Shown here piece by piece: positions 1 to 64,000 of a stretch of DNA of 64,000 nucleotides. Below the pieces are notes generated by a model that had not been told where the DNA came from, ran no database searches, and was given only the letters and a program-made list of their open reading frames with translations. Numbering within the stretch: position 1 is the first letter of the stretch; every line of letters begins with the position of its first letter. Both the position numbers and the translations under genes were made by a program. Source of the stretch: an uncultured Actinomycetota bacterium (lineage in GTDB: Bacteria > Actinomycetota > Actinomycetes > Propionibacteriales > Propionibacteriaceae); contig CAVXAP010000030.1 in NCBI GenBank assembly GCA_963759635.1, positions 142,149 to 206,148 of the forward strand, read 5' to 3'.

Positions 1-1599
1 CAGCTGGTTTGGACTCCGGTGGGTGAGGCAGTGATCACCGGCACCGGTTATCGCCCCGAGGGTGACGTGATGCGGGACAGGCGCAGGCTTCGAGCAGCCG
101 ATGCCACGGACTTGTCGGCACTCTTGCGAGCCGGTGCTCTGTGCACTGATGCGACCGTCCGCCCTCCGGATTCGGAACATCCCGAGGGTCAGGTCATGGG
201 CGACCCGACGGAGGCCGCCTTGATCATCGCGGCGGAGAAGCTGGGCCTGCAACATGCTGCACTTGTTGACGCCTTCCCGCGGGTCGATGAGTTTCCCTTT
301 GACAGTCTCCGGAAACGGATGACCACGGTGCACCGCCAGCCAGACGGCTATCTGGTGGTCTGCAAGGGCGCTCCGGAATTCCTCTTGCACAGCGATGTCG
401 TCGCGACCGAGGACGCCGTGTTGAAAACCGCCCTGGCCAAGGCACATGAGAACGCAGGCCTCGGACTGCGTGTTCTCGCGGTCGCGGCCGGGGAGTTCCC
501 GCGCCGGCCGGCTTCGGCCGCCGAAGCCGAGAGCAATCTGCAGCTGCTGGGTTTGGTAGGCATCGCAGATCCGGCTAGGCCGTCGGCGCGGGCCACTATT
601 GCGGCGTTCCGTACCGCCGGCATAACTCCCATCCTGATCACTGGTGATCATCCAGCGACGGCAAGCGCCATTGCGACTGAGGTCGGCATCGCCACCGGAC
701 CCGACCAGGTGGTCGATGGGCGCTCAATAACTCCCGGTGATCAAGATCGACTTCTGCTCACGCCGGTCGTAGCGCGCGCCACTCCCGAACAGAAACTGGC
801 CATCATCGACGCCCGACAGCGTGCCGGCGAGATCGTCGCCATGACGGGCGACGGAGTCAACGACGGGCCGGCACTCCGGCATGCTGACATCGGCGTGGCG
901 ATGGGCCAGCGGGGAACAGAGGTTGCCAGGCAGGCTGCCGACTTGGTGCTCGCAGACGATGAGTTGAGCACAATGGTCGCCGCTATCTCAGAGGGTCGCC
1001 GAATTTACGACAATGTGCGGCGGTTCCTGCTCTTCGGGATGTCTGGTGGCGCCGCCGAAATCATGGTGATGTTGGTTGGGCCATTCCTAGGCATGCCACT
1101 TCCGCTGCTGCCCGCCCAAATTCTGTGGATCAACCTGCTGACGCATGGTTTGACGGGTGTCGCGCTCGGCGCTGAGCCGGCTGACAAGGGAGTGATGCAG
1201 CGGCCACCGCGTCCTCCTGCCGAGAGCGTTCTCGGCGCTGGTCTGTGGAAGCGCATCCTGCGCATGGCCGTCCTGATCACGGCAGTAAGCCTCGCCGTCG
1301 CACTCTGGGGTCTCCTGACCGGTCGGGAGTGGCAAACCATGGCCTTTCTCACCTTGGGCACGATGCAGCTCAGTGTCGCGATCGCTCTTCGAGGCCGACC
1401 GGGAACACGGGCGAATCCATTCCTGCTGATTGCTGTCGGCGTCGCCTGGCTGCTGCAGCTCGCCGCGGTGTACGTGCCGCCGTTAGCCGCACTCTTGGGT
1501 ACCCAACCGCTTCCGCTACGCGACCTAGCAGTTGTCGCTGGGCTCTCAGTGCTGGGTTACGCCGGCATCCGATTGGACCGCAAACTGCATCCGCGATAG
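1..1599 (+). CDS. P-type cation-transporting ATPase, C-terminal ~530 aa (5' end outside window); P2A / CtpF-like
   Basis: Frame open from base 1. Motifs ITGDHPATA, MTGDGVNDGPAL (GDGxNDxP hinge), EGRRIYDN and PAQILWINL, plus C-terminal TM helices. The DKTGT site would lie upstream of the window. Confidence 0.85.
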   Translation, partial: QLVWTPVGEAVITGTGYRPEGDVMRDRRRLRAADATDLSALLRAGALCTDATVRPPDSEHPEGQVMGDPTEAALIIAAEKLGLQHAALVDAFPRVDEFPFDSLRKRMTTVHRQPDGYLVVCKGAPEFLLHSDVVATEDAVLKTALAKAHENAGLGLRVLAVAAGEFPRRPASAAEAESNLQLLGLVGIADPARPSARATIAAFRTAGITPILITGDHPATASAIATEVGIATGPDQVVDGRSITPGDQDRLLLTPVVARATPEQKLAIIDARQRAGEIVAMTGDGVNDGPALRHADIGVAMGQRGTEVARQAADLVLADDELSTMVAAISEGRRIYDNVRRFLLFGMSGGAAEIMVMLVGPFLGMPLPLLPAQILWINLLTHGLTGVALGAEPADKGVMQRPPRPPAESVLGAGLWKRILRMAVLITAVSLAVALWGLLTGREWQTMAFLTLGTMQLSVAIALRGRPGTRANPFLLIAVGVAWLLQLAAVYVPPLAALLGTQPLPLRDLAVVAGLSVLGYAGIRLDRKLHPR

Positions 1600-1609
1600 G
1601 TACGCCCCC

Positions 1610-3955
1610 TCAGGACCGGCCGTGGAATCCGTGCAGCCGATGTCGCGGAGAAATCGTGGGGGCGGCTGCTCGCCACGGGGCAGTGGCGGCCAGCAGGATG
1701 CGGCGCTCCGCGCCGGCGATGATGTCGCGCACCTGGTGCACCACGTCCGGATTCACTGAGATCGACGTAATACCGAGCTGCACCAGCTTCTCGGCGTACT
1801 CAGGTCGGTCAGACGGTGCCTGCCCGCAGAGCGACGAGCTGATGCCGGCCTCTTGGCAGGCGCCGATGATGCGAGCGATGGCGTCGAGTACGGCCGGGTC
1901 GGCCTCGTCGAACAGCTCCGCGCAGACCTCTGAATCCCGATCCACCCCGAGCATCAGCTGGGTGAGATCGTTGCTGCCGATCGAGACCCCTTCGATGCCC
2001 ATCTCGGCGTACGTGGGGATCCAGTAGGCCACTGAGGGAACCTCGGCCATCACCCAGATCGGAAGGCCGGCAGCGCGGGGATGCGCCTGCACGATGCTGA
2101 GGCAGCGCTCCAGCTCCCATGCCGTCCGGACGAAGGGGATCATGAGGCGGAGGTTGTGGGTGGCATCGGCCACCCGACCGAGCACATCCAGCTCGAGATT
2201 GAACAAGTCGTGCTCGCGAGTGTAGCGATAGCACCCGCGGTAGCCGATCATGGGATTTGCCTCGTGCGGTTCGTACGCCTCCCCGCCCTGCAAGCCGCGA
2301 AACTCGCTGGTCCGGAAATCGATGCTGCGGTAGACAACTGGGCGAGGCGCGAAGGCGCGGGTGATCTGCAGCAGGGATTCTGACATGGCGTCGATGAAGC
2401 GATCTTGCTGACCGAGTTCGATCAACCGTCGCGGGTGGACGCCGTTCAGGGCGTCGGCCACCATGAATTCGGCTCGGAGCAGGCCGACGCCGTCCACCGG
2501 CAGTGCAGCGACTTCTTCGGCATGCTCGGCGACGGCCAAGTTGACATACAGCCTGGTCGCCAGGGGTGAAACGGGTTCCGGAAGCGGTTGGGACGGTCTC
2601 TGAACGGTGATCGGGGCCGCCGCGCCGGCATACACCTTGCCGGTTCGACCGTCGACGGTAACCTCTTCCCCGCTGTGCAGCATGGTGGTGGCATTCCCGG
2701 TACCGACGACGCAGGGTACCCGAAGCTCACGCGAGACGATCGCAGCGTGACAGGTCACGCCGCCTCCGTCGGTGATCAACGCGGCCGCCCGGCGCATCGC
2801 CGGCACCCAGTCCGGACTCGTCATCTCGGCGACCAGGACTTCGCCATGCACGAACTCGCTTTGCTGCTTGGGAGAGGTGAGGATCCGCACCCGCCCTGAC
2901 GCGCGTCCTGCAGAGGCTGCCAAGCCGGAGAGTAGGAGGGTCGGGGCAGCCGAGGTCGTCGGGCGCGCCTCCGCAGGCGGCTGCGCGCCGAGGGTGGTGA
3001 TCGGGCGGGACTGGACTAGATAGGTGACGCCGGCCGCCCGGGCCCATTCCAGGTCTTGAGGCGAGCCGTAGTGCCGCTCAGCACGTAGTCCCAGCTCAGC
3101 AATCGCGATGATCTCAGCGTGGCTGAGGGTACGGCGGTCGACCTCAGCTTCGTCCAACGGCTGCTCGACGTCCGCACCGTCGGGGCCGCGAACGATCTTG
3201 AGCCTCTGCCTTCCCTGGCGGACCGAGATCAGCCGTGGACCGGCCTTGTCCAGGATGTAGGTATCCGGTTCGACGCGGCCGCTGACGATGGCCTCGCCCT
3301 GACCGAACACCGACTCGATGATCATCCGGTCGAGGGATCCGGTGGTCGGGTCGGCAGTGAACATCACCCCCGATACCTCGGAGAAGATCATCTTCTGGAT
3401 GATGACCGCGATCGCCGGCTCCTCGCTCAGATGTTGCTCTGCCCGGTAGGCCAGCACCCGCTCGCCGTACAGCGACGCCCAACAGTCCTTGACGCGCGCC
3501 AGCACATCGGGAAGTCCGATGACGTTGGTGAAGGTCGCATTCATGCCTGCGAACGAGCTGTCGCCAGCATCCTCGGTCGTTCCCGAGGACCGTACGGCGA
3601 CGGCGACATTGTCTCCAAGCCTGCGATAGCCGTTCTCGATGGCCTTGGCGATCTCGGCTGGGATGGGCGTAGCCATGATCTCCTCGCGTGCCGCCTCGTG
3701 GGTCTCGGTAAGGGAGCTGTGATCGTCGGCATTGAGCCCGCTCAGCAGCCGGGCGAGGCGCGCCCGCGCGCCCGACTCCGAGGCAGCATCCAGGTATGCA
3801 TCAGCGGTCACCACGAAGCCCGGTGGTACGGGCAATCCTGCAGTCGTCAGCTCACCGAGGTTGGCGCCCTTGCCTCCAACGAGTGCGACGTCGGCAAGAC
3901 CGATCTCCTCGAACCAGCGAATCGCTTCCATGACCAAGGCAACCTCTGTTCGCAA
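1610..3955 (-). CDS. ppsA: Phosphoenolpyruvate synthase (pyruvate, water dikinase)
   Basis: 781-aa ORF. N-terminal VGGKGANLGEL ATP-grasp signature, central phosphohistidine loop GGGVTCHAAIVSRELRVPCVVG, C-terminal PEP-utilising SIGSNDLTQL. An alternative start is at M9 (3931). Confidence 0.9.
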   Translation of the reverse strand: MRTEVALVMEAIRWFEEIGLADVALVGGKGANLGELTTAGLPVPPGFVVTADAYLDAASESGARARLARLLSGLNADDHSSLTETHEAAREEIMATPIPAEIAKAIENGYRRLGDNVAVAVRSSGTTEDAGDSSFAGMNATFTNVIGLPDVLARVKDCWASLYGERVLAYRAEQHLSEEPAIAVIIQKMIFSEVSGVMFTADPTTGSLDRMIIESVFGQGEAIVSGRVEPDTYILDKAGPRLISVRQGRQRLKIVRGPDGADVEQPLDEAEVDRRTLSHAEIIAIAELGLRAERHYGSPQDLEWARAAGVTYLVQSRPITTLGAQPPAEARPTTSAAPTLLLSGLAASAGRASGRVRILTSPKQQSEFVHGEVLVAEMTSPDWVPAMRRAAALITDGGGVTCHAAIVSRELRVPCVVGTGNATTMLHSGEEVTVDGRTGKVYAGAAAPITVQRPSQPLPEPVSPLATRLYVNLAVAEHAEEVAALPVDGVGLLRAEFMVADALNGVHPRRLIELGQQDRFIDAMSESLLQITRAFAPRPVVYRSIDFRTSEFRGLQGGEAYEPHEANPMIGYRGCYRYTREHDLFNLELDVLGRVADATHNLRLMIPFVRTAWELERCLSIVQAHPRAAGLPIWVMAEVPSVAYWIPTYAEMGIEGVSIGSNDLTQLMLGVDRDSEVCAELFDEADPAVLDAIARIIGACQEAGISSSLCGQAPSDRPEYAEKLVQLGITSISVNPDVVHQVRDIIAGAERRILLAATAPWRAAAPTISPRHRLHGFHGRS

Positions 3956-4000
3956 ATTGTCTGATGATCACAATGTCGATCAGCAAAGCGTCAGCCAGTA

Positions 4001-4014
4001 GGGTCAAAGGTCTC
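4001..4014. promoter_or_regulatory. DosR/DevR-like box candidate GGGTCAAAGGTCTC, upstream of ppsA
   Basis: 14-mer of the recurring GGGWC-N4-GWCYC pattern, 46 nt from the ppsA ORF start (70 nt from the alternative ATG). It differs at 3 of 14 positions from the box at 24012. Confidence 0.4.
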
Positions 4015-4040
4015 CATTCGGGATCGATTCGGCCACTGTT

Positions 4041-4166
4041 CCAGAAGTGGCCGTGCGGCTCAACGAGGGCCGAGCAGCCGCGCGATTCGGGACTATCGAC
4101 CCTGCCATCACCAACACTTCTTGATCACCCTGTGAGGTAGAGCTGCGGCGATTCCTGTCCACGGCT
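4041..4166 (+). repeat. Copy 1 of a ~125-bp direct repeat (duplicated promoter module)
   Basis: Aligns by eye to 4524-4652 with scattered mismatches, one 3-nt indel and one 1-nt indel. No reading frame is conserved between the copies, so it is non-coding. Confidence 0.85.
4089..4102. promoter_or_regulatory. DosR/DevR-like box candidate GGGACTATCGACCC (inside repeat copy 1)
   Basis: Identical 14-mer, with the flank ttcGGGAC, to the one at 4574. It lies between divergent ppsA and the CPBP 5' fragment. Confidence 0.45.
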
Positions 4167-4287
4167 GGCTCGGATGGCCGAAACCGAGCGGTACCGAGGA
4201 ACCCTGGCATGCGCTTCACCCCACTGGCCGACCCACGCATTGAACGGACGGCGCGAGGCCTCCTCACACCTGTTGCAGGAGGCCACC

Positions 4288-4464
4288 ATGACAACCACTA
4301 GGGCGTTCATCACGCGGCACGCGCTGCTGAGCTACTTCGCTCTCACGTTCGCTCTCTCATGGGCTGCCGTTGTCATTGTGCTCGGCGGAGTCCCTGGCCC
4401 CAAGACGCAATCCGAAGACCTGTTGCCGTTTGCGATCTTGGCGAGCCCGCTGTCCTCTTCTTAA
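4288..4464 (+). pseudogene. CPBP (CAAX-type) intramembrane protease, 5' fragment only (~58 codons)
   Basis: MTTTRAFITRHALLSYFALTFALSWAAVVIVLGG is a typical N-terminus of actinobacterial CPBP proteins. The ORF stops after 58 codons, before the EExxxR / FxxxH catalytic motifs. Confidence 0.6.
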
Positions 4465-4499
4465 CGCCGACATGGGCGGCTTAACACCGAGATGGGCGG
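4460..4499 (+). repeat. 2 x 20-bp tandem repeat at the truncation point of the CPBP fragment
   Basis: cttaacgccgacatgggcgg / cttaacaccgagatgggcgg (18 of 20 identical). The premature TAA (4462-4464) lies inside the first unit. Confidence 0.85.
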
Positions 4500-4523
4500 C
4501 CCGCCGAGGCGGTGGTGTCGGTT

Positions 4524-4652
4524 GCAGAAATGGTCGCGCGGCTCAAGAAGAGGGCCGAGCAGCGGTGCGATTCGGGACTATCGACCCTGCCCATTGCCAA
4601 TACTTCTTGATCACCCTGTGAGGTAGAGCTGCGGCGATCCCTGCCCACGGCT
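4524..4652 (+). repeat. Copy 2 of the ~125-bp direct repeat (promoter module of the Acg-type gene)
   Basis: See copy 1. It ends about 40 nt before the start codon at 4691. Confidence 0.85.
4574..4587. promoter_or_regulatory. DosR/DevR-like box candidate GGGACTATCGACCC, upstream of the Acg-type nitroreductase
   Basis: 104 nt upstream of ATG 4691. The flanks ttcGGGACTATCGACCCtg resemble the mycobacterial consensus TTSGGGACTWWAGTCCCSAA. Confidence 0.5.
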
Positions 4653-4690
4653 TGCGCCCAAGCGCCAAGCGAATATCAAGGAGTCCCAAC

Positions 4691-5683
4691 ATGTCGACTG
4701 TTCAGGAAGAGACGAAGGCGCTGTTCAGAAAGGCAGTGGAGCGGGCCAGCCTGGCACCGTCGATCCACAACACGCAGCCGTGGCACTTTGTGGTTCGACC
4801 CGACGTTCTCGAGTTGCACGCTGACGACAGTCGACAGCTCAGAGCCTTGGATCCCACTGGCCGCCAACTGGCCATCAGTTGTGGCTGTGCATTGTTCAAT
4901 GCCCGAGTTGGTTTGGCCGCCGACCGCGCCGTAGAAGTGGACCGCTTGCCGGACCCCGCCAAACCCGACTTGCTGGCGCTACTCACCGTGCTTGATGAGC
5001 CCGCCCCATGGACGCCGCTGGTCAGGCTCGACCCCATGATCGAGAGACGGCACACGAACCGCCGAGACTTCTTCGACGAGAATGTCCCTCCGGATGTCAT
5101 CTATGAGCTGATCACTGCTGCCGAGCAGGAGGAGGCGTCGTTGGTACAGGTTGTGGATCCCGAGAAGAAGCTCGCTGCAGCGCAGCTGTCGCAGGAGGCC
5201 GAGGCTATCCAGAATGCCGACCCGGGATATCAGGCGGAGCTTCAGACATGGACGACTACTGACCTGAAGAGGACCGACGGCGTTCCGGTTTACGCAATTC
5301 CGCGTACCGATGCCGGTTCCGAGCCGGAGGCTCTGATTCGCAACTTCGACGTTGCCGGACAGGGCTGGCTGCCAAGACTGAGGCAGTCAAGCCTCAACCA
5401 CTGCCTGATGGTGCTTGGGACGGCGGAATCTACCCGCTCGGCCTGGTTGCGAGCTGGCGAGGCGCTTCAGCGCATCTTGCTCGAAGCTACCCGGTTGGAT
5501 TTCGTCGTCAGTCTCGCCAGCCAGGTGGCAGAAGTGCCGTCCACACGGAACCGCCTTCGCAAGGAGCTTGATCTCGAGTTTCATCCACTTCTCTTGATGA
5601 GGATCGGCCAAGCAGCCCCAACGCCGGCCTCCAAGCGACGTGATGTGGACAAGATCATTTCGGAGGAGGAGCCTGGAGAGTGA
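4691..5683 (+). CDS. Acg-family FMN-binding nitroreductase-fold protein
   Basis: AAGGAG RBS before ATG 4691. LAPSIHNTQPWHF and RRHTNRRDF motifs, and a two-lobed ~330-aa architecture typical of Acg/Rv2032-like proteins. Confidence 0.85.
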   Translation: MSTVQEETKALFRKAVERASLAPSIHNTQPWHFVVRPDVLELHADDSRQLRALDPTGRQLAISCGCALFNARVGLAADRAVEVDRLPDPAKPDLLALLTVLDEPAPWTPLVRLDPMIERRHTNRRDFFDENVPPDVIYELITAAEQEEASLVQVVDPEKKLAAAQLSQEAEAIQNADPGYQAELQTWTTTDLKRTDGVPVYAIPRTDAGSEPEALIRNFDVAGQGWLPRLRQSSLNHCLMVLGTAESTRSAWLRAGEALQRILLEATRLDFVVSLASQVAEVPSTRNRLRKELDLEFHPLLLMRIGQAAPTPASKRRDVDKIISEEEPGE

Positions 5684-5731
5684 TCTCGCGCCGTTGACCG
5701 CCGCGCGTCGTTGATCATCTATAGGTAGTGA

Positions 5732-6193
5732 TCACTGCAGCGTTGATGCAGGAGCTGTGCCAGACTCCTCGAGATGGGCCTTGAGCCCGGTCCAGATTGC
5801 CTGTTCCTGACGGCGCCCGAGCCGAGCGACCAGAGGGCCGAGCAGCCGAAGTGGCCCGCTCGGGCTGATTTCCCAGGACCAGCTCATCCGGGTCGCTCCA
5901 CCAACAGGCTCGAAGGTTAGTCCGCCATCAACATCGACATCTGACATCGCGGTCCGTGAGCCGAATCTCCTGGGCCGCTGCAACTCCGTGACCTCGATGA
6001 GCATTTCCACCGTTCGCCGACCTGATCTTGCCGTCGCACGGAATCGCGTCCCGACCCCAATCGGCCCGTCCGTGATCTTCTCCGACTGCAGCATTCGTGG
6101 GTTGTAGATCGGTTCATTGCGTTGGTCGGCGACGAAGTCGAAAACCTCCTCGACCGGTCGCTCGATCAGAATCTCACCGCTGACTCTTGCCAC
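5732..6193 (-). CDS. SRPBCC (polyketide cyclase/dehydrase-like) family protein
   Basis: 153 aa. N-terminal IERPVEEVFDFVADQRNEPIYNP pattern typical of SRPBCC ligand-binding proteins. Confidence 0.75.
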   Translation of the reverse strand: MARVSGEILIERPVEEVFDFVADQRNEPIYNPRMLQSEKITDGPIGVGTRFRATARSGRRTVEMLIEVTELQRPRRFGSRTAMSDVDVDGGLTFEPVGGATRMSWSWEISPSGPLRLLGPLVARLGRRQEQAIWTGLKAHLEESGTAPASTLQ

Positions 6194-6602
6194 CTCAGAT
6201 TGCCGCCTTCCGGAGGAGGCGTCGATCCCTGCGGCGTGCGCTGCTCAGCCAGCGATAGCCGGCCACGCCATTCCTGGAGTCAGTAGCCTGCACGCCAATC
6301 ATTGAAGACCCCTCGATCTGCTCGGTGGACATCTCGTGATTAGTTCAATCCTCAGATCGGGGGAAGCACCAGAGGTCAACGACCCAAGATCGGGATCGCC
6401 CTCACCCACCCGCTCGCGCCTCCACCCTCATGCGACGTCAGGTGTGCGTTGCCGGCGGCGCTGTAGCTGTTCGCGTTGGGCGTGGAGGCGTCGGATGCGA
6501 GCGTTGAGTTGGGGTCGCTGATCTTGGTCGATCCACCGCGGCGGGACCCATTCCGATAGCCGGTCGACGTTGATGCGGCAGGGCTTCGCCCTCGTCGGCA
6601 GG

Positions 6603-8075
6603 CTATCTCCGGGCATCGATGACGCCCATCATTCCTTGATCTTCGTGGTCGAGTATGTGGCAGTGATAGACGGTGCGGCCGGTGAAGTCCTCGAAGGCAA
6701 TGCGCACCTTGACGTTGCTGCGGGCGGGGATGTTGACCACGTCTTGCCAGGTTGGCTCCTTGAGCTGCTGGCCGTTCTCCTCGATAAGTTGCATAGGCCA
6801 GACATGGAGGTGGATCGGGTGGTCCATAGGGGAGGTGTTTGTGACGACCCATTCCTCGATCGTCCCGACCGCCACAGTTTGGTCGATCCGGTTGGGGTCG
6901 AATTCCTTGCCGTCAATGATGAAGCGCATGGTGCCGCCACCCATGGCGTTCGCGAACGTCAGCTGGCGGCTGCGGGCGACTGACGCCTGGCGCAGGTCAC
7001 GCGGCTCGGCCTGCGCAGGGATGGGCGGCAAGGGTGTCACACCGCCGCCGGTCACGTCCAGGGTGGCGAGCAGGGTGGCACCAGCGTCGCTCCTGGCCTG
7101 CGGGTCGTCTCCCATGCGACCACGACCCATGCCCATGATGTCGCCACGGTCGTACGGCGTCGTTTCCAGCTGACCAGTGCCGGGGGCTGTCGTGACAAGC
7201 AGGTCGGCCCGGTTGCCGCTTGCCAGCACCACTTCCGTGACGTCGCGTGGGGTGGCGAAGCGGCCGGAGTCAAGGCCGAGGAGCTCCAGTCGTTGGCCTT
7301 CAAGGCGCAGCCGCAGGTAGCGAGCGGTGCAGGCGTTGACGATTCGCCAGCGCTCCCGCTCACGGGCCTGGGCTGACAGGATCGGACGGGCCTGACCGTT
7401 GACGAGCACGAGGTCGCCCTCTCGCCCTCGTATTCGAGCCATGGCCGAGGGGGGCCGGATGCTGCCGGCGGCGTTGAGAGTGATGTCGGAAATTACCAGG
7501 ACCCGTTCGCGGGTGACCGGCAACGGGCCAGATCCTCGGACTGGGTCGCTGACGATGATGGCGCCGTATAGTCCGCCGAAAATCTGGTCAGCGACCGTGC
7601 CGTGATGGTGCGGGTGATACCAGTACACGCCGGGCGGGTGATCCGGGGGCAGTTGGTAGTCGTAGTCAAAGGATGCGCCGGGCTTGACGGTGACGAAGGC
7701 GTTGTCCCCGTTGCCCTCGGGGGAGACGTGCAGGCCGTGCACATGCAGGTTGGTCGGGTTGTTGAGCCGATTGACCAGCTGGACGCTTAACCGGTCTCCG
7801 GGCTGCAGGTGCAGGGTCGGCCCGGGCAAGCCGCCGTTGTAGCTCAAAGCGGTAGCTCGCCGGCCGGCGATGCGGACCGGCCCGGCGGCCGCCTCGAGGC
7901 GCATCTGCAACAGGCCGTCGATGCTGGTGAGTACGGGTGGCTCGACCAGTTCGGCCGACGGAGTAACTCGAAACCCAGAGGAGGACTTCCAGGTCAGTCC
8001 AGCCGCGCCGGCAACCACGCTTGCCAGACCAAGTCCTGCGAGCTGAATGGCCCGGCGCCGGCTGAGGGGTTGCAT
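6603..8075 (-). CDS. Multicopper oxidase with Tat signal peptide
   Basis: N-terminal SRRRAIQLAGLGLASVVAGAAG (twin-arginine). Copper-ligand motifs LHVHGLH, WYHPHHHG, HPIHLHV and HCHILDHEDQGMM. Confidence 0.9.
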   Translation of the reverse strand: MQPLSRRRAIQLAGLGLASVVAGAAGLTWKSSSGFRVTPSAELVEPPVLTSIDGLLQMRLEAAAGPVRIAGRRATALSYNGGLPGPTLHLQPGDRLSVQLVNRLNNPTNLHVHGLHVSPEGNGDNAFVTVKPGASFDYDYQLPPDHPPGVYWYHPHHHGTVADQIFGGLYGAIIVSDPVRGSGPLPVTRERVLVISDITLNAAGSIRPPSAMARIRGREGDLVLVNGQARPILSAQARERERWRIVNACTARYLRLRLEGQRLELLGLDSGRFATPRDVTEVVLASGNRADLLVTTAPGTGQLETTPYDRGDIMGMGRGRMGDDPQARSDAGATLLATLDVTGGGVTPLPPIPAQAEPRDLRQASVARSRQLTFANAMGGGTMRFIIDGKEFDPNRIDQTVAVGTIEEWVVTNTSPMDHPIHLHVWPMQLIEENGQQLKEPTWQDVVNIPARSNVKVRIAFEDFTGRTVYHCHILDHEDQGMMGVIDARR

Positions 8076-8338
8076 CAGGCGTCCTTGCGGAGCTCCTGGA
8101 GATGTTCGCGATACTCCTCTGTGCTCAACTCACCGCGGGCGTACCGCTCATCAAGGATCCTGCGTGCCTGACCTGGCCCCGGTGGCCGGCCGCCCAGACC
8201 GGCGTAGCCGCTCCGATTGATGCCGCCGCCAAGAACACGAACCAGCACGACAACCACCAAGGTAATGCCGAGGACCACGAGTAGCCCGAACAGCCAGAAC
8301 CACCACATCCCCACTATTCCGGATCCGTTCCCCATCAC
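8075..8338 (-). CDS. SHOCT-domain membrane protein
   Basis: One N-terminal TM helix. The C-terminal ARRILDERYARGELSTEEYREHLQELR matches the SHOCT pattern. Its stop overlaps the start of the downstream oxidase (TGATG). Confidence 0.75.
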   Translation of the reverse strand: MMGNGSGIVGMWWFWLFGLLVVLGITLVVVVLVRVLGGGINRSGYAGLGGRPPGPGQARRILDERYARGELSTEEYREHLQELRKDA

Positions 8339-8481
8339 GATGATTCCTCCCTTCTAGGACGTGGGGCTTCGATTCTCGGCTGTCGCTGAGCGGGTGTCTC
8401 CAAGCCGGCGCAGAGGTCGTGATCCCGCCCTGGTTCTGCTGCTCGGACCGCCAATGATGGTCGCTGGGGGAACGCCAGGAG

Positions 8482-8772
8482 TCACCGCTTTATTAGCGCA
8501 GCCCCCGGACAGCCGGTCGCGGCGGTCACCGTCAAGATCGGCCGGTGGTCTGACACGTTCTGGGCCCGAAACGGTGGATACGGATCCGTTCCGTGGGCGC
8601 CGTACGCGTAGTGGCAGCGCAGCGCCCGGACATTGAAGTCGACGGTGCACCGCGGGCTGCGTGCGGTCGGCAAGGTCGGAAAGAGCACTGCGACCGTGAG
8701 CACGACGAACGTCAGCCCTGGAGAAGCCAATACGATGTGGAGCCGCAGAGCTAGCAAACATTTCGCAACCAC
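8482..8772 (-). CDS. Hypothetical small protein with hydrophobic N-terminus and 4 Cys
   Basis: 96-aa ORF. Third-codon positions are mostly G/C by eye, and a hydrophobic leader precedes CTVDFNVRALRCHYAYGAHG. I recognise no family. Confidence 0.3.
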   Translation of the reverse strand: MVAKCLLALRLHIVLASPGLTFVVLTVAVLFPTLPTARSPRCTVDFNVRALRCHYAYGAHGTDPYPPFRAQNVSDHRPILTVTAATGCPGAALIKR

Positions 8773-9426
8773 CCGCAGCGGCTGAGATTGCCATCCAGCC
8801 GCGCAGCCACCGGCATACGTAGATCCACGTCGTCACGATGTCTTTGCCTCCACCGTCCACCCTTCCCCGCACTCGTCATCGATCGTCAGTGGCGTTGGTC
8901 CTATCCGGCCGCGACCAACGACAGGTCTTCGGCGTGTCTGGATGACGTAAACCGAGGCTTGTCAGCACCGCGCAAGCGCTGACCATCCCCACAATCCCGG
9001 AGAACTCTCAAACGGTCTGGCTAGCGTCGAGCGGCGGTGTTGATCATGGTGGGCCTCGCGTTGAGGTCGGCTTCCTCGTTTGCGGGTGGCCTGAGTTGGT
9101 AAGGGAGCTTGTTCGGTTTGGATGGTGTCGCGTCGCAGGTGAGCCGGTCGCCCGCCTTGGTGACGATCAGCTTGAACGGCAGTGACAAGTCCCGGCAGCC
9201 GCCGATCCCGTGCAACGGAACCCTGGAACAAAGCCTGTGTCTCGAGACCGTAACCCCAAAAATGATCGCGGCGTCAGGCCGTGCGCAGGCGTCGCCGGCG
9301 GGTCAGAGGTCATGAGATGCCCGGAGTGATATCGAGCGAAGATCTCGACCTCCTGTGATGAAGCCAAAGGCGACGGACAACAATCCGCCAGCCGCTCATG
9401 CCGCCAAGCGGTGCTGTGGCTACTCA

Positions 9427-9440
9427 GAGGCGAAGGTCCC
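9427..9440. promoter_or_regulatory. Weak DosR-like box candidate GAGGCGAAGGTCCC, upstream of PaaK-like gene 1
   Basis: Perfect right half (GTCCC) and a GAAG spacer as at 51694 (reverse strand); the left half is degenerate. It lies 41 nt from ATG 9481 and 83 nt from the alternative ATG 9523. Confidence 0.25.
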
Positions 9441-9480
9441 TACCGTTGCCTAGGTTCTGGCGCTTTGCTTGGCAGACAAC

Positions 9481-10899
9481 ATGCATCGACGCACTGGTGC
9501 TGCTGCGGAGAGGAGCCGGCTTATGGTCGCGGCCGCAGCCACCCACTCAGCGCGAACGGTTGCATTGGTGCTGGCGGTCCTCGCGTACCGGCGCCGACTG
9601 CGGCGGCGTGACCGGTGGAGTCGGCCAGCCCTGCTGGCCTATCAGGATCGGGCACTTCGGCGGTTACGGGAGTACGCCTATCAAAAGTCGCGCTTCTACC
9701 AGGATTTCCACGCCGGTCTTTCGTCGGCGCCGCTGTCGGCATTACCGGTGCTGACCAAGCAGATGCTGATGGAGAGTTTCGACTCGGTGGTCACCCGTCC
9801 CGGTCTGCGACTGGTCGATGTCGAGGATTACCTGGCCACACTGCGCGGTAATGATCTGTTCCAGGGCAGGTACTTCGTGTCCGCAACGGCCGGCACCACG
9901 GGGAGACGGGGCGTCTTCTTGTGGAACTTCCGGGAGTGGGTGCAGGTTGTCGCTTCGTACAATCGCGCGTTCGACTGGGCCGGCGGAACCGCGGGCTTGA
10001 CTCATCGAGTCAAGACAGCTGTTGTCAGTTCCACCAATCCCAGTCACCAGTCGGCTCGCGTGGGAGCCTCCATTCACAGTCGTTGGGTTCCCACGCTCCG
10101 CATCGATTCAGGGGATGATCTCGACAGCATCGCCGCTCGGCTCAACGACTGGCAGCCGGAGATGTTAATCGGCTACGCCTCGATGATTCGGCTGCTCGCT
10201 GAGGCGCAGTTAGCGGGCCGGTTGATGATCAGGCCAAGGTTTGTGTTCAGCGCCTCCGAGGTATTGACCGACTCAACCCGACGTCTCGCTTCGGCGGCGT
10301 GGGGCCGATCGCCGTACAACGTCTATGGGGCAACCGAGACGTCGGGGATCGCTGCCGAGTGCGGCGAGCATGCCGGGATGCACCTGTTCGAAGACCTGGT
10401 GATTACCGAAGTGGTCGATGCCGACAACCGGCCGGTGCCGCCAGGCGAGTACGGCGCCAAGGTGCTTGTGACGGTGCTGTTTTCGCGGACTGTGCCGCTG
10501 ATCCGCTACGAGATGAGCGACAGTCTGCAACTCGGGGGTGATCACGACTGTCCATGTGGCCGCCCGTACGCGCTGATCACCGGAATCCAGGGACGAGAGC
10601 AAGAATCACTGACTTTCCCGACCGCCAGCGGTCAGGTTCGGGCCGTGCAACCGATCGTCTTCCATCACATCATGGACCGTGTTCGGGCAGCGGGTTGGCA
10701 GATCCAGCAGACCGGCGCAGGCCTGGAAGTGCTGCTTGCTCAGCCGCACGAGGTCGATGTGTCAGGTCTGGCGGGTGATATCCGCTCAGCACTGGCGTCC
10801 CAAGGAGTCGTGCCACCTCAGGTGCAGATCAATCAAGTGATGGCCATCCCGCGCACGGCTTTAGGGAAGGCGCCGTTGATCACCAAAACGTCGTCCTAG
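9481..10899 (+). CDS. Phenylacetate-CoA ligase-like (PaaK / F390 synthetase-type) adenylate-forming enzyme, paralog 1
   Basis: SATAGTTGRRGVF phosphate-binding motif, YGATETSG, C-terminal AIPRTALGKAPLI. The start is uncertain (TTG 9469, ATG 9481 or ATG 9523). Confidence 0.8.
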   Translation: MHRRTGAAAERSRLMVAAAATHSARTVALVLAVLAYRRRLRRRDRWSRPALLAYQDRALRRLREYAYQKSRFYQDFHAGLSSAPLSALPVLTKQMLMESFDSVVTRPGLRLVDVEDYLATLRGNDLFQGRYFVSATAGTTGRRGVFLWNFREWVQVVASYNRAFDWAGGTAGLTHRVKTAVVSSTNPSHQSARVGASIHSRWVPTLRIDSGDDLDSIAARLNDWQPEMLIGYASMIRLLAEAQLAGRLMIRPRFVFSASEVLTDSTRRLASAAWGRSPYNVYGATETSGIAAECGEHAGMHLFEDLVITEVVDADNRPVPPGEYGAKVLVTVLFSRTVPLIRYEMSDSLQLGGDHDCPCGRPYALITGIQGREQESLTFPTASGQVRAVQPIVFHHIMDRVRAAGWQIQQTGAGLEVLLAQPHEVDVSGLAGDIRSALASQGVVPPQVQINQVMAIPRTALGKAPLITKTSS

Positions 10900-11074
10900 C
10901 CTTAGAAAACAATTGAGATCAATGCAGCGCAATCTTACGAATCGGTCCGGTCAACCACTCAGCGGTTGGCGACCACTCGCAGGTTCAACGTAGTGCTGTC
11001 GGTGTTGGTTCTGTTGCTGGTGCTGAGGCTCAACGGTTGGGTCAGCGGTCACGTGATGGCACGTCGTCAGCCCG

Positions 11075-11536
11075 TTATTGGGATTCGGCCACCCGACTTG
11101 AGGATGCCGGAGGGTTCTTGGCGCTAGCGGTGCATCTAGCCAGATCGGTCTGTCGCTTGAGAAAGTCCAAGATGCGCTTATCGACGATGTCGTGCTGGCC
11201 GACTGACCGAACGTGGCCGATCTCGGCTGAACCTGCCGGCTCTACTGCGGTGGACGTCATGGGCCATCCGGCGGCCCGCCCGCGGGACGCTTATCACTAC
11301 ATGGGTGTGCACGTAGCGACCAGTGACCTCGATCGACTCGTATGGCACCGGCCACAGCCGCAGCCTGGTGGTATGCGGTCAGGTAGAGAGCTTTCCCTTC
11401 GGGCTTCTGAATGCGAAGGCAAGCGGTTGGCGGTCGTATCACCGTGTTCAATGACTGACGTCTTCATCGCAGAAGGGGGGTCACGCAGGAACGCGACGGT
11501 GCACGTACCCACGAAGTTGGGTTCGTCGACACTCAT
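11075..11536 (-). pseudogene. Possible decayed 3' part of an alpha/beta hydrolase
   Basis: Three short ORFs in different frames. The last ends ...GHVRSVGQHDIVDKRILDFLKR, which resembles the C-terminus of alpha/beta-fold hydrolases. Weak. Confidence 0.25.
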
Positions 11537-11563
11537 GACATGGCCGGCGTTCGCCTGGCAGGT

Positions 11564-12169
11564 TCAGATCTTGTTCAGCAATTCGGTCATGGTGTCCACG
11601 TCGGCTTGCTGGCTTTCAGCGATGTTCTTGGCAAGCGTGATCGCATCCGGATTTTTACCTGAACCGATTTCAGCCTGGGCCATCTTGATCGCGCCCTGGT
11701 GATGCCGGATCATCCCTTCCAGGAATAGCCGCTGCCCGTCGGCGCCGTTGGCCTCGTCCAGTTCCTGCATCTGTTCCTCGGTCATCGTGCCGTCGCTGCT
11801 GCTGTGATGGGAGCCTTCAGGCATTTGGATGCGACCCCATGCTTCAATCCAGGCGTTCATCATGTCGATCTCAGGCTGTTGGGCGGCCTTGATCTGCTTG
11901 GCGAGTGCTCCTACCTCGGGATTGATATTGCTCTTGCTGAGCACCATGTCGCTCATGTCGACGGCCTGTTCGTGATGCGGGATCATCATCTGCGCAAACA
12001 TCACATCAGCTTCGTTGAATTCGCCGACTGGAGTGGCGCTCGAAGACGCGGTCGAGCTAGATGAGCCGGGACCCATGCCGGACATGCTGTCATCAGCGGA
12101 GCAACCAGCAAAGGCGATTGCGGCTGCCACTGCGGCCGGAAGCACAGCACGAAAAATGTTCAGTTTCAT
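11564..12169 (-). CDS. DUF305 family lipoprotein (copper-associated)
   Basis: Lipobox AAIAFAGC after MKLNIF. Two DUF305 half-domains with MIPHHEQAVDM and MIRHHQGAIKM. Confidence 0.85.
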   Translation of the reverse strand: MKLNIFRAVLPAAVAAAIAFAGCSADDSMSGMGPGSSSSTASSSATPVGEFNEADVMFAQMMIPHHEQAVDMSDMVLSKSNINPEVGALAKQIKAAQQPEIDMMNAWIEAWGRIQMPEGSHHSSSDGTMTEEQMQELDEANGADGQRLFLEGMIRHHQGAIKMAQAEIGSGKNPDAITLAKNIAESQQADVDTMTELLNKI

Positions 12170-12406
12170 CGAAGATCTTTCAACGGAGTGAGGGCAGACA
12201 GGCGCAGTTGAACACCTACAGGCAAGACAAGACACCAATCTGATGGTCAGCCTCGCAGTCGGCCCAACACAGCTCGGCGCTGGCCTGGCCCAGAGTCATG
12301 CCACCGCCCAGCCGAGCGCCTGCCCAACATGCCGACAGGCTGCCAACGCCTCACACGACCGTCCGTCATGAGCTCCGATGGGATTGGAGATGACTCCCTT
12401 GCCCCT

Positions 12407-12425
12407 TATACCCCCTAGGGGTATA
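12407..12425. promoter_or_regulatory. CsoR-type operator TATACCCCCTAGGGGTATA
   Basis: Near-perfect palindrome (TATACCCC / GGGGTATA arms with one extra C), 54 nt upstream of the ATPase ATG. It overlaps a TATATT -10-like hexamer and matches the C4/G4 pseudo-palindromes bound by actinobacterial CsoR. Confidence 0.65.
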
Positions 12426-12478
12426 TTTGGTCGATTATCTCGCCCAAGGATGGCGATAGACACAAACTGCGGAGGGCT

Positions 12479-14974
12479 ATGACTGACAACAGATCCACTG
12501 CCGTTCTTGAGGTGTCTGGGGTGCATTGGGCAGCCTCGAAGAATGTCGCCGAGGCGGTGTTGTCTCGTCGGCCGGGTGTGCTTGAGGTTGATGCGAATCC
12601 GGTGGCGCAGACCGCGACGGTGTCCTACGACCCGGAGCGAACCTCGGTAGCGGAGTTGGCCGGCTGGGTACGCGACTGTGGATATCACTGTGCCGGTCAG
12701 TCGGTCCCGGAACACATCTGCGATCCCCTGGCCGAACCTGCACCGACCATCGATCATCCTGATCATCGCGAGGCAAGTCACCACACTCATCATGATCACG
12801 TCTCGAGCCACCACCAGATGATCACGCAGGCACCAGCGGAGCGGGTCACGGAGACGCCGGTACCTCATGTTGATCATGCTGCCCATGCCCCGGTGGCGCC
12901 TCAGGAGGTGATGGGTCACGGCGGGCATCACGGCGGCATGGCTATGGACGACATGGTGCGTGACATGCGGAACCGATTCCTGGTTGCCGCCCTGCTCTCC
13001 ATCCCGATCCTGCTGTGGTCTCCGATAGGTCGGGAGGTGATCGGCTTCAGTGTGCCAGCACCGTTCGGGCTGAGGGACGATGTCTTCTCCTTGATCCTCA
13101 GCCTGCCGGTGATCTTCTACTCGGCCTGGATCTTCTTCGACGGTGCCTGGCGGGCGCTGCGGGCACGCACCTTGGACATGATGGTTCTGGTCGCGGTCGC
13201 AATCGGCGCCGGCTGGCTCTACAGCGTCTACGTCACACTGAGCGGGGGCGGGGAGGTGTTCTATGAGGCGGCCGCCGTGCTGGCCGCCTTCGTGCTGTTG
13301 GGGCATTGGTTCGAGATGCGAGCCCGGGGCGGCGCCAACGACGCGATTCGCACCCTGCTTGAGCTGGCACCGCCGATGGCGGTGGTGATGCGCGAGGGAG
13401 AACCCGTTGAAGTGCCCACTGCCGAGGTCGCTGTGGGGGACCTGCTGCTGATTCGTCCGGGCGGCAAGATCCCGGTCGACGCAGTGGTCGTGGAGGGCGA
13501 GTCGGAGGTTGATGAGTCCATGGTGACCGGTGAGAGCTTGCCGGTGCCCAAGACAATCAGCTCCCAGGTGATTGGTGCCTCAGTGAACACCACCGGCACC
13601 TTGCGGGTCCGCGCCACAAAGGTCGGGTCGGATACCGCACTGGCCCAAATTGTGGCGCTGGTGCAGCAGGCGCAGAACTCCAAGGCGCCGGGGCAGCGGC
13701 TCGCCGATCGAGCAGCGTTCTGGCTTGTCTTGGTCGCACTCCTCGGTGGCATGGCAACGTTCCTGGTCTGGCTGGCGGTGGGTCGGCCGGTGACCGAGGC
13801 GCTGCTGTTCGCGATCACAGTTGTGGTGATCACCTGCCCCGACGCGCTGGGTCTGGCCACTCCGACAGCGATCATGGTCGGTACCGGGTTGGGCGCCAAG
13901 CGGGGCGTGCTGTTCAAGAACGCAACAGCGCTGGAGACCTCCGCCCACATTGACACCGTGGTGATGGATAAGACCGGCACCTTGACCAAGGGGGAACCTG
14001 AAGTCACCGATGTCATCGCCGACGGTGTCGGTGAGGATCAGGTGCTGGCGCTCGCCGCCGCAGTGGAACGCGAATCAGAGCATCCGCTGGCTCAGGCTGT
14101 TGCGCGTCGTGCCGACCAGGCGGGAGTCCCGAAACTGGCCGTTACGGCGTTCCGCAACATCCCCGGCCAGGGGGCTCAGGCACAGGTGGATGGCCACCCA
14201 GTGTTGGTAGGCAACCGCCGCCTCATGACCGCCGAAGGCATCGACCTCGGCGACATGGGGCGCCGTCGAGACGAACTCGCAGCGGCCGGGCGTACGGCTG
14301 TGCTCGTTGCGGTCGACGGACGGGCCGCCGGGGTCCTCGCCCTCGCCGACGCTGCCCGCGACACCGCGACAGCAGCGGTAAGCGAGCTGCACTCCATGAA
14401 CATCCAGGTCGTCATGTTGACCGGAGACAACCAGGCCACTGCCCGCCGAATCGCAGACCAGCTAGGCATTGACACCGTGATCGCCGAGGTCTTGCCGGCC
14501 GATAAATCGGCCAAAATCGCAGATCTTCAGCGCGCCGGGAAACGCGTCGCGATGGTCGGCGACGGCGTCAATGATGCCCCCGCGCTCGCTGGTGCGGACC
14601 TGGGCATCGCGATCGGGGCCGGCACCGACGTCGCCATTGAGACCGCCGATGTCGTCTTGATGCGCTCCGACCCACTCGATGTGCCAGTCGCCTTACGCAT
14701 CGGCCAGGCCACGTTGCGCAAGATGCGACAAAACTTGGGCTGGGCGATCGGCTACAACGCCATTGCGCTGCCGATAGCGGCTGGTGTCTTCGAACCCACG
14801 TTCGGACTCGTTCTCCGGCCCGAAATCGCCGCACTCTCCATGTCAGGATCCAGCCTGCTGGTCGCAGTCAATGCGCTGCTGCTGAAACGGCTACGACTGC
14901 CCGAGCCGCCCCTTGAACCTGACACAATCCCAGCAACGCCGGCTCGGCCTACGGCGCCTGTCATTAGTCAGTGA
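12479..14974 (+). CDS. Heavy-metal P1B-type ATPase, CopB-like (His-rich N-terminus)
   Basis: DKTGTLT, TGES, SEHPL, GDGVNDAP, TM7 YN and TM8 MSGSS. The N-terminal HMA-like fold lacks CxxC (GVHWAAS). A His-rich tract is present. The TM6 motif reads CPD, not CPC or CPH. Confidence 0.9.
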   Translation: MTDNRSTAVLEVSGVHWAASKNVAEAVLSRRPGVLEVDANPVAQTATVSYDPERTSVAELAGWVRDCGYHCAGQSVPEHICDPLAEPAPTIDHPDHREASHHTHHDHVSSHHQMITQAPAERVTETPVPHVDHAAHAPVAPQEVMGHGGHHGGMAMDDMVRDMRNRFLVAALLSIPILLWSPIGREVIGFSVPAPFGLRDDVFSLILSLPVIFYSAWIFFDGAWRALRARTLDMMVLVAVAIGAGWLYSVYVTLSGGGEVFYEAAAVLAAFVLLGHWFEMRARGGANDAIRTLLELAPPMAVVMREGEPVEVPTAEVAVGDLLLIRPGGKIPVDAVVVEGESEVDESMVTGESLPVPKTISSQVIGASVNTTGTLRVRATKVGSDTALAQIVALVQQAQNSKAPGQRLADRAAFWLVLVALLGGMATFLVWLAVGRPVTEALLFAITVVVITCPDALGLATPTAIMVGTGLGAKRGVLFKNATALETSAHIDTVVMDKTGTLTKGEPEVTDVIADGVGEDQVLALAAAVERESEHPLAQAVARRADQAGVPKLAVTAFRNIPGQGAQAQVDGHPVLVGNRRLMTAEGIDLGDMGRRRDELAAAGRTAVLVAVDGRAAGVLALADAARDTATAAVSELHSMNIQVVMLTGDNQATARRIADQLGIDTVIAEVLPADKSAKIADLQRAGKRVAMVGDGVNDAPALAGADLGIAIGAGTDVAIETADVVLMRSDPLDVPVALRIGQATLRKMRQNLGWAIGYNAIALPIAAGVFEPTFGLVLRPEIAALSMSGSSLLVAVNALLLKRLRLPEPPLEPDTIPATPARPTAPVISQ

Positions 14975-15435
14975 AGTGGCCTGGTGCCGCTCGTGATGTA
15001 GAGGAGTCTCGTCGCCAGCCCTCGGATGATCGAGCAAGCAATCAGCGGACCGGTGCAAGCGAGATTTCCTGCCGCGCTGGACGCCGCTGAATTGCTTATT
15101 GGTCGCTGGCCCCACCGTGCGACGACCGACCCCAACCGGAAGCTGTCGTGGCCGCCAGGACTTCGGTCGCCTGCCGGCTATCTGCTTGATCAACGCCCTC
15201 CAGGGGCGGCCGCGACCGGCAGCAAACCATCCGGCCTCACCCGCCTGATTGAGGTCGTTGGGCGCCGGTAGCACCGGCAGGCAGGCATCGCACCGCGGTA
15301 GACGCCAAGCGGCACCAGCGACTTGCCAGGTCAGACTCCTGCGCCGCCCGCATAAGGCTCGGGAACCGTACGATGAGGTGCATTGTCCGTTGGGTATCGG
15401 CACTTCCAGTGCCAGCTGGTGGATAGGCCTGGAGG

Positions 15436-16185
15436 ATGGCTGAATCGGACGACGCTCGGGTGCAGCGGACGGGTCTGTTGGGGCTGGTGCGGAGCCATGT
15501 CACGCTGGTTTTGACCCTCATTCCGATTTTGCTGAGCGGCCTGCGCATCTTCGCCGTGGCGAACGGGGACCGGGCCACGCTGGTGACGCTGCTCAGTACC
15601 CTCGATGTGAAAGCAGTGCTGCTCGGTACGTTTGCTTGGCTGCTGCCCACCGCGTTTGGGGTGGCGGCGGCGATTTGTTGGATTCGGTGGCTTCAGCTGC
15701 GATCGGTATCGCGCCCGCTCGGCGCCCGGCAAACAACCGCACTCTTATGGCTGGCGGTGTGTACCACGATATTGGCGCTCATCTTGTTTGCGTTGGCTCC
15801 GGTCAACGACCTGTTTAACCTGCTCCTCTGCGTGTTCGCGGTGTACTTCTTTCGCAGGCCCGAGCGAAATCGCGCCGGTCAGGCGGTCATCATTGGCGCT
15901 GCGTTCCTCGCGCTTGTTTTGGCGCCGGTTGTGTTCCGGGCGGCGAATATGTGGCTACCGGCGGAGAAGATCGTTTTAAGGAACCAGCCAGCCATAATCG
16001 GCTACGTGCTCACCGCCGACCCCCGGTATGCGACCGTTCTCAAGGCAGCTGACTCGACCGTGCAAATACTGCAGCTCGACGAGATCGAGTCTCGAACCAT
16101 TTGTCGCCTAAATCCCAGACTGCAGTCTGCGTCCTTGGTCCGGTATATCGCTGGCTCGGCATCGAAGCGCACGCCACCGTGCTAG
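15436..16185 (+). CDS. Hypothetical polytopic membrane protein
   Basis: 249-aa ORF with about 5 hydrophobic helices followed by a soluble C-terminal part. I recognise no family. Confidence 0.55.
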   Translation: MAESDDARVQRTGLLGLVRSHVTLVLTLIPILLSGLRIFAVANGDRATLVTLLSTLDVKAVLLGTFAWLLPTAFGVAAAICWIRWLQLRSVSRPLGARQTTALLWLAVCTTILALILFALAPVNDLFNLLLCVFAVYFFRRPERNRAGQAVIIGAAFLALVLAPVVFRAANMWLPAEKIVLRNQPAIIGYVLTADPRYATVLKAADSTVQILQLDEIESRTICRLNPRLQSASLVRYIAGSASKRTPPC

Positions 16186-16341
16186 TCGGTACGGCGCGGG
16201 ATTGTGGCGACCTTCCGGATCTGAATCTGCGGTGGCCGGGCTCCCTTGGCCGCTAATCTTGAGCGAATTGAGGCGGCGAGTTCGTCGGCGTCGAGGTCAT
16301 GCTTGCGCCATCCTCACCTCCAGCGCGTCGCCGTTGCAGCC
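16182..16341 (-). pseudogene. 3' remnant of a third PaaK-like adenylate-forming gene
   Basis: Translation ALEVRMAQA(frameshift)HDLDADELAASIRSRLAAKGARPPQIQIRKVATIPRRTD* aligns with the C-terminus of the 9481-10899 product (GLEVLLAQPHEVDVSGLAGDIRSALASQGVVPPQVQINQVMAIPRTA). Confidence 0.6.
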
Positions 16342-16361
16342 TCATTAGAAGTTTCAGTCTG

Positions 16362-18080
16362 CTAACTGCGGCCGACGGTAAAGCTGAACATCATGCCACT
16401 CTGCATGTGCTCGGGGATATGGCAGTGCGCCATCCATAGGCCGGGGTTGGTGGCGTCGAACAGGATGTCCACCGTCTGGCCAGTGCGGATGAGCACCGTG
16501 TCCTTCCATACCAGGTTCGACTCGACCGCCCCGTCGCGGGCAAGCACCAGGAACCGTCCAGCGCCGTGGATATGGAAGGGATGATGCATCGGGTGGTCGG
16601 ACGCCATCTCGTTGATCAGTCGGATCTTGACCCGTTGTCCGACGCTGAACCGCCAATCGATCACCGGATTGTCCACACCAGCGGTGCGGTCCAGGAACCT
16701 CCAGTGGGTAGTCGCGGTGGTGGTCAGTTTGTTCACTTCGACCATGTCGTCTTCCCACTCGATCCCGTTAGCGGCGTCGTGCCCACCGTGGGGGGTGTTC
16801 GCGTCCTGACCCTCGTCGTGGTTATGGAGGGCGGGGGCGTCATGGTCCCCGGCCGCGTCGTGGTGCATCTTGGCGTCGTGGTGGGTGATGCTGTGGTGGT
16901 CCGCGTCAGGCTGACGTCCTGGGTCGACGGCGAGGAGCTTCATGCCGCACTTGGGGCAGCGTCCCTGCTGGTCGCTCGTGACCTCGGGATGCATCGGACA
17001 CCTGTATGTGACCGGACCTGCGCTTTCTGGCATTGCGGTTGGATCGTCGAGCTGAGCGACCAGCGCCAGCGTCTTGTCGGGTGATGCGGCCAGCCAGCGA
17101 TCCAGCTGCTGCCGCTCGGCGGTCAGCTCAGGTGCAGTCCGCAGCACCTCGAATTCCGTCGCCAAAGAGGGCGCTGCCAGCTCATCCCTCACCCACAGGC
17201 TGGCGAGCTGGTAGGTCCGGTCCGGGGTTTGGTGCTCCAGTGTCAGCTCACCGGGATGCTCGACCAGCACGTCGACCACGGCACGCTCCGATGGCGCGAG
17301 CAACACCTGGTCGATGAGCTCCTCGTGCTCCACCCGGCCGCTGTCCCCGCCGACCAGCTTCATTCGCGCCCCAGGTAGCCGCACGTTGAACACCCGGGTG
17401 TTGGCGGTGTTGGTGAGCCAAAGCCGAACCACCTCCCCCGCCCGGACCGACAGCTGCAAGTCCGGCTGGCCGGCCACCAGGAAAATGTTGCCGAAGCGAC
17501 CCATCGCCGCATGGCTGGTCTCGGTGCGGCTGAACGGTGCCAACTGGCCGTCCTCCAAGAGGAGGTCGTCCAGGGTCAAAATCACGTCGCGGTTGGCTGG
17601 CGGCCAATAGTCTGGCTCGGAAGGAACAACCAAGATGTTGCCGTACAGCCCCAGCTCCTGGCCGTAGTCCTCCCGGATGTGCGGGTGGTACCAGTACAGT
17701 CCTGGATCGGGAAACTGGATGCGGTAGGTGAAGCTGCCGCCGACAGGGACAGGCGCCTGGGTCTCGTGGGGCACACCGTCGTAGCGGTTCTCCAGACGAA
17801 GCCCGTGCCAGTGAACGGTGGTATCCATGTCGCCGTGATTGGTGACTCGGACGATGATCTCGCTGCCTTGGTGAACCTTGAGGGTTGGGCCAGGAATCGA
17901 GTCGTTGTAGCCCAGCATCCGCACCGTCGTCTCGCCCAGCCGCTTGGCCACCGGCCCCACCCTAAGCTCTACGGTGCCCCCGGCAGCCAGTTCCATCAGC
18001 TCCGGCCAGCCAGCCTCCGGCAGCCCCGATGGATCGGTTGGGAATCGGTCGTGCTGATCATGATCAATGTGTCGTTGCAT
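16362..18080 (-). CDS. Multicopper oxidase with an internal CxxC zinc-ribbon heavy-metal-binding insert and a His-rich tract; no signal peptide
   Basis: AAGGAG RBS before ATG 18080. MCO ligand motifs VHWHGL, WYHPH, HPFHIHG and HCHIPEHMQSGMM. Insert YRCPMHPEVTSDQQGRCPKCGMKL plus an H/D-rich stretch (about 16773-17009). The N-terminus MQRHIDHDQHDRF is not signal-like. Confidence 0.85.
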   Translation of the reverse strand: MQRHIDHDQHDRFPTDPSGLPEAGWPELMELAAGGTVELRVGPVAKRLGETTVRMLGYNDSIPGPTLKVHQGSEIIVRVTNHGDMDTTVHWHGLRLENRYDGVPHETQAPVPVGGSFTYRIQFPDPGLYWYHPHIREDYGQELGLYGNILVVPSEPDYWPPANRDVILTLDDLLLEDGQLAPFSRTETSHAAMGRFGNIFLVAGQPDLQLSVRAGEVVRLWLTNTANTRVFNVRLPGARMKLVGGDSGRVEHEELIDQVLLAPSERAVVDVLVEHPGELTLEHQTPDRTYQLASLWVRDELAAPSLATEFEVLRTAPELTAERQQLDRWLAASPDKTLALVAQLDDPTAMPESAGPVTYRCPMHPEVTSDQQGRCPKCGMKLLAVDPGRQPDADHHSITHHDAKMHHDAAGDHDAPALHNHDEGQDANTPHGGHDAANGIEWEDDMVEVNKLTTTATTHWRFLDRTAGVDNPVIDWRFSVGQRVKIRLINEMASDHPMHHPFHIHGAGRFLVLARDGAVESNLVWKDTVLIRTGQTVDILFDATNPGLWMAHCHIPEHMQSGMMFSFTVGRS

Positions 18081-18629
18081 CGATGCTCCTTGATTAGTCT
18101 TCCTCACACCTTCGATGGATCCCGACTACGGCCAGCGTCGGATCACCTGCTCGGTTTACCCGAAGCAGGGTCAGGGCCCGCGAGCGCGACATTGGCGATC
18201 TGTCGGCGTCTAGGAACTTTGCCACATGTTCTCATTGTCAGCATTCGTCATCGGCCCGGACATTAGCGGCGGCAATTGGGCACCTGTCGAGCTGTCAGCG
18301 CGGTCCTTCCACCCACAGCGAATACCACCCATGAACAGCCAGCTGAAGCCGCAGTCCGTCGGACGATCAGCGAGGCTGGCACCGCCAGAGCGCCGCCGCT
18401 ACTCCTAAATTGATCTTGATGTTGTTGATCTTCATAGGGCGCCTAACATCCACACTAATGAGCGGGTCGGCAGAGAATGCCGGGACCCATTCCTCGACCC
18501 ATCAGATAACCCTTGAGCCCTTGGACTTGGCAAGCTCGCTCGTCCCTAAACTTCCCCACCGAGCCGATGACCTGCATCCCTTCCGAAGCGTCTTGCGATC
18601 GATCATGAACTCCTCCCTGCTCCCCAACC

Positions 18630-18990
18630 TTGGAGTCCATCGCAGCTAGGGAGTGTACCGCCGTGGCCCACAGAGCCGTGTTTGCCGAGTACGCCAGCAG
18701 CGCCAGCTGGACCGCTGTCCATCTCTGCCAGTTTGTTGGCATGGCGGTGATCATCGCCGGACTTCTCGTCCTCCACTTCACTCTTGACCTCCGAGCTGGA
18801 GGTGCGGCCTGGGTGGCACGACTGGGAGCTGTCTCTGCGGTCGTGGCGCTTGAGCTCTACGGCGTCTGCTCTACGGCGTCCTGCAGGCGGTGGACGGGGT
18901 CGCTCTCAAACAGGCCGTTGATGCTTGGGCAAGCGCACCGGAAGCAAACAAACCCTGCGCCCAACCTCCGCTTCCCGGATCTCTTGATCT
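18630..18990 (+). pseudogene. Decayed membrane-protein gene, frameshifted by a 14-bp tandem duplication
   Basis: SWTAVHLCQFVGMAVIIAGLLVL...AVVALELYGV reads like a conserved actinobacterial membrane protein. After the duplication the sense continues in another frame (LYGVLQAVDGVALKQAVDAWASAPEANK) and then stops. Confidence 0.4.
18854..18881 (+). repeat. 14-bp tandem duplication (gctctacggcgtcY x2)
   Basis: Read directly from the sequence. 14 is not a multiple of 3, so the duplication shifts the frame of the surrounding ORF. Confidence 0.9.
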
Positions 18991-19094
18991 TGAACCCCGG
19001 ACAAGATCACCAAGCTAAAGATGGGGGTCATGGCAGCATGGGGAGGTTGTGATCTTGAGTCCAACGGCCCATCACGCAGAGATCATCGAGCACA

Positions 19095-20435
19095 TCAGCG
19101 GTCTACCGACGCGATGATCGAATCGAGCTCGCTCTGCAACCGGCGCGTCAGGTCGTCAAGATTTGGACCGTGATCCGGGTCGACGATCATCGCGATGGTG
19201 AGCACGCCGGCGTACGACAGGACCTCGAAGTATGCAGTCATGTTTCCGCCCTCGCCAACCCCGACCGGGATAGCTGCATTGACCAGGTGCCCCCCGAGGG
19301 TTACCGGGTCCACGGGACCGCGGACATGTGTCACGAGCGTGTGGAATCGGTGCTGGTGGTTCATGTAGAAGCGGTAGCCGCCGAGCCTTGCGAGCAGCCG
19401 GAACAACCCACCGAGAATGGCAATGGGCGGCGGACCGGTCGCTGCCGCCCTGTGGGCTCGCACCGCCGCCTCAACCTGCGCGAGGCGTTCACCTACATCC
19501 CCGCTGGTCGGGATGTTGACCAGCATCGGGCTCACGAGATTTCCCACCGCCGACCCGCCGCCTGGTCGGCGGCCGGAGACCGGCACGGTGATGGCTATGG
19601 GCTCGATTGACTCTCCTCTGCTCTGCAAATACTGATGCAGCGCGCCACCCACGGCGACGAGGATTGCGTCGTTCGTGGTAGCCCCATATCGATGCGCTGC
19701 TGCTCTCAGCGCAGCGCGATCCACCCTGACGACTGCCATCCTCCGACGCGGACCCGTCCGTTGCACGAGCGAGCAAGGCAGGGCTCGAGTTGGGTGAAAA
19801 CCGCCGCCAGCGAACATTGCCCGGCGCAGCGATCGCCAGGAACCGGTCACCTGGCGTAAGCCTTGGAACCGCGTCTGCATCGCGTCTCGTGCAAGACGCG
19901 CCCGTGTCGGCGAAGCCCGTGGGAAGCGGACGTGGGCAGGTGGCAGTCCCGGGTCGACGAGTGCCGCGAGTACATTGAGCCCGCCAAGTCCGTCTGCGAG
20001 GACATGGTGCAACACGACCACCACCGCGACTCCGCCATCGGCAAGATCACTGATCAGCGCGACCGACCAGAGCGGAGCTCCTCTCGGCAACGGAGTCATG
20101 ATTACTGAGAGAACAGTCTCCAACAGCGCCCGCTGATCTCCTGGCGGTGGGCAGGACACCGCCTGAACATGATGATCAATATTGAAGTCACCATCGTCCA
20201 CCCACACTGGCCGTCCGCAGCCCGGAGGCACCTTGATCAACTTCTGACGCATGCGGGGGAGAGCAACGATGCGGTCTGCGATCAACTTCCGGAGGTGAGA
20301 CAGACTGAAATCGCCGGGCCGTTCCAGGATCAAGACGACAGCGAACTGTTGCGGAACTTGGCCAGTATCCATCGCGAGAAACGCCAAGTCGGCCGAACTG
20401 GCACGCTCAACTGCCGGCCCGTCCCTGTTCGCCAT
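19095..20435 (-). CDS. Wax ester synthase / diacylglycerol acyltransferase (WS/DGAT, Tgs-like), paralog 1
   Basis: HHVLADGLGG (HHxxxDG active site), N-terminal DLAFLAMD, WVDDGDFNIDHHV. The likely start is MANRDG at 20435. Confidence 0.85.
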   Translation of the reverse strand: MANRDGPAVERASSADLAFLAMDTGQVPQQFAVVLILERPGDFSLSHLRKLIADRIVALPRMRQKLIKVPPGCGRPVWVDDGDFNIDHHVQAVSCPPPGDQRALLETVLSVIMTPLPRGAPLWSVALISDLADGGVAVVVVLHHVLADGLGGLNVLAALVDPGLPPAHVRFPRASPTRARLARDAMQTRFQGLRQVTGSWRSLRRAMFAGGGFHPTRALPCSLVQRTGPRRRMAVVRVDRAALRAAAHRYGATTNDAILVAVGGALHQYLQSRGESIEPIAITVPVSGRRPGGGSAVGNLVSPMLVNIPTSGDVGERLAQVEAAVRAHRAAATGPPPIAILGGLFRLLARLGGYRFYMNHQHRFHTLVTHVRGPVDPVTLGGHLVNAAIPVGVGEGGNMTAYFEVLSYAGVLTIAMIVDPDHGPNLDDLTRRLQSELDSIIASVDR

Positions 20436-20526
20436 CGCCACTGGCGAGAGATCGCGCGTCGTCACATGCCCATCCGACACGTTCACTGAAGCAGTTTTGA
20501 AGAGTCGAAGGTCACGGATGCACATG

Positions 20527-20540
20527 TGGGGTTTCGTCCT
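20527..20540. promoter_or_regulatory. Weak DosR-like box candidate TGGGGTTTCGTCCT, upstream of WS/DGAT 1
   Basis: Good right half (GTCCT as at 24012) and a poor left half. It lies 92 nt from the proposed start, the same spacing as the USP boxes. Confidence 0.2.
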
Positions 20541-20570
20541 TTGAGACGAGGCCGAGCAGTCGGACGTTGG

Positions 20571-21830
20571 TCACAGCTCGTGTAACGGTTTGAGAACCCA
20601 GCCTGCCCGCCGATCGGTCAGTGGCACCATCTCGCCGACCCATCGAACCTCGACCTTAGTTCCTGCAATGAACGACCCCATGCGAGCAAGCTCCATTCTG
20701 ATCTGGTCCGCCACGCGGCTGGTCAGGGTATCGAACCGGAAGAATCCGATCTCGCCGCTGGGAATCAGCACATCCCAGACCCCGGCGATCTGGCCGTCGA
20801 CCAGCGCAACGCTGGTCGCGTTTCCGCCCCGGTCATAAACGAAGTCCTGACGGTCAGGGTTCAGCAGGCGTGCCCGCCGCCGAAAGCCCATGGTGTACGG
20901 GTCCAGGGCGGCCAGCAGCGACACTTGCGTCCGTGTCGGTCTGGTCGCATGCATGATTCGGTCGAGGTTGGCGCGACGAACCAGGTGCTCGCCGTCCCAC
21001 TCCGGCAGGCGTACCGGCGTGATCTGTGTGCCGAGTTCGTGCAGCGCGTCGCGGCAGCGCCGTCTGCCTAGGCCTGTCCACCAGGCAATGTCGTCGAGTG
21101 TGACCGGCCCGTACCGGTCGATGTACCGCTCGATGAGCATTGTCGCAGCCTGGGCTGGCTCGTAGCGGTCCAGCTTCACTTGGGGCAGGGCCTCGGCCAG
21201 GCGGCGGTACGTGCTGTGGGCGTCACGCCACCCCGCGACCGGGCGGTCACGGAGCAGCTGGCCTTCGTCGCACATTTGGTTCAGTACTGCGGGGAGCGCA
21301 ATGTTGCGGCCGGCACCGAGCTCAGTTCGGATCTGCGCGGCGGACAGGGCTCTGCCGGCGAGGACGGCATCCACGAGGCCTGCGTACCGCTCGTAGGAAC
21401 GAGGCGTCAGGCCCTGAGCCGTCAAATACTTCGTTGACGGCCCAAGTACTAGCTCGCGAGTGGCCGCCCACGCAATGGGTAGCAGCTCGAGTGGCAGCAG
21501 GAAGAGGGTGCCGCGCATGCATCGGACTCGCGCGAGGCTGCGGCGCTCATACAGTTCGCGGTCAAGCGCCGGGCGCGTGAATCCTGGCATCCGGGTGAAG
21601 AGCTGGAGGTACGGATTCGGCGCGCCTGTCGCATGCAGGCCGACGAGGTCACGGGCAGCCTGCACCACGTCGGTTGCCGGGGCATCGTCGCGGAGATGTT
21701 GCCGCGCCAGCCCGTCGGCGACGGCGCATGCGGCATCCAGTTGTGTCACGGATCTGCAGGCGACTGCAGCACTTTGAGCGCGCGTACAGTGACCCACTCG
21801 TTCATCCGCCGGCTGCTGGTCGGTCCCCAA
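20571..21830 (-). CDS. Winged-helix DNA-binding domain protein, YcaQ/AlkZ-like (putative DNA glycosylase)
   Basis: PYLQLFTRMPGFTRPALDRELYERRSLARVRCMRGTLFLLP is typical of the DUF1006/YcaQ family. The annotated ORF start overlaps the upstream gene by 85 nt, so the true start is probably further downstream. Confidence 0.7.
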   Translation of the reverse strand: MGTDQQPADERVGHCTRAQSAAVACRSVTQLDAACAVADGLARQHLRDDAPATDVVQAARDLVGLHATGAPNPYLQLFTRMPGFTRPALDRELYERRSLARVRCMRGTLFLLPLELLPIAWAATRELVLGPSTKYLTAQGLTPRSYERYAGLVDAVLAGRALSAAQIRTELGAGRNIALPAVLNQMCDEGQLLRDRPVAGWRDAHSTYRRLAEALPQVKLDRYEPAQAATMLIERYIDRYGPVTLDDIAWWTGLGRRRCRDALHELGTQITPVRLPEWDGEHLVRRANLDRIMHATRPTRTQVSLLAALDPYTMGFRRRARLLNPDRQDFVYDRGGNATSVALVDGQIAGVWDVLIPSGEIGFFRFDTLTSRVADQIRMELARMGSFIAGTKVEVRWVGEMVPLTDRRAGWVLKPLHEL

Positions 21831-22756
21831 TCCACAATCGACCGCTGCCCAGTGGCGCTCGGACCACTGCGGTAGTAGCGATGTTCGGCGGGAAAGCCGC
21901 CGTCAGGTAGGGCTTTCCCGCGCAGCAGTTCGAGCGCCTCCTCGCAGTTGGGGTCAGTCAGATGACCGGCCTCGGCGAGGACTTCGAGGCCGAACAAGAT
22001 GTCGTAGTGCCAATAGCACGGGTAGTGCAGCTGCAGGAACGTCGGCGCGATTACCCTTCCGCCGTGACGGCGTCGGAACAGCCGGTGGGAGAGGAAGAAC
22101 TCGCTGGCGTGTTCGGCGGCGGTGCGACTACGTTCGTTTCCGGTCAGCCGGGAGTACAAGGCGAGGGCACGTAGCGGGATGAGGCTTTCGGTGAAGGACG
22201 AGGAACGACCGCTCGCCCGCCGGTCGCAGTTCCAGCCACCGTCGGGCCACTGCGTGTCGAGTAGCCGCTGGACCAGCGGCTCTGTACGTTCATCGGCAAT
22301 GTGAAGGGAGAGCGTCGACCAGACCGCATTGGCGTCGATGGAAGCATGCAGCGTCGGTAAGCCGTTTACGCGGCCCATGTGACGCCCGTAGTCCGCCGAG
22401 AATAGCCAGCCCATGATTTGGTCGCGTAACGGCAGGAGCGATTCATCGCCCGGTGGGTAACGCAGTTCGGCGAGAGCGACCAGCACCCAATGTGCTCCGT
22501 ACCACTTGGCCTTGTATGGATGGTGCGGGATGCGTCCCGTGTCATCCCGCCCGGACAACAGCGTCGCGACTCGCGACGACGTACGCACGTGCTCGGCCAA
22601 CTGGCGTACGTCGCGGCTGTCTGGTTGCTGACCCATGAGATCACTGACGACATGCAGCCGGACAGAGGGCTCTGTTGAATGGAGCAACTGCTGCGTCACA
22701 TCCGCGTTTGCTGGGGAGGCGAAATCTAAGGATTCGCCTCCCCACTGCGCGTTCAT
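21746..22756 (-). CDS. Hypothetical protein, possibly alpha/alpha-toroid (prenyltransferase / squalene-cyclase-repeat-like)
   Basis: 336-aa ORF with repeated DGGW / DGGF motifs (WPDGGWNCD, LPDGGFPAE). The family assignment is tentative. Confidence 0.55.
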   Translation of the reverse strand: MNAQWGGESLDFASPANADVTQQLLHSTEPSVRLHVVSDLMGQQPDSRDVRQLAEHVRTSSRVATLLSGRDDTGRIPHHPYKAKWYGAHWVLVALAELRYPPGDESLLPLRDQIMGWLFSADYGRHMGRVNGLPTLHASIDANAVWSTLSLHIADERTEPLVQRLLDTQWPDGGWNCDRRASGRSSSFTESLIPLRALALYSRLTGNERSRTAAEHASEFFLSHRLFRRRHGGRVIAPTFLQLHYPCYWHYDILFGLEVLAEAGHLTDPNCEEALELLRGKALPDGGFPAEHRYYRSGPSATGQRSIVDWGPTSSRRMNEWVTVRALKVLQSPADP

Positions 22757-23151
22757 CGCTTGGCGATCGCGATGTGCTTCGGCTCCGGATTCTTCGCTTC
22801 TTTGAGCGGAGTACGCACTTCGAGGATCCCGTCACGGTAGGTCGCCGTCACGTCTTCTTCGTCGGCTCCCGCGGGGAGACTCACGCTACGGCTGAAGGAG
22901 CCGTACCGGAACTCTGACCGGCCGCCCTCCTTCTTCTCCTCACGCCGCTCCGCCGTGATCGTGAGAATCCCGTCCTGGACGGTGATGTCGACGTCGTTTT
23001 CCGGGTCGATCCCGGGCAGTTCGGCGCGCACCACGTGTTGCCCCTCATCGACGTAGTCCTCGACACGCACCAGCTGCCCTCCGGTGAACGGCCGCATGAT
23101 AGGCAGCGCTGGGAACTCGGTCTCCAGCCAGTCCATCAGGTCGGCGAACAT
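22753..23151 (-). CDS. Hsp20 / alpha-crystallin family small heat-shock protein
   Basis: ACD core: VRAELPGIDPENDVDITVQDGILTITAERREE...FSRSVSLPAGADEEDVTATYRDGILEVRTP. An alternative GTG start at 23181 has a GGGGA RBS. Confidence 0.88.
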   Translation of the reverse strand: MFADLMDWLETEFPALPIMRPFTGGQLVRVEDYVDEGQHVVRAELPGIDPENDVDITVQDGILTITAERREEKKEGGRSEFRYGSFSRSVSLPAGADEEDVTATYRDGILEVRTPLKEAKNPEPKHIAIAKR

Positions 23152-23355
23152 CGGGCGTTCGCGTCTTGCGGGCACTGTCACTGCTCGTCCCCTTTCTTCG
23201 GCGTTTCCTTGCCTGTCTCTTGCCATTACAGCTAACGGACTACGGCCACTACGTCGGACCGGCGGCATGGGGAGGGCCCGCCTGCGCGTATGTCCGGCGA
23301 TGGTGCGTTGGGACAATGCGCTCGTTTCCGAGTGCCTCCACCACCCGACGTGGTC

Positions 23356-23625
23356 TTATGCCTCGAGATGCACCTGCGCGTGCAGGTTCTGTTCGATGTC
23401 GCTGACGGTTGCCTCAAAGAGGTCGTGGGCCAGACCACTGAGTGCCCGTGCGGTGGCCAATTCCTCGCCAATTTCAGGAACTTCTGTGTCGTTCGGATTG
23501 CGCCTAGCGACGCCCTCGTGGCGAAGCTCGGTGCCCGCACTCGTGCGCAGAACCGCATTGGCCCGAGTCCGATCCCCGTCCTCGAAGAGGAAGATTTCAA
23601 TGTTCCAGGTTGCGGTTTGTTCCAT
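23356..23625 (-). CDS. DUF1876 (Rv1738 / Rv2632c-like) small protein
   Basis: 89 aa. WNIEIFLFEDGDRTRANAVL...GVARRNPNDTEVPEIGEELATARAL is the characteristic DUF1876 pattern. Confidence 0.8.
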   Translation of the reverse strand: MEQTATWNIEIFLFEDGDRTRANAVLRTSAGTELRHEGVARRNPNDTEVPEIGEELATARALSGLAHDLFEATVSDIEQNLHAQVHLEA

Positions 23626-23706
23626 CGTGATCCTTTGGGTGCGTCTACGTCACTCACGTTGCCTCAGGAGGGCGCCGACGCGCAGAGGAGTAAGACCTGC
23701 GTAGAT

Positions 23707-23720
23707 GGGTCGAACGGCAC
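23707..23720. promoter_or_regulatory. Weak DosR-like box candidate GGGTCGAACGGCAC, upstream of the DUF1876 gene
   Basis: Good left half and a degenerate right half, 82 nt from ATG 23625. Confidence 0.2.
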
Positions 23721-23749
23721 TGCGGTCGAGCCTCGGCACGAAAGATCAA

Positions 23750-23995
23750 TCAGCGGCGCGACACGCACGGTGCGCTGGCCGTCTGTCTGGCGTTGGGTTG
23801 CACCATCACGGAGAGAGCGGTGCAGCAGCGCCTGCTCCCTTCCCAGGCGGTCGGCAGCACACCATGATCAATATTGAAGTCGTAATCAGCTACCCAGGCC
23901 CGGTCACAGAGGCGTGTACCAGTGGCGGCTCATCCACTCCGGCGAGATGATATCTACGGAGCGCCTTGATCATGACGCTCAACCGCTTATAGATG
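23750..23995 (-). pseudogene. 5' remnant of a WS/DGAT gene (frameshifted, truncated)
   Basis: Translation ...AWVADYDFNIDHGVLPTAWEGSRRCCTALSVMVQPNARQ* parallels VWVDDGDFNIDHHVQAV...VLSVIMTPLPRG of the 19095-20435 product. It shares the 18-nt string atgatcaatattgaagtc (23864 vs 20172). Confidence 0.5.
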
Positions 23996-24011
23996 AGTCC
24001 AGCACGGGTGA

Positions 24012-24025
24012 GGGACAAAGGTCCT
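24012..24025. promoter_or_regulatory. DosR/DevR-like box GGGACAAAGGTCCT, upstream of triple-USP gene 1
   Basis: Core of an extended inverted repeat GTGAGGGACAAAGGTCCTCAC (24008-24028), 95 nt upstream of ATG 24120. Confidence 0.55.
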
Positions 24026-24119
24026 CACGAGCAACGACGAAGGGCGGTTGTGCGGATACGACTGCGGCGCCACCGTCGGAGGTAGTACAGATGCGGCCCC
24101 TGCCCGATGGAGGTGTCTG

Positions 24120-25544
24120 ATGAACAACGAGATCGTTGTTGGACTGGACGATTCGCCGTCGAGTAAGGCTGCGTTGAATTGGGCAGCTGAGCAGGCCAGG
24201 AGGCTCAGTGCCGTACTTCGAGCCGTACACGTGCTTGACTGGCCGTACGGGCTCAGCTCCGCCGGCTTTCCCGCGCCAGTCAACTTCATGGAGGTGAGCC
24301 ACGAGGAGCTCAAGGAGTCATACCGGAAGGCGATCACCGCGGTGTTCGACGCCGTATCGCCTCGTCCCGACTGGATCCTGCAGTTCGCCAGCGGGGATAC
24401 CGGCCGGGTCCTGGTTCGGCAATCTCAAGACGCACGCCAACTCGTGGTGGGTACTCGCGAACACGTTGGGCTGGGGCGGCTGCTGAGCGGCTCGGTGAGC
24501 CACTACTGCCTCAGCCATGCTGTCTGTCCGGTCGTCGCGGTGCCGGCCGCCTCTGATCGCCCTGCCGAGGATTCTGACGCAGCCGGGCAGGACACCACCG
24601 TGGTATTCGATGAAGGTGTCGGGGCTGCGAGCCCAGCGGCGGAGGGAATGATCGGCGAGGCCGAGGCACCGGGTAGGCCGCTGGTGGTGGCGGGCGTAGA
24701 CGCATCGGCGGAATCGTTGGGGGCTGCACACTACGCAGTCACGGCGGCTGAGCTGCGCGGCAGTGACATCCTCCTGGTGCACGCCTTTCCACCTCCATCG
24801 GCGCGGGCCCCTGACACGGATGCCGCGTTCTCGGCGGCCCGGACCACGGCAGAGAAACTCCTCGCAGCGGTGGCTGCACAGCTGATCGTTCCTCCAGAGG
24901 TGCACGTGTATGGGAGGGCCGAGCCGGATGATGCTGTGACGGTCCTCGAAGGCTCAGCCCGCCAAGCCGCGATGCTGGTGCTGGGTCGCGACGATGTGTC
25001 GTGGTTTGAGCGGTTGTTCATGGGCGCTGTCACGTCGCAGGTTGTCGGTCACGTCGCATATCCGGTGGTCGTAGTCCCCGGCAACTGGCGTGCCCGCCAT
25101 GCCTCTCCGCGGCTGCCGGTGATTGTTGCACTTGACGGCGAGACAGCGCCGGAGCCTGCGCTGAAGTTGGCGTTCGAGGAGGCGAGGCTGCGTGATGCTC
25201 GAGTGATTGTGCTGCACGCCCAGCCGATGACCGCCTCGCCTCGCGATCTGACCGCCGCGCGATTAGATCTTGAAGAAGTACTGGCGGAATGGGAGCGAAA
25301 CCATCCTGAAGTCGCGATCTCGACCGCGATCGTCACCGGCGACGCCGACGCTCAGCTCATACGGTGGTCCCGATCGGCGGCCGTCTTGGTGGTCGGTCAG
25401 CCACATCAGCGTCGCTGGGGACCATGGACTCGGTCGGTGGCCCGCAGTGTGATGAAGCAGACACACTGTCCGCTTATCGTGGCACCACAGGCCACGGCCG
25501 AGCCCGAACGACATTCTGCACTGGCAGAGCAGGCCCTGACTTGA
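24120..25544 (+). CDS. Universal stress protein with three USP domains
   Basis: GGAGG RBS. Domain 1 runs MNNEIVVGLDDSPSS...CPVVAVP, domain 2 LVVAGVDASAES...YPVVVVP and domain 3 PVIVALDGETAP...CPLIVAP, with an acidic linker after domain 1. Confidence 0.88.
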   Translation: MNNEIVVGLDDSPSSKAALNWAAEQARRLSAVLRAVHVLDWPYGLSSAGFPAPVNFMEVSHEELKESYRKAITAVFDAVSPRPDWILQFASGDTGRVLVRQSQDARQLVVGTREHVGLGRLLSGSVSHYCLSHAVCPVVAVPAASDRPAEDSDAAGQDTTVVFDEGVGAASPAAEGMIGEAEAPGRPLVVAGVDASAESLGAAHYAVTAAELRGSDILLVHAFPPPSARAPDTDAAFSAARTTAEKLLAAVAAQLIVPPEVHVYGRAEPDDAVTVLEGSARQAAMLVLGRDDVSWFERLFMGAVTSQVVGHVAYPVVVVPGNWRARHASPRLPVIVALDGETAPEPALKLAFEEARLRDARVIVLHAQPMTASPRDLTAARLDLEEVLAEWERNHPEVAISTAIVTGDADAQLIRWSRSAAVLVVGQPHQRRWGPWTRSVARSVMKQTHCPLIVAPQATAEPERHSALAEQALT

Positions 25545-25570
25545 TCTACCCGACCAGTGGTCACACAGCC

Positions 25571-27094
25571 ATGCCAGACATCGATCAGCTTGGGATAGCG
25601 GGCAATGTCGATGGGATCTTGAACCGCTGGCCTGCCGTCGGTCTGGCGGTGGGCGCGGTCCGGGACGGAGCGCTCGAGTTTTTCTCCGGTCATGGGGTCG
25701 CAAACATCGAGGCGGCGACGCCGGTGACCGAAGACACGGTCTTTCGGATCGGCTCAATCACCAAGACCTTTACAGCGGTTGCGGTCATGCAGCTTGAGGA
25801 GCGGGGCCTGATCGAGCTGGATGCTCCGGCCAATGACTACCTGCGCGCCTTCCAGCTCGTGCCAGCGAAGGCAAGCTGGCGTCCTGCCACGGTGCGGCAT
25901 CTGCTGACTCACACCGCCGGCGTGCCGGAGTGGCTGCATCCCTCACGCATGATCAACAGCGGCTGGGTCGCAGAAACCTTCTCGCTCGATGCGCGTCTGC
26001 CCACCCTCGCGGAGTACTACCAAGGCGGCCTGCGGCTGGCAGCGGAGCCGGGCACGATCTGGACGTACAGCGATCACGGGTTCGCCACCCTCGGCCAGAT
26101 CGTGGAAGACCTCAGCGGGCAGTCTCTGCACCGCTATTTCCGCGAGTGCATCTTCGAGCCCCTTGGGATGGCAGATACGGATTTGTTGCGATCGCAACGG
26201 CTTACGTCGCGGCTGGCCACTGGCTACCGACTGCGTTCAGACGGCGCAAAGGCGGTGACTGACCGCCAGGGTGTGACTGCGGCGGCCGGCTCGATCTATT
26301 CCACCCCAAGGGACATGGCGCGCTATGTGGTCGCGCTTCTCGGCGGTGGTTCAGGTGAGCATGGTTCGATCCTCAAGCCGGAGACCGTCGCGCGGATGTT
26401 CGAGCCGCACTACCGGCCGGACCCGCGGATACCAGGCATGGGGCTGGCGTTCTGGCGGGTAGACCTCGGGGGGCATGCTGCGGTGGAGCACCAGGGGGTG
26501 GTGCCCGGGTTCAATTCCCAGATCTTCCTGGCGCCGGACGACAATGTCGGCGTCGTGGCTTTCACCAACGGGTCGAGGAATGCTTCAGGCTGGCTGACGG
26601 GAGAGACGCAACGGCTGGTCCGTGAGCTGATCGGGGCCCCGCGGGACTGCATCCGCACCGACATCCCGCAGCATCCGGAGATCTGGGGCAAAGTTTGCGG
26701 CTGGTACCGGCCTCGCGCCCAGCGGACGGACCTGCAGGCGTGGAGCATCCTCGGCGCCGGAGTTGAGGTCAGCGTTCGGCGCGGCCAGCTGATCCTGCGA
26801 ACCCTCAGCCCGATACCAGCCCTGTACCGAGGCCTTCCGCTGCATCCCGACGATCAAGAAGACCCGTACGTCTTCCGAATCGACCTCTTGAAGTACGGCC
26901 TGGGCACAGTCAGGGTGGTGTTCAGCCGCGACCTTTCAGGTACCACGACTGGGGTCCACCTCGACGGGGTCCTGCTGTCTGCCGATAGGCACCCCAAATC
27001 GATCAATCCGAGGGTGTGGGCCACCGGCGCCTTTGGGGTGCTTGGTGCCGCAACCACGGTACGGGCCGTCCGGCGATTTCAGGATCGGCGGTAG
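25571..27094 (+). CDS. Serine hydrolase, beta-lactamase (class C / PBP4-like) fold, tandem paralog A
   Basis: FRIGSITKTF (SxxK), YSDHGF (YxN-like), 508 aa. It starts 26 nt after the USP stop. Confidence 0.85.
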   Translation: MPDIDQLGIAGNVDGILNRWPAVGLAVGAVRDGALEFFSGHGVANIEAATPVTEDTVFRIGSITKTFTAVAVMQLEERGLIELDAPANDYLRAFQLVPAKASWRPATVRHLLTHTAGVPEWLHPSRMINSGWVAETFSLDARLPTLAEYYQGGLRLAAEPGTIWTYSDHGFATLGQIVEDLSGQSLHRYFRECIFEPLGMADTDLLRSQRLTSRLATGYRLRSDGAKAVTDRQGVTAAAGSIYSTPRDMARYVVALLGGGSGEHGSILKPETVARMFEPHYRPDPRIPGMGLAFWRVDLGGHAAVEHQGVVPGFNSQIFLAPDDNVGVVAFTNGSRNASGWLTGETQRLVRELIGAPRDCIRTDIPQHPEIWGKVCGWYRPRAQRTDLQAWSILGAGVEVSVRRGQLILRTLSPIPALYRGLPLHPDDQEDPYVFRIDLLKYGLGTVRVVFSRDLSGTTTGVHLDGVLLSADRHPKSINPRVWATGAFGVLGAATTVRAVRRFQDRR

Positions 27095-27150
27095 GCGGGA
27101 GCACAGCCTCTGGTGCACTCATTCAGTAAGGCAGGAAAGGAGCACAAACA

Positions 27151-28749
27151 ATGAGCGCGACGCCCATCAGACCCGCTGAAGGCGAGCGCCCAACGCACAA
27201 GCACGGTCGGATCGATGACATCCACCTGAATGCGACGATCGCTCAGGTCCTCGACAGCTGGCCGTGCGCCGGTCTGGCCGTCGCGGTGATCGCTGATGGA
27301 AGTCTCTCGTGGTTCCACGGTCATGGCCTCGCCGATATCGCGGCGAAGAAGCCGATCACCGAGGACACCGTCTTTCGCATCGCATCGCTGACCAAGACCT
27401 TCACCGGAGTCGCTGTCATGCAGCTGTGGGAGCAAGGGCTGGTTGACCTGGACGCGCCGGCAAACGACTACCTCCGCAGCTTCCGGCTGGTCCCAGCGAA
27501 GCCGAACCTGTCGCCCGCCACCGTCCGGCACCTCCTCGCGCACACCGCAGGCGTCGGTTATTGGCGGCGGCTCTCGGATCTGCTCCAGCCGGGCGTCGGT
27601 TCAGGCGACCGGGCGCGCCGAACAGGAGCGCCACCAGTTGCGGAATACTACCGCCGGGGACTGCCCGTTGAGGTCGAGCCGGGGACGAAATGGGTCTACA
27701 GCAACCACGGTTTTGCCGCGCTCGGGCAGATCGTCGAGGACGTGAGCGGCCAGCCGCTGGATCGCTACTTACGCGACCGCATTTTCGACCCCTTGGACAT
27801 GGAGCACACCGAACTCATCCGATCCGAACGGGTCAAGCCAAACCTGGCCACCGGGTATGTACTGCGCCGCCGCGGCCTGAAGCCGGTCGCCGACCGCGAA
27901 GTCCCAACCCCCGGTGGAGGCGGAATGTATTCCACCACGGCAGACATCGCTCGCTACATCGCCGCCCTTCTCAGGATGGCTGCCAACGAGCATGGCTCGG
28001 TGCTGCGACCCGAGACCGTGGCGACCATGTTCCGACCGCATTTCCAGCCGGATCCACGCGTGCCCGGCATGGGTCTGGCGTTCGAACTCGGCGAGGAAGC
28101 AGGCCATAAGACTGTTGGCAAGACCGGCATCCTGTCCGGCTTCCATTCGGCGATGGCCCTGGCTCCCGGAGAAGGAATCGGGGTCATCGTCTTCAGCAAC
28201 ACCGGCGGCCTCGACGGTCGCGGCGCGCCTATACCGCTCGCAACTATGCTCCTTCGTCTCCTGCTCGGCCTTTCCGTTGACCCAATCCGCATCGACATCG
28301 CGCCGCGCCCAGAAACGTGGAGTGAAATCTGCGGGTGGTACGGCTTGGCTCCCGGTCCGGTTACCAACCTGTCTTTGAGGGCGCTGATGGGGGCCGGAGC
28401 AGAGGTCGTGGTTCAGGGTGGCCGCCTGATGCTGAAGCCGCTCACCCCAATTCCAGCGATGCGGCGCGGTTTCCGCCTGTACCCTGACGATCCCGAGGAC
28501 CCTTGGGTGTTTCGCATCTACTTCCCGGAGTTCGGGATGGAGTTCCGTGTGGTGTTCGATGGCGGACCTGACGAAGGGGCGGCCACGCGTCTGTTAATGG
28601 ACGTGATGTCCTTCGAGCGGCGGCCTGACTTCCGCAACCCACGACCGTGGGCGACCGGAGTGTTGGCCGCCGGCGTCACGGCGCTGGGCGTCCGCAGCGT
28701 GCTGCACCATCGCAGGCCCGACGAACGGCCACGGCGGCCCGCACGCTAG
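27151..28749 (+). CDS. Serine hydrolase, beta-lactamase fold, tandem paralog B
   Basis: FRIASLTKTF (SxxK), YSNHGF. Collinear with paralog A along the whole length. AAAGGAG RBS. Confidence 0.88.
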   Translation: MSATPIRPAEGERPTHKHGRIDDIHLNATIAQVLDSWPCAGLAVAVIADGSLSWFHGHGLADIAAKKPITEDTVFRIASLTKTFTGVAVMQLWEQGLVDLDAPANDYLRSFRLVPAKPNLSPATVRHLLAHTAGVGYWRRLSDLLQPGVGSGDRARRTGAPPVAEYYRRGLPVEVEPGTKWVYSNHGFAALGQIVEDVSGQPLDRYLRDRIFDPLDMEHTELIRSERVKPNLATGYVLRRRGLKPVADREVPTPGGGGMYSTTADIARYIAALLRMAANEHGSVLRPETVATMFRPHFQPDPRVPGMGLAFELGEEAGHKTVGKTGILSGFHSAMALAPGEGIGVIVFSNTGGLDGRGAPIPLATMLLRLLLGLSVDPIRIDIAPRPETWSEICGWYGLAPGPVTNLSLRALMGAGAEVVVQGGRLMLKPLTPIPAMRRGFRLYPDDPEDPWVFRIYFPEFGMEFRVVFDGGPDEGAATRLLMDVMSFERRPDFRNPRPWATGVLAAGVTALGVRSVLHHRRPDERPRRPAR

Positions 28750-28763
28750 CGACCAAAGGATCG

Positions 28764-30269
28764 CTACTGCCCCCGATGATCAAGTGGGCGAGCACCTGAT
28801 GGTCCTGCCAAGGGTCGAGTGCGTCGGCCACGGACGTTAGCGGTTGATTCAATCAATGCGCTTAGGTCGTCGCGCATACTCGCGGCGAAGACGTCGACGT
28901 CGGGGTAGGCCTCCGCATCGCCGACCACCATGACGTTGAATTGCCCCGCGTAGGAAAGCGCGCCAACTCCAAGCGACTCTGTCCCGAGGAGGTTCAAAAG
29001 CGGGAACACCTCGAACAGCTTCGCGCCGGCGAAGTAGAGCGGGGCATGAGGACCGGGCAGATCAGCGCTAACGATGTTCACCCGCTGCCGGACGATGAGC
29101 TTGAGCATTACCCCTCGGACCAACCTGCTGCGGAACATCGCCCCCAGCGACGGACGGCTGATCGCCTTCCGTTTCGCTGTCTCGCTCGCGATCTGCCGCA
29201 GCCTCCGGCCAGGATCGGCGATCCCAAGTGGGAGGGGGACAACCATCTGGCTGATCAGATTCCCTCCTTCCTGACTCGACCGGCCGCGGCGAAGTGAAAC
29301 GGGCACGTAGATCGGCAGGGTGACCCCGTCGATCCGTTCGCCGCGGCTGCGCAGCAGCCCTCGCAGGCCCCCAGCAATCACGGTCAACAGCACATCATTC
29401 ACCGTTGCGTCGAGCATGTGCGCGACCTCATTGACCAGCTCCAGGCTGCTACGCAGCAACGCGAGAGTGCGCTCCTGGCCAATCACCCGATTGAGGCTCG
29501 TTCGCGGTCCCGGTTCCTCGGCGAGAAGCTCGCGGAGCGCGGGCATCGCGGCTCGCGCACTTTGCAGGATCGCTGTGGGACGCGTAATCGCTCTCAGAGC
29601 ACGCCTCAGCTTCGCGATTTGGCGCTCGAGGTTGTCAAAGAGCAGAGCACGTGCCGATGGCCGCGGGGTGGGAACCCACGGCTGTGCTGGTGGCGTCGCC
29701 GAGTTCGGTGATGCGTCCAGCAACACACCGAGTTCCGCCACGCCGGCAATGCCGTCGGCGATCACGTGGTGCAATCGCACAAACCAGCCAATACGGTCAG
29801 CAGGCAGCCCCGTGAGGAACCACATCTCCCAGAGTGGCCGCGACTTGTCCAGAGGGCGCCGTCGCAGCCGCGCCACCGCCCGCAGCAGCTCCGCCTCGTC
29901 GGCTGGGGGCTGAAGTCGCTCGACGTGGATGTGGTCGCTCAGGTCGAACGCCGGTGCATCAACCCACAGCGGCCCACCGAGGCCTCGCCTGGGTATGTGA
30001 AGGATCTGACGGAACCGGCGGAGGAGGTGCAGCCGACCTTCGATCGCGTGCTTCGCGGCCTCGATCCGGAAGCTGCCGTCGGATTCGAGGAGGTTGTTGC
30101 CGTCAAGGATACCGAGCGCACCGATGTCCTGCGGCCATGCCTCGTCCGGCCACAGGATAAGCCGGTCTTCTGCGCTCAGCCGCTCCACCGACGACACCTG
30201 ACGAGCATGCCCGGGTCCTGCGGACCGGGCTAGGGGCTTTCGACCTGGCTTGCGATAGATGGGTCTCAC
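28764..30269 (-). CDS. WS/DGAT (Tgs-like) acyltransferase, paralog 2
   Basis: HHVIADGIAG (HHxxxDG), WVDAPAFDLSDHIHV. The start may be an internal GTG (about 30197). Confidence 0.85.
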   Translation of the reverse strand: MRPIYRKPGRKPLARSAGPGHARQVSSVERLSAEDRLILWPDEAWPQDIGALGILDGNNLLESDGSFRIEAAKHAIEGRLHLLRRFRQILHIPRRGLGGPLWVDAPAFDLSDHIHVERLQPPADEAELLRAVARLRRRPLDKSRPLWEMWFLTGLPADRIGWFVRLHHVIADGIAGVAELGVLLDASPNSATPPAQPWVPTPRPSARALLFDNLERQIAKLRRALRAITRPTAILQSARAAMPALRELLAEEPGPRTSLNRVIGQERTLALLRSSLELVNEVAHMLDATVNDVLLTVIAGGLRGLLRSRGERIDGVTLPIYVPVSLRRGRSSQEGGNLISQMVVPLPLGIADPGRRLRQIASETAKRKAISRPSLGAMFRSRLVRGVMLKLIVRQRVNIVSADLPGPHAPLYFAGAKLFEVFPLLNLLGTESLGVGALSYAGQFNVMVVGDAEAYPDVDVFAASMRDDLSALIESTANVRGRRTRPLAGPSGARPLDHRGQ

Positions 30270-30281
30270 GTCTCGGCTGAC

Positions 30282-31502
30282 TCACAGGATCTTGCCCAGC
30301 TTGGTACGCCCGGCCAGCAGCCACCCAAGCAAGAAAGACCCGGCGATCGCGAGCGCGCCGACGACTACGCCCTTGGCGAATCCCGGTAACGGAACTGACC
30401 GTGCCGCAATCTCCAGACCGATGAGCACGGGGACCTGGAAAATGAAGGCGGCGTACGCGCCGCGGGCACTTGCAACGAGGATCGGAGCGTCCGAGGTCAG
30501 CCGACGCTGCGCCCACGCCAGCAACCAGACGGAACCCGCCACGACCAAGGACGCCTCCACGGCATCCAGTGCGAGCGCCTGCCAGTGCCAGCCGCCCAGA
30601 AACTGGTCGCCATCGCGGGCGAAGTTCCTCACGCCAGCAGCAAAAACGACCACGGGCGCGACCACGAGGGTGACGGTGACTGCGATGCCGCAGTTGCGTG
30701 CGACCGCAGGCGGCACCTTCCTGGCCCAGCCCTGCATGCTCACTGCTGCTCCAAGGCAGAACATTCCGACGCACTGCGGCCACTGCCAGAGATGCAAATC
30801 CAAGATTTGCTGGCTCCGGGCCGGGAACTGTAGGCGTACGACGAAAGAGGCAAGAGCAATGGCCACGGCAGCCAGGAACAGATGACTGCCCTGCGTGGCC
30901 CCCATCCGGAACCGGAGTCCCCAGCCTCTCCAACGCCACAGCGCATAGCCCAGTGAGACGTACATCAACACCTGGGCGAACCACAGCGGCCCCGAGTCCA
31001 AGAAAGGCTGTCGACCAAGGAACGCCTGCCAATACGACTGACGCCGGCCCGCCGAACGATAGGCGAGCCACATCAAGAGCGGCCAGATCAGAAGCGTGAA
31101 CGAGAGCCAGGGCAGGCCAAGTCGGGTCATGCGGCTTCGGGCGAACTGCGCCGTTCCACGGTGAGCCATCTCCGCCGACGCGAAAAGACCGGCCAGGAAG
31201 AAGAACGTGCCGATGACGAAGAGCGCGGTGGGACCAAAGAAGATCGACAGCAGCAATTCGGAGCGCGGGGACATTGTGACCTCGTTGACCTCGTCGTACG
31301 GCCAGCCACCGATCGCGGTATAACCCAGCAGAGCATGACAGCCGATAATCCAGGCGACCAGCAACGACTTGAAGTTGTCCACCTGGATGACCCGGCGGCT
31401 GCCGCGTACGCGCGGGGAGGAATCGCTGGCCTTCGCTCTTCGGTCCCCGGCCCATCTCATCGAAGCGGCCGAAACGCTCCGCAGGTCCGGCTCTTCCGCC
31501 AT
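30282..31502 (-). CDS. Acyltransferase family 3 (membrane O-acyltransferase)
   Basis: 406 aa and about 10 TM helices. N-terminal VDNFKSLLVAWIIGCHAL is typical of the acyltransferase_3 family. It ends 12 nt before WS/DGAT 2. Confidence 0.8.
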   Translation of the reverse strand: MAEEPDLRSVSAASMRWAGDRRAKASDSSPRVRGSRRVIQVDNFKSLLVAWIIGCHALLGYTAIGGWPYDEVNEVTMSPRSELLLSIFFGPTALFVIGTFFFLAGLFASAEMAHRGTAQFARSRMTRLGLPWLSFTLLIWPLLMWLAYRSAGRRQSYWQAFLGRQPFLDSGPLWFAQVLMYVSLGYALWRWRGWGLRFRMGATQGSHLFLAAVAIALASFVVRLQFPARSQQILDLHLWQWPQCVGMFCLGAAVSMQGWARKVPPAVARNCGIAVTVTLVVAPVVVFAAGVRNFARDGDQFLGGWHWQALALDAVEASLVVAGSVWLLAWAQRRLTSDAPILVASARGAYAAFIFQVPVLIGLEIAARSVPLPGFAKGVVVGALAIAGSFLLGWLLAGRTKLGKIL

Positions 31503-31671
31503 CGCGCCGCCTTCTCGTCAGGTCATCTCAACCAGCCGAAGCCCACCCACCCCCGGCGGTCGGGCTCCCACTCCAACTCCTGACTTAAGTCTGCAGCCGA
31601 GGCGCGACTGATTGTAGGGGACGGTCACCCTCCCCTCCGGCTCTTGAGTCTGTGGGGTTTCCGCCGCTCGA

Positions 31672-31685
31672 GGGACAAAGGCCCC
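31672..31685. promoter_or_regulatory. DosR/DevR-like box GGGACAAAGGCCCC in the divergent region 31503-31842
   Basis: Differs from the 24012 box at 2 of 14 positions. It lies 170 nt from the acyltransferase start and 158 nt from the 31843 gene. A TGTGGGGTTTCC string 7 nt upstream resembles the site at 20527. Confidence 0.45.
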
Positions 31686-31842
31686 TATCCGGCCTGCGAC
31701 ACGTCTACCTAGCGTGGAACAGATCGAGCCACGGAGGTTGTGGACTTCGGACAGGCCCCGCCGCCCCGGTAGGCAACTCGATTGAATCGATCGCACCAGG
31801 GGATCGGTCAGTCGGGCCAACATTCTCGATAAGGAGACTGCC

Positions 31843-32424
31843 ATGTTGATCGACCAGGAACTGCCCAGCTGGGAGCGAAGGGTGTTGGTGTCGCTGCCCG
31901 TTGAAGCCGACTCACTCGCCACATTCGCGGCAATCCGGCGGGTGGACTTCCTCCGATCACCAATGATTGCTGTTCCAAACCGGCTTCGCACTTGGTTTGA
32001 TGCCGTGTTCAGATCGCGTGAGCATGGTTCGGCTGCACCGCCGGAGCATTTCGGTTTCGACCAGCTGCTCGAGGAGCAGGGCGGCTTTCATTTGCTGGCC
32101 GAGGAACCTGGTAAGGAACTAGTGCTGGGCTTCATCGGGCGCTGGTGGGACCGAGGTTATGGCCGGGTGGAATGGAGCAGAGATGAGTTTCGCGACTTCA
32201 GCCGTCCGGGCTATGGCGTCGGTGCCTGGGGGTTCACAGTCCTCGCCTACGGGACGAGCGCGGCCATGGTGGTTACCGATGTGCGAGTGCGGTGTACCGA
32301 CGAGGAAGCTCGACGCAGCTTCCGTCGCTACTGGACGGTTGTCGGGCCGTTCGTTACCGCGATGGGGCGCCCCGTCCTTCAACTGATACGCAAAGAGGCG
32401 GAGCGCGCGGCGAAACGTGGCTGA
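31843..32424 (+). CDS. Hypothetical protein (possibly SRPBCC-like fold)
   Basis: 193-aa ORF with an AAGGAG RBS (ataaggagactgccATG). I recognise no confident family. Confidence 0.6.
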   Translation: MLIDQELPSWERRVLVSLPVEADSLATFAAIRRVDFLRSPMIAVPNRLRTWFDAVFRSREHGSAAPPEHFGFDQLLEEQGGFHLLAEEPGKELVLGFIGRWWDRGYGRVEWSRDEFRDFSRPGYGVGAWGFTVLAYGTSAAMVVTDVRVRCTDEEARRSFRRYWTVVGPFVTAMGRPVLQLIRKEAERAAKRG

Positions 32425-32533
32425 AAAATCGGTTCGCGGACGTTCTATCCATGAGCAGTTCGACGAAAGAATGCGTCATGGTGCCCACGGCTGGCTGAGC
32501 GAGCAAGCAGGAGGCGATCGGTCCGTACCGATT

Positions 32534-32547
32534 GGGTCAGAGGTCCC
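32534..32547. promoter_or_regulatory. DosR/DevR-like box GGGTCAGAGGTCCC, upstream of the DUF6448-like gene
   Basis: Both half-sites fit the pattern, 123 nt upstream of ATG 32670. Confidence 0.5.
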
Positions 32548-32669
32548 TGGCGTCAGGGGTGCCCGCGGTCAACGCTGGACAAGAACCACTTGGTCTACCC
32601 GCGAGATGGCTTCGGGTGGACTTGCTCGAAGCCTGCCGCAGCTCGACCTACCGAGAGAGGAGAGAGGTC

Positions 32670-33200
32670 ATGCCACCACATTGCGACTCACTCGACGGCC
32701 CGGTCGTCAGCGCGGCGCGGGAGGCCCTGACAGCCGGCGATGTGGGGATCGTGTTGCCGTTCGTACCCGAACAGGATGAGGCGGAGGTCCGGGCGGCGTT
32801 TGCAGCTGTCCAGCCCGTACGCGCGATGGGCGAGCAGGCGCGAGCAGTCGCAGATCGGTATTTCTTCGAAACCGTCGTACGAGTTCATCGTGCCGGCGAG
32901 GGCGCCCCCTACACCGGTCTCAAACCTTCCGGCACTCCGGTGGGTCCGGTGATTCCCATGGCGGAAGAGGCTGTCGCGACAGGCTCGCCAGAGCTCTTGA
33001 CTGCCTATCTGGCCGGCGTTTTGCAAGATGAGCTCCGCACGAGACTTCAGGCGGTCGGCGCACTGGCTGCAGACAAGGGCGCATCAGTTGCGGACGGCCG
33101 TCGTTACGTGGAGGCGATGCTTGGATTTGAGGTGTACTGCCAGAGGGTCTTTCAAACGCTGCATTCGCACGACGGACACGGCGGGCGGGCAGCCCCGTGA
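32670..33200 (+). CDS. Conserved hypothetical protein, DUF6448-like
   Basis: GAGAGGAGAGAGG RBS. MPPHCDSLDGPVV...FFETVVRVHRAGEGAPYTGLKP matches my recollection of the DUF6448 family. Confidence 0.7.
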   Translation: MPPHCDSLDGPVVSAAREALTAGDVGIVLPFVPEQDEAEVRAAFAAVQPVRAMGEQARAVADRYFFETVVRVHRAGEGAPYTGLKPSGTPVGPVIPMAEEAVATGSPELLTAYLAGVLQDELRTRLQAVGALAADKGASVADGRRYVEAMLGFEVYCQRVFQTLHSHDGHGGRAAP

Positions 33201-33307
33201 CGGCTTGAGTTCAGGGTGTCTCGGCTGCCGGGTGCACGCTGCAGCGACGATAATGCGAAACCGGATTGAGGACCGCTCCGGCGGCGCGGAAACCGCCTAC
33301 GAGACAC

Positions 33308-33321
33308 GGGTCCAAGGACTC
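33308..33321. promoter_or_regulatory. DosR/DevR-like box GGGTCCAAGGACTC, upstream of DUF998 paralog 1
   Basis: 12 of 14 identical to the ppsA box, 77 nt upstream of ATG 33398. A homologous, more degenerate sequence lies at the same distance before the paralog at 56596. Confidence 0.45.
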
Positions 33322-33397
33322 TACGCCTTCCCTCCATTCCAGACGATGCTGAACGTAAGAGGTGGTCCTGGCGGCCGCCCCGCCTGGAAGGCGAACA

Positions 33398-34150
33398 ATG
33401 TCCACCCTCAGTCGACAGGCGGCGCCGATGCGCCGCGACGGCTCCGCGCCGAGCATGGCGCGTAAGGCGCTCCTGGCCTGCGGGATTGTTACGGCGCTCC
33501 TCTACGTTGTCGCTCATGACGCCTTGGCCGCCATGCTCTATCAGGGCTACAGCCCCTTCTCGCAAACCGTCAGCGAGCTGTCCTCGATCGGCGCTCCGAC
33601 GAGACCGGCGGTCACTGCAGTGGTCCTCATCCACGAAGCGCTTCTCATCGCGTTCGGCATCGGTGTCTGGCAATCAGCCAGAGGCAACCGCGCGCTACGC
33701 ATTATCGGTGGCCTGCTGATTGCATGCGGAGCCATGGGCCCGCTATGGCTGCCATTCCCGATCACCGCACGTGGTGAGATCGCAACGACGGGAGGCGTCA
33801 ACGACGTCATGCACGTGATCCTGGGTGCGGTGACCATACTGCTCGAGCTCTCGATCATCGGGCTCGGAGCGGCGGCATTCGGCAGACGGTTCCGGGTCTA
33901 CTCGATCTTGACATTAGCCACAGTCATCTTGTTCTGGGGTTGGTCATTCATGTACGCGCCGCGGCTGGCGGCCGGTGAGCCCACGCCCTGGCTCGGTGTG
34001 ATTGAGCGCATCGCCTTGGGAGCATGGCTGTTGTGGTTGGCGGTGCTGGCCATCGTCCTCATCCGTGGCGATCGAACGAGCATGTCGGGTGCTCCCACGA
34101 GTGGCGCATCTGTGGACACGACCGTAGGTAGCCAACCTTCCGCCCACTGA
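33398..34150 (+). CDS. DUF998-family integral membrane protein, paralog 1
   Basis: About 6 TM helices. YSPFSQTVSELSSIGAPTR and a C-terminal PWLGVIERIALGAWLLW. Collinear with the 56596-57273 product. Confidence 0.75.
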   Translation: MSTLSRQAAPMRRDGSAPSMARKALLACGIVTALLYVVAHDALAAMLYQGYSPFSQTVSELSSIGAPTRPAVTAVVLIHEALLIAFGIGVWQSARGNRALRIIGGLLIACGAMGPLWLPFPITARGEIATTGGVNDVMHVILGAVTILLELSIIGLGAAAFGRRFRVYSILTLATVILFWGWSFMYAPRLAAGEPTPWLGVIERIALGAWLLWLAVLAIVLIRGDRTSMSGAPTSGASVDTTVGSQPSAH

Positions 34151-34198
34151 GAGGCGATGCAGAGCTCACCCACGTTTCGTGATCTCGGCCCGAAAGAT

Positions 34199-34226
34199 GG
34201 GACTTCCGCTCAGGGACCTTCGCCTC
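34199..34226. promoter_or_regulatory. Two adjacent GGGAC half-site repeats (GGGACTTCCGCTCA, GGGACCTTCGCCTC), upstream of PaaK-like gene 2
   Basis: Directly abutting 14-mers that share GGGAC..TTC.GC.TC, 61-88 nt upstream of ATG 34287. The right halves are degenerate. Confidence 0.3.
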
Positions 34227-34286
34227 TCCCGTGGACCACGCGAATAGAGGAAGGATCGGTGGCACGGCACACATTGGGAGGTGAGG

Positions 34287-35717
34287 ATGGCCCCCTCTGG
34301 ATCGCGGGACCTCACCGCTGCGCGGGTGGCTTGGGATGCCTGGCGCGCGACCCGCAGCGACTCCACCGCTATCGTTGCCCGGCAGACGGCTCGGCTGGAG
34401 GTGCTAATACGACACGCGCGCCGGAATTCCCGGTTCTACGCCGAGCACTATCGGGCGGTTCCACCCGGTCCGATCGGTCTTGAAGAGTTCTACCAGTTGC
34501 CGCCGGTAACCAAACCGGAGCTGATGGCACGCTTCGACGACTGGGTTACCGACCCGAACGTGACTCAAGCTGGTGTCGAGCAGTTCGTTGCCGATCTGCA
34601 TAATCTCGGCCAGGACTTCCTCAACCAGTACGTGGTCTTCACTACCTCCGGATCGACCGGCGTACCGGCCCTGATCGTCCAGGATCGCCGTGCGGTCGCC
34701 GTAATGACCGGACTGAGTTACGTGCGCGCTCTCGGCGCCCTCACCCCTGGACTCCTGGCTCGGATGCTGACCCGGCAGCCTCGCCAGGCTGCAGTGTTCG
34801 CCAGCGGGGGTCACTTTCTGACTACAACGATGTTTCAGCGGCGTCTGCGAACCGCACCCTTCCGCCGGCGGATTGCTCGGTTCTATTCGGTGCTTGATCC
34901 GCTGCCGCGGCTGGTCGAGGAGCTCAATGCGTTCCAGCCTGCCTTTCTGGGGACGTACGCGAGTGTGCTGGCGGCACTGACCGCGGAGCAGGAGGCGGGT
35001 CGACTGCGCATCTCGCCACTCGTGATCACCAGCGGGGGCGAGCTGCTGTCACCGGCGGTGCAACGCCGGGCCGAGGAGGCATTCGGCTGCCTGGTGAACC
35101 AGTCCTATGCCGCCTCGGAGGCGATGCCCCTGGCGCTGCCGTGCCGATACGGCCGGTTGCATCTCAACAGCGATTGGTTCCTCGTCGAGCCAATCAACGC
35201 CCAGGGCGACCCCGTGCCGCCAGGCACGCGCTCGGATTCGCTCTTGGTAACGAACTTGGCGAACCATGTGCAGCCCGTGATCCGCTACCAGCTTGGCGAC
35301 AGTGTGGTGATCTCCGACCGTAGGTGTGCCTGCGGGTCACCACTGGCGACCATCTCGGTCGAGGGACGCACCGACGAGATCCTGCGGCTTCCAGGTACGG
35401 GGGGCAGCGAGGCGACCCTGCTGCCGATGGCGGTCGCCACAGTGGTGGAAGAGACCCGAGGCGTCCGCCGCTACCAGGTGTTGCAGACGGCGGGGGATGT
35501 CCTCACGGTCCGTCTCGATCATGACCCGGGGACCGACCGAGCCCAGGTCTGGGACCAGGTCCGCGCGGGGCTGGCCGATCTGCTGCGAGCTCACGGCGTC
35601 GTTGACGTCAAGTTGCGGTTGGCGGACGAACCCCCGCAGGTGAATCCGCGCAGCGGGAAGCTCAGGCATGTAGTGCGGTCGCTGCCCCCTGCAGGATTAG
35701 GTGCACCGCCCGCTTAG
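34287..35717 (+). CDS. PaaK / F390 synthetase-type adenylate-forming enzyme, paralog 2
   Basis: GGGAGG RBS. FTTSGSTGVPALI phosphate-binding motif, YAASEA, C-terminal NPRSGKLRHV. Collinear with paralog 1. Confidence 0.82.
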   Translation: MAPSGSRDLTAARVAWDAWRATRSDSTAIVARQTARLEVLIRHARRNSRFYAEHYRAVPPGPIGLEEFYQLPPVTKPELMARFDDWVTDPNVTQAGVEQFVADLHNLGQDFLNQYVVFTTSGSTGVPALIVQDRRAVAVMTGLSYVRALGALTPGLLARMLTRQPRQAAVFASGGHFLTTTMFQRRLRTAPFRRRIARFYSVLDPLPRLVEELNAFQPAFLGTYASVLAALTAEQEAGRLRISPLVITSGGELLSPAVQRRAEEAFGCLVNQSYAASEAMPLALPCRYGRLHLNSDWFLVEPINAQGDPVPPGTRSDSLLVTNLANHVQPVIRYQLGDSVVISDRRCACGSPLATISVEGRTDEILRLPGTGGSEATLLPMAVATVVEETRGVRRYQVLQTAGDVLTVRLDHDPGTDRAQVWDQVRAGLADLLRAHGVVDVKLRLADEPPQVNPRSGKLRHVVRSLPPAGLGAPPA

Positions 35718-35875
35718 TGGGCGAGGAACCGGGCATGCGGGCCGATCTGATCTTGAGCACCCGAACCGGGCGGGGCGCCCCGTGAGCTCGAGATGGCCGT
35801 TGTCGGCACCGGAATCTTGATGTTCTCTGCTGGCTGGCTCAGCCACCGAGTGTGGTGACCGAGGCCGGCTAGGTC

Positions 35876-35889
35876 GGGACTAACGACTC
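35876..35889. promoter_or_regulatory. DosR/DevR-like box GGGACTAACGACTC, upstream of the beta-lactamase-fold lipoprotein
   Basis: 12 of 14 identical to the Acg box, 51 nt upstream of ATG 35940. Confidence 0.45.
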
Positions 35890-35939
35890 TGCTGCCGTGG
35901 CCAGCGCAGAAGTTAGGTGGTGGTGCATGAGGCAGATGA

Positions 35940-37388
35940 ATGCGTGCGCTGTGTAGCCGCAGGAGCGGCAGGCGGGGCCGTCGAGCGTGGGCGCTCCTGG
36001 CGACGCTAATGACAGCGGTGGTGCTCTCAGCCGCCGCCTGCAGCTCGCCGAGGCCGACGCCTGGCGGACCGGCCACCACCGCGGCCTCGACAGGACCCGG
36101 GAAGCCCGTCATCCCGCCTGATACGCCGCCCGGCGCCCAGCTCGGGTGGCTCATCGCGGCGACGGCCCACCTGCCCATCTCCGACGCGGAGGTACGCGCC
36201 CACTTCGACGCGGGCTACCTAGCCATGGTCAGCCCGGCTGCGCTCAACCAATGGCTGCAAGCACTCAACCAATGGCTGGAAGCAGGGAGTGGCGCCGAGC
36301 CGGTCGCGATCAAGGTCGGTGAGCCGAGCATGGTTGTCGCTGTCGTCTCCGGCGGCGGTGCAGGCCCGCGGGCTCGGGTTGGGCTCACCGTCGGCAGTCG
36401 GGGGCTGATCGGCGACCTGGACATCAGTCCGGTCATCGCCGGGCCGGTGCCGTCCACGTGGGCAGGTGTCGATGACGCGATCCGCTCGGTCGCCCCCCAG
36501 GTCCGCCTGCTCGTCGCCAACGTCAGCGACGGCTCGTGTGAACCTGTGCACAGCAGGGACCCCGACACCACGGCGCCGTTCGGCTCGGTCATGAAGCTCT
36601 ACGTGCTCCACGCGCTGGGTGATGCCGTGGCCTCTGGCAAGGTCAGCTGGGACCAGCCACTGACCGTCACCGCACAGCTCAAGAGCCTCCCCTCCGGTGT
36701 GCTCCAGTATGAGCCGGACGGCACCCAGATCTCGGTGCTGGACGCGGCCACCAAGATGATTACTATCAGCGACAACACAGCCACGGACATGCTGATCAAC
36801 CTCATGGGCCGCTCCGCGGTCGAGGCGGCGCTCACTACCGCGGGCATGGCCAAACCCTCGCTGAACCGGCCGTTCCTGACCACCCGTGAGACATTCATCC
36901 TCGCGCTCGAGCAATGGCCGGCGCTGGCGGACCGTTACCTCGCCGCGAACGAAGCTGAACGGCGGGCGCTGTTGGCCAACACCGTCGACCGGCTCCCCTT
37001 GCCCGACGTGGCAGCTATGAGAGCGTTGAGCACGCGAGGCGATATCAGCAGCCCGGGATGGATCGCCTCGGCCAGCGACATCTGCCGTGCCTACGTCTCG
37101 CTCATCGCCCTCACCCGCCGACCGGGCCTGTCCCCGATCAGCCAGGTGCTTTCTCTCAACGACGACGTCCTCGAGCTCGACCCGGCCCAGTGGCAGACAA
37201 CCTGGCGCAAGGGCGGATACGGGGGAGGCGTGTTAACCATGGCCTACCTCGCTACTACCCGGGCGGGGCAGAGCTATGTCGTCACGGTGTTCGCCCAGAG
37301 CCGATCCCAGCCCATCGACCCTGCCGCAGCGGGCCCGGTCATGCTTACGGCGATCAAGGGGGCGTTCACGCTAGCAGCGCGCCGCTGA
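35940..37388 (+). CDS. Lipoprotein with a C-terminal class-A beta-lactamase-like serine hydrolase domain
   Basis: Lipobox LSAAAC. SVMK (SxxK), ISDNTATD (SDN) and WRKGG (KxG) in class-A order, with an extra N-terminal domain of about 190 aa. Confidence 0.82.
   Translation: MRALCSRRSGRRGRRAWALLATLMTAVVLSAAACSSPRPTPGGPATTAASTGPGKPVIPPDTPPGAQLGWLIAATAHLPISDAEVRAHFDAGYLAMVSPAALNQWLQALNQWLEAGSGAEPVAIKVGEPSMVVAVVSGGGAGPRARVGLTVGSRGLIGDLDISPVIAGPVPSTWAGVDDAIRSVAPQVRLLVANVSDGSCEPVHSRDPDTTAPFGSVMKLYVLHALGDAVASGKVSWDQPLTVTAQLKSLPSGVLQYEPDGTQISVLDAATKMITISDNTATDMLINLMGRSAVEAALTTAGMAKPSLNRPFLTTRETFILALEQWPALADRYLAANEAERRALLANTVDRLPLPDVAAMRALSTRGDISSPGWIASASDICRAYVSLIALTRRPGLSPISQVLSLNDDVLELDPAQWQTTWRKGGYGGGVLTMAYLATTRAGQSYVVTVFAQSRSQPIDPAAAGPVMLTAIKGAFTLAARR
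36244..36285 (+). repeat. In-frame 21-bp tandem duplication inside the lipoprotein gene
   Basis: ctcaaccaatggctgcaagca / ctcaaccaatggctggaagca, encoding LNQWLQA LNQWLEA. Confidence 0.9.
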
Positions 37389-37601
37389 GATCGGTGAGGG
37401 TTGGCCGAGCGTGATGCTTATAGCTCTGCCTTCGGTGAGTGCATCGCCCGGTTCAGCGAGTCCGGCGGACGAGCCCTTCGGCGCGAACCTGGTGACGATC
37501 GTGGCATCGTGGACGGTCTGCGAGCCGGTGGGGTCGTCGTCAAGGACACTGATCCGGCGACGTACGCGGCGGTGAGCCTCACGAATCAGGGTATCGGGCA
37601 T
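37371..37601 (-). pseudogene. 5' fragment of a four-carbon acid sugar kinase (DUF1537-type) gene
   Basis: RRISVLDDDPTGSQTVHDATIVT matches the N-terminal xLDDDPTGxQTV signature. Only about 76 codons are present, and they run into the 3' end of the convergent gene. Confidence 0.45.
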
Positions 37602-37707
37602 CTGGCTCGACCCGTAGCGGCGGCCAGCTGTCGCGGATGTCGGGCCCATCCTCCTCATGGCTAGCCATGGGTCATCAGTGTTCTGTCTGAACCTGCTACC
37701 TCCGGAG

Positions 37708-38200
37708 TCAGTGGATGTGCGAGCCGCCGTTGACGTCATAAGTGACGCCGGTGATGTAGCTCGACTCCTCGCGACAGAGGAAGGTGATGAGGTCGGCGAC
37801 GTCGTGGACGTTGCCTCCGCGGCCTACCGGGATCTGGGCGACGAGCTGCGCCTTACATTCGCCTGTAAGCGCCCCGCCGCTGATGTCGGTTTCGACGAAG
37901 CCGGGGGCGACTGAGTTGACCGTCACACCGTTCGCCCCAGCTCTCGGGCCAGTGCCCGCGCGAAGCCGAGCTCCGCGGCTTTCGCCGCCGAGTACGCAAC
38001 GGCACCGAATAGTCCGCCGCCCCGCTCGGCTGAGACTGAGGACAGGAAGACGATGCGACCGAAACCGCGATCGACCATGACCGGCGCGACCCGGCGGGTC
38101 GTGTTGTAAGAGCCGCGGACGTTCACGGCGAAGATGCGGTTCCACTCCTCCCCAGTGACATCTAGGGACCGGGTCGGGGAGGTGATGCCGGCATCCGAGA
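37708..38200 (-). pseudogene. Short-chain dehydrogenase/reductase (FabG-like), N-terminally truncated and frameshifted
   Basis: Two frames: ...EEWNRIFAVNVRGSYNTTRRVAPVMVDRGFGRIVFLSSVSAERGGGLFGAVAYSAAKAAELGFARALARELG, then (shift near 37930) NGVTVNSVAPGFVETD...ITGVTYDVNGGSHIH*. The Rossmann TGxxxGxG part is absent. Confidence 0.65.
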
Positions 38201-38321
38201 TCGCCGATCGGCTTGCGCTGAGTCCACGGACCGTGCACGTGCATCTTCGATCTTCGACAAGCTCGGCGTGAACAGCCGGACGGCGGCCGCCCGTGCGGTC
38301 GCCTCGCTCTCCCCTCGTTGA
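38150..38321 (+). pseudogene. LuxR/NarL-type C-terminal HTH remnant (frameshifted)
   Basis: ASEIADRLALSPRTVHVHLRS then (1-nt shift) IFDKLGVNSRTAAARAVASL*. This is the classic LuxR-family HTH. No receiver or N-terminal domain precedes it. Confidence 0.55.
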
Positions 38322-38496
38322 TAACGACTATCAAGGTCCGCGAGTTAGGAGATGGCTCGGTGAGTGTGGATGCCGAGCTGATCGCCGATCGGCTTCCCTC
38401 CTAGCGCAAGGCTGGCCAAGATCCCCATTGCCGCGACTGCCAGCCCGGCCCATCCCTGACGGCCGAGCGTGCAAGCAGCCAGTTAGCGTCATCCTC

Positions 38497-39387
38497 GTGT
38501 GGACACTCTCGGACCTGGTGGAGCTGCATGGGGGAGCCTTTCGTATGGGCTCGCAGCAGTTCTATCCCGACGAAGGGCCGGTTCATGAGGAGCATGTTGA
38601 GCCTTTTGCGATCGAGCAGCATCCCGTCACTAATGCTCAGTTTTCAGAGTTCGTTTCCAAGACCGGTTACGTGACGGTGGCCGAGCGACCACTCGATCCG
38701 GCACTGTTTCCCGATCTTGCGGCCGATGATCTTGAGCCAGGAGCTTTGGTCTTTAGCCCAACCACCGGACCGGTCGATCTGAGCGATTGGCGGCAGTGGT
38801 GGCGTTGGTCGGTGGGGGCTGACTGGCAACACCCGTCTGGGCCTGGATCAAGCATCGCCGACAAGGCCGATCACCCGGTGGTGCAGGTTTCCTATTACGA
38901 CGCAGAGGCGTACGCGACCTGGGTGGGTCGCCGGCTCCCGAGCGAGGCGGAGTGGGAGTATGCCGCCCGAGCGGGCGGCACGTCGACGTACGCCTGGGGT
39001 GAGCAGGTCAAGCCGGCCGGCCGGTTGATGGCCAACACCTGGCAGGGCCATTTCCCATACCAGAACACTGGCGCTGACGGCTGGATCGGCACCTCTCGTG
39101 TCGGGTCGTTTCCAACCAATGGTTTCGGCCTGAGCGACATGATCGGCAATGTCTGGGAGTGGACGACAACGACCTATCAGACGAGGCATGTCGTGACATC
39201 GCCATGCTGTGGCCCCGCGCCAATGGCTGCGCCGGCAGCCGATCCGACGATCCGCAAGGCGTTGAAGGGTGGCTCACACCTATGCGCGCCGGACTACTGC
39301 CTTCGATACCGCCCGGCGGCGCGATCGCCGCAGTCGCTGGACACCTCAACGACCCACATCGGCTTTCGGTGTGTGGTGAGCCTCTGA
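38497..39387 (+). CDS. Formylglycine-generating enzyme (SUMF1/FGE family)
   Basis: HGGAFRMGS..., PVTNAQFSEFVSKTGYVTVAE, RLPSEAEWEYAARAG, GGSHLCAPDYCLRYRPAAR...HIGFRC. The start is approximate (GTG 38497). Confidence 0.85.
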   Translation: MWTLSDLVELHGGAFRMGSQQFYPDEGPVHEEHVEPFAIEQHPVTNAQFSEFVSKTGYVTVAERPLDPALFPDLAADDLEPGALVFSPTTGPVDLSDWRQWWRWSVGADWQHPSGPGSSIADKADHPVVQVSYYDAEAYATWVGRRLPSEAEWEYAARAGGTSTYAWGEQVKPAGRLMANTWQGHFPYQNTGADGWIGTSRVGSFPTNGFGLSDMIGNVWEWTTTTYQTRHVVTSPCCGPAPMAAPAADPTIRKALKGGSHLCAPDYCLRYRPAARSPQSLDTSTTHIGFRCVVSL

Positions 39388-39652
39388 GCGCTCGCCATCA
39401 TGCAGCGGCGAAGTTCCTGCTCCCTGACTCCAACCCCATTTGACCGCAGTCGGCGTCCAAGAGAGCTACGCCGATCTCACCCGGCTCGGGTGAGGCGGTG
39501 CCGAGGCGCCGCGTGGCACGCTTGTGCCAACGGAGATCGCAGCGGTCGGGTACGCGTTCCGCCGAGACCGGCAATCGACTGAAGCCGGTCAGGGCGAACA
39601 GGCCCGCAACTTGGAACCGTTGAGCCTTCGAGACAACCCTCCGGAGGAACCC

Positions 39653-42020
39653 ATGAGTCCCGACCGCCATGCACGCACGATGTTGCCCATCCCTGACCGG
39701 CCCGCGTTCGGTCTGACCACTTACGACGCCAAGGATCCCGATACCGCGTACCCCCCGATCGAGCCCTTGCTCCCACCGGAGGGCGCGCCGAACGTGCTGA
39801 TCGTGCTGCTGGATGATGTTGGTTTCGGTGCAGCGAGCACGTTCGGTGGTCCATGTCGTACGCCGACGGCGGACCGGCTCGCGGCGGGTGGCCTGACGTA
39901 CAACCGCTTCCACACGACGGCGCTGTGTGCTCCTACTCGTGCGGCGTTGCTTTCGGGCCGTAATCACCATTCGGTCGGGATGGGCAGCATCACCGAGACC
40001 GCGACGTCGGCTCCTGGGAATAGCTCGTTGCGGCCGAACACGAAGGCGCCGTTGGCGATGACGCTGAAGCTGAACGGGTACTCGACGGCGCAGTTCGGCA
40101 AGTGCCATGAGGTGCCGGTGTGGCAGTCGTCGCCGATGGGCCCCTTTGATGCCTGGCCGTCGGCTGGCGGCGGGTTCGAGGCGTTCTACGGGTTCATCGG
40201 TGGGGAGAACAACCAATGGGATCCGGCACTGTATGACGGCACGACGCCGGTGGAGCCGCCCGGCGACTCCCGAAGAGGGGTATCACCTGACCGAGGACCT
40301 AGCCGATCGGGCCGTTGGCTGGGTGCGTCAGCAGAAGGCGTTGATGCCGGACAAGCCGTTCTTCGTGTATTTCGCGCCGGGCGCGACGCATGCCCCGCAT
40401 CACGTCCCCAAGGAGTGGGCCGATAAGTACAGGGGTGCATTCGACGACGGCTGGGACGTGCAGCGGGAGCGTACGTTCGCCCGGCAGAAGGAGCTGGGAG
40501 TCATCCCGGCGGAGGCGGAGCTTACTGCTCGTCATGCCGAGATTCCGGCGTGGGATGACATGCCTGATGAACTCAAGCCGGTATTGGCTCGTGAAATGGA
40601 GGTGTACGCCGGGTTCTTGGAGCACGTCGATCATCACGTCGGCCGGCTGATCGATGCGATCGACGACCTGGGGGTCCTGGACAACACGATCATCTACTAC
40701 ATCGTCGGTGACAATGGTGCGTCCGCCGAGGGCACATTGAACGGTGCGTTCAACGAGTTGGCGAACTTCAACGGGATGGCTGCGTTGGAGACTCCGGAGT
40801 TCATGGTGAGCAAGATGGAGGAGTTCGGGTCACCGAGCTCCTATAACCACTTTGCGGTCGGTTGGGCGTGGGCGATGGACACGCCGTTCCAGTGGACCAA
40901 GCAGGTCGCCTCCCATTGGGGTGGCACTCGCAACGGGACGATCGTGCATTGGCCGAACGGGATCGAGCAACCGGGTGGTCTGCGCGCGCAGTTCACCCAT
41001 GTGATCGACGTGGCGCCGACGATCTTGGAGGCGGCCGGCCTGCCCGAGCCGACGATGGTGAACGGGGTCCAGCAGTCGCCCATGGAGGGCACCAGCATGC
41101 TCTACACCTTCAACGAGGCGGATGCGCCGGAACGCCACGACCTGCAGTACTTCGAGATGTTCGCCAACCGGGGCATCTACCACAAAGGGTGGAGCGCCGT
41201 TACGAAGCACCGCACGCCGTGGGTGATGGTCGGCGGGAAGCTGCCGGCCTTCGACGAGGACCTCTGGGAGCTCTATGACGGCAGCACCGACTACAGCCAG
41301 GCTCGCAACCTCGTTGCCGAGCAGCCCGACAGGCTCGCTAAGCTGCAGCGACTCTGGCTGATCGAAGCGACCAAGTACAACGTGTTGCCGATGGACGACC
41401 GCACCTCCGAACGGCTCGTGCCGGAAATGGCCGGGCGACCGACCCTGATCCGGGGCAACTCTCAGCTGTTCTTCCCCGGCATGGGACGCCTGTCGGAGAA
41501 CAGTGTGGTGAGCATCAAGAACAAGTCGTTCTCAGTCACCGCCGAGGTGGTCGTACCCGACGGCGGCGCGGACGGCGTGATCATCGCCCAAGGCGGCCGG
41601 TTCGGCGGGTGGTCGGTCTATGCAAAGAACGGCAAGGCCAAGTTCGTCTACAACGTGCTCGGCATCCAGGAGTTCACCACCGAGTCCGACGTGGCCATTC
41701 CCACTGGCACTCATCAGGTGCGCGTGGAGTTCGCCTACGACGGAGGTGGGCTGGCCAAGGGCGGCGATGTCACCTTGTACTTCGACGGTACGGCGGTGGG
41801 GACCGGGCGCGTGGGCGCCACCCAGCCGATGATCTTCTCCGCCGACGAGACCACCGACATCGGCTACGAGTCCGGTACCACAGTCACCTCCGACTACACC
41901 GCGCGCGGCAGCCGGTTCACCGGCAAGATCAACTGGGTGCAGCTCGATCTCGGCAAGGATGATCACGACCACTTCATCGACCCAGAGGAACGACTCCGAA
42001 TCGCCATGTCGCGGCAATAG
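39653..42020 (+). pseudogene. Arylsulfatase, interrupted by a single frameshift near 40255-40272
   Basis: GGAGGA RBS. LLDDVGFG and the CAPTR FGly motif (LCAPTRAALLSGRN). The frame switches between ...YDGTTPVEPP and ATPEEGYHLTEDLADRA. Both halves are otherwise intact. Confidence 0.75.
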
Positions 42021-42211
42021 CGAAATCGGAACCAACCGGCTTTCCAAGTCGTCTCCGCCTCTGTCCGGGGAGGTTTCCTCGTCCACGATGCGCCTTGACT
42101 GCTGGTCCAGAGCTGAGGCAGCAGCCGGGCTGAGGTTGTAGACCCTGTCCTCGAGGGTGTGACGTGTCGCGGCAGTTTCCCGACACTGAGCCCCGACCGT
42201 AAAGTCGAGCC

Positions 42212-42736
42212 GTGTCGATTGCGCAAAAGACGCGGGTCGGTCGGCTGAACATCCGAGTGGACCGAGTGATCTACACAACGATCACCCTGATGACTGTGTT
42301 GATCATCTATGACGGTTGGGAGCAGTTGCGCTTCTGGGATGTCGTGACCGTCATCGTGGGACCAATTCTGGCGATCTTCATGGGCCATGTCTTCGGTGCG
42401 GGGCTCGGAACGCGGGTCGCTCTGGGCCGCGCGCTGACCCGGCATGAGCGCCGGGCCGTTTCCGTCGAAGAGTGTCGATTCCTGCTGGTCGCGGTCCCGC
42501 CGCTGGCCATTTTGGTCGTGCTGGCCATCGCCGGAGTGTCTTACACGCGGATCATCCAGGTGATCGTCCTCACCGGTGTGCTCTCGCTGGGCGTGTGGGG
42601 CGGTGTGGCGGGGCGGCGGGCAGGGCTGACCGGTTGGGCGCTGGTGCTCTCGATCGCCTACGGCCTGTTGCTCGGGGGCATCATCTTGGTGCTTCAGGCG
42701 TTACTCCAGCCCGGGCACGAGCCCTTCCGCCCGTAA
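42212..42736 (+). CDS. Hypothetical membrane protein
   Basis: 174-aa ORF (GTG start) with about 5 TM helices. I recognise no family. Confidence 0.5.
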   Translation: MSIAQKTRVGRLNIRVDRVIYTTITLMTVLIIYDGWEQLRFWDVVTVIVGPILAIFMGHVFGAGLGTRVALGRALTRHERRAVSVEECRFLLVAVPPLAILVVLAIAGVSYTRIIQVIVLTGVLSLGVWGGVAGRRAGLTGWALVLSIAYGLLLGGIILVLQALLQPGHEPFRP

Positions 42737-42765
42737 CCGGGGTCGGATCCGACGCAACGGACTCC

Positions 42766-42782
42766 GCTGGGAATTTCCCAGC
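42766..42782. other. 17-nt near-perfect palindrome GCTGGGAATTTCCCAGC
   Basis: 8-bp arms around one central nucleotide, 30 nt after the stop of the 42212 gene. It could be a terminator-like hairpin or an operator. Confidence 0.25.
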
Positions 42783-43140
42783 TCTAACCGCTCGTTGGCT
42801 TTCCAGGTCCGCCTAAGAGGTTTGATGTGCCATACCAAGATGGCGGGTTCGTCCAGGCACACGCTGGGCTGCAGTTGCGCTGGCCGTCGCGCGGTCGCCC
42901 ACACTACGGATGATTCCAGCCACCATATTCCCAAGGGCAGTGCGCGGGCCGTAGGCTTCCTTCACACCCGGAATATTTTTCGGGTGCAGACCAACGCGAC
43001 TCTGGTCAGCACAGTGGAATCTGTCGCCAGCGTTGTGAATCTGAGGGAGCAGTATCTGCTGGGTCGTCGGTCTGGCCGACCCGGATGGGCGGCTGGCTTT
43101 ACCGGTGAGCCTGGCTCTCCACCGAAGGAGATGGGTTCGG

Positions 43141-44469
43141 ATGTCGTTGAAGAAACTGCCGCTGATCGACAAAAATATGGTCGTCCCGTTCTGGTTGTTG
43201 ACCAGCTGCTTTATCGTGTGGGGGCTCGCCCAGGACCTGACCGCCCCAATGGTCACCGCCTTCAAGGGCATCTTCACGATGAGCACCTTCGAGGCGTCGC
43301 TGGTCCAGTTTGCCTACTTCGGGGCCTACTTCTGCCTAGCTCTTCCCACCGCGTTCCTCAACGAGCGGTTCGGCTACAAGGTGGGCGTCCTGACCGGCCT
43401 CGGCCTCGCCGCGATCGGGGCGTTCGGGTTCTACCCCGCGGCTAAGTCGCTGACCTTCGGCGTGTTCCTCATCGCTCTGTTCATCCTTGCCGCCGGTCTC
43501 TCCGTTCTGGAGACCTCCGCCAACCCGTTCGCCATCGCGATGGGTCCGGAGGGCACTGCGACCAGGCGGCTCAACCTGGCGCAGTCGTTCAACCCGCTCG
43601 GAACCAACCTCGGTGTCCTGCTGGCCGCCGTCCTTGTCTTGCCGAAGATGAACCCGGCCACGCCTGAACAGCGGGCCACAATGCCGCACGACCAGCTGGT
43701 CACGATCCAGACCGCCGAGCTCAACGCAATCATGAACCCCTACCTGGGCTTGGCGGTCGCGCTGGTCATCATCTGGATTGGCCTATTCATAAAGAAGGTT
43801 CCCAGAAGCCACGAGGAGGTCGCCTCGGACAGCCACCATCTGCACTTCGGCGACACCGTCCGCCGGCTGCACCACAACCACCACTGGCGCTACGGGGTCC
43901 TCGCCCAATTCTTCAATGTCGGAGCCCAGGTCTGCACCTGGACCTACATCGTGCTCTATGTCGCAGAGGTGGTCCCCGGTGGCACCGCGGTCCGGGGTGC
44001 CTATTTTCTGCAGGTCAGCCTGATCCTCTTCTTCATCTCCCGGTTCGTCATGACCTGGCTGATGGGCTACGTCAGGGCCACGAAGCTGCTTGCGATCATG
44101 GCCAGCCTCGCCATTCTGCTCTGTCTCTACGCCGCGTTCTTCCCCGGCCTGTCCGGGGCGTGGGCGCTCGTCGGGGTGTCCGCCTGCCTGTCGCTGATGT
44201 TCCCCACGATCTACGGGGTGGCGCTGCACGGTCTCGGGGTGGATACCAAATTCGCAGCCGCCGGCCTGGTCATGGCGATCGTAGGCGGCGCCATCATGCC
44301 GCCACTCCAGGGCCTGCTGGCCGACCGGTTCGGTATCGCGCTGGCGTTCATCGTGGCCGCAGTCTGCTTCCTGGGCGTATTGGCCTACGCAATCTTTGAC
44401 CTCAGATCGCACGACCGGTTCGCCGACATTCCGGACGAAGAGCCGAAGATCTCGATGGCCGGCCACTGA
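43141..44469 (+). CDS. MFS sugar:H+ symporter, FucP / glucose-galactose transporter family
   Basis: 12-TM ORF. The N-terminal region WGLAQDLTAPMVTAFKGIFTMSTFEASLVQFAYFGAYF parallels the FucP signature. Confidence 0.8.
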   Translation: MSLKKLPLIDKNMVVPFWLLTSCFIVWGLAQDLTAPMVTAFKGIFTMSTFEASLVQFAYFGAYFCLALPTAFLNERFGYKVGVLTGLGLAAIGAFGFYPAAKSLTFGVFLIALFILAAGLSVLETSANPFAIAMGPEGTATRRLNLAQSFNPLGTNLGVLLAAVLVLPKMNPATPEQRATMPHDQLVTIQTAELNAIMNPYLGLAVALVIIWIGLFIKKVPRSHEEVASDSHHLHFGDTVRRLHHNHHWRYGVLAQFFNVGAQVCTWTYIVLYVAEVVPGGTAVRGAYFLQVSLILFFISRFVMTWLMGYVRATKLLAIMASLAILLCLYAAFFPGLSGAWALVGVSACLSLMFPTIYGVALHGLGVDTKFAAAGLVMAIVGGAIMPPLQGLLADRFGIALAFIVAAVCFLGVLAYAIFDLRSHDRFADIPDEEPKISMAGH

Positions 44470-44589
44470 GACAGTGCGCACCTACCTTCCCGATTGTCAC
44501 GCGCTGGAGCTCCCGAGGCGAGTTCATCGGCCTTCATGAGCCCGATGCCGTGGGTGGAAGCCGAAGATCCGGAGGGAATTCGGAGGAAT

Positions 44590-45552
44590 CTAGGCTTTCT
44601 CGGCGATCAGATCGTCTACCTCGGCCGATGTCGGCGGCTGCGGCCCCCGCCGGGAGCAGACGATTGAGGCAGCCGCCGCGCCGCGTTCCAAGGAGCCTGC
44701 GAGCCCGAGCTGGAGCTTCACATAGCCATCCAAGAAGCCCGCCATGAACGTATCGCCGGCACCGACCGTATCGACGACCTTGGTGGGGAAGCCCGGGACG
44801 CGTGTGATGTTTCCGCCTGGCTCGACGGCCGCTCCGCCACCTGGCCCGAGTGTGATCACTGCAAGCCCCAAGCCGTACTCTTCGACCCAACGTCCCGCTA
44901 GCCCAACTGGATCGGTACCACTTTCGCTTGCGCCACTGCTGGCCGCCTTGGCGAGGAACTGGATGTCCTCGTCGCTTGCCTTGACGATCCCTTGACGTCG
45001 ACCGACCACACGGAGCCAGGGCTGCACCTTGGTCCAGTACGCATCGGGATCGGTGATCACGGTCGGTCGCACGTTGATGTCGTGTGAGACCCCCGCTTTA
45101 ACGTCACGCATCCAATCGAGCAGCACCTCTGCACCCGGACTCACGATGCAGGACAACGACGCAATATGGAGCCAGTCATCGCTGTTCAGCTCAGGCAGAT
45201 CGTCGACCTGCCAGCCGAAATTTGCCGTGTCGTTGAAGTGGAACGTGTAACTCGCCACCCCCTCTTCATCCAGACTTACGACCGCAATCGAGGTGGCCTG
45301 TGAGGCCTCGGTGGCAAGATCGAGTTTGACGTTGGCCTCGAGGATGTGCTGTCGCAGCTGGCGACCGAAGGCGTCCCGGGAGAGCCGACCTAGAAAATGC
45401 GTGTCAGCACCAAGCTTGCCCAGCGCGACCGCGGAATTCATTGGTCCGCCGGCAGACAATGCCAGCCACGTCGAGCTAAAAGAGTCCTTGCTGGCCGTAT
45501 TGGACTGGACCAGATCAATCAGAGCCTCTCCACACACCACGAAGCGGCTCAT
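44590..45552 (-). CDS. PfkB-family carbohydrate kinase (fructokinase-like)
   Basis: C-terminal DTVGAGDTFMAG (PfkB signature 2) and an N-terminal GEALIDLV pattern. Confidence 0.85.
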   Translation of the reverse strand: MSRFVVCGEALIDLVQSNTASKDSFSSTWLALSAGGPMNSAVALGKLGADTHFLGRLSRDAFGRQLRQHILEANVKLDLATEASQATSIAVVSLDEEGVASYTFHFNDTANFGWQVDDLPELNSDDWLHIASLSCIVSPGAEVLLDWMRDVKAGVSHDINVRPTVITDPDAYWTKVQPWLRVVGRRQGIVKASDEDIQFLAKAASSGASESGTDPVGLAGRWVEEYGLGLAVITLGPGGGAAVEPGGNITRVPGFPTKVVDTVGAGDTFMAGFLDGYVKLQLGLAGSLERGAAAASIVCSRRGPQPPTSAEVDDLIAEKA

Positions 45553-45825
45553 GCGGACAATCTAGTGGTTGTTGCATCCCAGTGGTAAGCAGTTAAGCAA
45601 TCCGGATCGACATGTGAAAGCCGCTCGCAGCAACAGCTCAACAATGCGCCGGCGCGCGGCGACCCAGGTGGTTATGGGCAACCGGCCGGTCCTCTCACGG
45701 AGAGTACTCAGGTCGGCCATCGCCACGTTCACCGTGATGGCTATGAGCCCCGCAGCCGCTGCGGGATCGTCCGGGTGGCTTGGGCCGCGGCTCATGACAG
45801 CTGCGAGCATGATAGGAATCGAGGC

Positions 45826-46125
45826 ATGCTTATGATTCTGTACGCCGAGTTCACCGCCAAACCGGGCTCTGAAGCTGAGGTTGAAAAGCTCATCTCCGGC
45901 CTTGCTGAGCAGGTACGGCTTGAGCCCGGCAACACAGAATTCACCGTCTACCGGGAGCGGGACAACCCGCGTAAGTTCTTCGTCTTCGAGCAATACCTGG
46001 ATGAGGCCAGTTTCGACGCCCACATCAGTGCTGAGTACGGTCTGATCTTCAACCAGCAGCTCAGCAGCCTCATTGAAGAGGGCGAGTCCCAGCTCACCTG
46101 GCTCACGCGATTCAACCCACTCTGA
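45826..46125 (+). CDS. Antibiotic-biosynthesis-monooxygenase (ABM / YgiN-like) domain protein
   Basis: About 99 aa. ILYAEFTAKPG...FVFEQYLDEASFDAHISAEY is typical of an ABM ferredoxin-like fold. Confidence 0.75.
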   Translation: MLMILYAEFTAKPGSEAEVEKLISGLAEQVRLEPGNTEFTVYRERDNPRKFFVFEQYLDEASFDAHISAEYGLIFNQQLSSLIEEGESQLTWLTRFNPL

Positions 46126-46682
46126 CGATCACTCGCAGGCCGATGAGGCGCTACTGGTCCGGGCACATGCAAGCTGTGCTTGGAGGACGACAGCTGTCGG
46201 AAGCGAACCGACAATGTCGCCGCTTCGATGCACAGCAAGCGCCATGACCAAAGCCACGGGATTCGCGGTGGCGACGGGCAGCGCGCTGATCGGAGCGTGG
46301 CTGGGGGTTCCACGTAACGATCGGACTCTTCACTATCTTGACAGTGATCGTTGGCGCTGCCGTGGTCAAACCTGATCATCCTCGCCCTCGACATGCTGGG
46401 CGACCGCCGCATGCTACGGAACGGGACTAACACTGCTTTCGTCCGCCTCACTGCCCGCGGGCGTGGCGGTGGCTGGTGATTGGCGCCCGGGTCCTGGACA
46501 GCTTCAGGGCGGCGATTCTCCCACCGCTGCCCTTGGTTCGTCGCCATCAGTGCCTCTCGCTGCCCATCGCCAATCAGCTGCCCATGCCGAGAGGTGCAGC
46601 TGTGATGGCGGCCCCTGGGTTTGAGTTCGGCCTCGCCGATGCCTGGCAAATGGGACACGCGACCGATCGCTAACATCGATCT

Positions 46683-47117
46683 GTGACTGGCATTTCTCTC
46701 CCTCAGGAAGCCCGCGCACTCCTCGAGAGCGACGCCGTCGCGCACGTCGTCACGCTTGACGAGGACGGAGGGCCGCAGGTGACGGCCGCGTGGGTCGGGC
46801 TCGATGGTGATGAGATCGTCTTCGCGACACTGCCGGACCAGCGGAAGCTCAGGAACCTCCGCCGCGACCCCCGCATCGCGCTGTCGATCCCCACGACCAT
46901 CACGAACGAGTGGGGATTGCTCGAATATCTCGTCGTGTACGGCACCGCGCGCGTGACCGAGGGTGGTGCCGCCGAGCTCCTCCAGCGCCTCGCCCACACC
47001 TATCTCGGACCCGACGTCATCTTCCCGGGAATGCCAGATCCCCCGCCCGGGTACGTCACCAGAATCACGCTCGAGCGCTTCGGCGGCGTCGGGCCATGGA
47101 ACCCACCCCGCCGCTGA
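46683..47117 (+). CDS. PPOX-class (pyridoxamine 5'-phosphate oxidase-like), probably F420-dependent, protein
   Basis: ARALLESDAVAHVVTLDEDGGPQVTAAWVGLDGDEIVFATLPDQRKLRNLRRDPRIALS is the typical PPOX split-barrel N-terminal half. Confidence 0.8.
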   Translation: MTGISLPQEARALLESDAVAHVVTLDEDGGPQVTAAWVGLDGDEIVFATLPDQRKLRNLRRDPRIALSIPTTITNEWGLLEYLVVYGTARVTEGGAAELLQRLAHTYLGPDVIFPGMPDPPPGYVTRITLERFGGVGPWNPPRR

Positions 47118-47552
47118 ACCTCACCAATCGGGGCAGCAGCGGACCGACACACTGCTCTGCGCATTGCTGCCGTGCATCTACATCGCCTACAAGCCTCGTT
47201 AGCGGACGACACCCACGGCTTTCAATGTCGTCGAACCGGCGGGCTTGGTGCCGATGACTCCTACTGGCCGCTGCGCCCCAGCGAGATCGAGCGGCCAGGG
47301 ACTGGGGTAATGGCTGGTGTGCCGGTAGGTTACTAGCGCTCCACCCCTTTCAGGATTGGGTAAGGCCCATTTCCTCAAGCGGGTTGGAACGCAGAGTCGC
47401 CGCTCAGGAAGTGGACTCGAGACTGAGGGCTGGTAACGGCCACGACGGCTCGACCGCCGCGATTCGGCATACGTTGGGTGTGTTCGAGCAGTGCCCGTTC
47501 GCGTCCTGCGGCGGCCTGGCATCGAGAAGCCTGAGAAGGAGGACCGGTCACC

Positions 47553-48281
47553 ATGAGCGACAGCCCAGAACCTCCTGCGGTGCATGCGGCCGAGCCACAC
47601 GTCGGTGGCCTGGGCCAGAGGCTCAACTGGCTCCGGGCTGGGGTGCTCGGGGCGAACGACGGCATCGTATCGACTGCCGGTCTGGTCGTCGGAGTGGCGG
47701 CGGCGACGCCGCATACAGGCCCGATCCTGACCGCCGGCGTTGCCGGCTTGGTGGCCGGAGCTGTGTCGATGGCCTTGGGTGAGTACGTGTCCGTCAGTAC
47801 CCAGCGCGACACCGAGCGGGCGCTGCTGGTGAAGGAGCGGCGCGAGCTCGAGGAGATGCCTGAAGCGGAACTCGAAGAGCTGACCGCGATCTACGTCGCC
47901 AAAGGAGCCAGCATCGAGACGGCCCGAAAGCTGGCTGAGGAGCTGACCGCCCACGACGCTTTCGCCGCCCACGTCGAGGCCGAACTCGGGATCGACCCGA
48001 ACGAGCTGACCAGCCCGTGGCACGCCGCATTTTCGTCGGCGGTCGCGTTCACAGCCGGCTCGATCCTGCCTATCCTGGCGATCCTCATGCCGCCGACCGG
48101 CGCGCGCATCCCGGTCACGTTCGCGGTGGTGCTGCTGGCTTTGGCTTTGACGGGTGCCCTGAGTGCCTACCTTGGCGGCGCCCGATGGGGCCCAGCTGTG
48201 ATCCGTCTGGTTTCCGGAGGAGCGATTGCGATGGCCGTGACTTTCGGCGTTGGTCAACTTCTCGGCACCGCCGGGATTTGA
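47553..48281 (+). CDS. VIT1/CCC1-family iron/manganese transporter
   Basis: AAGGAGG RBS. LNWLRAGVLGANDGIVSTAGLVVGVAAA, a central acidic helix region (EERRELEEMPEAELEE) and C-terminal TM helices. Confidence 0.85.
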   Translation: MSDSPEPPAVHAAEPHVGGLGQRLNWLRAGVLGANDGIVSTAGLVVGVAAATPHTGPILTAGVAGLVAGAVSMALGEYVSVSTQRDTERALLVKERRELEEMPEAELEELTAIYVAKGASIETARKLAEELTAHDAFAAHVEAELGIDPNELTSPWHAAFSSAVAFTAGSILPILAILMPPTGARIPVTFAVVLLALALTGALSAYLGGARWGPAVIRLVSGGAIAMAVTFGVGQLLGTAGI

Positions 48282-48565
48282 TGGTTGCTGACCGGCACCG
48301 GTGCAAGATCAGTCACTGTATCGGCCTCGACAGGTCGCGGCGCAGACAGACGGTCTCGGCGATCACGTAGGCATCCTTCGCCGATCTTGCCCTCACTGGT
48401 GTAACCGGCGCTCATCGTATTCACCACCCGCCCGGACACGTACAACACGCGGCTCCGCTGCTCTGGTAGCGACGACGCGCCGTTTCAACGGCGGGGACAG
48501 GTGAACCGCTTGCCCGGCCCTGACGTTCGTAAATGCATAACCGCTTTGTTTCGAAAGGAACATTA

Positions 48566-48973
48566 ATGAAGCCTCTGCGCGGGCTGATTCTTACCGCCGC
48601 TGCTGTAATCCTGGCCGGTTGCAGTAGCGGAAGTAGCAATCCCGCAACAACCACTGTCCCATCCACTTCGGCTGGCACTACCGCCGGCGCAGCCGGAACG
48701 GCGATGACGGTCACCGAGTCGGAGTTCACGATCACACTGCCGTCGAAGACACTTTCCGCTGGAACCTATACCTTCAAGGTGACCAACAAGGGCAAATTCG
48801 ACCACGACCTCGTCGTCGACGGTGCGGGCGTACAAGACAAGACCAGCCCGATCATCCCGCCCGGAAGCACCGGCGACCTCACCGTTACCCTGCAGAAAGG
48901 CTCCTATGAGTTCTATTGCTCGGTCGACGGTCATAAAGATATGGGAATGGATGTCACCGTCCAGGTGACGTAA
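48566..48973 (+). CDS. Cupredoxin-like copper-binding lipoprotein
   Basis: Lipobox ILAGC. The C-terminal FYCSVDGHKDMGM carries type-1 Cu ligands (C, H, M), with an upstream FDHDL His. Confidence 0.8.
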   Translation: MKPLRGLILTAAAVILAGCSSGSSNPATTTVPSTSAGTTAGAAGTAMTVTESEFTITLPSKTLSAGTYTFKVTNKGKFDHDLVVDGAGVQDKTSPIIPPGSTGDLTVTLQKGSYEFYCSVDGHKDMGMDVTVQVT

Positions 48974-49546
48974 CCCAACTTCCGGTGTCTCATCGGGGGT
49001 GAACGATGACTGGCTGCTCCAAGAAAGATCCGTGCCGGATGCGGGACTTCGACATGGAGCACACACTTGAGGACCGACGGCGTCTATAGATCAGGTGTGG
49101 CGGCAAGCTGCGCTGAGGCCACGTCGAGGTTTAGGGCGCTGGTGATCCTCCGCCGCCTTCACCGACCTGCGGCGGGGCGCGCCGGTGACTCTCCCCGGGG
49201 GAGATGTTGATCTTGAAAGCCGAGTTGTACACCTTGTGAGAAAGTTGCTGAGCGGCAGAACGGCGAACGGGTTCCGGGCAGGCCGAAGTCAGACGCCACT
49301 TTCCGCACAGTGGCCTTGCCCTACCGGATGAAAGCCAACGTCGCGCCGGCGAAGGCCACGTCGACCAGCCGGTTGACCGGGGACGATCGGCTTGGACAAG
49401 GACTCGGCCACCCAGCCGATCCAGAGCTGCCAACCTGCCGCTCACCGACTGTGTGGGACGCTCTATTTGGACGCGTTCGGGGCCGCACGCGTAGTGGCTG
49501 AGACTGCCTACCGTCGACTCGTCACGCGAGGGAGGATGGTGGTGCT

Positions 49547-50035
49547 ATGCCGCGGAAGCAACGATTGACCTGGACTGTGGTGGTTTGGCTCGCCGTGGTC
49601 GTCACAGGCTTGGCCAGCCTTGTCGTGCTCGGTGGCGGCACGGCGCTGTGGCTGGTCGAGGGTGAGCGGCCCGATAGCACGATCCGCTCCTGGGGTGACG
49701 CGCTGTGGTGGTCGCTTACCACCCTGACGACGGTCGGCTATGGCGACCACGTTCCCGTAACAGCGACCGGTCGTTTGATTGCCGCCGGTGTCATGGTGGC
49801 GGGGGTGGCAGTCATCGGTGCCGTGGCGGCAATCGTCGCTCTTGCGGTGGCCCTTCGAGTCGCTCGCGAGGAGGAGCTGGCATTCGAAGCAGCAGCGGAA
49901 ATCCTGGAGCAGCGCCTCGACGAGCGCCTTGCTAGGATCGAGGCACAGCTGACTGGCCTGGATGCGCGCCTGCAAGCGCGGGCGGCCGTCGCAGTCAATG
50001 ATGCCGCCGTTCGCAGTGGACGAGACGATCAGTAG
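49547..50035 (+). CDS. Two-TM potassium channel (KcsA-like) with a C-terminal helical extension
   Basis: GGGAGG RBS. Selectivity filter TTVGYGD between two TM helices. The tail is charged and coiled-coil-like. Confidence 0.85.
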   Translation: MPRKQRLTWTVVVWLAVVVTGLASLVVLGGGTALWLVEGERPDSTIRSWGDALWWSLTTLTTVGYGDHVPVTATGRLIAAGVMVAGVAVIGAVAAIVALAVALRVAREEELAFEAAAEILEQRLDERLARIEAQLTGLDARLQARAAVAVNDAAVRSGRDDQ

Positions 50036-50254
50036 CGGTTGGACGGGGTCCAAATCTGGGACTGGGTGGTCGGATCGACCGGTAGAGCTATGGGCTGTAC
50101 GCCGTTGATGAGCTGGTCGGCGGCGGTGTCCCGTCGCCGTCGGCACCAAGATCGGGGTGAGCGCAAATGCCCCGTACCTCGACACGTGGTCCTGCGGGCC
50201 GACAACGATCTCACCCAAGGAAGGCGGGACCGGCCTCGGTACGAGCGGGTTGCG

Positions 50255-51601
50255 TCAGGTCTTGGCCCCGGCGGCCGGGGTCCCTCGCCCTGTTACCTGA
50301 ATAGGGTTCGGGGGCGCGATGATCAGTGGGCAGTGCGTTTGTCCCATGACATGGCGAGCTAGCGAACGGAGCCACGAGCCCCATCCGGAATGGTGCGGTC
50401 GGCCAACCACCAACACAGCCGCTGACCGCGACCAGCGCACCAACTCGGCATCCGGATCGCCCGAGACCAGCATCGTCGAGACGGTTACTTCGGGGTGGTC
50501 TTGCTTCCATGTGGAGAGCAGAACCGCGACGTCAAATCCAGCCGCTGCTATATCGCGAGCCGATGTGCCTATGGGCTCGGCGTGCAAGACAACCAACCGG
50601 GTCTGGCGGAGCTGCGCCTCCCGAAACGCCACACCCAAGGCAGATTCCGCGCTGGGCTCTCTATCGAGGGCCACCACAACCGGCTGCCGCTTACCGACGT
50701 GGCCTGTGTGCCAGCCACGGGGAACGACGACCAGCGGACAGGCGACCCGTGGTGCGACTTGTGAGGTGACCGCTCCTCGAAGAATCCTGTCCCCCCACGA
50801 CACGTCGTCGCAGCCGAGCACCAGCATCTCGGCGTGTCGTGCGGCGAACTTAAGTACCGCTGTGGGGTCGCCGGGCTCGACCAGGGTGTGCACATGAACG
50901 CGCGGGGATGTGGGCAGCTGTGCGGTCACGGTGGCCACCAGCTGCTCGGCTTCGGTGTGGGAGGCCGTCAAGGCTGCCACCGTTTCACGGGCCGCCAACG
51001 GTGGGGGCGGCGGGAACGCGTGAACCAGCAGCAGGTCGCAGCCGCGCATCTCGGCAACCGCTTCCGCATACCGCGCAGCCGCCAGCGATTCCGCAGAGCC
51101 ATCTACCCCGGCCACCACGGGTGGATTGCGCGATGTCTCCACTCCGCTCGTCTTTGCCGAGGACTCCGCCTTTGCTGCGGCGGCCTTGGCGGTCTGCTCA
51201 GATAGCTCGTCCTGCGCGCTGGCAGCAGAATGATCATGATCGGGCGATGGCACCGCGACGACCGGACAGGCAGCATGGCTGATGCAGTAGTGGCACACCG
51301 ACCCCACCGACCGCTGACCGTGCTCGCGGGTGCCGACTACCAGAAGCCCCGCATCCTTCGACTGCCGCACCAGGACTTCGCCGGCGTACCCGCTCAGAAA
51401 TTCCAGGGCCCAGTTCGGATGCGGAGACACCGCCTCAAACACCGCCGTGATTGCCTGGCGGTGGGGGTCCTCCAGCCTTCCGGAGAACACATGCACAGCG
51501 CGCAACACTCCGTCTGTGCTTTCCGCACGCTCTGCTGCCCACTGCAACGCGAGCATGCTCGACGGCGAGCCGTCCAGCCCCACCACGATTTCGTTGCTCA
51601 T
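50255..51601 (-). CDS. Universal stress protein with three USP domains (paralog of 24120-25544)
   Basis: MSNEIVVGLDGSPSS...CPVVAVP, then PVVAGVDGSAES...CPLVVVP, then PVVVALDREPSA...CPLIIAP. Same architecture and linker position as paralog 1. Confidence 0.88.
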   Translation of the reverse strand: MSNEIVVGLDGSPSSMLALQWAAERAESTDGVLRAVHVFSGRLEDPHRQAITAVFEAVSPHPNWALEFLSGYAGEVLVRQSKDAGLLVVGTREHGQRSVGSVCHYCISHAACPVVAVPSPDHDHSAASAQDELSEQTAKAAAAKAESSAKTSGVETSRNPPVVAGVDGSAESLAAARYAEAVAEMRGCDLLLVHAFPPPPPLAARETVAALTASHTEAEQLVATVTAQLPTSPRVHVHTLVEPGDPTAVLKFAARHAEMLVLGCDDVSWGDRILRGAVTSQVAPRVACPLVVVPRGWHTGHVGKRQPVVVALDREPSAESALGVAFREAQLRQTRLVVLHAEPIGTSARDIAAAGFDVAVLLSTWKQDHPEVTVSTMLVSGDPDAELVRWSRSAAVLVVGRPHHSGWGSWLRSLARHVMGQTHCPLIIAPPNPIQVTGRGTPAAGAKT

Positions 51602-51693
51602 CCCGCACCTCCTCGTGCCGGGCCAACGTCCGATGCTTCCGATGCTGCCCGCCACTGCGCCGAGAACCCACGGCCCTTCGTCGGGGGTCTAGG

Positions 51694-51707
51694 AGGACCT
51701 TCGTCCC
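51694..51707. promoter_or_regulatory. DosR/DevR-like box AGGACCTTCGTCCC (GGGACGAAGGTCCT on the minus strand)
   Basis: 93 nt upstream of the USP start at 51601, against 95 nt for its paralog. It also lies 237 nt upstream of the divergent 2TM gene. Confidence 0.55.
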
Positions 51708-51943
51708 TTGGATCGCAAACAGCGGCTTCGAGGCCTGCGCTGACCTAAAAGGGCTGCCTGCGATGACCACCGACGCTCTGTCTTCCCCCAGGGTGGTGGG
51801 TCGCTCGGCGGAGCATGCTCAAAGAGAATGGGGACGTAATTCGCCCAGCAAGGGGCCGAATGCCTCTGCCCAGGCCATCGCTATAGCGCCATGATGATTA
51901 TGAGGTCGATTTCCACCGGCTGAGGTGAAAGGAGGCGGTGGTG

Positions 51944-52246
51944 ATGACGACCGAGTACAAGGTCTATAAGCCGACTAACGGTGATACCTCCGAGGATGAG
52001 CTGCGGCGGCGCGCAGTGAAGCGGCTCCGGGCCAAGGCGGGTTTCTGGACGCACCTTGCGGTCTACCTTGCGGTTAACGCCTTTCTCGTCATGATCTGGT
52101 TCTTCACCGGGGCAGGCTTCTTCTGGCCCATCTTCCCGATTGGCGGCTGGGGGATTGGGCTCGCGGCGAATGCCTGGGATGTTTTCGGAAGCGAGCCGGT
52201 CACGGAGGAGCGAATCCAACGCGAGTTGGACCACCTGCGTCGATAA
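51944..52246 (+). CDS. 2TM-domain small membrane protein
   Basis: AAAGGAGG RBS. RRRAVKRLRAKAGFWTHLAVYLAVNAFLVMIWF...GGWGIGLAANAW matches the 2TM-domain family. Confidence 0.75.
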   Translation: MTTEYKVYKPTNGDTSEDELRRRAVKRLRAKAGFWTHLAVYLAVNAFLVMIWFFTGAGFFWPIFPIGGWGIGLAANAWDVFGSEPVTEERIQRELDHLRR

Positions 52247-52282
52247 CCAAGAGTCGGTGACTCGTCACTTCACACAACGCCT

Positions 52283-52308
52283 GCCGGGCCGGTCATTGAC
52301 CGCCCGGC
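52283..52308 (+). terminator. Candidate intrinsic terminator hairpin
   Basis: GCCGGGCCGGTC-ATT-GACCGCCCGGC: an 11-bp GC-rich stem with one bulge and a 3-nt loop, 37 nt after the 2TM stop, followed by a T-containing tract (aagtttgcccgttt). Confidence 0.45.
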
Positions 52309-52512
52309 CAAGTTTGCCCGTTTCATGTGTCGAGTTGCGCTCGCTTGCTTATGTCCCCTGAGGGTCGGGGAGAGCCAGGGGCGGAGGATTTGAGGCTCCA
52401 GAGTCCCGGCACACGCCCGGATCCAGTGCGTATGCGGAACAGGGCCGATCGGCCCTAGCCACTCGGGCCGTCTGATCCTCCCTCTGCTGTCGCGCACGTG
52501 TGACATTGAGGC

Positions 52513-52962
52513 ATGGACGTAAGGATTGTCGACCTGCAGGAACAGCCGACGGCAGTCGTGCGCGAGCAGGTCGCGATGAATGCGTTACCGGAGTTCTTCG
52601 GTCGCGCGTTCGCCGCGGTGAGCGCGGCGCTGGAGGCGCAGCGGGTGCAGCCGGCCGGTCCACCGTTCGCCCGCTATCGCGGCGTGCCCACCGAGATTGT
52701 CGATGTCGAGGCGGGTTTTCCGGTGTCGGCAACTGTCACGGCGGCAAACGGGGTTCGGGCCGGCAGCTTGCCGGCGTGCCGCGCCCTTCAGGCGATGCAT
52801 GTCGGCAGCTACGACACCCTTGGTCCGACGTACGAGGCGGTCAAGCAGCGGATACGCGAGGAGGGCCTGAACGCGTCGGATGACATGTGGGAGTACTACC
52901 TCAGCGACCAGTCGACCGACCCTGCAACCTGGCGCACGCTGGTCGTCTGGCCGGTACTCTGA
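52513..52962 (+). CDS. GyrI-like small-molecule-binding domain protein
   Basis: 149 aa. The pattern VDLQEQPTAVVREQV...GPPFARY...VEAGFPV...MHVGSYDTLGPTYEAV is typical of GyrI-like / AraC effector-binding domains. Confidence 0.75.
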   Translation: MDVRIVDLQEQPTAVVREQVAMNALPEFFGRAFAAVSAALEAQRVQPAGPPFARYRGVPTEIVDVEAGFPVSATVTAANGVRAGSLPACRALQAMHVGSYDTLGPTYEAVKQRIREEGLNASDDMWEYYLSDQSTDPATWRTLVVWPVL

Positions 52963-53176
52963 GGCGATCCAATCGCCATCCCGACGGCAGGCGCCTGCGG
53001 CCTTGTCTCGGACCTCGACCGGCGCGATGTCAACGCCATCCTGCATGTCACCTGCTAGCGGCCGGTAGGCAAACAAGCGCAACGGCTTCGTCGCGTTGAC
53101 CGCGGGGGCGCTGCCCGCTATCAGCCGTGCCCGAAGCCAGGCGGTGGGTCCGTTTGGTGCGTGGTCGATCGACTTC

Positions 53177-53190
53177 GGGACCTTGGTCCG
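53177..53190. promoter_or_regulatory. DosR/DevR-like box GGGACCTTGGTCCG, upstream of the DUF523-like gene
   Basis: Perfect left half; the right half GTCCG is 4 of 5. It lies 99 nt upstream of ATG 53289. Confidence 0.45.
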
Positions 53191-53288
53191 CCAGCCGGGA
53201 GCCGTCCGGCAGGTGACCCCGGCCGGCGATCGCGGTCAACTGGTGGCGGGCATGAGTCTGATCTCAATCACTGCGGCCGAGGGCGGCG

Positions 53289-53927
53289 ATGCTGATGAAG
53301 CCGGAGGTTCTGCGTCGAGTCCTAAGCGATGTGCGTTCGGGCCAGGTGGTGTTCGTGTCGCACTGCATGCTGAATCAGAATGTGCGCTACCAGGGCGGTG
53401 CCACGCGACCTGGAGCGGTAGAGGAGGTGGTGGCAAGGCTGCAACGCGCCGGGGTAGGCATCGTCCAGATGCCGTGCCCGGAGCAACGCGTCTGGGGTGG
53501 GGTGGACAAGCGGTACACCATGCCTGCTTACGGGGCTGACCAAACGAAGCTTCGCCGGCTGCGCCGCCCGGCTACCTGGCTGTTCCTGCTCTACACGCGT
53601 TTGGCCTACCGCCGTCTCGCGGGCCAGGTCGCTCGTGATATTGGTGACTACGTCCGGTCCGGCCAATTCGTACAGGCGGTGGTTGGCGTCGGCGGCTCGC
53701 CGTCGTGTGGGGTGCGCACCACGTTGGATCTCAAGGCGGTGCTGCACACTATCGCGGGCTGTGACCCCACCCAGCTGAACACTGATGACTTCAACCGTCG
53801 CGTCATCGCCGCTCACGCGCGAGCGGGTCAAGGCATGTTCATCACTGCGTTGCGCCGGCAGCTGCGACGCCGAGGACTCGAGGTCCCGTTCGACGAACAC
53901 GACCTCCTCGCCGAGATGACTGACTGA
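53289..53927 (+). CDS. DUF523 (TudS-like, putative Fe-S) family protein
   Basis: VSHCMLNQNVRYQGG, MPCPEQ and GSPSCG give three conserved Cys in the DUF523 order. Confidence 0.65.
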   Translation: MLMKPEVLRRVLSDVRSGQVVFVSHCMLNQNVRYQGGATRPGAVEEVVARLQRAGVGIVQMPCPEQRVWGGVDKRYTMPAYGADQTKLRRLRRPATWLFLLYTRLAYRRLAGQVARDIGDYVRSGQFVQAVVGVGGSPSCGVRTTLDLKAVLHTIAGCDPTQLNTDDFNRRVIAAHARAGQGMFITALRRQLRRRGLEVPFDEHDLLAEMTD

Positions 53928-54001
53928 CCTGTTGAATCAGACCGACACGGCTGCTGAGAAATCCCGCCCTCAGGGGTAAAGGACATGTCGGCGCAGCTGG
54001 G

Positions 54002-54721
54002 TTACTGGATCGGCTCGCTGGTCGCAGGTGGTTGCGCCGGACCCTCGGGGTCGACACTGCCCTGGTCGAGCCGGAACGGCGGGTACCGGTCGGTCATCAA
54101 CGCCACATAAACCAGCAGCCGGTAGCCCCACCGATCGATTCCAACTGCCAAATCAAAGAGGCCAGGGGGATAACGCGTAGTGAACAGCAACGCAATAGCC
54201 GCGATCAGTACTGACGCGCCGATCAGGCTGGGGGTGGAATAGGTAACGGCGCGGCCGTCCTGCATGCTTGTGGCCACGACGTAACCGGAGCCGACAAGCG
54301 CACCGACAAGGATGTATTGCGGGAAGGCGAGCAGCCACTTGACCAGCGGCAGCCAACGATTCAGCTGCTGCGGGTAGTCGATGTCCAACCGCGCCGGATA
54401 GTCGGGGACATCGGCGAGCGTGAACGGCGGGTACCGGTCGGTAGCCAGCGCCGCGTAGCCGTAGAAGCTCACCCGCCACGACCACCGAATCACCCCGACG
54501 TTGAAGTCGAACAGGCCCTTCGGGTACCTGGTCGTGAACAAGATCGCGAAGAAGGCGATCACGGTGACAATCCAGAACGCAAGCCACAGGAAAACCAGAA
54601 TGATGTAGTGCGGGATCAGCAGTAACCATTTGACAAGCCACAACCCCCGGCTGGGCTGGTCGAAAAAGCCTCGCACGGAAAGTGGATATGCAACGGAAAG
54701 TGGTTCGGCGGTGGAACTCAT
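54002..54721 (-). CDS. DUF4389-domain membrane protein (two repeats)
   Basis: AAGGAGG RBS before ATG 54721. LIPHYIILVFL...TDRYPPF is repeated twice. Confidence 0.8.
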   Translation of the reverse strand: MSSTAEPLSVAYPLSVRGFFDQPSRGLWLVKWLLLIPHYIILVFLWLAFWIVTVIAFFAILFTTRYPKGLFDFNVGVIRWSWRVSFYGYAALATDRYPPFTLADVPDYPARLDIDYPQQLNRWLPLVKWLLAFPQYILVGALVGSGYVVATSMQDGRAVTYSTPSLIGASVLIAAIALLFTTRYPPGLFDLAVGIDRWGYRLLVYVALMTDRYPPFRLDQGSVDPEGPAQPPATSEPIQ

Positions 54722-54767
54722 GGTGTCCTCCTTGGATACGGCAGACACAACCCGCCGCTTTGTCCAC

Positions 54768-54787
54768 TATCGAGGAAAGCCTCGATA
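54768..54787. promoter_or_regulatory. 20-nt perfect inverted repeat TATCGAGG-AAAG-CCTCGATA
   Basis: 8-bp perfect arms, 47-66 nt upstream of the DUF4389 start. It could be an operator or a 5'-UTR hairpin. Confidence 0.3.
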
Positions 54788-55183
54788 CGGGTCAACGCGA
54801 CGCACGCAGGATGGGGACGGAAACACAGGTCGTAGCTGCCCGACACCGTGGGCTTCCACCCTTTTCGCCGGAATCGCAATCATATTTAGGCAGTTCGACG
54901 CTCGCCACGTGGGCTTTGGAGTGTGGGGTGTCTTTGACGCAGGCGTGATGGGCTGGCGCGCAACAGATCTCAGCGAGAACGACGCACCATTCGGCCTGGG
55001 AACCGGTAGGGCCAGAGGTCGTGAACTCGTAGGCGTTGGAACTCCTGCCGCTGCCACCTGCGGCACGACGTCGCCAAGTCGCACAGTGGCATGGACGCCG
55101 GGGCGAGGGCTTCCAGGCCGAAAGCCTCTCCCCGCGGCCCTAATGCCGTCTTACGTTGCAGATGGGATTTGGAGGTGAGGACC

Positions 55184-56059
55184 GTGAATGTTGAAGATCA
55201 GGATCCGCTGGCCGACCGGTTCACGGCCTTCCGGCGCGACTACCCCTATCGCGAGACGTCCTGCCGGGGTATGGTGTGGCGCTACCGGACCGGAGGCGCG
55301 GCCGACCGCCCGACAGTGCTAATACTCCCCGGGGGCACGCTGGTTCCGGACCCGCTGTTTGTCGTCGTCCAGGCGCTCGGCCGCCAGTACCGGGTGATCG
55401 CACCCGCCTACCCGCCCGCCGTCACGATGGCCGACCTGGTTGCCGGCGTCACCGCCGTCCTCGACGCCGAGCAGGTTGCGACCGCGCATGTGGTCGGCTC
55501 CTCCTTCGGCGGATACGTGGCCCAGTGCCTTCTGCGTGCCCACCCGGAGCGGGTTGACAGCTTGGTTCTTGCCCAGACTGGTGTCCGGCACTTCATCGGT
55601 CCGGTCCCCCTGGCGTTGCTACACGCCGTGCTGCGCGTGGCACCGGCCGGGCTGGTGCGCTCGTTTACCTGGCGGACCTGGAAGACACTCCTTGCCGACA
55701 TCGGCCCGGACCAGCAGTTCTGGATGGCCCTGCTCCATGACATCCTCGACCACCAACTGACGAAGGCTCACCTGGTCGCCGTAACGGCTGCGATCGGCGA
55801 CTTCGCCGCCCACCACCGGCCTATGCCCGGAGCCCTCGAGTGGACGCGGCCGGTCCTAGTGCTGCAGTCTGAACACGACCGCGCTTTCGCCGTCCAGGCC
55901 AACGAGATCCGCGCCGTCTACCCCACCGCGGCCTTCCACGTTTTCGAGGGCGCGGGGCACGGCGCGCTATTCACCCACACCGATCAATACATCGACCTGC
56001 TGCAGGCGTTCCTGGCCGACCCGGTGGCCTTCGCCGCCGCCTCCCGGGATCCGCAATGA
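55184..56059 (+). CDS. Alpha/beta hydrolase
   Basis: GGAGGTGAGG RBS before GTG 55184. Nucleophile elbow VVGSSFGG and C-terminal GAGHGALFTH. Confidence 0.8.
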   Translation: MNVEDQDPLADRFTAFRRDYPYRETSCRGMVWRYRTGGAADRPTVLILPGGTLVPDPLFVVVQALGRQYRVIAPAYPPAVTMADLVAGVTAVLDAEQVATAHVVGSSFGGYVAQCLLRAHPERVDSLVLAQTGVRHFIGPVPLALLHAVLRVAPAGLVRSFTWRTWKTLLADIGPDQQFWMALLHDILDHQLTKAHLVAVTAAIGDFAAHHRPMPGALEWTRPVLVLQSEHDRAFAVQANEIRAVYPTAAFHVFEGAGHGALFTHTDQYIDLLQAFLADPVAFAAASRDPQ

Positions 56060-56071
56060 GCACACCGAGAC

Positions 56072-56512
56072 TTGCGCCGGATCCCCAATCGCGGACCGGA
56101 AGGCTTGGGAATGCCTTGCTGCTCGACCAAAGCGGCAACAGTCCAGCGTCCACCCGGTGACGTCTTCGAGTTCCTCTCCGACGTCCAAGCTGCGGTCGCA
56201 CCGGGATCGGGGGTTCGAATGATCAAGATCCCGCCCGGACGGACGACCCCCGGCACAGTGTGGCACGAACAGGTCGGGGTGGCGCCAGGGTGCTGGATGC
56301 ACGTTGACAGCGTTGCCGCTGAGGTCGAGGCCGCCTCGGCAAATCGCGATGGACTTTCTAGGCGACCTCGCCGTGACCCGCTGGCTTCCGGGCACATCGC
56401 AGGGAATGGGGCAGTGATCGATGCCGGGTCCCGAGCGACGGCCGGCCCAAGACACTGGATGCTGCCAGCCCATCCCGCGTGTGAGGAAGTGGACCCCGAG
56501 ATCGGGCCTTAG
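56072..56512 (+). pseudogene. SRPBCC-like ORF, probably frameshifted
   Basis: The N-terminal ATVQRPPGDVFEFLSDV is SRPBCC-like. The distal half loses similarity, while an alternative frame reads IAMDFLGDLAVTRWLPGT. Weak. Confidence 0.3.
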
Positions 56513-56517
56513 GGCTC
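56504..56517. promoter_or_regulatory. Degenerate DosR-like box GGGCCTTAGGGCTC, upstream of DUF998 paralog 2
   Basis: 79 nt from ATG 56596, against 77 nt for paralog 1. The downstream CTCTACGCC string is shared with the 33308 site. Confidence 0.25.
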
Positions 56518-56595
56518 TACGCCACCGCCCTCTCTCAGGCCATGTTTAAGGGAAGGATGCTTTTCGTGCCGGGGCGGGCGTCCAGGAGGTGACCG

Positions 56596-57273
56596 ATGTC
56601 AACCACATCTCAGAGCAGCCAGGGGGCGCTCCAAGCCAAATCAACAGGACGGGGGGAGGGTGTACGGAAGGTCCTGCTCGCCTGCGGTGCCCTGTCGGGG
56701 CTGGTTTATGTCGGCTGGCATGAGCTGGCAGCCCTGCAATGGGAGGGCTACAGTCGCGTGTCGAATGCCATCAGCGAGCTGCATCTAACCGGGTCTCCAT
56801 CGAAATGGCTGCTGGATCCGTGGGAGGGGCTCGTCTACAACTCCCTGCTCATCGCCTTCGGGATTGGTGTCTGGCGGTCGGCCCAGGGCAAACGTGCGCT
56901 GCAGGTGGTCGGTGGCCTTCAAATCCTGTGCGGAGCGACGTTGCCGCTGTGGATGTTGTTCGGAGAGGCAAGTCTTGCCGCGCACCTCATCCTCTCCGTC
57001 ATCGGCATCTTGACCATGCTTGGATCGATGGCCTTCAGCGCTGTGGCATTCCGTGGTTGGTTCCGGCTCTACTCCCTCATCAGCCTGGCAGCGGTGGTGA
57101 CGTTCTTCGGTCTGGGCCTGTCGTACGCGCCAGAGGTGAGTGCAGGGCAGCCAACACCCTTCCTTGGCCTAGATGAGCGCATCGCCTTCGGTGCCTACTT
57201 CCTGTGGCTTTTCGTGCTTGTGGCGCTCCTGTGGCGAGGCCGGCAAATCGAGACGATGAGGGAAACGCCATAG
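56596..57273 (+). CDS. DUF998-family integral membrane protein, paralog 2
   Basis: GGAGG RBS. Collinear with 33398-34150 (KVLLACGALSGLVYV..., GIGVWRSAQGKRALQVVGGL, PFLGLDERIAFGAYFLW). Confidence 0.78.
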   Translation: MSTTSQSSQGALQAKSTGRGEGVRKVLLACGALSGLVYVGWHELAALQWEGYSRVSNAISELHLTGSPSKWLLDPWEGLVYNSLLIAFGIGVWRSAQGKRALQVVGGLQILCGATLPLWMLFGEASLAAHLILSVIGILTMLGSMAFSAVAFRGWFRLYSLISLAAVVTFFGLGLSYAPEVSAGQPTPFLGLDERIAFGAYFLWLFVLVALLWRGRQIETMRETP

Positions 57274-57298
57274 CGTTCAGTCGTGCCTTAATCAGCAA

Positions 57299-57316
57299 CC
57301 GCCTCGACGGAGGCGG
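57299..57316 (+). terminator. Hairpin CCGCCTC-GACG-GAGGCGG after DUF998 paralog 2
   Basis: 7-bp perfect GC-rich stem, 26 nt after the stop. There is no clear U-tract. Confidence 0.3.
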
Positions 57317-57395
57317 GCTCTGCCGAAGGCCGGGTGCGGGATTCTGGTCTGACCCGGAAATCTTCTGGAGCCGGGGTGGCCGACAGGGGGACTGG

Positions 57396-58229
57396 ATGAA
57401 GACATTCTTGAGGCGCCTGGGGATCCTCGCCGGGTTGGCGTTTGTTGCCGGCATCGCGGCGGAACTGTGGGGACGTACGGCGTTCCGTCGAGTGGTGCAA
57501 AGTGATGTTCAGATGCTCCTCGCAGGATCCTCCGCAGGAGAGGCGAGGTTCGTCAGCGAGGCGATGCTCGACGGCCTTCCGGAGCCCGTCCAGCGGTATC
57601 TGCGATACACCGGGATCATCGGCAAGCCGTTTGTTCGCACAGTCCACCTCAAACAGAGGGGAAAGATGCTCTTAGCGAGCGGGCGACCCTGGATCCCGCT
57701 AAAGGCCGAGCAGTGGTACGCGGTGCGGCCACCGGAGTTTGTCTGGTACGCCACGCTGCACATTGGCCTCATCCCGATCGTGCGGGCGCGCGACATGTAC
57801 CGGACCGGAGCGGGGAACATGCTTATCAAGGCAGCCTCACTGATCACGGCGGCCGACGCGAAAAGCACGGAGATCGACCAGGGTGAGATGGTGCGCTACC
57901 TCAGCGAGATGATGTGGTTCCCGTCAGCCTTCTTGGAGGACAACGTTTCCTTCGAGGCGGTCGACGCCAGGTCGGCTCGTGTCACCCTCACCGATCGTGG
58001 CAGGACCGCCACCGGCACGCTTTTCCTCGATGCCGATGGCAGATTGATCGAATTCGTGGCGCAGCGGTATGCAAGCAGCAACCTCGAAACGTGGTCCGTG
58101 CCCATCACTGCCTACGGAGAATTCGAGGAGCTAAAGTTGCCGGTTTGTTGCAAAGCAGTGTGGAAGCTCGCCGACGGTGACCAGGAGTACATCGATGTCA
58201 CCATCACCGAGCTCCATCACGAGGACTGA
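57396..58229 (+). CDS. Hypothetical N-terminally anchored protein (DUF6544-like)
   Basis: One N-terminal TM helix (LGILAGLAFVAGIAAEL). The YLRYTGIIGKP and WYATLHIGLIPIVRARD patterns recall DUF6544. The family name is tentative. Confidence 0.65.
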   Translation: MKTFLRRLGILAGLAFVAGIAAELWGRTAFRRVVQSDVQMLLAGSSAGEARFVSEAMLDGLPEPVQRYLRYTGIIGKPFVRTVHLKQRGKMLLASGRPWIPLKAEQWYAVRPPEFVWYATLHIGLIPIVRARDMYRTGAGNMLIKAASLITAADAKSTEIDQGEMVRYLSEMMWFPSAFLEDNVSFEAVDARSARVTLTDRGRTATGTLFLDADGRLIEFVAQRYASSNLETWSVPITAYGEFEELKLPVCCKAVWKLADGDQEYIDVTITELHHED

Positions 58230-58420
58230 ACCAAACCAGGCTGCCACTTGGTCGAGCAGCCCCAGGTTGGCGTGGTCATCGCTGATCTTGGCGGGCGTGA
58301 TCATCGCCGTCGCCACCCGAGGCCGTCTCGGACTCAGGCGACCCCACTCAGATGCCGATCTGCATAGCGAACTGACGCACTGAAGGTCGTCCGCCCAGTA
58401 GCGTGGGCCCCGGTGGCGGC

Positions 58421-59422
58421 TTACCTAAGGTGATGCTCGTGCGCCGTCTTGTCGGCTTCGGTCGGGCCGTGGTCTGGCGTGGCGAGGAACGCCCCCAGCT
58501 CGGCTCGAACACGCTCGGTTTGGCCGAGTCCGAGGTGACCGCCCGACTCCATGCTGACCAGGACGGAGCCGGGGATGCGTTCGGCCGCCTGCTGGGCCGC
58601 GGCGAAGGGGATCATGGGGTCGTCCTCCGCGTGGATGAGCAGTGTCGGTACGCCTAACGCTTCCAGGTGGTAGCTATTGACCTCGGGGTTGGAGACGAAG
58701 GCGTCGAAGATGATGCCGTTCGCTCTGAGGTCCACAGGGAAGATGCTGTCGAGCATCTCCGAGACGAACTGGGCTTGCTCTGCGTCGTGCGGGAAGCCGT
58801 TGGGGACGCCCATCAGCCGGGCCAACATAGGACGATTGAATACCTTGAGCGTCCACATGACCGGATCCCGGTAGAGCTGCCGCGCCCAGCGCGGCGGGGC
58901 GGCGGCCATCGGCGTGCCGGGCAGGTTTCCGGACATGATCACAAGATGCGTCACCCGCTGCGGATGACGTAGAGCAAGCTGCAAAGCCGAGGTCGTGCCA
59001 GCCGAAATGCTGATTACGTCGATCCGGCCTATCCCGAGTCGGTCGAGCAGAGAAACGAACGCGTCCGCCTGATCTGCCGGGGTGGCCTTGATCGGCACGG
59101 GCGATCCGAGGTAGCCGAACCGCGATGGAGCGATGACGCGACGGTCGGCCACCAGGTCGCGTACCGACAGCAGCGCGCCGTCACAGCCGTGGAAGATGCC
59201 GTGGCTGACCAGCACGGGTTCGCCGGCGCCGCGTTCCGCGTACTCGACAGTACCGAACTCGGTTGGGATCGCCTGTCGGTCAACAGCGGCCAAGCGGGCC
59301 CGAGCATCGTCAAGATCACGCCGATAGCGGCGTACGAGACGCCCACCGACACCGGCGAGCGCCACGCCACCCAGTGCCGCCAGAACGACGCGGCGCTGCG
59401 CGACCTTGGCACCAGTCGCCAT
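58421..59422 (-). CDS. Alpha/beta hydrolase with N-terminal TM/signal anchor
   Basis: HGIFHGCDG, the nucleophile-like SISAGT motif and C-terminal SGGHLGLG. 333 aa. Confidence 0.78.
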   Translation of the reverse strand: MATGAKVAQRRVVLAALGGVALAGVGGRLVRRYRRDLDDARARLAAVDRQAIPTEFGTVEYAERGAGEPVLVSHGIFHGCDGALLSVRDLVADRRVIAPSRFGYLGSPVPIKATPADQADAFVSLLDRLGIGRIDVISISAGTTSALQLALRHPQRVTHLVIMSGNLPGTPMAAAPPRWARQLYRDPVMWTLKVFNRPMLARLMGVPNGFPHDAEQAQFVSEMLDSIFPVDLRANGIIFDAFVSNPEVNSYHLEALGVPTLLIHAEDDPMIPFAAAQQAAERIPGSVLVSMESGGHLGLGQTERVRAELGAFLATPDHGPTEADKTAHEHHLR

Positions 59423-59472
59423 GATCTAACCGTGACACCAGGTCCCGACGCCGACCAGAGGACAAGGTCCCG

Positions 59473-59885
59473 GTGAGGTGCATTGCCGTCCATGTACCCC
59501 CGAGTCAGCAGACCCAGACCGCGGATCAAAGGACCGCGCGCTGGTACGCGGTGGCGCTGCTAACCGCCCCGCTATCCGTATCGGCTTCACTGCTTGCGCT
59601 CTCAATAACCTCACCAGGTTCAACCCTGGCATATTTAGCGCGAGCGACAAGGCCTCCGTTCTGCTGTTCGGCATCGTGTCGGGGGTCCTCGTGGGCATTT
59701 TTGAAGAGCTGGGCTGGACGGGGTTCGCTGTGCCTAGGATGACGCCACTCCACGGTGTCTTCAGTACGTTGACGACCGCCTCCGATGGCTGCACGCGATC
59801 GACCGAAGGCGGCTGGTCGATGATCGTGGTTGAAGCCCCCGGCACTGCCAAGGTCGTCGGCAGTCTGGCGCCACGCCATTCTTGA
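59473..59885 (+). pseudogene. CPBP (CAAX-type) intramembrane protease, internal portion with frameshifts
   Basis: Frame 1: RWYAVALLTAPLSVSASLLALSITSPG. Frame 2: FNPGIFSASDKASVLLFGIVSGVLVGIFEELGWTGFAVPRM (the EExxxR-type catalytic motif region). The N-terminus and distal His motifs are missing. Confidence 0.6.
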
Positions 59886-60004
59886 TCCGGCCGCTGACAA
59901 GGCCTCCCTCGGTGTGGGCGGCACTGGCTCGCTGGCCCAGCGTCCCTGATCGCCGTGGGCTATCCCGCCCATTTCCTTGATTGCTGGATCGCCAGCCAAC
60001 TGAT

Positions 60005-60991
60005 TCAGATCTTCGAGAGCGGGGACACCTCGGCAGCATGGCCGAGGGCGAGCAGCCCGAAGGCGTGCTCGATGGTACGGAGCAGCGTGTAGTGGTTGAT
60101 CTTCTGGGCATAGCGGCCCGGGTGGACGTGGTCGCCGAGAATGATCGTCGGTATCGGGTTGACCGTACCGCCCGCGTTCTCGTCGAAGGTAATGACCAGC
60201 CAGCTGTTGTGATGTGTGGCCCAGCGGGCGTAGCGGTCGAGGTGTTTCTTCATCCAGCGGTCACCAGTTCGGACGGAGCAGTCGTGCATGCTGTGGCACA
60301 TGTTCGGGCTCACAAACGACACGGTCGGCAGCTTGCGATAGTCGCGCGGGAAGGAGCTGAACGGCCGGTTAACGCTTGCCGGCAGGTTGGTGAAGTCAAC
60401 CCATGGGTTGTGCTTGCGCTCGTAGCGACCCGATACGCATCCGGTGAAGCCCACCTTGGGCAGTGACTCGGCATATCCGGCGAAGCTGAATCCAGCCGTT
60501 CGGAGCTGATGGCCCAAATTTTCGGCCTTCGGAAACCGCTGCGGGCAGGCATCGCTGGTCACGCCGTGGGTCGACCCCGAGAACAGCGCGAGATAGTTCG
60601 GTTGGCTGGGATGGGTCACGCCGTATGAGCGGGTCAGGTTGGCGCCTCGCGCTGCCAGCTCGTTGAGGTAGGGCGCTTGAGCGCTTCCGATGATGCTGGA
60701 GCGCTGCTCGTTCTCCAAGATCACGACAACGACATGATCTGGCCGTGGCGCCACCGCGCTTTTCTTGCCGCCGGACGGTGGCACTACCGTGCCCGAGCTG
60801 CGGGGGCCCGCCGCCATCCCCGTGGCCGAGGTGCGGGGCGTCGTTGGCGTGGCGGCTGATCGCGGTTCAGCAGCGGTGCAAGCCGAAACCCCGAGCAGCA
60901 ACATCAGGGCGACAGGGCAACCGAGCCATCGGAGGAAGATCGAAAATAGGACTCCTCTGCAAGACTCGAGCACTCGATGCGCACCCTTCAA
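60005..60991 (-). CDS. Phosphoesterase family protein (acid phosphatase / phospholipase C-like), secreted lipoprotein
   Basis: Lipobox LLGVSAC. HVVVVILENEQRSSIIG and HPSQPNYLALFSGSTHG are typical of the phosphoesterase family. Confidence 0.8.
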   Translation of the reverse strand: MKGAHRVLESCRGVLFSIFLRWLGCPVALMLLLGVSACTAAEPRSAATPTTPRTSATGMAAGPRSSGTVVPPSGGKKSAVAPRPDHVVVVILENEQRSSIIGSAQAPYLNELAARGANLTRSYGVTHPSQPNYLALFSGSTHGVTSDACPQRFPKAENLGHQLRTAGFSFAGYAESLPKVGFTGCVSGRYERKHNPWVDFTNLPASVNRPFSSFPRDYRKLPTVSFVSPNMCHSMHDCSVRTGDRWMKKHLDRYARWATHHNSWLVITFDENAGGTVNPIPTIILGDHVHPGRYAQKINHYTLLRTIEHAFGLLALGHAAEVSPLSKI

Positions 60992-61111
60992 CGCGGGCCT
61001 TGCCTCAAGATCGGGTGGAACATCCCGGAACGACGGCGGCGAGATCGCACCGTGCGGCGCCCTTGCGCAGTCATGTCCGGGCTGCTCACCATGAGCGAGG
61101 AATTGGGCATC

Positions 61112-61876
61112 TCATGCCTCTCTGGCCGACATGCTGCTAAGACGGCGCGCGTGAGCTGTTGGCTGGCGGACGGCAAGCACCATGCGGTGTGCGGTGATCA
61201 ACAGGGCGAGCCAGGCCAGGCCAAGGAACCAGGCGAAGATGACGTCGGTGAGCCAATGGTGGCCGAGGAAGATCCGGCTGAACCCCATCGCCGCCGCCCA
61301 GGCGAGAGCCAAGACGACGCAAAGGGCGATGCCGAGGCGGTTGCTGAGCCGCCTCGCGACGAGGTAGGCCACCATGCCAGCGATGACGGTGCTGTTCAGC
61401 GTGTGACCGGAAGGAAAGGAAAACGCGTGCTCGTACGGCGGCACAGCGGCGCTGAGCGGCGGCCGCGGCCGGCCGACGATCGCCTTGCCGACTTTGGTGA
61501 AGGCGAGCGATCCGGCGACCGCGATGATCATCAGGATCAGCGGGGTGACGGAGCGCCATCGCCACACCATCAGTAGCGTGACGGCGCCGGCGATTAGGGT
61601 CATGTAGAGCGGGCCACCAAGATGGGTGAATACGGTGAAAAGCTGATTGGCAAGCGGCGTACGCCAAGCGATCACCTGGTTGAGGGCGGGCTGGTCGAGC
61701 CCCGAGATTCCGTTTTTTTCAGCGACCGCGTCATAGACCCCGGCGCTGGCTGCGGTCAGGCCGAGGATGAGCAGCCCGCCCGCAATGGCAGTGACGGCAA
61801 GGAGGGCGTTCGTCGTGAGGTAGCGCGCGAGCGGTCCTAGGGGGCCGCGGTCAAGGCTGGTCCGGGTAGACGTCAT
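61112..61876 (-). CDS. PAP2-superfamily phosphatase (membrane)
   Basis: KAIVGRPRP, SFPSGHT and SRIFLGHHWLTDV give the three PAP2 motifs in order. Confidence 0.88.
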   Translation of the reverse strand: MTSTRTSLDRGPLGPLARYLTTNALLAVTAIAGGLLILGLTAASAGVYDAVAEKNGISGLDQPALNQVIAWRTPLANQLFTVFTHLGGPLYMTLIAGAVTLLMVWRWRSVTPLILMIIAVAGSLAFTKVGKAIVGRPRPPLSAAVPPYEHAFSFPSGHTLNSTVIAGMVAYLVARRLSNRLGIALCVVLALAWAAAMGFSRIFLGHHWLTDVIFAWFLGLAWLALLITAHRMVLAVRQPTAHARRLSSMSAREA

Positions 61877-61884
61877 GTTCGCGC

Positions 61885-62628
61885 TTACCCCTGTTCGGAT
61901 CGGGGCGGATCGAGGCGGTACCCGTAGCCGCGAAGAGTGGTGACAGTCGGCAAGGAAAGGTCGGAAATGTGGTGACCTTGGGTGGCGTCGCTGAGCTGCC
62001 GACGGAGAGCCGCCATCGTGACATCGAGGGTTTTGGTTGGGCCGTACCAGTTCTCATCCCAGACCTCGCTCATGAGTTCCTCCCGACTGACAGCGGCGCC
62101 GGGGTGGGCAGCGAGAGCGGCTAGGAGATCGAACTCCTTCGGCCGCAGCGTCAGGTCATAGCCGTTGATGTAACAGCGTCTGGAAGTGAGATCGATGGTG
62201 AGCGCTCCTAGCTGGAGGACGGTCTCTGTGGCTGTAGAGATAGGCCGCCGCCGAAGATGCGCGCGAAGGCGAGCGAGCAGCACGGTGAGGCTGAAGGGTT
62301 TGACGAGATAGTCATCGGCGCCGGCGTCGAGGCCGACGATGACGTCAATCTCACTGCTGCGTGCGGTGAGGATGATGAGCAGGATCTCAGGGTTGTCGCG
62401 GCGTATTGTTCGCGCGAGCTCGACGCCATCGAGATCGGGAAGTCCGAGGTCGAGCAGAACGATTCCAGGTTTAGTTTCGGTGACGTGGATGAGGGCGGCG
62501 CCGCCGGTGCGGCACCAGGTCGTCGGGTAGCCGTGGCCTTGGAGACCGAGGCGGAGGTGGTGCCCAATGGTGGGGTCGTCTTCGACGATCAGCACTGCCG
62601 GCAACGGGACCGGGTCCGTCCGGCTCAT
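61885..62628 (-). CDS. OmpR/PhoB-family response regulator (no adjacent histidine kinase)
   Basis: Receiver: VLIVEDD, LLDLGLPDLDG, ILTAR, YLVKPF. The winged-helix output domain ends LRGYGYRL. Confidence 0.9.
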   Translation of the reverse strand: MSRTDPVPLPAVLIVEDDPTIGHHLRLGLQGHGYPTTWCRTGGAALIHVTETKPGIVLLDLGLPDLDGVELARTIRRDNPEILLIILTARSSEIDVIVGLDAGADDYLVKPFSLTVLLARLRAHLRRRPISTATETVLQLGALTIDLTSRRCYINGYDLTLRPKEFDLLAALAAHPGAAVSREELMSEVWDENWYGPTKTLDVTMAALRRQLSDATQGHHISDLSLPTVTTLRGYGYRLDPPRSEQG

Positions 62629-62662
62629 GCGCGCGAGCCTACGCGTACGCCGGTATCAGCTT

Positions 62663-63718
62663 TCATTGCGCCACATGGACATGGTCGAGCCATTGCAGGG
62701 CGTCGGGCAGGTAGCGGCGGTAGTTGCGATAGTTATGGCCGCCGGCCGGGAAGTCCAGGAAGGACACGCCCGGATCGCCGCGGCTCGCCGTCAACATCTG
62801 CCGATTTGCTGGCCAAGACTCCTTGTCCTGCCGACCACAGATCAGCAGCAGTTTCCGCCCGTAGAGCCTGTGCTGCTGATAGAGCCATAGCGGCGAGTTA
62901 CGTCGCCGGGCGGCAGTGTCGCCGTGGAACAAATCGCCGGTCGTACGGTCGGTGATCGGGGTGAAGTAGCCGCCAAGCGACACGGCGGCTTGGAAGTCCT
63001 TGGGTTGGGTGAGCAGTAGCTTCGCGGCACAGAAGGCGCCGGTGCTCCACCCCGCGAGCGACCAGGGTCCTGGCTGGGCTCGCACTTGGCGACCTATGGC
63101 ATTCGGCACCATCGAGGAGAGCCAGGTGTACGCCTGGGGACCGCCCGGAACGTTGGTGCACTCGGTGTCTCGGGGCGGGTTGGTCATGAGTGGCGGGAAC
63201 ACCGCGATGAACGGTTTGACGCGCCCGGCGTTGATGGCGGTGGTAGCTATCTGGCCAAAGTCGTAATGCCGGAACATCACTTCCGGGGTGGAAGGCTGGC
63301 CGGGGAGCACCATCAGCACCGGGAAGGCAGTTGACTTGTATTGCGGCTGCTCGTACTGGGGCGGGAGCCAAACGAGCACCTTACGGGAGTGGTCGGCGGG
63401 TGAGGGACCGGGGACGGTCAACACCTGAATGCGGCCGGCGCCGGGCTGCACGAGTCCGTTGCTGTGGATGGTCGCCTGCTCGGTGCGCACCCCAAACAGG
63501 TCCGACCAGGAGGTGTAGAAGCCGTACTGGTTGTTCACCCATATAAAGAGTGCGGAGATTGCCAACAGTTGGCAGGCGAGAACCGCCGCCAATGGCTGTA
63601 GGGCCGATAGCCAGCCGGTCTTCGTTTTGCGTCGCCACCACCAAGCGAGCAGCACGGGGGCTGCAGCTGCGAACAGGACGACCGCAATCAGCAGCGGGAC
63701 GCCGGTAAGGCTCAGCAC
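62663..63718 (-). CDS. Membrane-anchored esterase (putative esterase / esterase-D-like alpha/beta hydrolase)
   Basis: Two N-terminal TM helices and the nucleophile elbow LAGWSTGAF. The proposed GTG start at 63718 overlaps the upstream stop (GTGCTGA). Confidence 0.75.
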   Translation of the reverse strand: MLSLTGVPLLIAVVLFAAAAPVLLAWWWRRKTKTGWLSALQPLAAVLACQLLAISALFIWVNNQYGFYTSWSDLFGVRTEQATIHSNGLVQPGAGRIQVLTVPGPSPADHSRKVLVWLPPQYEQPQYKSTAFPVLMVLPGQPSTPEVMFRHYDFGQIATTAINAGRVKPFIAVFPPLMTNPPRDTECTNVPGGPQAYTWLSSMVPNAIGRQVRAQPGPWSLAGWSTGAFCAAKLLLTQPKDFQAAVSLGGYFTPITDRTTGDLFHGDTAARRRNSPLWLYQQHRLYGRKLLLICGRQDKESWPANRQMLTASRGDPGVSFLDFPAGGHNYRNYRRYLPDALQWLDHVHVAQ

Positions 63719-64000
63719 GACCCACTGGCCAGAGCCAAGTTTGTATGGCGTCGAGGGAGTCGCGGCCAGTGGAGGAATCCTTCGACGGCCAGAGCGGCGC
63801 CGATGATCGGCCCGAGATCCCGAGCGAGCTTGAAACAGATGAAACGAGGCTCCCAAGCCGGCCGAAACTTGGCGTTTGCGCGATACAGGGATGCGATCTG
63901 CCACCACCGGGAGGCAACCAAAAGCAGCCGGACCCAGGCCCGCAGGAACGGGCCGGCGCCGATGCGTTCGCCACGGGCCAAGGACGAGCGGAACACTGCG
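63712..64000 (-). CDS. C-terminal end of an MprF-like phosphatidylglycerol lysyltransferase domain (DUF2156) protein; 5' part outside window
   Basis: SLYRANAKFRPAWEPRFICFKLARDLGPIIGAALAVEGFL matches the conserved C-terminus of aminoacyl-PG synthase domains. The frame is open to the window edge. Confidence 0.6.
   Translation of the reverse strand, partial: AVFRSSLARGERIGAGPFLRAWVRLLLVASRWWQIASLYRANAKFRPAWEPRFICFKLARDLGPIIGAALAVEGFLHWPRLPRRHTNLALASGSC

What the first reader, a model, noticed from the sequence alone, without database searches (positions are those of the whole stretch)
4001..56517. Recurring 14-bp palindromic box (GGGWC-N4-GWCCC) before ten or more genes: a DosR/DevR-type dormancy regulon, with no regulator in the window
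Seen in sequence. Closely related 14-mers occur in intergenic DNA at these positions:
- 4001 GGGTCAAAGGTCTC (ppsA)
- 4089 and 4574 GGGACTATCGACCC (CPBP fragment; Acg)
- 24012 GGGACAAAGGTCCT (USP)
- 31672 GGGACAAAGGCCCC (acyltransferase-3/WS-DGAT operon and the divergent gene)
- 32534 GGGTCAGAGGTCCC (DUF6448-like)
- 33308 GGGTCCAAGGACTC (DUF998)
- 35876 GGGACTAACGACTC (beta-lactamase-fold lipoprotein)
- 51694 GGGACGAAGGTCCT, reverse strand (USP)
- 53177 GGGACCTTGGTCCG (DUF523)
Weaker versions lie at 9427, 20527, 23707, 34199/34213 and 56504. Most sit 50-125 nt upstream of the proposed start codons, and paralog pairs have almost identical spacing (95 vs 93 nt for the USPs, 77 vs 79 nt for the DUF998 genes). 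Established knowledge: the M. tuberculosis DosR consensus is TTSGGGACTWWAGTCCCSAA. Its regulon includes ctpF, acg, hspX, Rv1738/Rv2632c (DUF1876), several USPs, tgs1, pfkB and PPOX-like proteins, and homolog classes of all of these are present here. Inference: a DevR/OsdR-like NarL-family regulator encoded elsewhere controls this set. The regulon here also recruits families not associated with the mycobacterial one (PaaK-like ligases, DUF998, DUF6448, DUF523, 2TM, a class-A beta-lactamase-fold lipoprotein).
Basis: partly seen in the sequence, partly recalled or inferred. Interest (0 to 1): 0.78.

Follow-up and report, generated by a model that had tools for sequence, protein, structure and literature searches.

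The report
DosR-type dormancy boxes before stress genes
A 14-bp palindrome (GGGAC-N4-GTCCC) sits in front of about a dozen stress genes in this soil actinobacterium and matches the binding site of the hypoxia/dormancy regulator DosR/DevR/OsdR, so this is a solid new example of a well-known regulon, not a new kind of system.

Summary
All ten strong boxes are at the stated coordinates. The overlap-based gene map classes nine as intergenic; 32534 also becomes intergenic with curated starts. With the independent M. tuberculosis core GGGACTWWAGTCCC (≤3 mismatches), 8 of 10 window hits fall in the 20% of DNA that is intergenic (p=9e-5). Shuffled intergenic DNA gives 1.0 hit (0/300 shuffles reach 8). 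GGGWC-N4-GWCCC (≤1 mismatch) is enriched about 5-fold between genes and depleted inside genes. No convergent (3'-3') spacer has a box.

Orthologous promoters in other genomes and metagenomes keep a box before Acg, USP, ppsA, WS/DGAT, DUF998 and PaaK-like genes. Two DosR orthologs elsewhere carry the same box just upstream of themselves.

- Sites 9427 and 34213 are strong. 56504 is plausible. 20527, 23707 and 34199 are background.
- Missed sites are 52441-52456 (an exact 16-nt Streptomyces OsdR consensus), 25418 and 30233.
- pfkB and PNPOx have no box.

No NarL-type regulator lies in the window or in about 8 kb (left) and 5 kb (right) of flank. Whether the genome encodes one could not be tested. 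Verdict: a new member of a known kind, probably in an uncultured Propionibacteriaceae lineage, and of moderate interest.

The parts
4001..4014 (.). Box GGGTCAAAGGTCTC. Its centre is 76 nt upstream of the ppsA start (3931, minus strand), in the divergent ppsA|Acg spacer.
   Evidence: PWM score 20.5, rank 1 in leave-one-out. The same box lies about 72 nt upstream of ppsA orthologs in L092, L093 and L134.
4089..4102 (+). Box GGGACTATCGACCC, in copy 1 of the duplicated Acg promoter segment (4038-4169). It now precedes a short ORF remnant.
Evidence: Duplication shown. Relatives have a single copy, with box1-box2 spacing of about 88 nt.
4574..4587 (+). Box GGGACTATCGACCC. Its centre is 110 nt upstream of the Acg-family nitroreductase start (4691).
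   Evidence: 2 mismatches to the M. tuberculosis core. A box lies upstream of about 30 Acg orthologs at 68-89% aa identity, mostly at -107 to -117 (three at -80 to -88). It is the most invariant block of the aligned promoter. Acg family membership.
9427..9440 (+). Box GAGGCGAAGGTCCC. Its centre is 89 nt upstream of PaaK-like/F390-synthetase-related ligase 1 (9523-10899).
   Evidence: PWM 15.9, not in the training set, intergenic. The 14-mer is the reverse complement of the box at 34213.
24012..24025 (.). Box GGGACAAAGGTCCT. Its centre is 101 nt upstream of USP1 (24120-25544, plus strand) and 393 nt upstream of the divergent Rv2632c-like/HSP20/.../WS-DGAT1 gene string (23625 down to 19095, minus strand).
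   Evidence: PWM 18.9. USP orthologs in L123, L132, L003 and L092 have a box at -97 to -103. A degenerate second box follows about 22 nt downstream.
25418..25431 (+). Candidate internal box GGGACCATGGACTC, inside the 3' end of USP1 and 116 nt upstream of PF00144 beta-lactamase-fold gene a (25541). Uncertain.
   Evidence: PWM 16.3. A similar sequence occurs at the same place in L002, but that could reflect coding conservation. In L092 the ortholog of the downstream gene has its own box at -64.
30233..30246 (-). Weak candidate box GGGGCTTTCGACCT, about 51 nt upstream of WS/DGAT 2 (start 30188, minus strand).
   Evidence: PWM 10.6, rank 15. The L092 ortholog has a box at -52.
31672..31685 (.). 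Box GGGACAAAGGCCCC in the divergent spacer. It is 176 nt from Acyl_transf_3 (followed by WS/DGAT2, minus strand) and 164 nt from an unknown 193-aa gene (plus strand).
   Evidence: PWM 18.4. With its flanks it reads AGGGACAAAGGCCCCT, a 0-mismatch hit to AGGGNC-N4-GNCCCT.
32534..32547 (+). Box GGGTCAGAGGTCCC, about 130 nt upstream of DUF6448 (gene-caller start 32670).
   Evidence: Exact pattern match. PWM 14.5. Gene start taken.
33308..33321 (+). Box GGGTCCAAGGACTC. Its centre is 113 nt upstream of DUF998 a (33428).
   Evidence: PWM 17.2. The L001 ortholog has CATGGGTCCAAGGCCTCTAC at -115.
34213..34226 (+). Box GGGACCTTCGCCTC. Its centre is 61 nt upstream of PaaK-like ligase 2 (34281).
   Evidence: PWM 14.0, not in the training set. 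AGGACCTTCG-type boxes occur upstream of orthologs in L001, L003 and L004 (PWM 7.4, 12.6 and 12.3), within otherwise unalignable spacers.
35876..35889 (+). Box GGGACTAACGACTC. Its centre is 57 nt upstream of the class-A beta-lactamase-fold protein (35940).
   Evidence: PWM 15.6. 3 mismatches to the M. tuberculosis core.
51694..51707 (.). Box AGGACCTTCGTCCC. Its centre is 99 nt upstream of USP2 (start 51601, minus strand) and 243 nt from the 2TM gene (plus strand).
   Evidence: PWM 15.1. Same spacing and same downstream CGACGAAGGGC element as the USP1 promoter.
52441..52456 (+). Perfect palindrome AGGGCCGATCGGCCCT, about 64 nt upstream of the GyrI-like gene (52513).
   Evidence: Identical to the 16-nt S. 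coelicolor OsdR consensus quoted in PMC5069765.
53177..53190 (+). Box GGGACCTTGGTCCG. Its centre is 105 nt upstream of the DUF523/TudS-related gene (53289).
   Evidence: PWM 16.0. Family assignment.
56504..56517 (+). Weak box GGGCCTTAGGGCTC. Its centre is 85 nt upstream of DUF998 b (56596).
   Evidence: PWM 8.4, rank 18. It shares the flank CTCTACGCC with the 33308 promoter. The L106 ortholog has a box at -147.

Best explanation
The boxes are operator sites for a dimeric NarL/LuxR-family response regulator of the DosR/DevR/OsdR type, encoded elsewhere in the genome.

Proposed mechanism, by analogy with the M. tuberculosis and Streptomyces systems:
1. The regulator is phosphorylated by a DevS/DosT-like sensor kinase; in M. 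tuberculosis the signal (hypoxia, CO or NO) is sensed through the kinase's GAF domains (PMC6754071). A haem cofactor for that sensing is from my own recall, not checked in a paper read here.
2. Each monomer then contacts one GGGAC half-site.
3. The bound dimer activates weak promoters that lack a good -35 element.

This would switch on a clustered set of 11-13 transcription units within about 56 kb:
- Acg nitroreductase and PEP synthase
- two USPs
- two triacylglycerol/wax-ester synthase operons
- an Rv2632c-like/HSP20 operon
- lineage-specific genes: F390-synthetase-related ligases, DUF998, DUF6448, a TudS-related protein, a GyrI-like protein and beta-lactamase-fold proteins

Shown here: the motif, its intergenic and upstream placement, its depletion in coding DNA, its conservation upstream of orthologs, and its presence upstream of dosR orthologs in other loci.

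Inferred only: binding by a DosR ortholog, activation rather than repression, and the inducing signal.
For: **Match to known motifs**
- The motif matches the published DosR consensus (PMC2275270) and the OsdR consensus (PMC5069765).
- It includes the A...T flanks typical of OsdR and one exact 16-mer.

**Statistics**
- 8 of 10 hits to the independent consensus are intergenic (p=9e-5). The observed 8 compares with 1.0 in shuffles.
- Intergenic DNA has 18 hits against 3.7 expected, while coding DNA has 6 against 12.5.
- There are no boxes in 9 convergent spacers, and intergenic scores are bimodal.

**Gene content**
- Acg, USP, HSP20, Rv2632c-like, WS/DGAT, PpsA and PNPOx families are present.
- The same families are listed as DosR regulon units in PMC2275270 and as OsdR targets in PMC5069765.

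**Cross-species conservation**
- L003 has 6 boxes in 21 kb, before a USP, ppsA, an Acg-like gene and a ctpF-like/flavodoxin pair.
- L092 has 7 boxes in 14 kb.
- Acg orthologs carry a box (PWM ≥11) in 22 of 30 loci, mostly at about -110. Distant Acg homologs (45-52% identity) carry one at -48 to -119.
- USP orthologs carry one at -97 to -103.
- Most unrelated loci, all five betaproteobacterial ones included, have no high-scoring box; five have a single one, each inside a called gene.

**Link to the regulator family**
- DosR orthologs (63% and 55% identical to DevR) in L139 and L021 have perfect boxes 50-70 nt upstream of themselves.
- In L126 a DosR ortholog lies next to an Acg-like gene with two boxes.
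- DevS/DevR homologs are reported in Microlunatus phosphovorus, a member of the Propionibacteriaceae (PMC6754071).

**Promoter context**
- No sigma-70-like promoters are predicted near the boxes, as expected for activator-dependent promoters.
Against: - No DosR/DevS gene was found in the window or its immediate flanks. The rest of the genome could not be read.
- pfkB, PNPOx, ABM, VIT1 and the ctpF-like gene lack boxes.
- The Rv2632c-like/HSP20 operon has only a distal box, 393 nt away.
- Part of the recurrence comes from promoter paralogy or duplication (USP1/USP2, DUF998a/b, the Acg promoter copies), so there are fewer independent sites than listed.
- The only experimental study of a DevR homolog in this family (PolR of M. 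phosphovorus) reported a different, direct-repeat motif, GTTCACnnnnnGTTCaC (PMC6754071). That motif is not enriched here (5 hits against 4.7 expected).
- There are no expression or binding data.
Confidence: 0.8

Rival explanations
1. The box is bound by a different dimeric transcription factor, not a DosR ortholog. This could be another LuxR/NarL paralog or an unrelated HTH protein. The regulon might then respond to another cue such as copper, redox state or nutrient starvation.
For: - No regulator was identified.
- The central 4 bp and the flanks differ from the M. tuberculosis consensus: AAAG/CTTC instead of TWWA, and A..T flanks instead of S..S.
- PolR, the DevR homolog in M. phosphovorus, was reported to bind a different motif.
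- A copper-resistance cluster sits inside the island.
Against: - The deviations from the M. tuberculosis consensus are exactly those seen in the OsdR consensus and its listed sites, such as AGGGACCTTCGGCCCC.
- The same box lies directly upstream of DosR orthologs in L139 and L021.
- The target families are the canonical DosR/OsdR ones.
- The copper genes themselves have no boxes.
Confidence: 0.12
2. The recurrence is mostly a by-product of promoter duplication along with paralogous genes, not of independent selection for a common operator.
For: - 4089 and 4574 lie in a duplicated ~130-bp segment.
- The USP1 and USP2 promoters share extra downstream sequence. So do the DUF998a and DUF998b promoters.
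- The PaaK-like 1 and 2 boxes are the identical 14-mer.
Against: - Boxes also precede unrelated genes whose flanks are unrelated: ppsA, Acyl_transf_3, DUF6448, the class-A-like protein, GyrI-like and DUF523.
- Orthologous spacers that are otherwise unalignable retain the box.
- The box is depleted in coding DNA.
- Duplicated promoters that keep their box are still functional operators.
Confidence: 0.05
3. The boxes are a non-regulatory intergenic repeat, an RNA hairpin or terminator, or a chance or compositional artefact.
For: - The whole-window enrichment is only marginal (24 against 16.7).
- Short GC-rich palindromes are common in high-GC DNA.
Against: - The intergenic excess is about 5-8-fold over dinucleotide shuffles, and no shuffle reaches the observed counts.
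- No box lies in a convergent (3') spacer.
- No terminator-like T-tracts are found at the boxes.
- Folding energies of six boxes with their flanks have z-scores from -2.65 to +1.4. Only one of six is clearly more stable than shuffles.
Confidence: 0.03

Closest known systems
Mycobacterium tuberculosis DosR/DevR dormancy regulon (consensus TTSGGGACTWWAGTCCCSAA)
   Same: - The same GGGAC-N4-GTCCC core and spacing.
- Boxes about 60-180 nt upstream of start codons, some shared by divergent gene pairs.
- Overlapping target families: acg/Rv3131-type nitroreductases, USPs, hspX-type HSP20, Rv1738/Rv2632c-like and tgs1-type WS/DGAT (PMC2275270).
- Possible primary plus cryptic secondary box at the USP promoters.
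   Different: - The central tetranucleotide is mostly AAAG/CTTC or TATC, not TWWA.
- The flanks are A...T, not S...S with TT/AA.
- The regulator is not adjacent to its targets here, whereas in M. tuberculosis dosRS sits among them.
- pfkB has no box, and the ctpF-like promoter (read only in a strain-variant contig) has none either.
- There are extra targets: F390-synthetase-related ligases, DUF998, DUF6448, TudS-related, GyrI-like and beta-lactamase-fold proteins.
Streptomyces coelicolor OsdR/OsdK regulon (consensus AGGGCCGATCGGCCCT)
   Same: - The A-GGGNC-N4-GNCCC-T form, with an exact 16-nt consensus copy at 52441-52456.
- Listed OsdR sites such as AGGGACCTTCGGCCCC closely resemble 34212-34227 (AGGGACCTTCGCCTCT), and the core of 51694-51707 (AGGACCTTCGTCCC) is similar.
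- Targets are clustered in one chromosomal region and include USPs, a nitroreductase, a pyruvate phosphate dikinase/PEP synthase-type enzyme and PNPOx (PMC5069765).
   Different: - Here most boxes have A/T at half-site position 4 (GGGAC/GGGTC), whereas OsdR sites usually have GGGCC.
- osdRK lies inside the Streptomyces cluster, but no regulator lies within this 64-kb island.
- PNPOx has no box here.
Microlunatus phosphovorus PolS-PolR (DevS/DevR homologs in the Propionibacteriaceae)
   Same: It comes from the same bacterial family as the likely source of this window. It shows that DevS/DevR-type systems exist there (PMC6754071).
   Different: - PolR was reported to bind direct repeats GTTCACnnnnnGTTCaC at phosphate and poly-P genes.
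- That motif is at chance level in this window.
- No poly-P genes are boxed here.

Membership tests
DosR/DevR/OsdR operator (Dos box) | Palindromic box with a GGGAC-N4-GTCCC core (14 bp; 16-20 bp with flanks). | tested here: met
   Window sites have 2-3 mismatches to GGGACTWWAGTCCC. There are 7 hits to AGGGNC-N4-GNCCCT at ≤1 mismatch, all intergenic, including an exact OsdR consensus. The consensus sequences were verified in PMC2275270 and PMC5069765.
DosR/DevR/OsdR operator (Dos box) | Located in promoter regions, upstream of start codons and not at 3' ends or in coding DNA. | tested here: met
   Box centres lie 57-177 nt upstream of gene-caller starts. There are 0 boxes in 9 convergent spacers. 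The motif is enriched in intergenic DNA and depleted in coding DNA.
DosR/DevR/OsdR operator (Dos box) | Box conserved upstream of orthologous targets in other species. | tested here: met
   Conserved for Acg (22 of 30), USP (all), ppsA (3 of 4), WS/DGAT (3 of 3) and DUF998 (all). For PaaK-like genes it holds only in the closest relatives. Unboxed control genes score 1 of 11.
DosR/DevR dormancy regulon | Targets include USPs, Acg-type nitroreductases, alpha-crystallin/HSP20, Rv1738-like proteins, tgs1-type WS/DGAT, ctpF and pfkB. | tested here: inconclusive
   Boxes precede Acg, both USPs and the Acyl_transf_3 to WS/DGAT2 string, which also has a weak proximal candidate before WS/DGAT2 (30233, PWM 10.6). 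WS/DGAT1 and the Rv2632c-like/HSP20 genes lie in one gene string whose only box is distal (393 nt). pfkB and PNPOx are present without a box. The ctpF-like promoter in a strain variant has no box scoring ≥9.
DosR/DevR dormancy regulon | A cognate NarL-family response regulator (REC + GerE/LuxR HTH) and a GAF-domain histidine kinase are encoded in the genome. | not testable with these tools
   Both are absent from the window (Pfam; tblastn with verified DevR). Both are absent from about 8 kb of left flank and 5 kb of right flank of strain-variant contigs. A search seeded with DevR was swamped by M. tuberculosis sequences.
DosR/DevR dormancy regulon | Autoregulatory box upstream of the regulator gene. 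| tested here: inconclusive
   Not testable for this genome. The feature is met in other loci: L139 (box 7566-7579, next to a dosR ortholog ending at 7514) and L021 (box 3408-3421, next to a dosR ortholog ending at 3344).
DosR/DevR dormancy regulon | Induction by hypoxia, NO or CO that depends on the regulator. | not testable with these tools
   No expression data are available, and the organism is known only from metagenome assemblies.

The most novel reading that the evidence does not exclude
In this uncultured Propionibacteriaceae-like lineage the DosR-type regulon may have been extended to a conserved module that no dormancy regulon read for this report (M. tuberculosis DosR, PMC2275270; S. 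coelicolor OsdR, PMC5069765) lists: F390-synthetase-related adenylate-forming ligases, DUF998 membrane proteins, DUF6448, a TudS-related desulfidase-like protein and beta-lactamase-fold proteins. The ligases could then act in a hypoxia-triggered cofactor or lipid modification pathway. From my own recall, not checked in a paper here, F390 synthetases adenylylate coenzyme F420 in response to O2 in methanogens. The canonical Dos box, rather than the published PolR direct repeat, may also be the true specificity of DevR orthologs in this family.
Probability: 0.3. Interest if true: 0.45.

Novelty: new member of a known kind. Interest (0 to 1): 0.3.

Why it matters
- It extends a well-characterised hypoxia/dormancy circuit, known from Mycobacterium and Streptomyces, to an uncultured soil lineage that is probably Propionibacteriaceae.
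- It gives a concrete 14-16-site operator set and a position weight matrix for scanning those genomes.
- It nominates several poorly characterised families as hypoxia-response candidates: F390-synthetase-related ligases, DUF998, DUF6448, TudS-related and GyrI-like proteins.
- It raises a testable doubt about the only published binding motif for a DevR homolog in this family.
- It does not reveal a new mechanism.

Tried and rejected
1. **Finding the window's own contig to read its flanks.**
   - Exact look-ups of ppsA and the OmpR-type regulator with several start codons failed.
   - A 40-mer scan of JGI metagenomes found nothing.
   - Near-identical strain contigs were reached through Acg, an abhydrolase and the Rv2632c-like protein. 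They added only about 5-8 kb per side and no DosR.
2. **Locating this organism's DosR.** A search of the protein collection with M. tuberculosis DevR listed only M. tuberculosis variants in its top 120. It was useful only to verify the probe sequence.
3. **De novo exact-dyad enumeration.** This was underpowered. The ≤1-mismatch version ranks the box first, but that is not significant after multiple testing.
4. **Looking for a fixed -10/-35 element downstream of the boxes.** No consistent TANNNT spacing and no sigma-70-like promoters were found.
5. **RNA hairpin or terminator reading.** Rejected.
6. **PolR direct-repeat motif.** At chance level.
7. **The OmpR-type response regulator at 61885-62628 as the regulator.** Rejected: its flank carries its own HAMP/HisKA kinase, and, from general knowledge not tested here, OmpR-family regulators bind direct repeats rather than palindromes.
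8. **The 'CPBP fragment' label for ORF 4174-4464.** No Pfam support.

Full report
**1. What the window is**

The window is 64% GC DNA. Pfam and NCBIfam scans of the ORF map give the following gene order:
- a ctpF-like P-type ATPase (1-1599, cut by the window start) and PEP synthase PpsA (1610-3931, minus strand);
- an Acg-family FMN oxidoreductase (4691-5683; NF047509, 283 bits against a cutoff of 199);
- a copper-resistance cluster at 6.6-18.1 kb (two multicopper oxidases, DUF305, a CopA-type ATPase), with a PaaK-like/F390-synthetase-related ligase (9523-10899) inside it;
- a minus-strand gene string Rv2632c-like, HSP20, unknown, AlkZ-like, WS/DGAT (23625 down to 19095);
- USP1 (24120-25544) followed by two PF00144 beta-lactamase-fold genes;
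- WS/DGAT 2 and Acyl_transf_3 (minus strand);
- an unknown gene, DUF6448, DUF998a, PaaK-like 2 and a class-A beta-lactamase-fold protein (31.8-37.4 kb);
- a box-free block with FGE, sulfatase, MFS, PfkB, ABM, PNPOx, VIT1, cupredoxin and a K+ channel (37.4-50.2 kb);
- USP2 (minus strand), 2TM, GyrI-like, DUF523/TudS-related, DUF4389, a hydrolase, DUF998b and DUF6544;
- an OmpR-type response regulator (61885-62628).

Exact-sequence look-ups show that several of these proteins occur on ENA metagenome contigs of near-identical strains. Members of their 90% clusters are named 'Propionibacteriaceae bacterium'. The closest genome hits to PaaK-like 2 are Propionibacteriaceae MAGs at 84% and 75%, a 3.6-kb 'Mycobacterium sp.' MAG contig at 83%, and Microlunatus at 69%. 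The source is therefore most likely an uncultured Propionibacteriaceae-like soil actinobacterium. Start codons were taken from the gene calls on those strain contigs.

All ten strong 14-mers are at the stated coordinates.

The whole-window test looks weak (24 against 16.7 expected) because two opposite effects cancel. In intergenic DNA, GGGWC-N4-GWCCC at ≤1 mismatch occurs 18 times against 3.7±1.9 in dinucleotide shuffles (0/200 shuffles reach 18). In coding DNA it occurs 6 times against 12.5 expected.

To avoid circularity I used the M. tuberculosis core from the literature, GGGACTWWAGTCCC. The consensus TTSGGGACTWWAGTCCCSAA is quoted in PMC2275270. At ≤3 mismatches there are 10 hits, and 8 lie in the 20.4% of the window that is intergenic (p=9e-5). 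Shuffled intergenic DNA gives 1.0 hit on average, and 0/300 shuffles reach 8.

An unbiased enumeration of all 5-mer palindromic dyads with spacing 0-8 ranks GGGAC-N4-GTCCC first for intergenic bias. That p-value alone would not survive multiple testing.

A palindromised PWM built from nine sites is self-consistent. Each left-out site ranks in the top 19 of about 64,000 positions. The best score per intergenic region is bimodal: eleven regions score ≥14 and all others score ≤10.6. None of the nine convergent spacers has a box.

**3. Corrections to the site list**

- Among the 'weaker' sites, 9427 (15.9) and 34213 (14.0) are strong.
- 56504 (8.4) is plausible because its promoter is paralogous to that of DUF998a, with the shared flank CTCTACGCC.
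- 20527, 23707 and 34199 are at background level.
- 4089 and 4574 are two copies of one ~130-bp promoter segment, 4038-4169 and 4521-4655, at 85-95% identity. Relatives have a single copy, arranged box, about 88 nt, box, about 110 nt, Acg start.
- Three sites were missed:
  - 52441-52456, AGGGCCGATCGGCCCT. This is exactly the 16-nt S. coelicolor OsdR consensus (PMC5069765). It lies 64 nt upstream of the GyrI-like gene.
  - 25418 (16.3), inside the 3' end of USP1 and 116 nt before the next gene. Its status is uncertain.
  - 30233 (10.6), before WS/DGAT 2. The L092 ortholog also has a box at -52.
- pfkB, PNPOx, ABM, VIT1 and the whole 37.4-50.2 kb block have no box. The ctpF-like promoter, read in a strain variant, has none scoring ≥9.

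**4. Evidence from other genomes**

High-scoring boxes are frequent in the closest relatives and rare in unrelated loci that were fetched by the same query. L003 has 6 in 21 kb and L004 has 3. Most of the 22 other loci scanned have none, including all five betaproteobacterial ones; five have a single one, each inside a called gene.

In L003, which is 78-86% identical at the protein level, boxes lie in four places:
- between a USP and ppsA;
- between the ortholog of the unknown 336-aa gene and another USP;
- before a flavodoxin-like/ctpF-like pair;
- 94 nt before an Acg-like gene.

JGI metagenomes gave about 40 loci with readable Acg upstream regions. Orthologs at 68-89% identity nearly all carry TTCGGGACTATCGACCCTGC, mostly at -107 to -117 (three at -80 to -88). 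The box is the most invariant block of the aligned promoter. Homologs at only 45-52% identity (L119, L120, L122, L124, L126) still carry a box at -48 to -119.

A systematic ortholog scan gave these counts of orthologs with a box:

| Gene | Orthologs with a box |
|---|---|
| ppsA | 3 of 4 |
| Acg | 22 of 30 |
| USP1/USP2 | 7 of 7 (all at -97 to -103, as in the window) |
| WS/DGAT | 3 of 3 |
| PF00144 genes | 4 of 4 |
| DUF998 | 4 of 4 |
| PaaK-like 2 | only the closest relatives |
| Unboxed controls (SRPBCC, VIT1, cupredoxin, K+ channel, hydrolase) | 1 of 11 |

Upstream of PaaK-like 2 the spacers of the window, L001, L003 and L004 cannot be aligned, yet each keeps an AGGACCTTCG-type box, although L001's scores only 7.4.

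**5. Link to DosR**

The DevR sequence I used as a probe is 100% identical to M. tuberculosis DevR. It finds nothing in the window. It does find orthologs in L139 (63%), L117 (59%), L021 (Pseudonocardia oceani, 55%) and partial ones in L126 and L149.
- In L139 a perfect box (GCAGGGACCAAAGTCCCTTT) lies about 52 nt upstream of the ortholog.
- In L021 a perfect box (GCCGGGACCTTCGGCCCGTC) lies about 64 nt upstream.
- In L126 the ortholog neighbours an Acg-like gene with two boxes.

This is the autoregulatory arrangement listed for osdR, which has a predicted OsdR site at -81 (PMC5069765).

The window's extended motif has A before GGG and T after CCC. Its central CTTC/GAAG tetranucleotides are closer to the OsdR site list, for example AGGGACCTTCGGCCCC, than to the M. 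tuberculosis consensus.

**6. Mechanism**

The best explanation is that a DosR/DevR/OsdR-type NarL-family dimer, encoded elsewhere, binds these boxes and activates weak promoters. No sigma-70-like promoter is predicted in 31.4-36.0 kb. The likely trigger is hypoxia or redox stress.

The USP promoters, and their orthologs, carry a degenerate second box about 22 nt downstream of the first. From my own recall, not checked in a paper here, this resembles the primary-plus-cryptic-site layout reported for some M. tuberculosis DevR promoters.

Binding, the direction of regulation and the inducing signal are all inferred, not shown.

**7. Rival explanations**

- **A different regulator.** This cannot be excluded without the genome. 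It is disfavoured by the dosR-adjacent boxes and by the canonical target set.
- **Promoter paralogy.** It explains the USP, DUF998, PaaK-like and Acg-copy pairs. It does not explain boxes before unrelated genes with unrelated flanks.
- **Hairpin, terminator or chance.** This is rejected by the placement of the boxes, the shuffle tests and the folding results.
- **PolR motif.** The published motif for the M. phosphovorus DevR homolog, GTTCACnnnnnGTTCaC (PMC6754071), is at chance level here.

**8. Novelty and verdict**

DosR-type regulons defined by this box are established in mycobacteria, through experiments and comparative genomics cited in PMC10034137, and in Streptomyces (PMC5069765). This window is a new member of a known kind. 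It is a box-dense, mosaic 'dormancy island' in a lineage where the system has not been described, with some lineage-specific candidate targets.

Interest is moderate to low (0.3). The regulator's presence in the genome remains the key untested point.

Noticed in passing
window 4038-4169 and 4521-4655: A ~130-bp Acg promoter segment, including its box, is duplicated 485 bp apart at 85-95% identity. Between the copies lie a short ORF remnant (4174-4464, no Pfam hit) and a 20-bp tandem repeat (4460-4499). More distant relatives have one copy. In strain variant L081 an IS110 transposase (8269-9501) sits in this same spacer.
   Followed up: partly
window 6600-18100: A copper-resistance cluster (two multicopper oxidases, SHOCT, DUF305, CopA-type ATPase, HMBD) interrupts the island. 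In L092 the order is ppsA, Acg, SRPBCC, WS/DGAT1 with no copper genes, so the cluster looks like an insertion. CopA and an oxidase are split into fragments in strain variants L082, L083 and L091. The copper genes have no boxes.
   Followed up: partly
window 39524-42020: The sulfatase is split over two frames. 39524-40426 matches Pfam Sulfatase positions 1-141 and 40107-42020 matches positions 132-300. This is a frameshift pseudogene or an assembly error. An SDR C-terminal fragment (37708-38334, minus strand) overlaps the FGE start.
   Followed up: partly
window coding regions overall: The box pattern is depleted in coding DNA: 6 observed against 12.5±3.4 in shuffles for GGGWC-N4-GWCCC at ≤1 mismatch, and 12 against 34.9 for GGGHC-N4-GDCCC. 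This may reflect selection against spurious sites or codon-structure effects.
   Followed up: no
window 24026-24060 and 51660-51693; also L123, L132, L092, L003: The USP promoters share a conserved element, (G)CGAC[GC]AAGGGC, 8-9 nt downstream of the main box. It looks like a degenerate second box about 22 nt centre-to-centre from the first. A conserved GGTTGT...TACGAC stretch follows in the USP1 copy and several orthologs (L123, L132, one L092 copy), but not in the USP2 copy. No TSS data are available to interpret it.
   Followed up: partly
window 9427-9440 and 34213-34226: The two PaaK-like/F390-synthetase-related paralogs carry the identical imperfect 14-mer (GAGGCGAAGGTCCC), but in opposite orientation relative to the downstream gene.
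   Followed up: no
L082 1-10000 (ENA ERZ25039596 contig_13885): In this near-identical strain ppsA and the ctpF-like gene are replaced by unrelated genes. The breakpoint lies just left of box 1, and all three boxes of the spacer are retained. The left edge of the island therefore varies between strains.
   Followed up: no
window 8336-9522 and 18081-19094: Two ~1-1.2 kb stretches have no convincing ORF and no family hit. They may be decayed genes or insertion scars flanking the copper cluster.
   Followed up: no
window 61885-62628 and right flank (L084-L086): An OmpR-type response regulator sits among PAP2, phosphoesterase, esterase and LPG_synthase_C genes. A HAMP-HisKA kinase lies about 3.8 kb further on, just beyond the window. 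This looks like a separate envelope or lipid-related two-component unit, unrelated to the boxes.
   Followed up: partly
literature: PMC6754071: The DevR homolog PolR of Microlunatus phosphovorus was reported to bind GTTCACnnnnnGTTCaC direct repeats. From general knowledge, a direct repeat is unusual for a LuxR-type HTH. Canonical Dos boxes before canonical targets in related genomes suggest this specificity deserves re-examination.
   Followed up: partly

Follow-up and report, generated by a model that had tools for sequence, protein, structure and literature searches.

Four consecutive genes of an uncultured, Propionibacteriaceae-like soil actinobacterium are probably separate transcription units, each recruited by its own box into a DosR/DevR(OsdR)-type stress and dormancy regulon island and co-induced with the others without serving a common pathway. 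The four open reading frames, confirmed on the plus strand of the window (the whole 64 kb stretch of DNA analysed) as the earlier note had placed them, encode a DUF6448 protein of 176 amino acids (g1, 32670-33200), a 250-amino-acid polytopic membrane protein of the DUF998 (DrmA/Frag1-like) family (g2, 33398-34150), a 476-amino-acid adenylate-forming enzyme from the PaaK / F390-synthetase-like branch (g3, 34287-35717) and a 482-amino-acid exported lipoprotein that is a serine hydrolase of the ORF12/Cpe type (g4, 35940-37388). All four are also called as genes on three independent metagenome contigs, and the gaps 5' of g1, g2, g3 and g4 measure 245, 197, 136 and 222 nt, respectively.

Boxes were scored with a palindromic weight matrix trained on eight intergenic boxes elsewhere in the window (outside 32425-35939), the four gap boxes being held out. 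Among approximately 64,000 positions, the held-out boxes at 34213 (16.5 bits), 35876 (15.2 bits), 33308 (13.3 bits) and 32534 (8.0 bits) rank 8th, 9th, 12th and 20th; non-training sites of at least 13 bits number four, against 0.63 expected by chance in 64 kb, and three of these four fall inside the gaps of g1 to g4. All 12 window sites of at least 13 bits (eight of them the training boxes) sit 47-177 nt 5' of gene starts. Typical DosR-regulon families stand behind some of them, namely the two Usp genes, the nitroreductase gene and PPDK; the boxes of the two WS/DGAT genes are weaker (8.9 and 10.9 bits). With two mismatches allowed, the loose pattern GGGACnnnnGTCCC shows no enrichment in the window (54 occurrences versus 64 expected). 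A box had been claimed before each gene, and this holds for the sites at 32534, 33308, 34213 and 35876, which are predicted DosR/DevR(OsdR)-type sites, that is, palindromes of 14-20 bp with GGGAC / GTCCC half-sites and a 4-nt spacer; the additional site at 34199-34212 does not qualify, being an isolated GGGAC half-site that scores -10.9 bits.

The upstream box travels with each gene, since orthologues keep one in unrelated contexts. Box 1, GGGTCAGAGGTCCC (32534-32547), is centred 129 nt 5' of the g1 start and has a single mismatch to GGGACnnnnGTCCC; its score is only nominally significant (p ~0.035 for the 245-nt gap), because chance alone would give about nine sites of this strength in 64 kb. 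It gains support from the g1 orthologues at loci L089 and L090 (the latter in Nocardioides), whose boxes lie 131 and 112 nt upstream, respectively. Box 2, GGGTCCAAGGACTC (33308-33321), is centred approximately 83 nt 5' of the ATG at 33398 and has a near-identical counterpart upstream of the g2 orthologue in locus L006. Box 3, GGGACCTTCGCCTC (34213-34226), is centred 67 nt 5' of g3 and has in common with the box at 9427 of a second PaaK-like gene (PaaK2) the 15-mer GAGGCGAAGGTCCCT, in inverted orientation; boxes of 12-16 bits lie upstream of the g3 orthologues in loci L007, L008 and L009 and a weaker one (8.1 bits) in L006, and g3 orthologues beyond the closest clade (at most 69% identity) are without a box. 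Box 4, GGGACTAACGACTC (35876-35889), is centred 57 nt 5' of g4, and the g4 orthologue in locus L086, which adjoins SIR2, Rce1-like and TrwC genes, is preceded by a separate 13.7-bit box with its centre approximately 125 nt upstream.

The window is a dense DosR-type island that resembles the DevR regulon of Mycobacterium tuberculosis and the OsdR region of Streptomyces: it encodes two Usp proteins, Hsp20, a nitroreductase, two WS/DGAT enzymes, PPDK, a P-type ATPase, PfkB and PNPOx. The M. tuberculosis DevR/DosR regulon likewise comprises Usp, Hsp20 (HspX), Acg-type nitroreductase, WS/DGAT (Tgs1), CtpF-like ATPase and PfkB genes together with many hypotheticals, and its promoters have nearby palindromic boxes of the GGGAC(T)...GTCCC type, with a published DevR half-site of GGGACT, as in the window (PMC3177182). 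In Streptomyces coelicolor, the OsdR region SCO0167-SCO0219 is also one large chromosomal region rich in boxes and Usp genes, and there is near identity between published OsdR sites, for example AGGGACCTTCGGCCCC, and the GGGACCTTCG-type boxes of the window (PMC5069765). The lineage and gene content of the OsdR region are different, however, and the OsdR consensus favours GGCCC half-sites, whereas the window boxes have GTCCC or GACCC. The window differs from the M. tuberculosis system in its Propionibacteriaceae-like host, in having no detectable tandem secondary boxes and in not containing the regulator. Tandem boxes in helical phase, approximately 21 bp apart, are a hallmark of M. tuberculosis DevR promoters, where the secondary sites are nevertheless poorly conserved (PMC3177182); here, the best neighbour scores 18-24 nt to either side of the boxes are no different from background (p = 0.11), so that no secondary box with a phase of about 21 bp is detectable. 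Within the island, box-bearing promoter cassettes are duplicated at 4038-4169 and 4521-4655.

We infer that each gene was recruited by its own promoter-proximal palindrome of the GGGAC-n4-GTCCC type, centred 57-129 nt 5' of the start codon, to which a phosphorylated NarL-family regulator would bind under hypoxia, nitric oxide or redox stress; the bound regulator would activate the adjacent promoter, and the four products would be co-induced without acting in one pathway. A sequence search of the window detected neither a DosR-like regulator nor a GAF-haem kinase, so a DosR-type regulator is assigned from the motif and the regulon content alone. This lack of a regulator gene would also suit a different regulator, or another conserved leader element, as the explanation of the boxes, especially of box 4, whose position corresponds by homology to that of a conserved element (CGGGACCAACGGCTC) in the leaders of some g4 orthologues. 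The DNA upstream of g4 is indeed conserved in many orthologues, distant ones included, with a GGGTAC/GGATAC block in 38 of 50 distinct sequences and CGGGACCAACGGCTC at -57 in several. Such an origin is nonetheless quite improbable: within the window, the same matrix finds sites 5' of genes from canonical DosR-regulon families, GGGACnnnnGnYYC is present in only 8 of the 50 g4 leaders and is itself OsdR-consensus-like, and for the g4 leader neither an Rfam match nor a consensus RNA structure was obtained.

That the promoters are stacked and individually regulated, as the earlier note proposed, agrees with the presence of a box in every gap and with the retention of an upstream box by orthologues elsewhere. 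Transcription of g1 to g4 as a single operon, from a promoter that precedes either g1 or the gene before it, with the internal boxes as relics or modulators of expression, is unlikely, given that the internal gaps (136-222 nt) are longer than is usual within operons, that the three internal boxes score 13-16.5 bits and that orthologues stand alone, each with its own box. The four genes do lie on the same strand, and no sigma-70-like promoter was found. The gaps contain no terminator-like site, so read-through co-transcription across the three internal ones may occur. A search for a -10 element at a fixed distance found none.

Synteny bears on a third possibility, a single envelope-modifying pathway of the stress regulon made up of the ligase, the DUF998 membrane protein, the beta-lactamase-fold lipoprotein and perhaps also the DUF6448 protein; the earlier note had put this forward as an undescribed system. 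The genes are adjacent on one strand, their products have complementary predicted localisations (cytoplasmic ligase, membrane protein and exported hydrolase), and DUF998 is tied to membrane-lipid homeostasis (PMC13370385). Conserved linkage of the component families is lacking in relatives, however. Around g3 homologues at 80 genomic loci, DUF6448 occurs at 0/80, the lipoprotein at 0/80 and DUF998 at 1/80, the sole locus being that of the closest relative (L006), where DUF998 and the ligase again adjoin; around g4 homologues at 80 metagenomic loci with 383 kb of flanking sequence, each of the other three families occurs at 0/80. In the closest sequenced relative, the metagenome-assembled genome GCA_036519615.1, the g3 and g4 orthologues are on different contigs in unrelated contexts, the homologues of g1 and g4 likewise have unrelated gene contexts, and in other places the ligase family recurrently lies beside a P-type ATPase, a tandem paralogue and a DUF523-like gene. 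The proposal of one pathway is therefore largely refuted by synteny, and we regard it as very improbable. The four genes are neighbours only in the host species; therefore, they are better understood as separate members of a dormancy island than as a new pathway.

The g1 product matches DUF6448 over the whole profile (Pfam PF20046, 167.8 bits versus a cut-off of 27, E 2e-49, positions 1-147/147). It is cytoplasmic, and alignment reveals an invariant N-terminus, MPPHCDSLDGPVV, and a His-rich tail in most relatives. Its AlphaFold2 model is all-helical (pLDDT 79.5) and, at a pTM of only 0.45, has no match among PDB folds; its sequence has none among PDB sequences. Nickel superoxide dismutase was considered for the N-terminal HCD motif and rejected: the second Cys of His-Cys-x-x-Pro-Cys is absent (HCDSLDGPV), the Sod_Ni profile does not match at E <=0.01, and no four-helix-bundle fold is matched by the model (pTM 0.45). 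By family, g1 is likely to be a small helical protein, possibly one that binds a metal or a redox group.

The DUF998 assignment of g2 (Pfam PF06197, 61.4 bits versus a cut-off of 30) is accompanied by approximately six hydrophobic segments. The gene caller chose an alternative start at 33428, and the region of the start at 33398 is conserved in L006. A second DUF998 gene (56596-57273), correctly noted before, is approximately 45% identical to g2. DrmA of Enterococcus faecalis, a six-helix membrane protein of the same Pfam family, has been implicated in the homeostasis of cationic glycolipids (PMC13370385); the homology of g2 to it is distant, at the family level only, and g2 has no MprF-type partner beside it. 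At the end of the window, approximately 30 kb from g2, is an LPG_synthase_C gene. The family suggests that g2 is likely to be a Frag1/DrmA-like protein of membrane-lipid homeostasis.

The description of g3 as PaaK-like is valid only in a loose sense, because its best NCBIfam matches are far under their cut-offs: TIGR02304 (F390-synthetase-related) at 106 versus 252 bits and TIGR02155 (PaaK) at 22 versus 646 bits. With the latter score and no paa genes in the window, g3 does not qualify as phenylacetate-CoA ligase PaaK itself. The Pfam AMP-binding profile is barely passed (30.6 bits versus a cut-off of 29.9). A search for the core motifs of the ANL superfamily (TSGSTG P-loop, YxASE, GRTD and C-terminal catalytic Lys) places g3 among these adenylate-forming enzymes, with T119-T124, Y274/A276/E278, G360-R361 and K458 (in an SGKLRHV motif) invariant, as are C286, H292, C347 and C349. 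Like PaaK, AjiA1 (6wuq) and NatL2 (6siw), g3 is a short adenylating enzyme of this superfamily with the core motifs, and with AjiA1 it has a CxCG motif in common, but the similarity is remote, with E 1e-19 across approximately 160 residues, and no paa or benzoxazole genes are nearby. By family, g3 would be an ATP-dependent carboxylate-activating ligase. The second PaaK-like gene, PaaK2 (9481-10899), is real and 31% identical to g3; a third, reported as a remnant, is also real and is related to PaaK2, with its position corrected to 16194-16301 on the minus strand.

The g4 product combines ORF_12_N (PF18042, 29.5 bits versus a cut-off of 26.7) with Beta-lactamase2 (PF13354, 96 bits) and is homologous over its full length (residues 57-454, E 1e-43) to ORF12 of S. 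clavuligerus (2xep). From these profiles, the alignment and the catalytic motifs (S216-x-x-K219, S277-D-N and K424-G-G), it is predicted to be an ORF12/Cpe-type serine hydrolase. It has the same two-domain architecture as ORF12/Cpe of the clavulanic acid cluster and keeps the Ser-x-x-Lys, Ser-Asp-Asn and Lys-x-Gly motifs; it differs in being a lipoprotein (lipobox Cys34) encoded outside any beta-lactam biosynthesis cluster. A true class A beta-lactamase was rejected (NCBIfam bla_class_A, 40.1 bits versus a cut-off of 200). To judge from the domains of LpqF, g4 may also be equivalent to mycobacterial LpqF-type lipoproteins; LpqF of M. abscessus binds carbapenems. By family, g4 is likely to be an exported acyl-serine esterase or a hydrolase of the penicillin-binding type.

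DUF6448, DUF998, PaaK-like ligase and Cpe-type lipoprotein genes are not known to be members of the M. tuberculosis regulon. DosR regulons are known to be particular to each species, with many hypothetical genes among their members (PMC10034137). We tentatively suggest, as a possibility short of an even chance, that DUF6448 proteins, the distinct PaaK-like clade with its invariant Cys/His/CxC set and the Cpe/LpqF-type lipoproteins with their widely conserved leader are recurrent, independently boxed members of actinobacterial DosR/OsdR-type regulons beyond mycobacteria. If so, these three poorly characterised families would point to undescribed dormancy functions that act separately rather than in one pathway, for example that of a small metal or redox protein, or that of an exported acyl-serine hydrolase for remodelling the wall of cells that are not growing.

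The entire 64-kb window (1-64000) behaves as a single DosR-type island and carries most of the classic regulon families. Its genes encode a P-type ATPase, PPDK, a nitroreductase and an SRPBCC protein; two multicopper oxidases, a second PaaK-like protein and a copper ATPase; two WS/DGAT, Hsp20 and two tandem-Usp proteins; and two PF00144 beta-lactamase-fold proteins, acyltransferase_3, PfkB, PNPOx, VIT1 and a second DUF998 protein. The families found in two copies are Usp, WS/DGAT, multicopper oxidase, PF00144 beta-lactamase-fold, DUF998 and PaaK-like. Both gene content and motif match those of the DevR system of Mycobacterium tuberculosis, with its half-site GGGACT (PMC3177182), and of the OsdR region of Streptomyces coelicolor (SCO0167-SCO0219), in which sites such as AGGGACCTTCGGCCCC (PMC5069765) are nearly identical to several boxes of the window. 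The window encodes no DosR-like regulator, and elsewhere among all fetched loci only distant NarL-family hits were found. The closest genomic relatives of the PaaK-like ligase gene at 34287-35717 (84% and 75% identity) belong to Propionibacteriaceae MAGs, indicating that the host is probably an uncultured member of this family.

The box of the window is a DosR/DevR-like palindrome. As a test for boxes, the loose pattern GGGACnnnnGTCCC, when 2 mismatches are allowed, shows no enrichment (the window has 54 matches versus 64 expected), and the M. tuberculosis 20-mer consensus is only weakly enriched. Both were therefore replaced by a symmetric weight matrix, for which eight intergenic sites outside 32425-35939 served as the training set; the boxes claimed by the earlier note upstream of four consecutive genes were scored as held-out data. 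A free-prior EM motif search drifted into codon-like periodic sequence and was discarded. There are 12 sites of at least 13 bits in the window, 8 of them training sites, and each is found 47-177 nt ahead of a gene start; the genes behind them include both Usp genes and those for the nitroreductase, PPDK, the second PaaK-like protein (PaaK2, 9481-10899) and a DUF523-like protein, and both WS/DGAT genes have weaker boxes (8.9 and 10.9 bits). First-order Markov simulations predict 0.63 sites of at least 13 bits per 64 kb; 4 non-training sites are observed in the window, 3 of them in the gaps of the four genes.

Ranked among the approximately 64,000 positions of the window, box 3 (core 34213, 20-mer start 34210) is eighth at 16.5 bits, box 4 (core 35876, start 35873) ninth at 15.2 bits, box 2 (core 33308, start 33305) twelfth at 13.3 bits and box 1 (core 32534, start 32531) twentieth at 8.0 bits, the last being only nominally significant (p ~0.035 for its gap). 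The box claimed at 34199 is a half-site (-10.9 bits). From box centre to start codon, the distance is 129, 83, 67 and 57 nt for the first to the fourth gene. Neither a secondary box at ~21-bp phasing nor a -10 element at constant spacing could be detected. Terminator and sigma-70 scans, both of low information, found no terminators between the four genes, so that some read-through is possible.

The four plus-strand genes are real ORFs at the coordinates originally proposed, and gene calling also recovers them on three independent ENA metagenome contigs sharing 97.5-99.9% identity with the window; we infer the functional roles of all four products. The first (32670-33200) encodes a DUF6448 protein (Pfam/NCBIfam, E 2e-49), a family of more than 7,000 homologues on which no literature was found. 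In alignments, a nearly invariant MPPHCDSLDGPVV opens DUF6448 proteins (window 32670-32710) and a His-rich tail ends most relatives, which suggests metal binding. The N-terminal HCD prompted a NiSOD-like reading, but profile, PDB-sequence and fold searches gave no match and so did not support it; PDB sequence and fold searches detected no relation of this protein to solved folds. The second gene (33398-34150) encodes a DUF998 protein (Pfam/NCBIfam, 61 bits) with about six hydrophobic segments, and belongs to the family that includes DrmA of Enterococcus faecalis, which modulates cationic glycolipids (PMC13370385).

The third gene (34287-35717) encodes an ANL-type adenylating enzyme that barely passes the AMP-binding threshold (Pfam/NCBIfam) and falls well under all NCBIfam equivalog cut-offs (F390-synthetase-related, 106 versus 252; PaaK, 22 versus 646). 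The nearest solved structures, AjiA1 (6wuq), NatL2 (6siw) and PaaK, are remote (E ~1e-19 over 160 residues). Core motifs are intact throughout its clade, in which C286, H292, C347 and C349 are invariant; this Cys/His/CxCG set, of which AjiA1 shares the CxCG motif, may be a structural metal site. The fourth gene (35940-37388; ORF_12_N and Beta-lactamase2 by Pfam/NCBIfam) encodes a protein with a signal peptide and lipobox Cys34 that aligns over its full length with ORF12/Cpe of Streptomyces clavuligerus (2xep, E 1e-43) and retains Ser216-x-x-Lys219, Ser277-Asp-Asn and Lys424-Gly-Gly. LpqF of Mycobacterium abscessus, putatively a protein of this type, binds carbapenems. Cpe is reportedly required for clavulanic acid production (PMC6478378).

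The earlier note had put these four genes forward as a candidate for an undescribed system that would fit an envelope-modifying pathway. A profile of the ligase clade yielded 80 loci out of 185,579 species genomes, and their flanks (up to 10 kb on each side) were searched by tblastn with all window proteins. DUF6448 and the lipoprotein were each found at 0 of the 80 loci and DUF998 at 1, the closest relative (L006), where a Usp remnant separates the DUF998 gene from the ligase gene and an alpha/beta-hydrolase follows the ligase in place of the lipoprotein. Around the homologues that a profile of the lipoprotein retrieved (80 metagenome loci, 383 kb of flank), ligase, DUF998 and DUF6448 were likewise absent (0/80). 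Individual lipoprotein and DUF6448 homologues sit in contexts related neither to one another nor to that of the window, and in MAG GCA_036519615.1 the ligase and lipoprotein orthologues lie on separate contigs. Absence of conserved linkage in related genomes is what the note itself had named as refuting its proposal, and the reading as an undescribed envelope system is therefore not supported. In an unbiased clustering, the ligase family has other partners nearby: a P-type ATPase, a luciferase-like monooxygenase, a DUF523-like gene and a tandem paralogue. On a more distant branch (L026-L082, 45-48% identity), 12 loci have a DUF523/2-thiouracil-desulfurase-like gene immediately before the ligase gene in the same orientation, and genes for P-type ATPases or tandem ligase paralogues often adjoin it too; the DUF523-like gene of the window (53289-53927) stands apart, with a box of its own.

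What the evidence upholds is the proposal of stacked, separately regulated promoters: each gap has its own box, and boxes are also present upstream of orthologues in other contexts. Ligase orthologues at three loci (L007, L008, L009) have upstream boxes of 12-16 bits and that of L006 a weaker one (8.1 bits); those outside the closest clade have none, and membership in the regulon is therefore lineage-specific. At L086, a lipoprotein orthologue adjoining SIR2, Rce1-like and TrwC genes has a 13.7-bit box centred ~125 nt upstream. For the DUF6448 orthologues at L089 and in Nocardioides pocheonensis (L090), the box lies 131 and 112 nt upstream, respectively, the same distance as in the window, and the box of the L006 DUF998 orthologue is nearly unchanged in sequence. 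Within the window, a ~130-nt promoter segment is directly duplicated (4038-4169 and 4521-4655, 85-95% identity), one copy before a 96-aa ORF and the other before the nitroreductase gene, and the 20-mer box TTCGGGACTATCGACCCTGC in them is identical. Upstream of the two PaaK-like paralogues, whose proteins are only 31% identical, the boxes (9427-9441 and 34212-34226, on opposite strands) share an identical, inverted 15-mer, GAGGCGAAGGTCCCT. Together, the orthologue boxes, the duplicated segment and the common 15-mer argue for "box plus gene" as the unit that would be gained, duplicated and shuffled, which fits the description of DosR regulons as species-specific in M. abscessus (PMC10034137).

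Genes of the lipoprotein family have a leader of 60-90 nt before the start codon whose DNA sequence is conserved in many contigs of soil actinobacteria (…GGTGGCNGCCAGAGAGGGTACTTGCTGGTGCAGGAGGAAAATGAATG; window 35850-35940, L087, L088 and L095-L167) and which may be a promoter, a protein site or an RNA. It includes a GGGTACTTG block, and a GGGTAC/GGATAC block is kept in 38 of 50 distinct leader sequences; L087 and L088 have ~220 nt in common upstream of their orthologues. A search of the gaps and these leaders for cis-regulatory RNA gave no Rfam match and no RNAalifold consensus, and weak support for a hand-picked stem. Signs of gene decay lie immediately downstream of the lipoprotein gene (37708-38223 and 39524-42020): a short-chain dehydrogenase fragment is truncated (72 aa on 2 of 3 related contigs), and a sulfatase gene, intact on L001 (788 aa), is split in the window into two overlapping ORFs. 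The third PaaK-like remnant noted earlier is real, comprising 36 aa at 16194-16301; it lies on the minus strand, resembles the PaaK2 C-terminus (53% identity to residues 423-458) and adjoins a multicopper oxidase gene.

The region is a DosR-type regulon island, ordinary though large, from a new lineage. This result takes away the tempting but unsupported reading of a new envelope pathway and leaves the current understanding of DosR regulation unchanged. It portrays the growth of DosR-type regulons as a shuffling between islands of single genes, each with its own box, in keeping with reports of species-specific regulons in mycobacteria. The uncharacterised DUF6448 family, ligase clade and Cpe-type lipoproteins are candidates for studies of hypoxia and dormancy in environmental actinobacteria.
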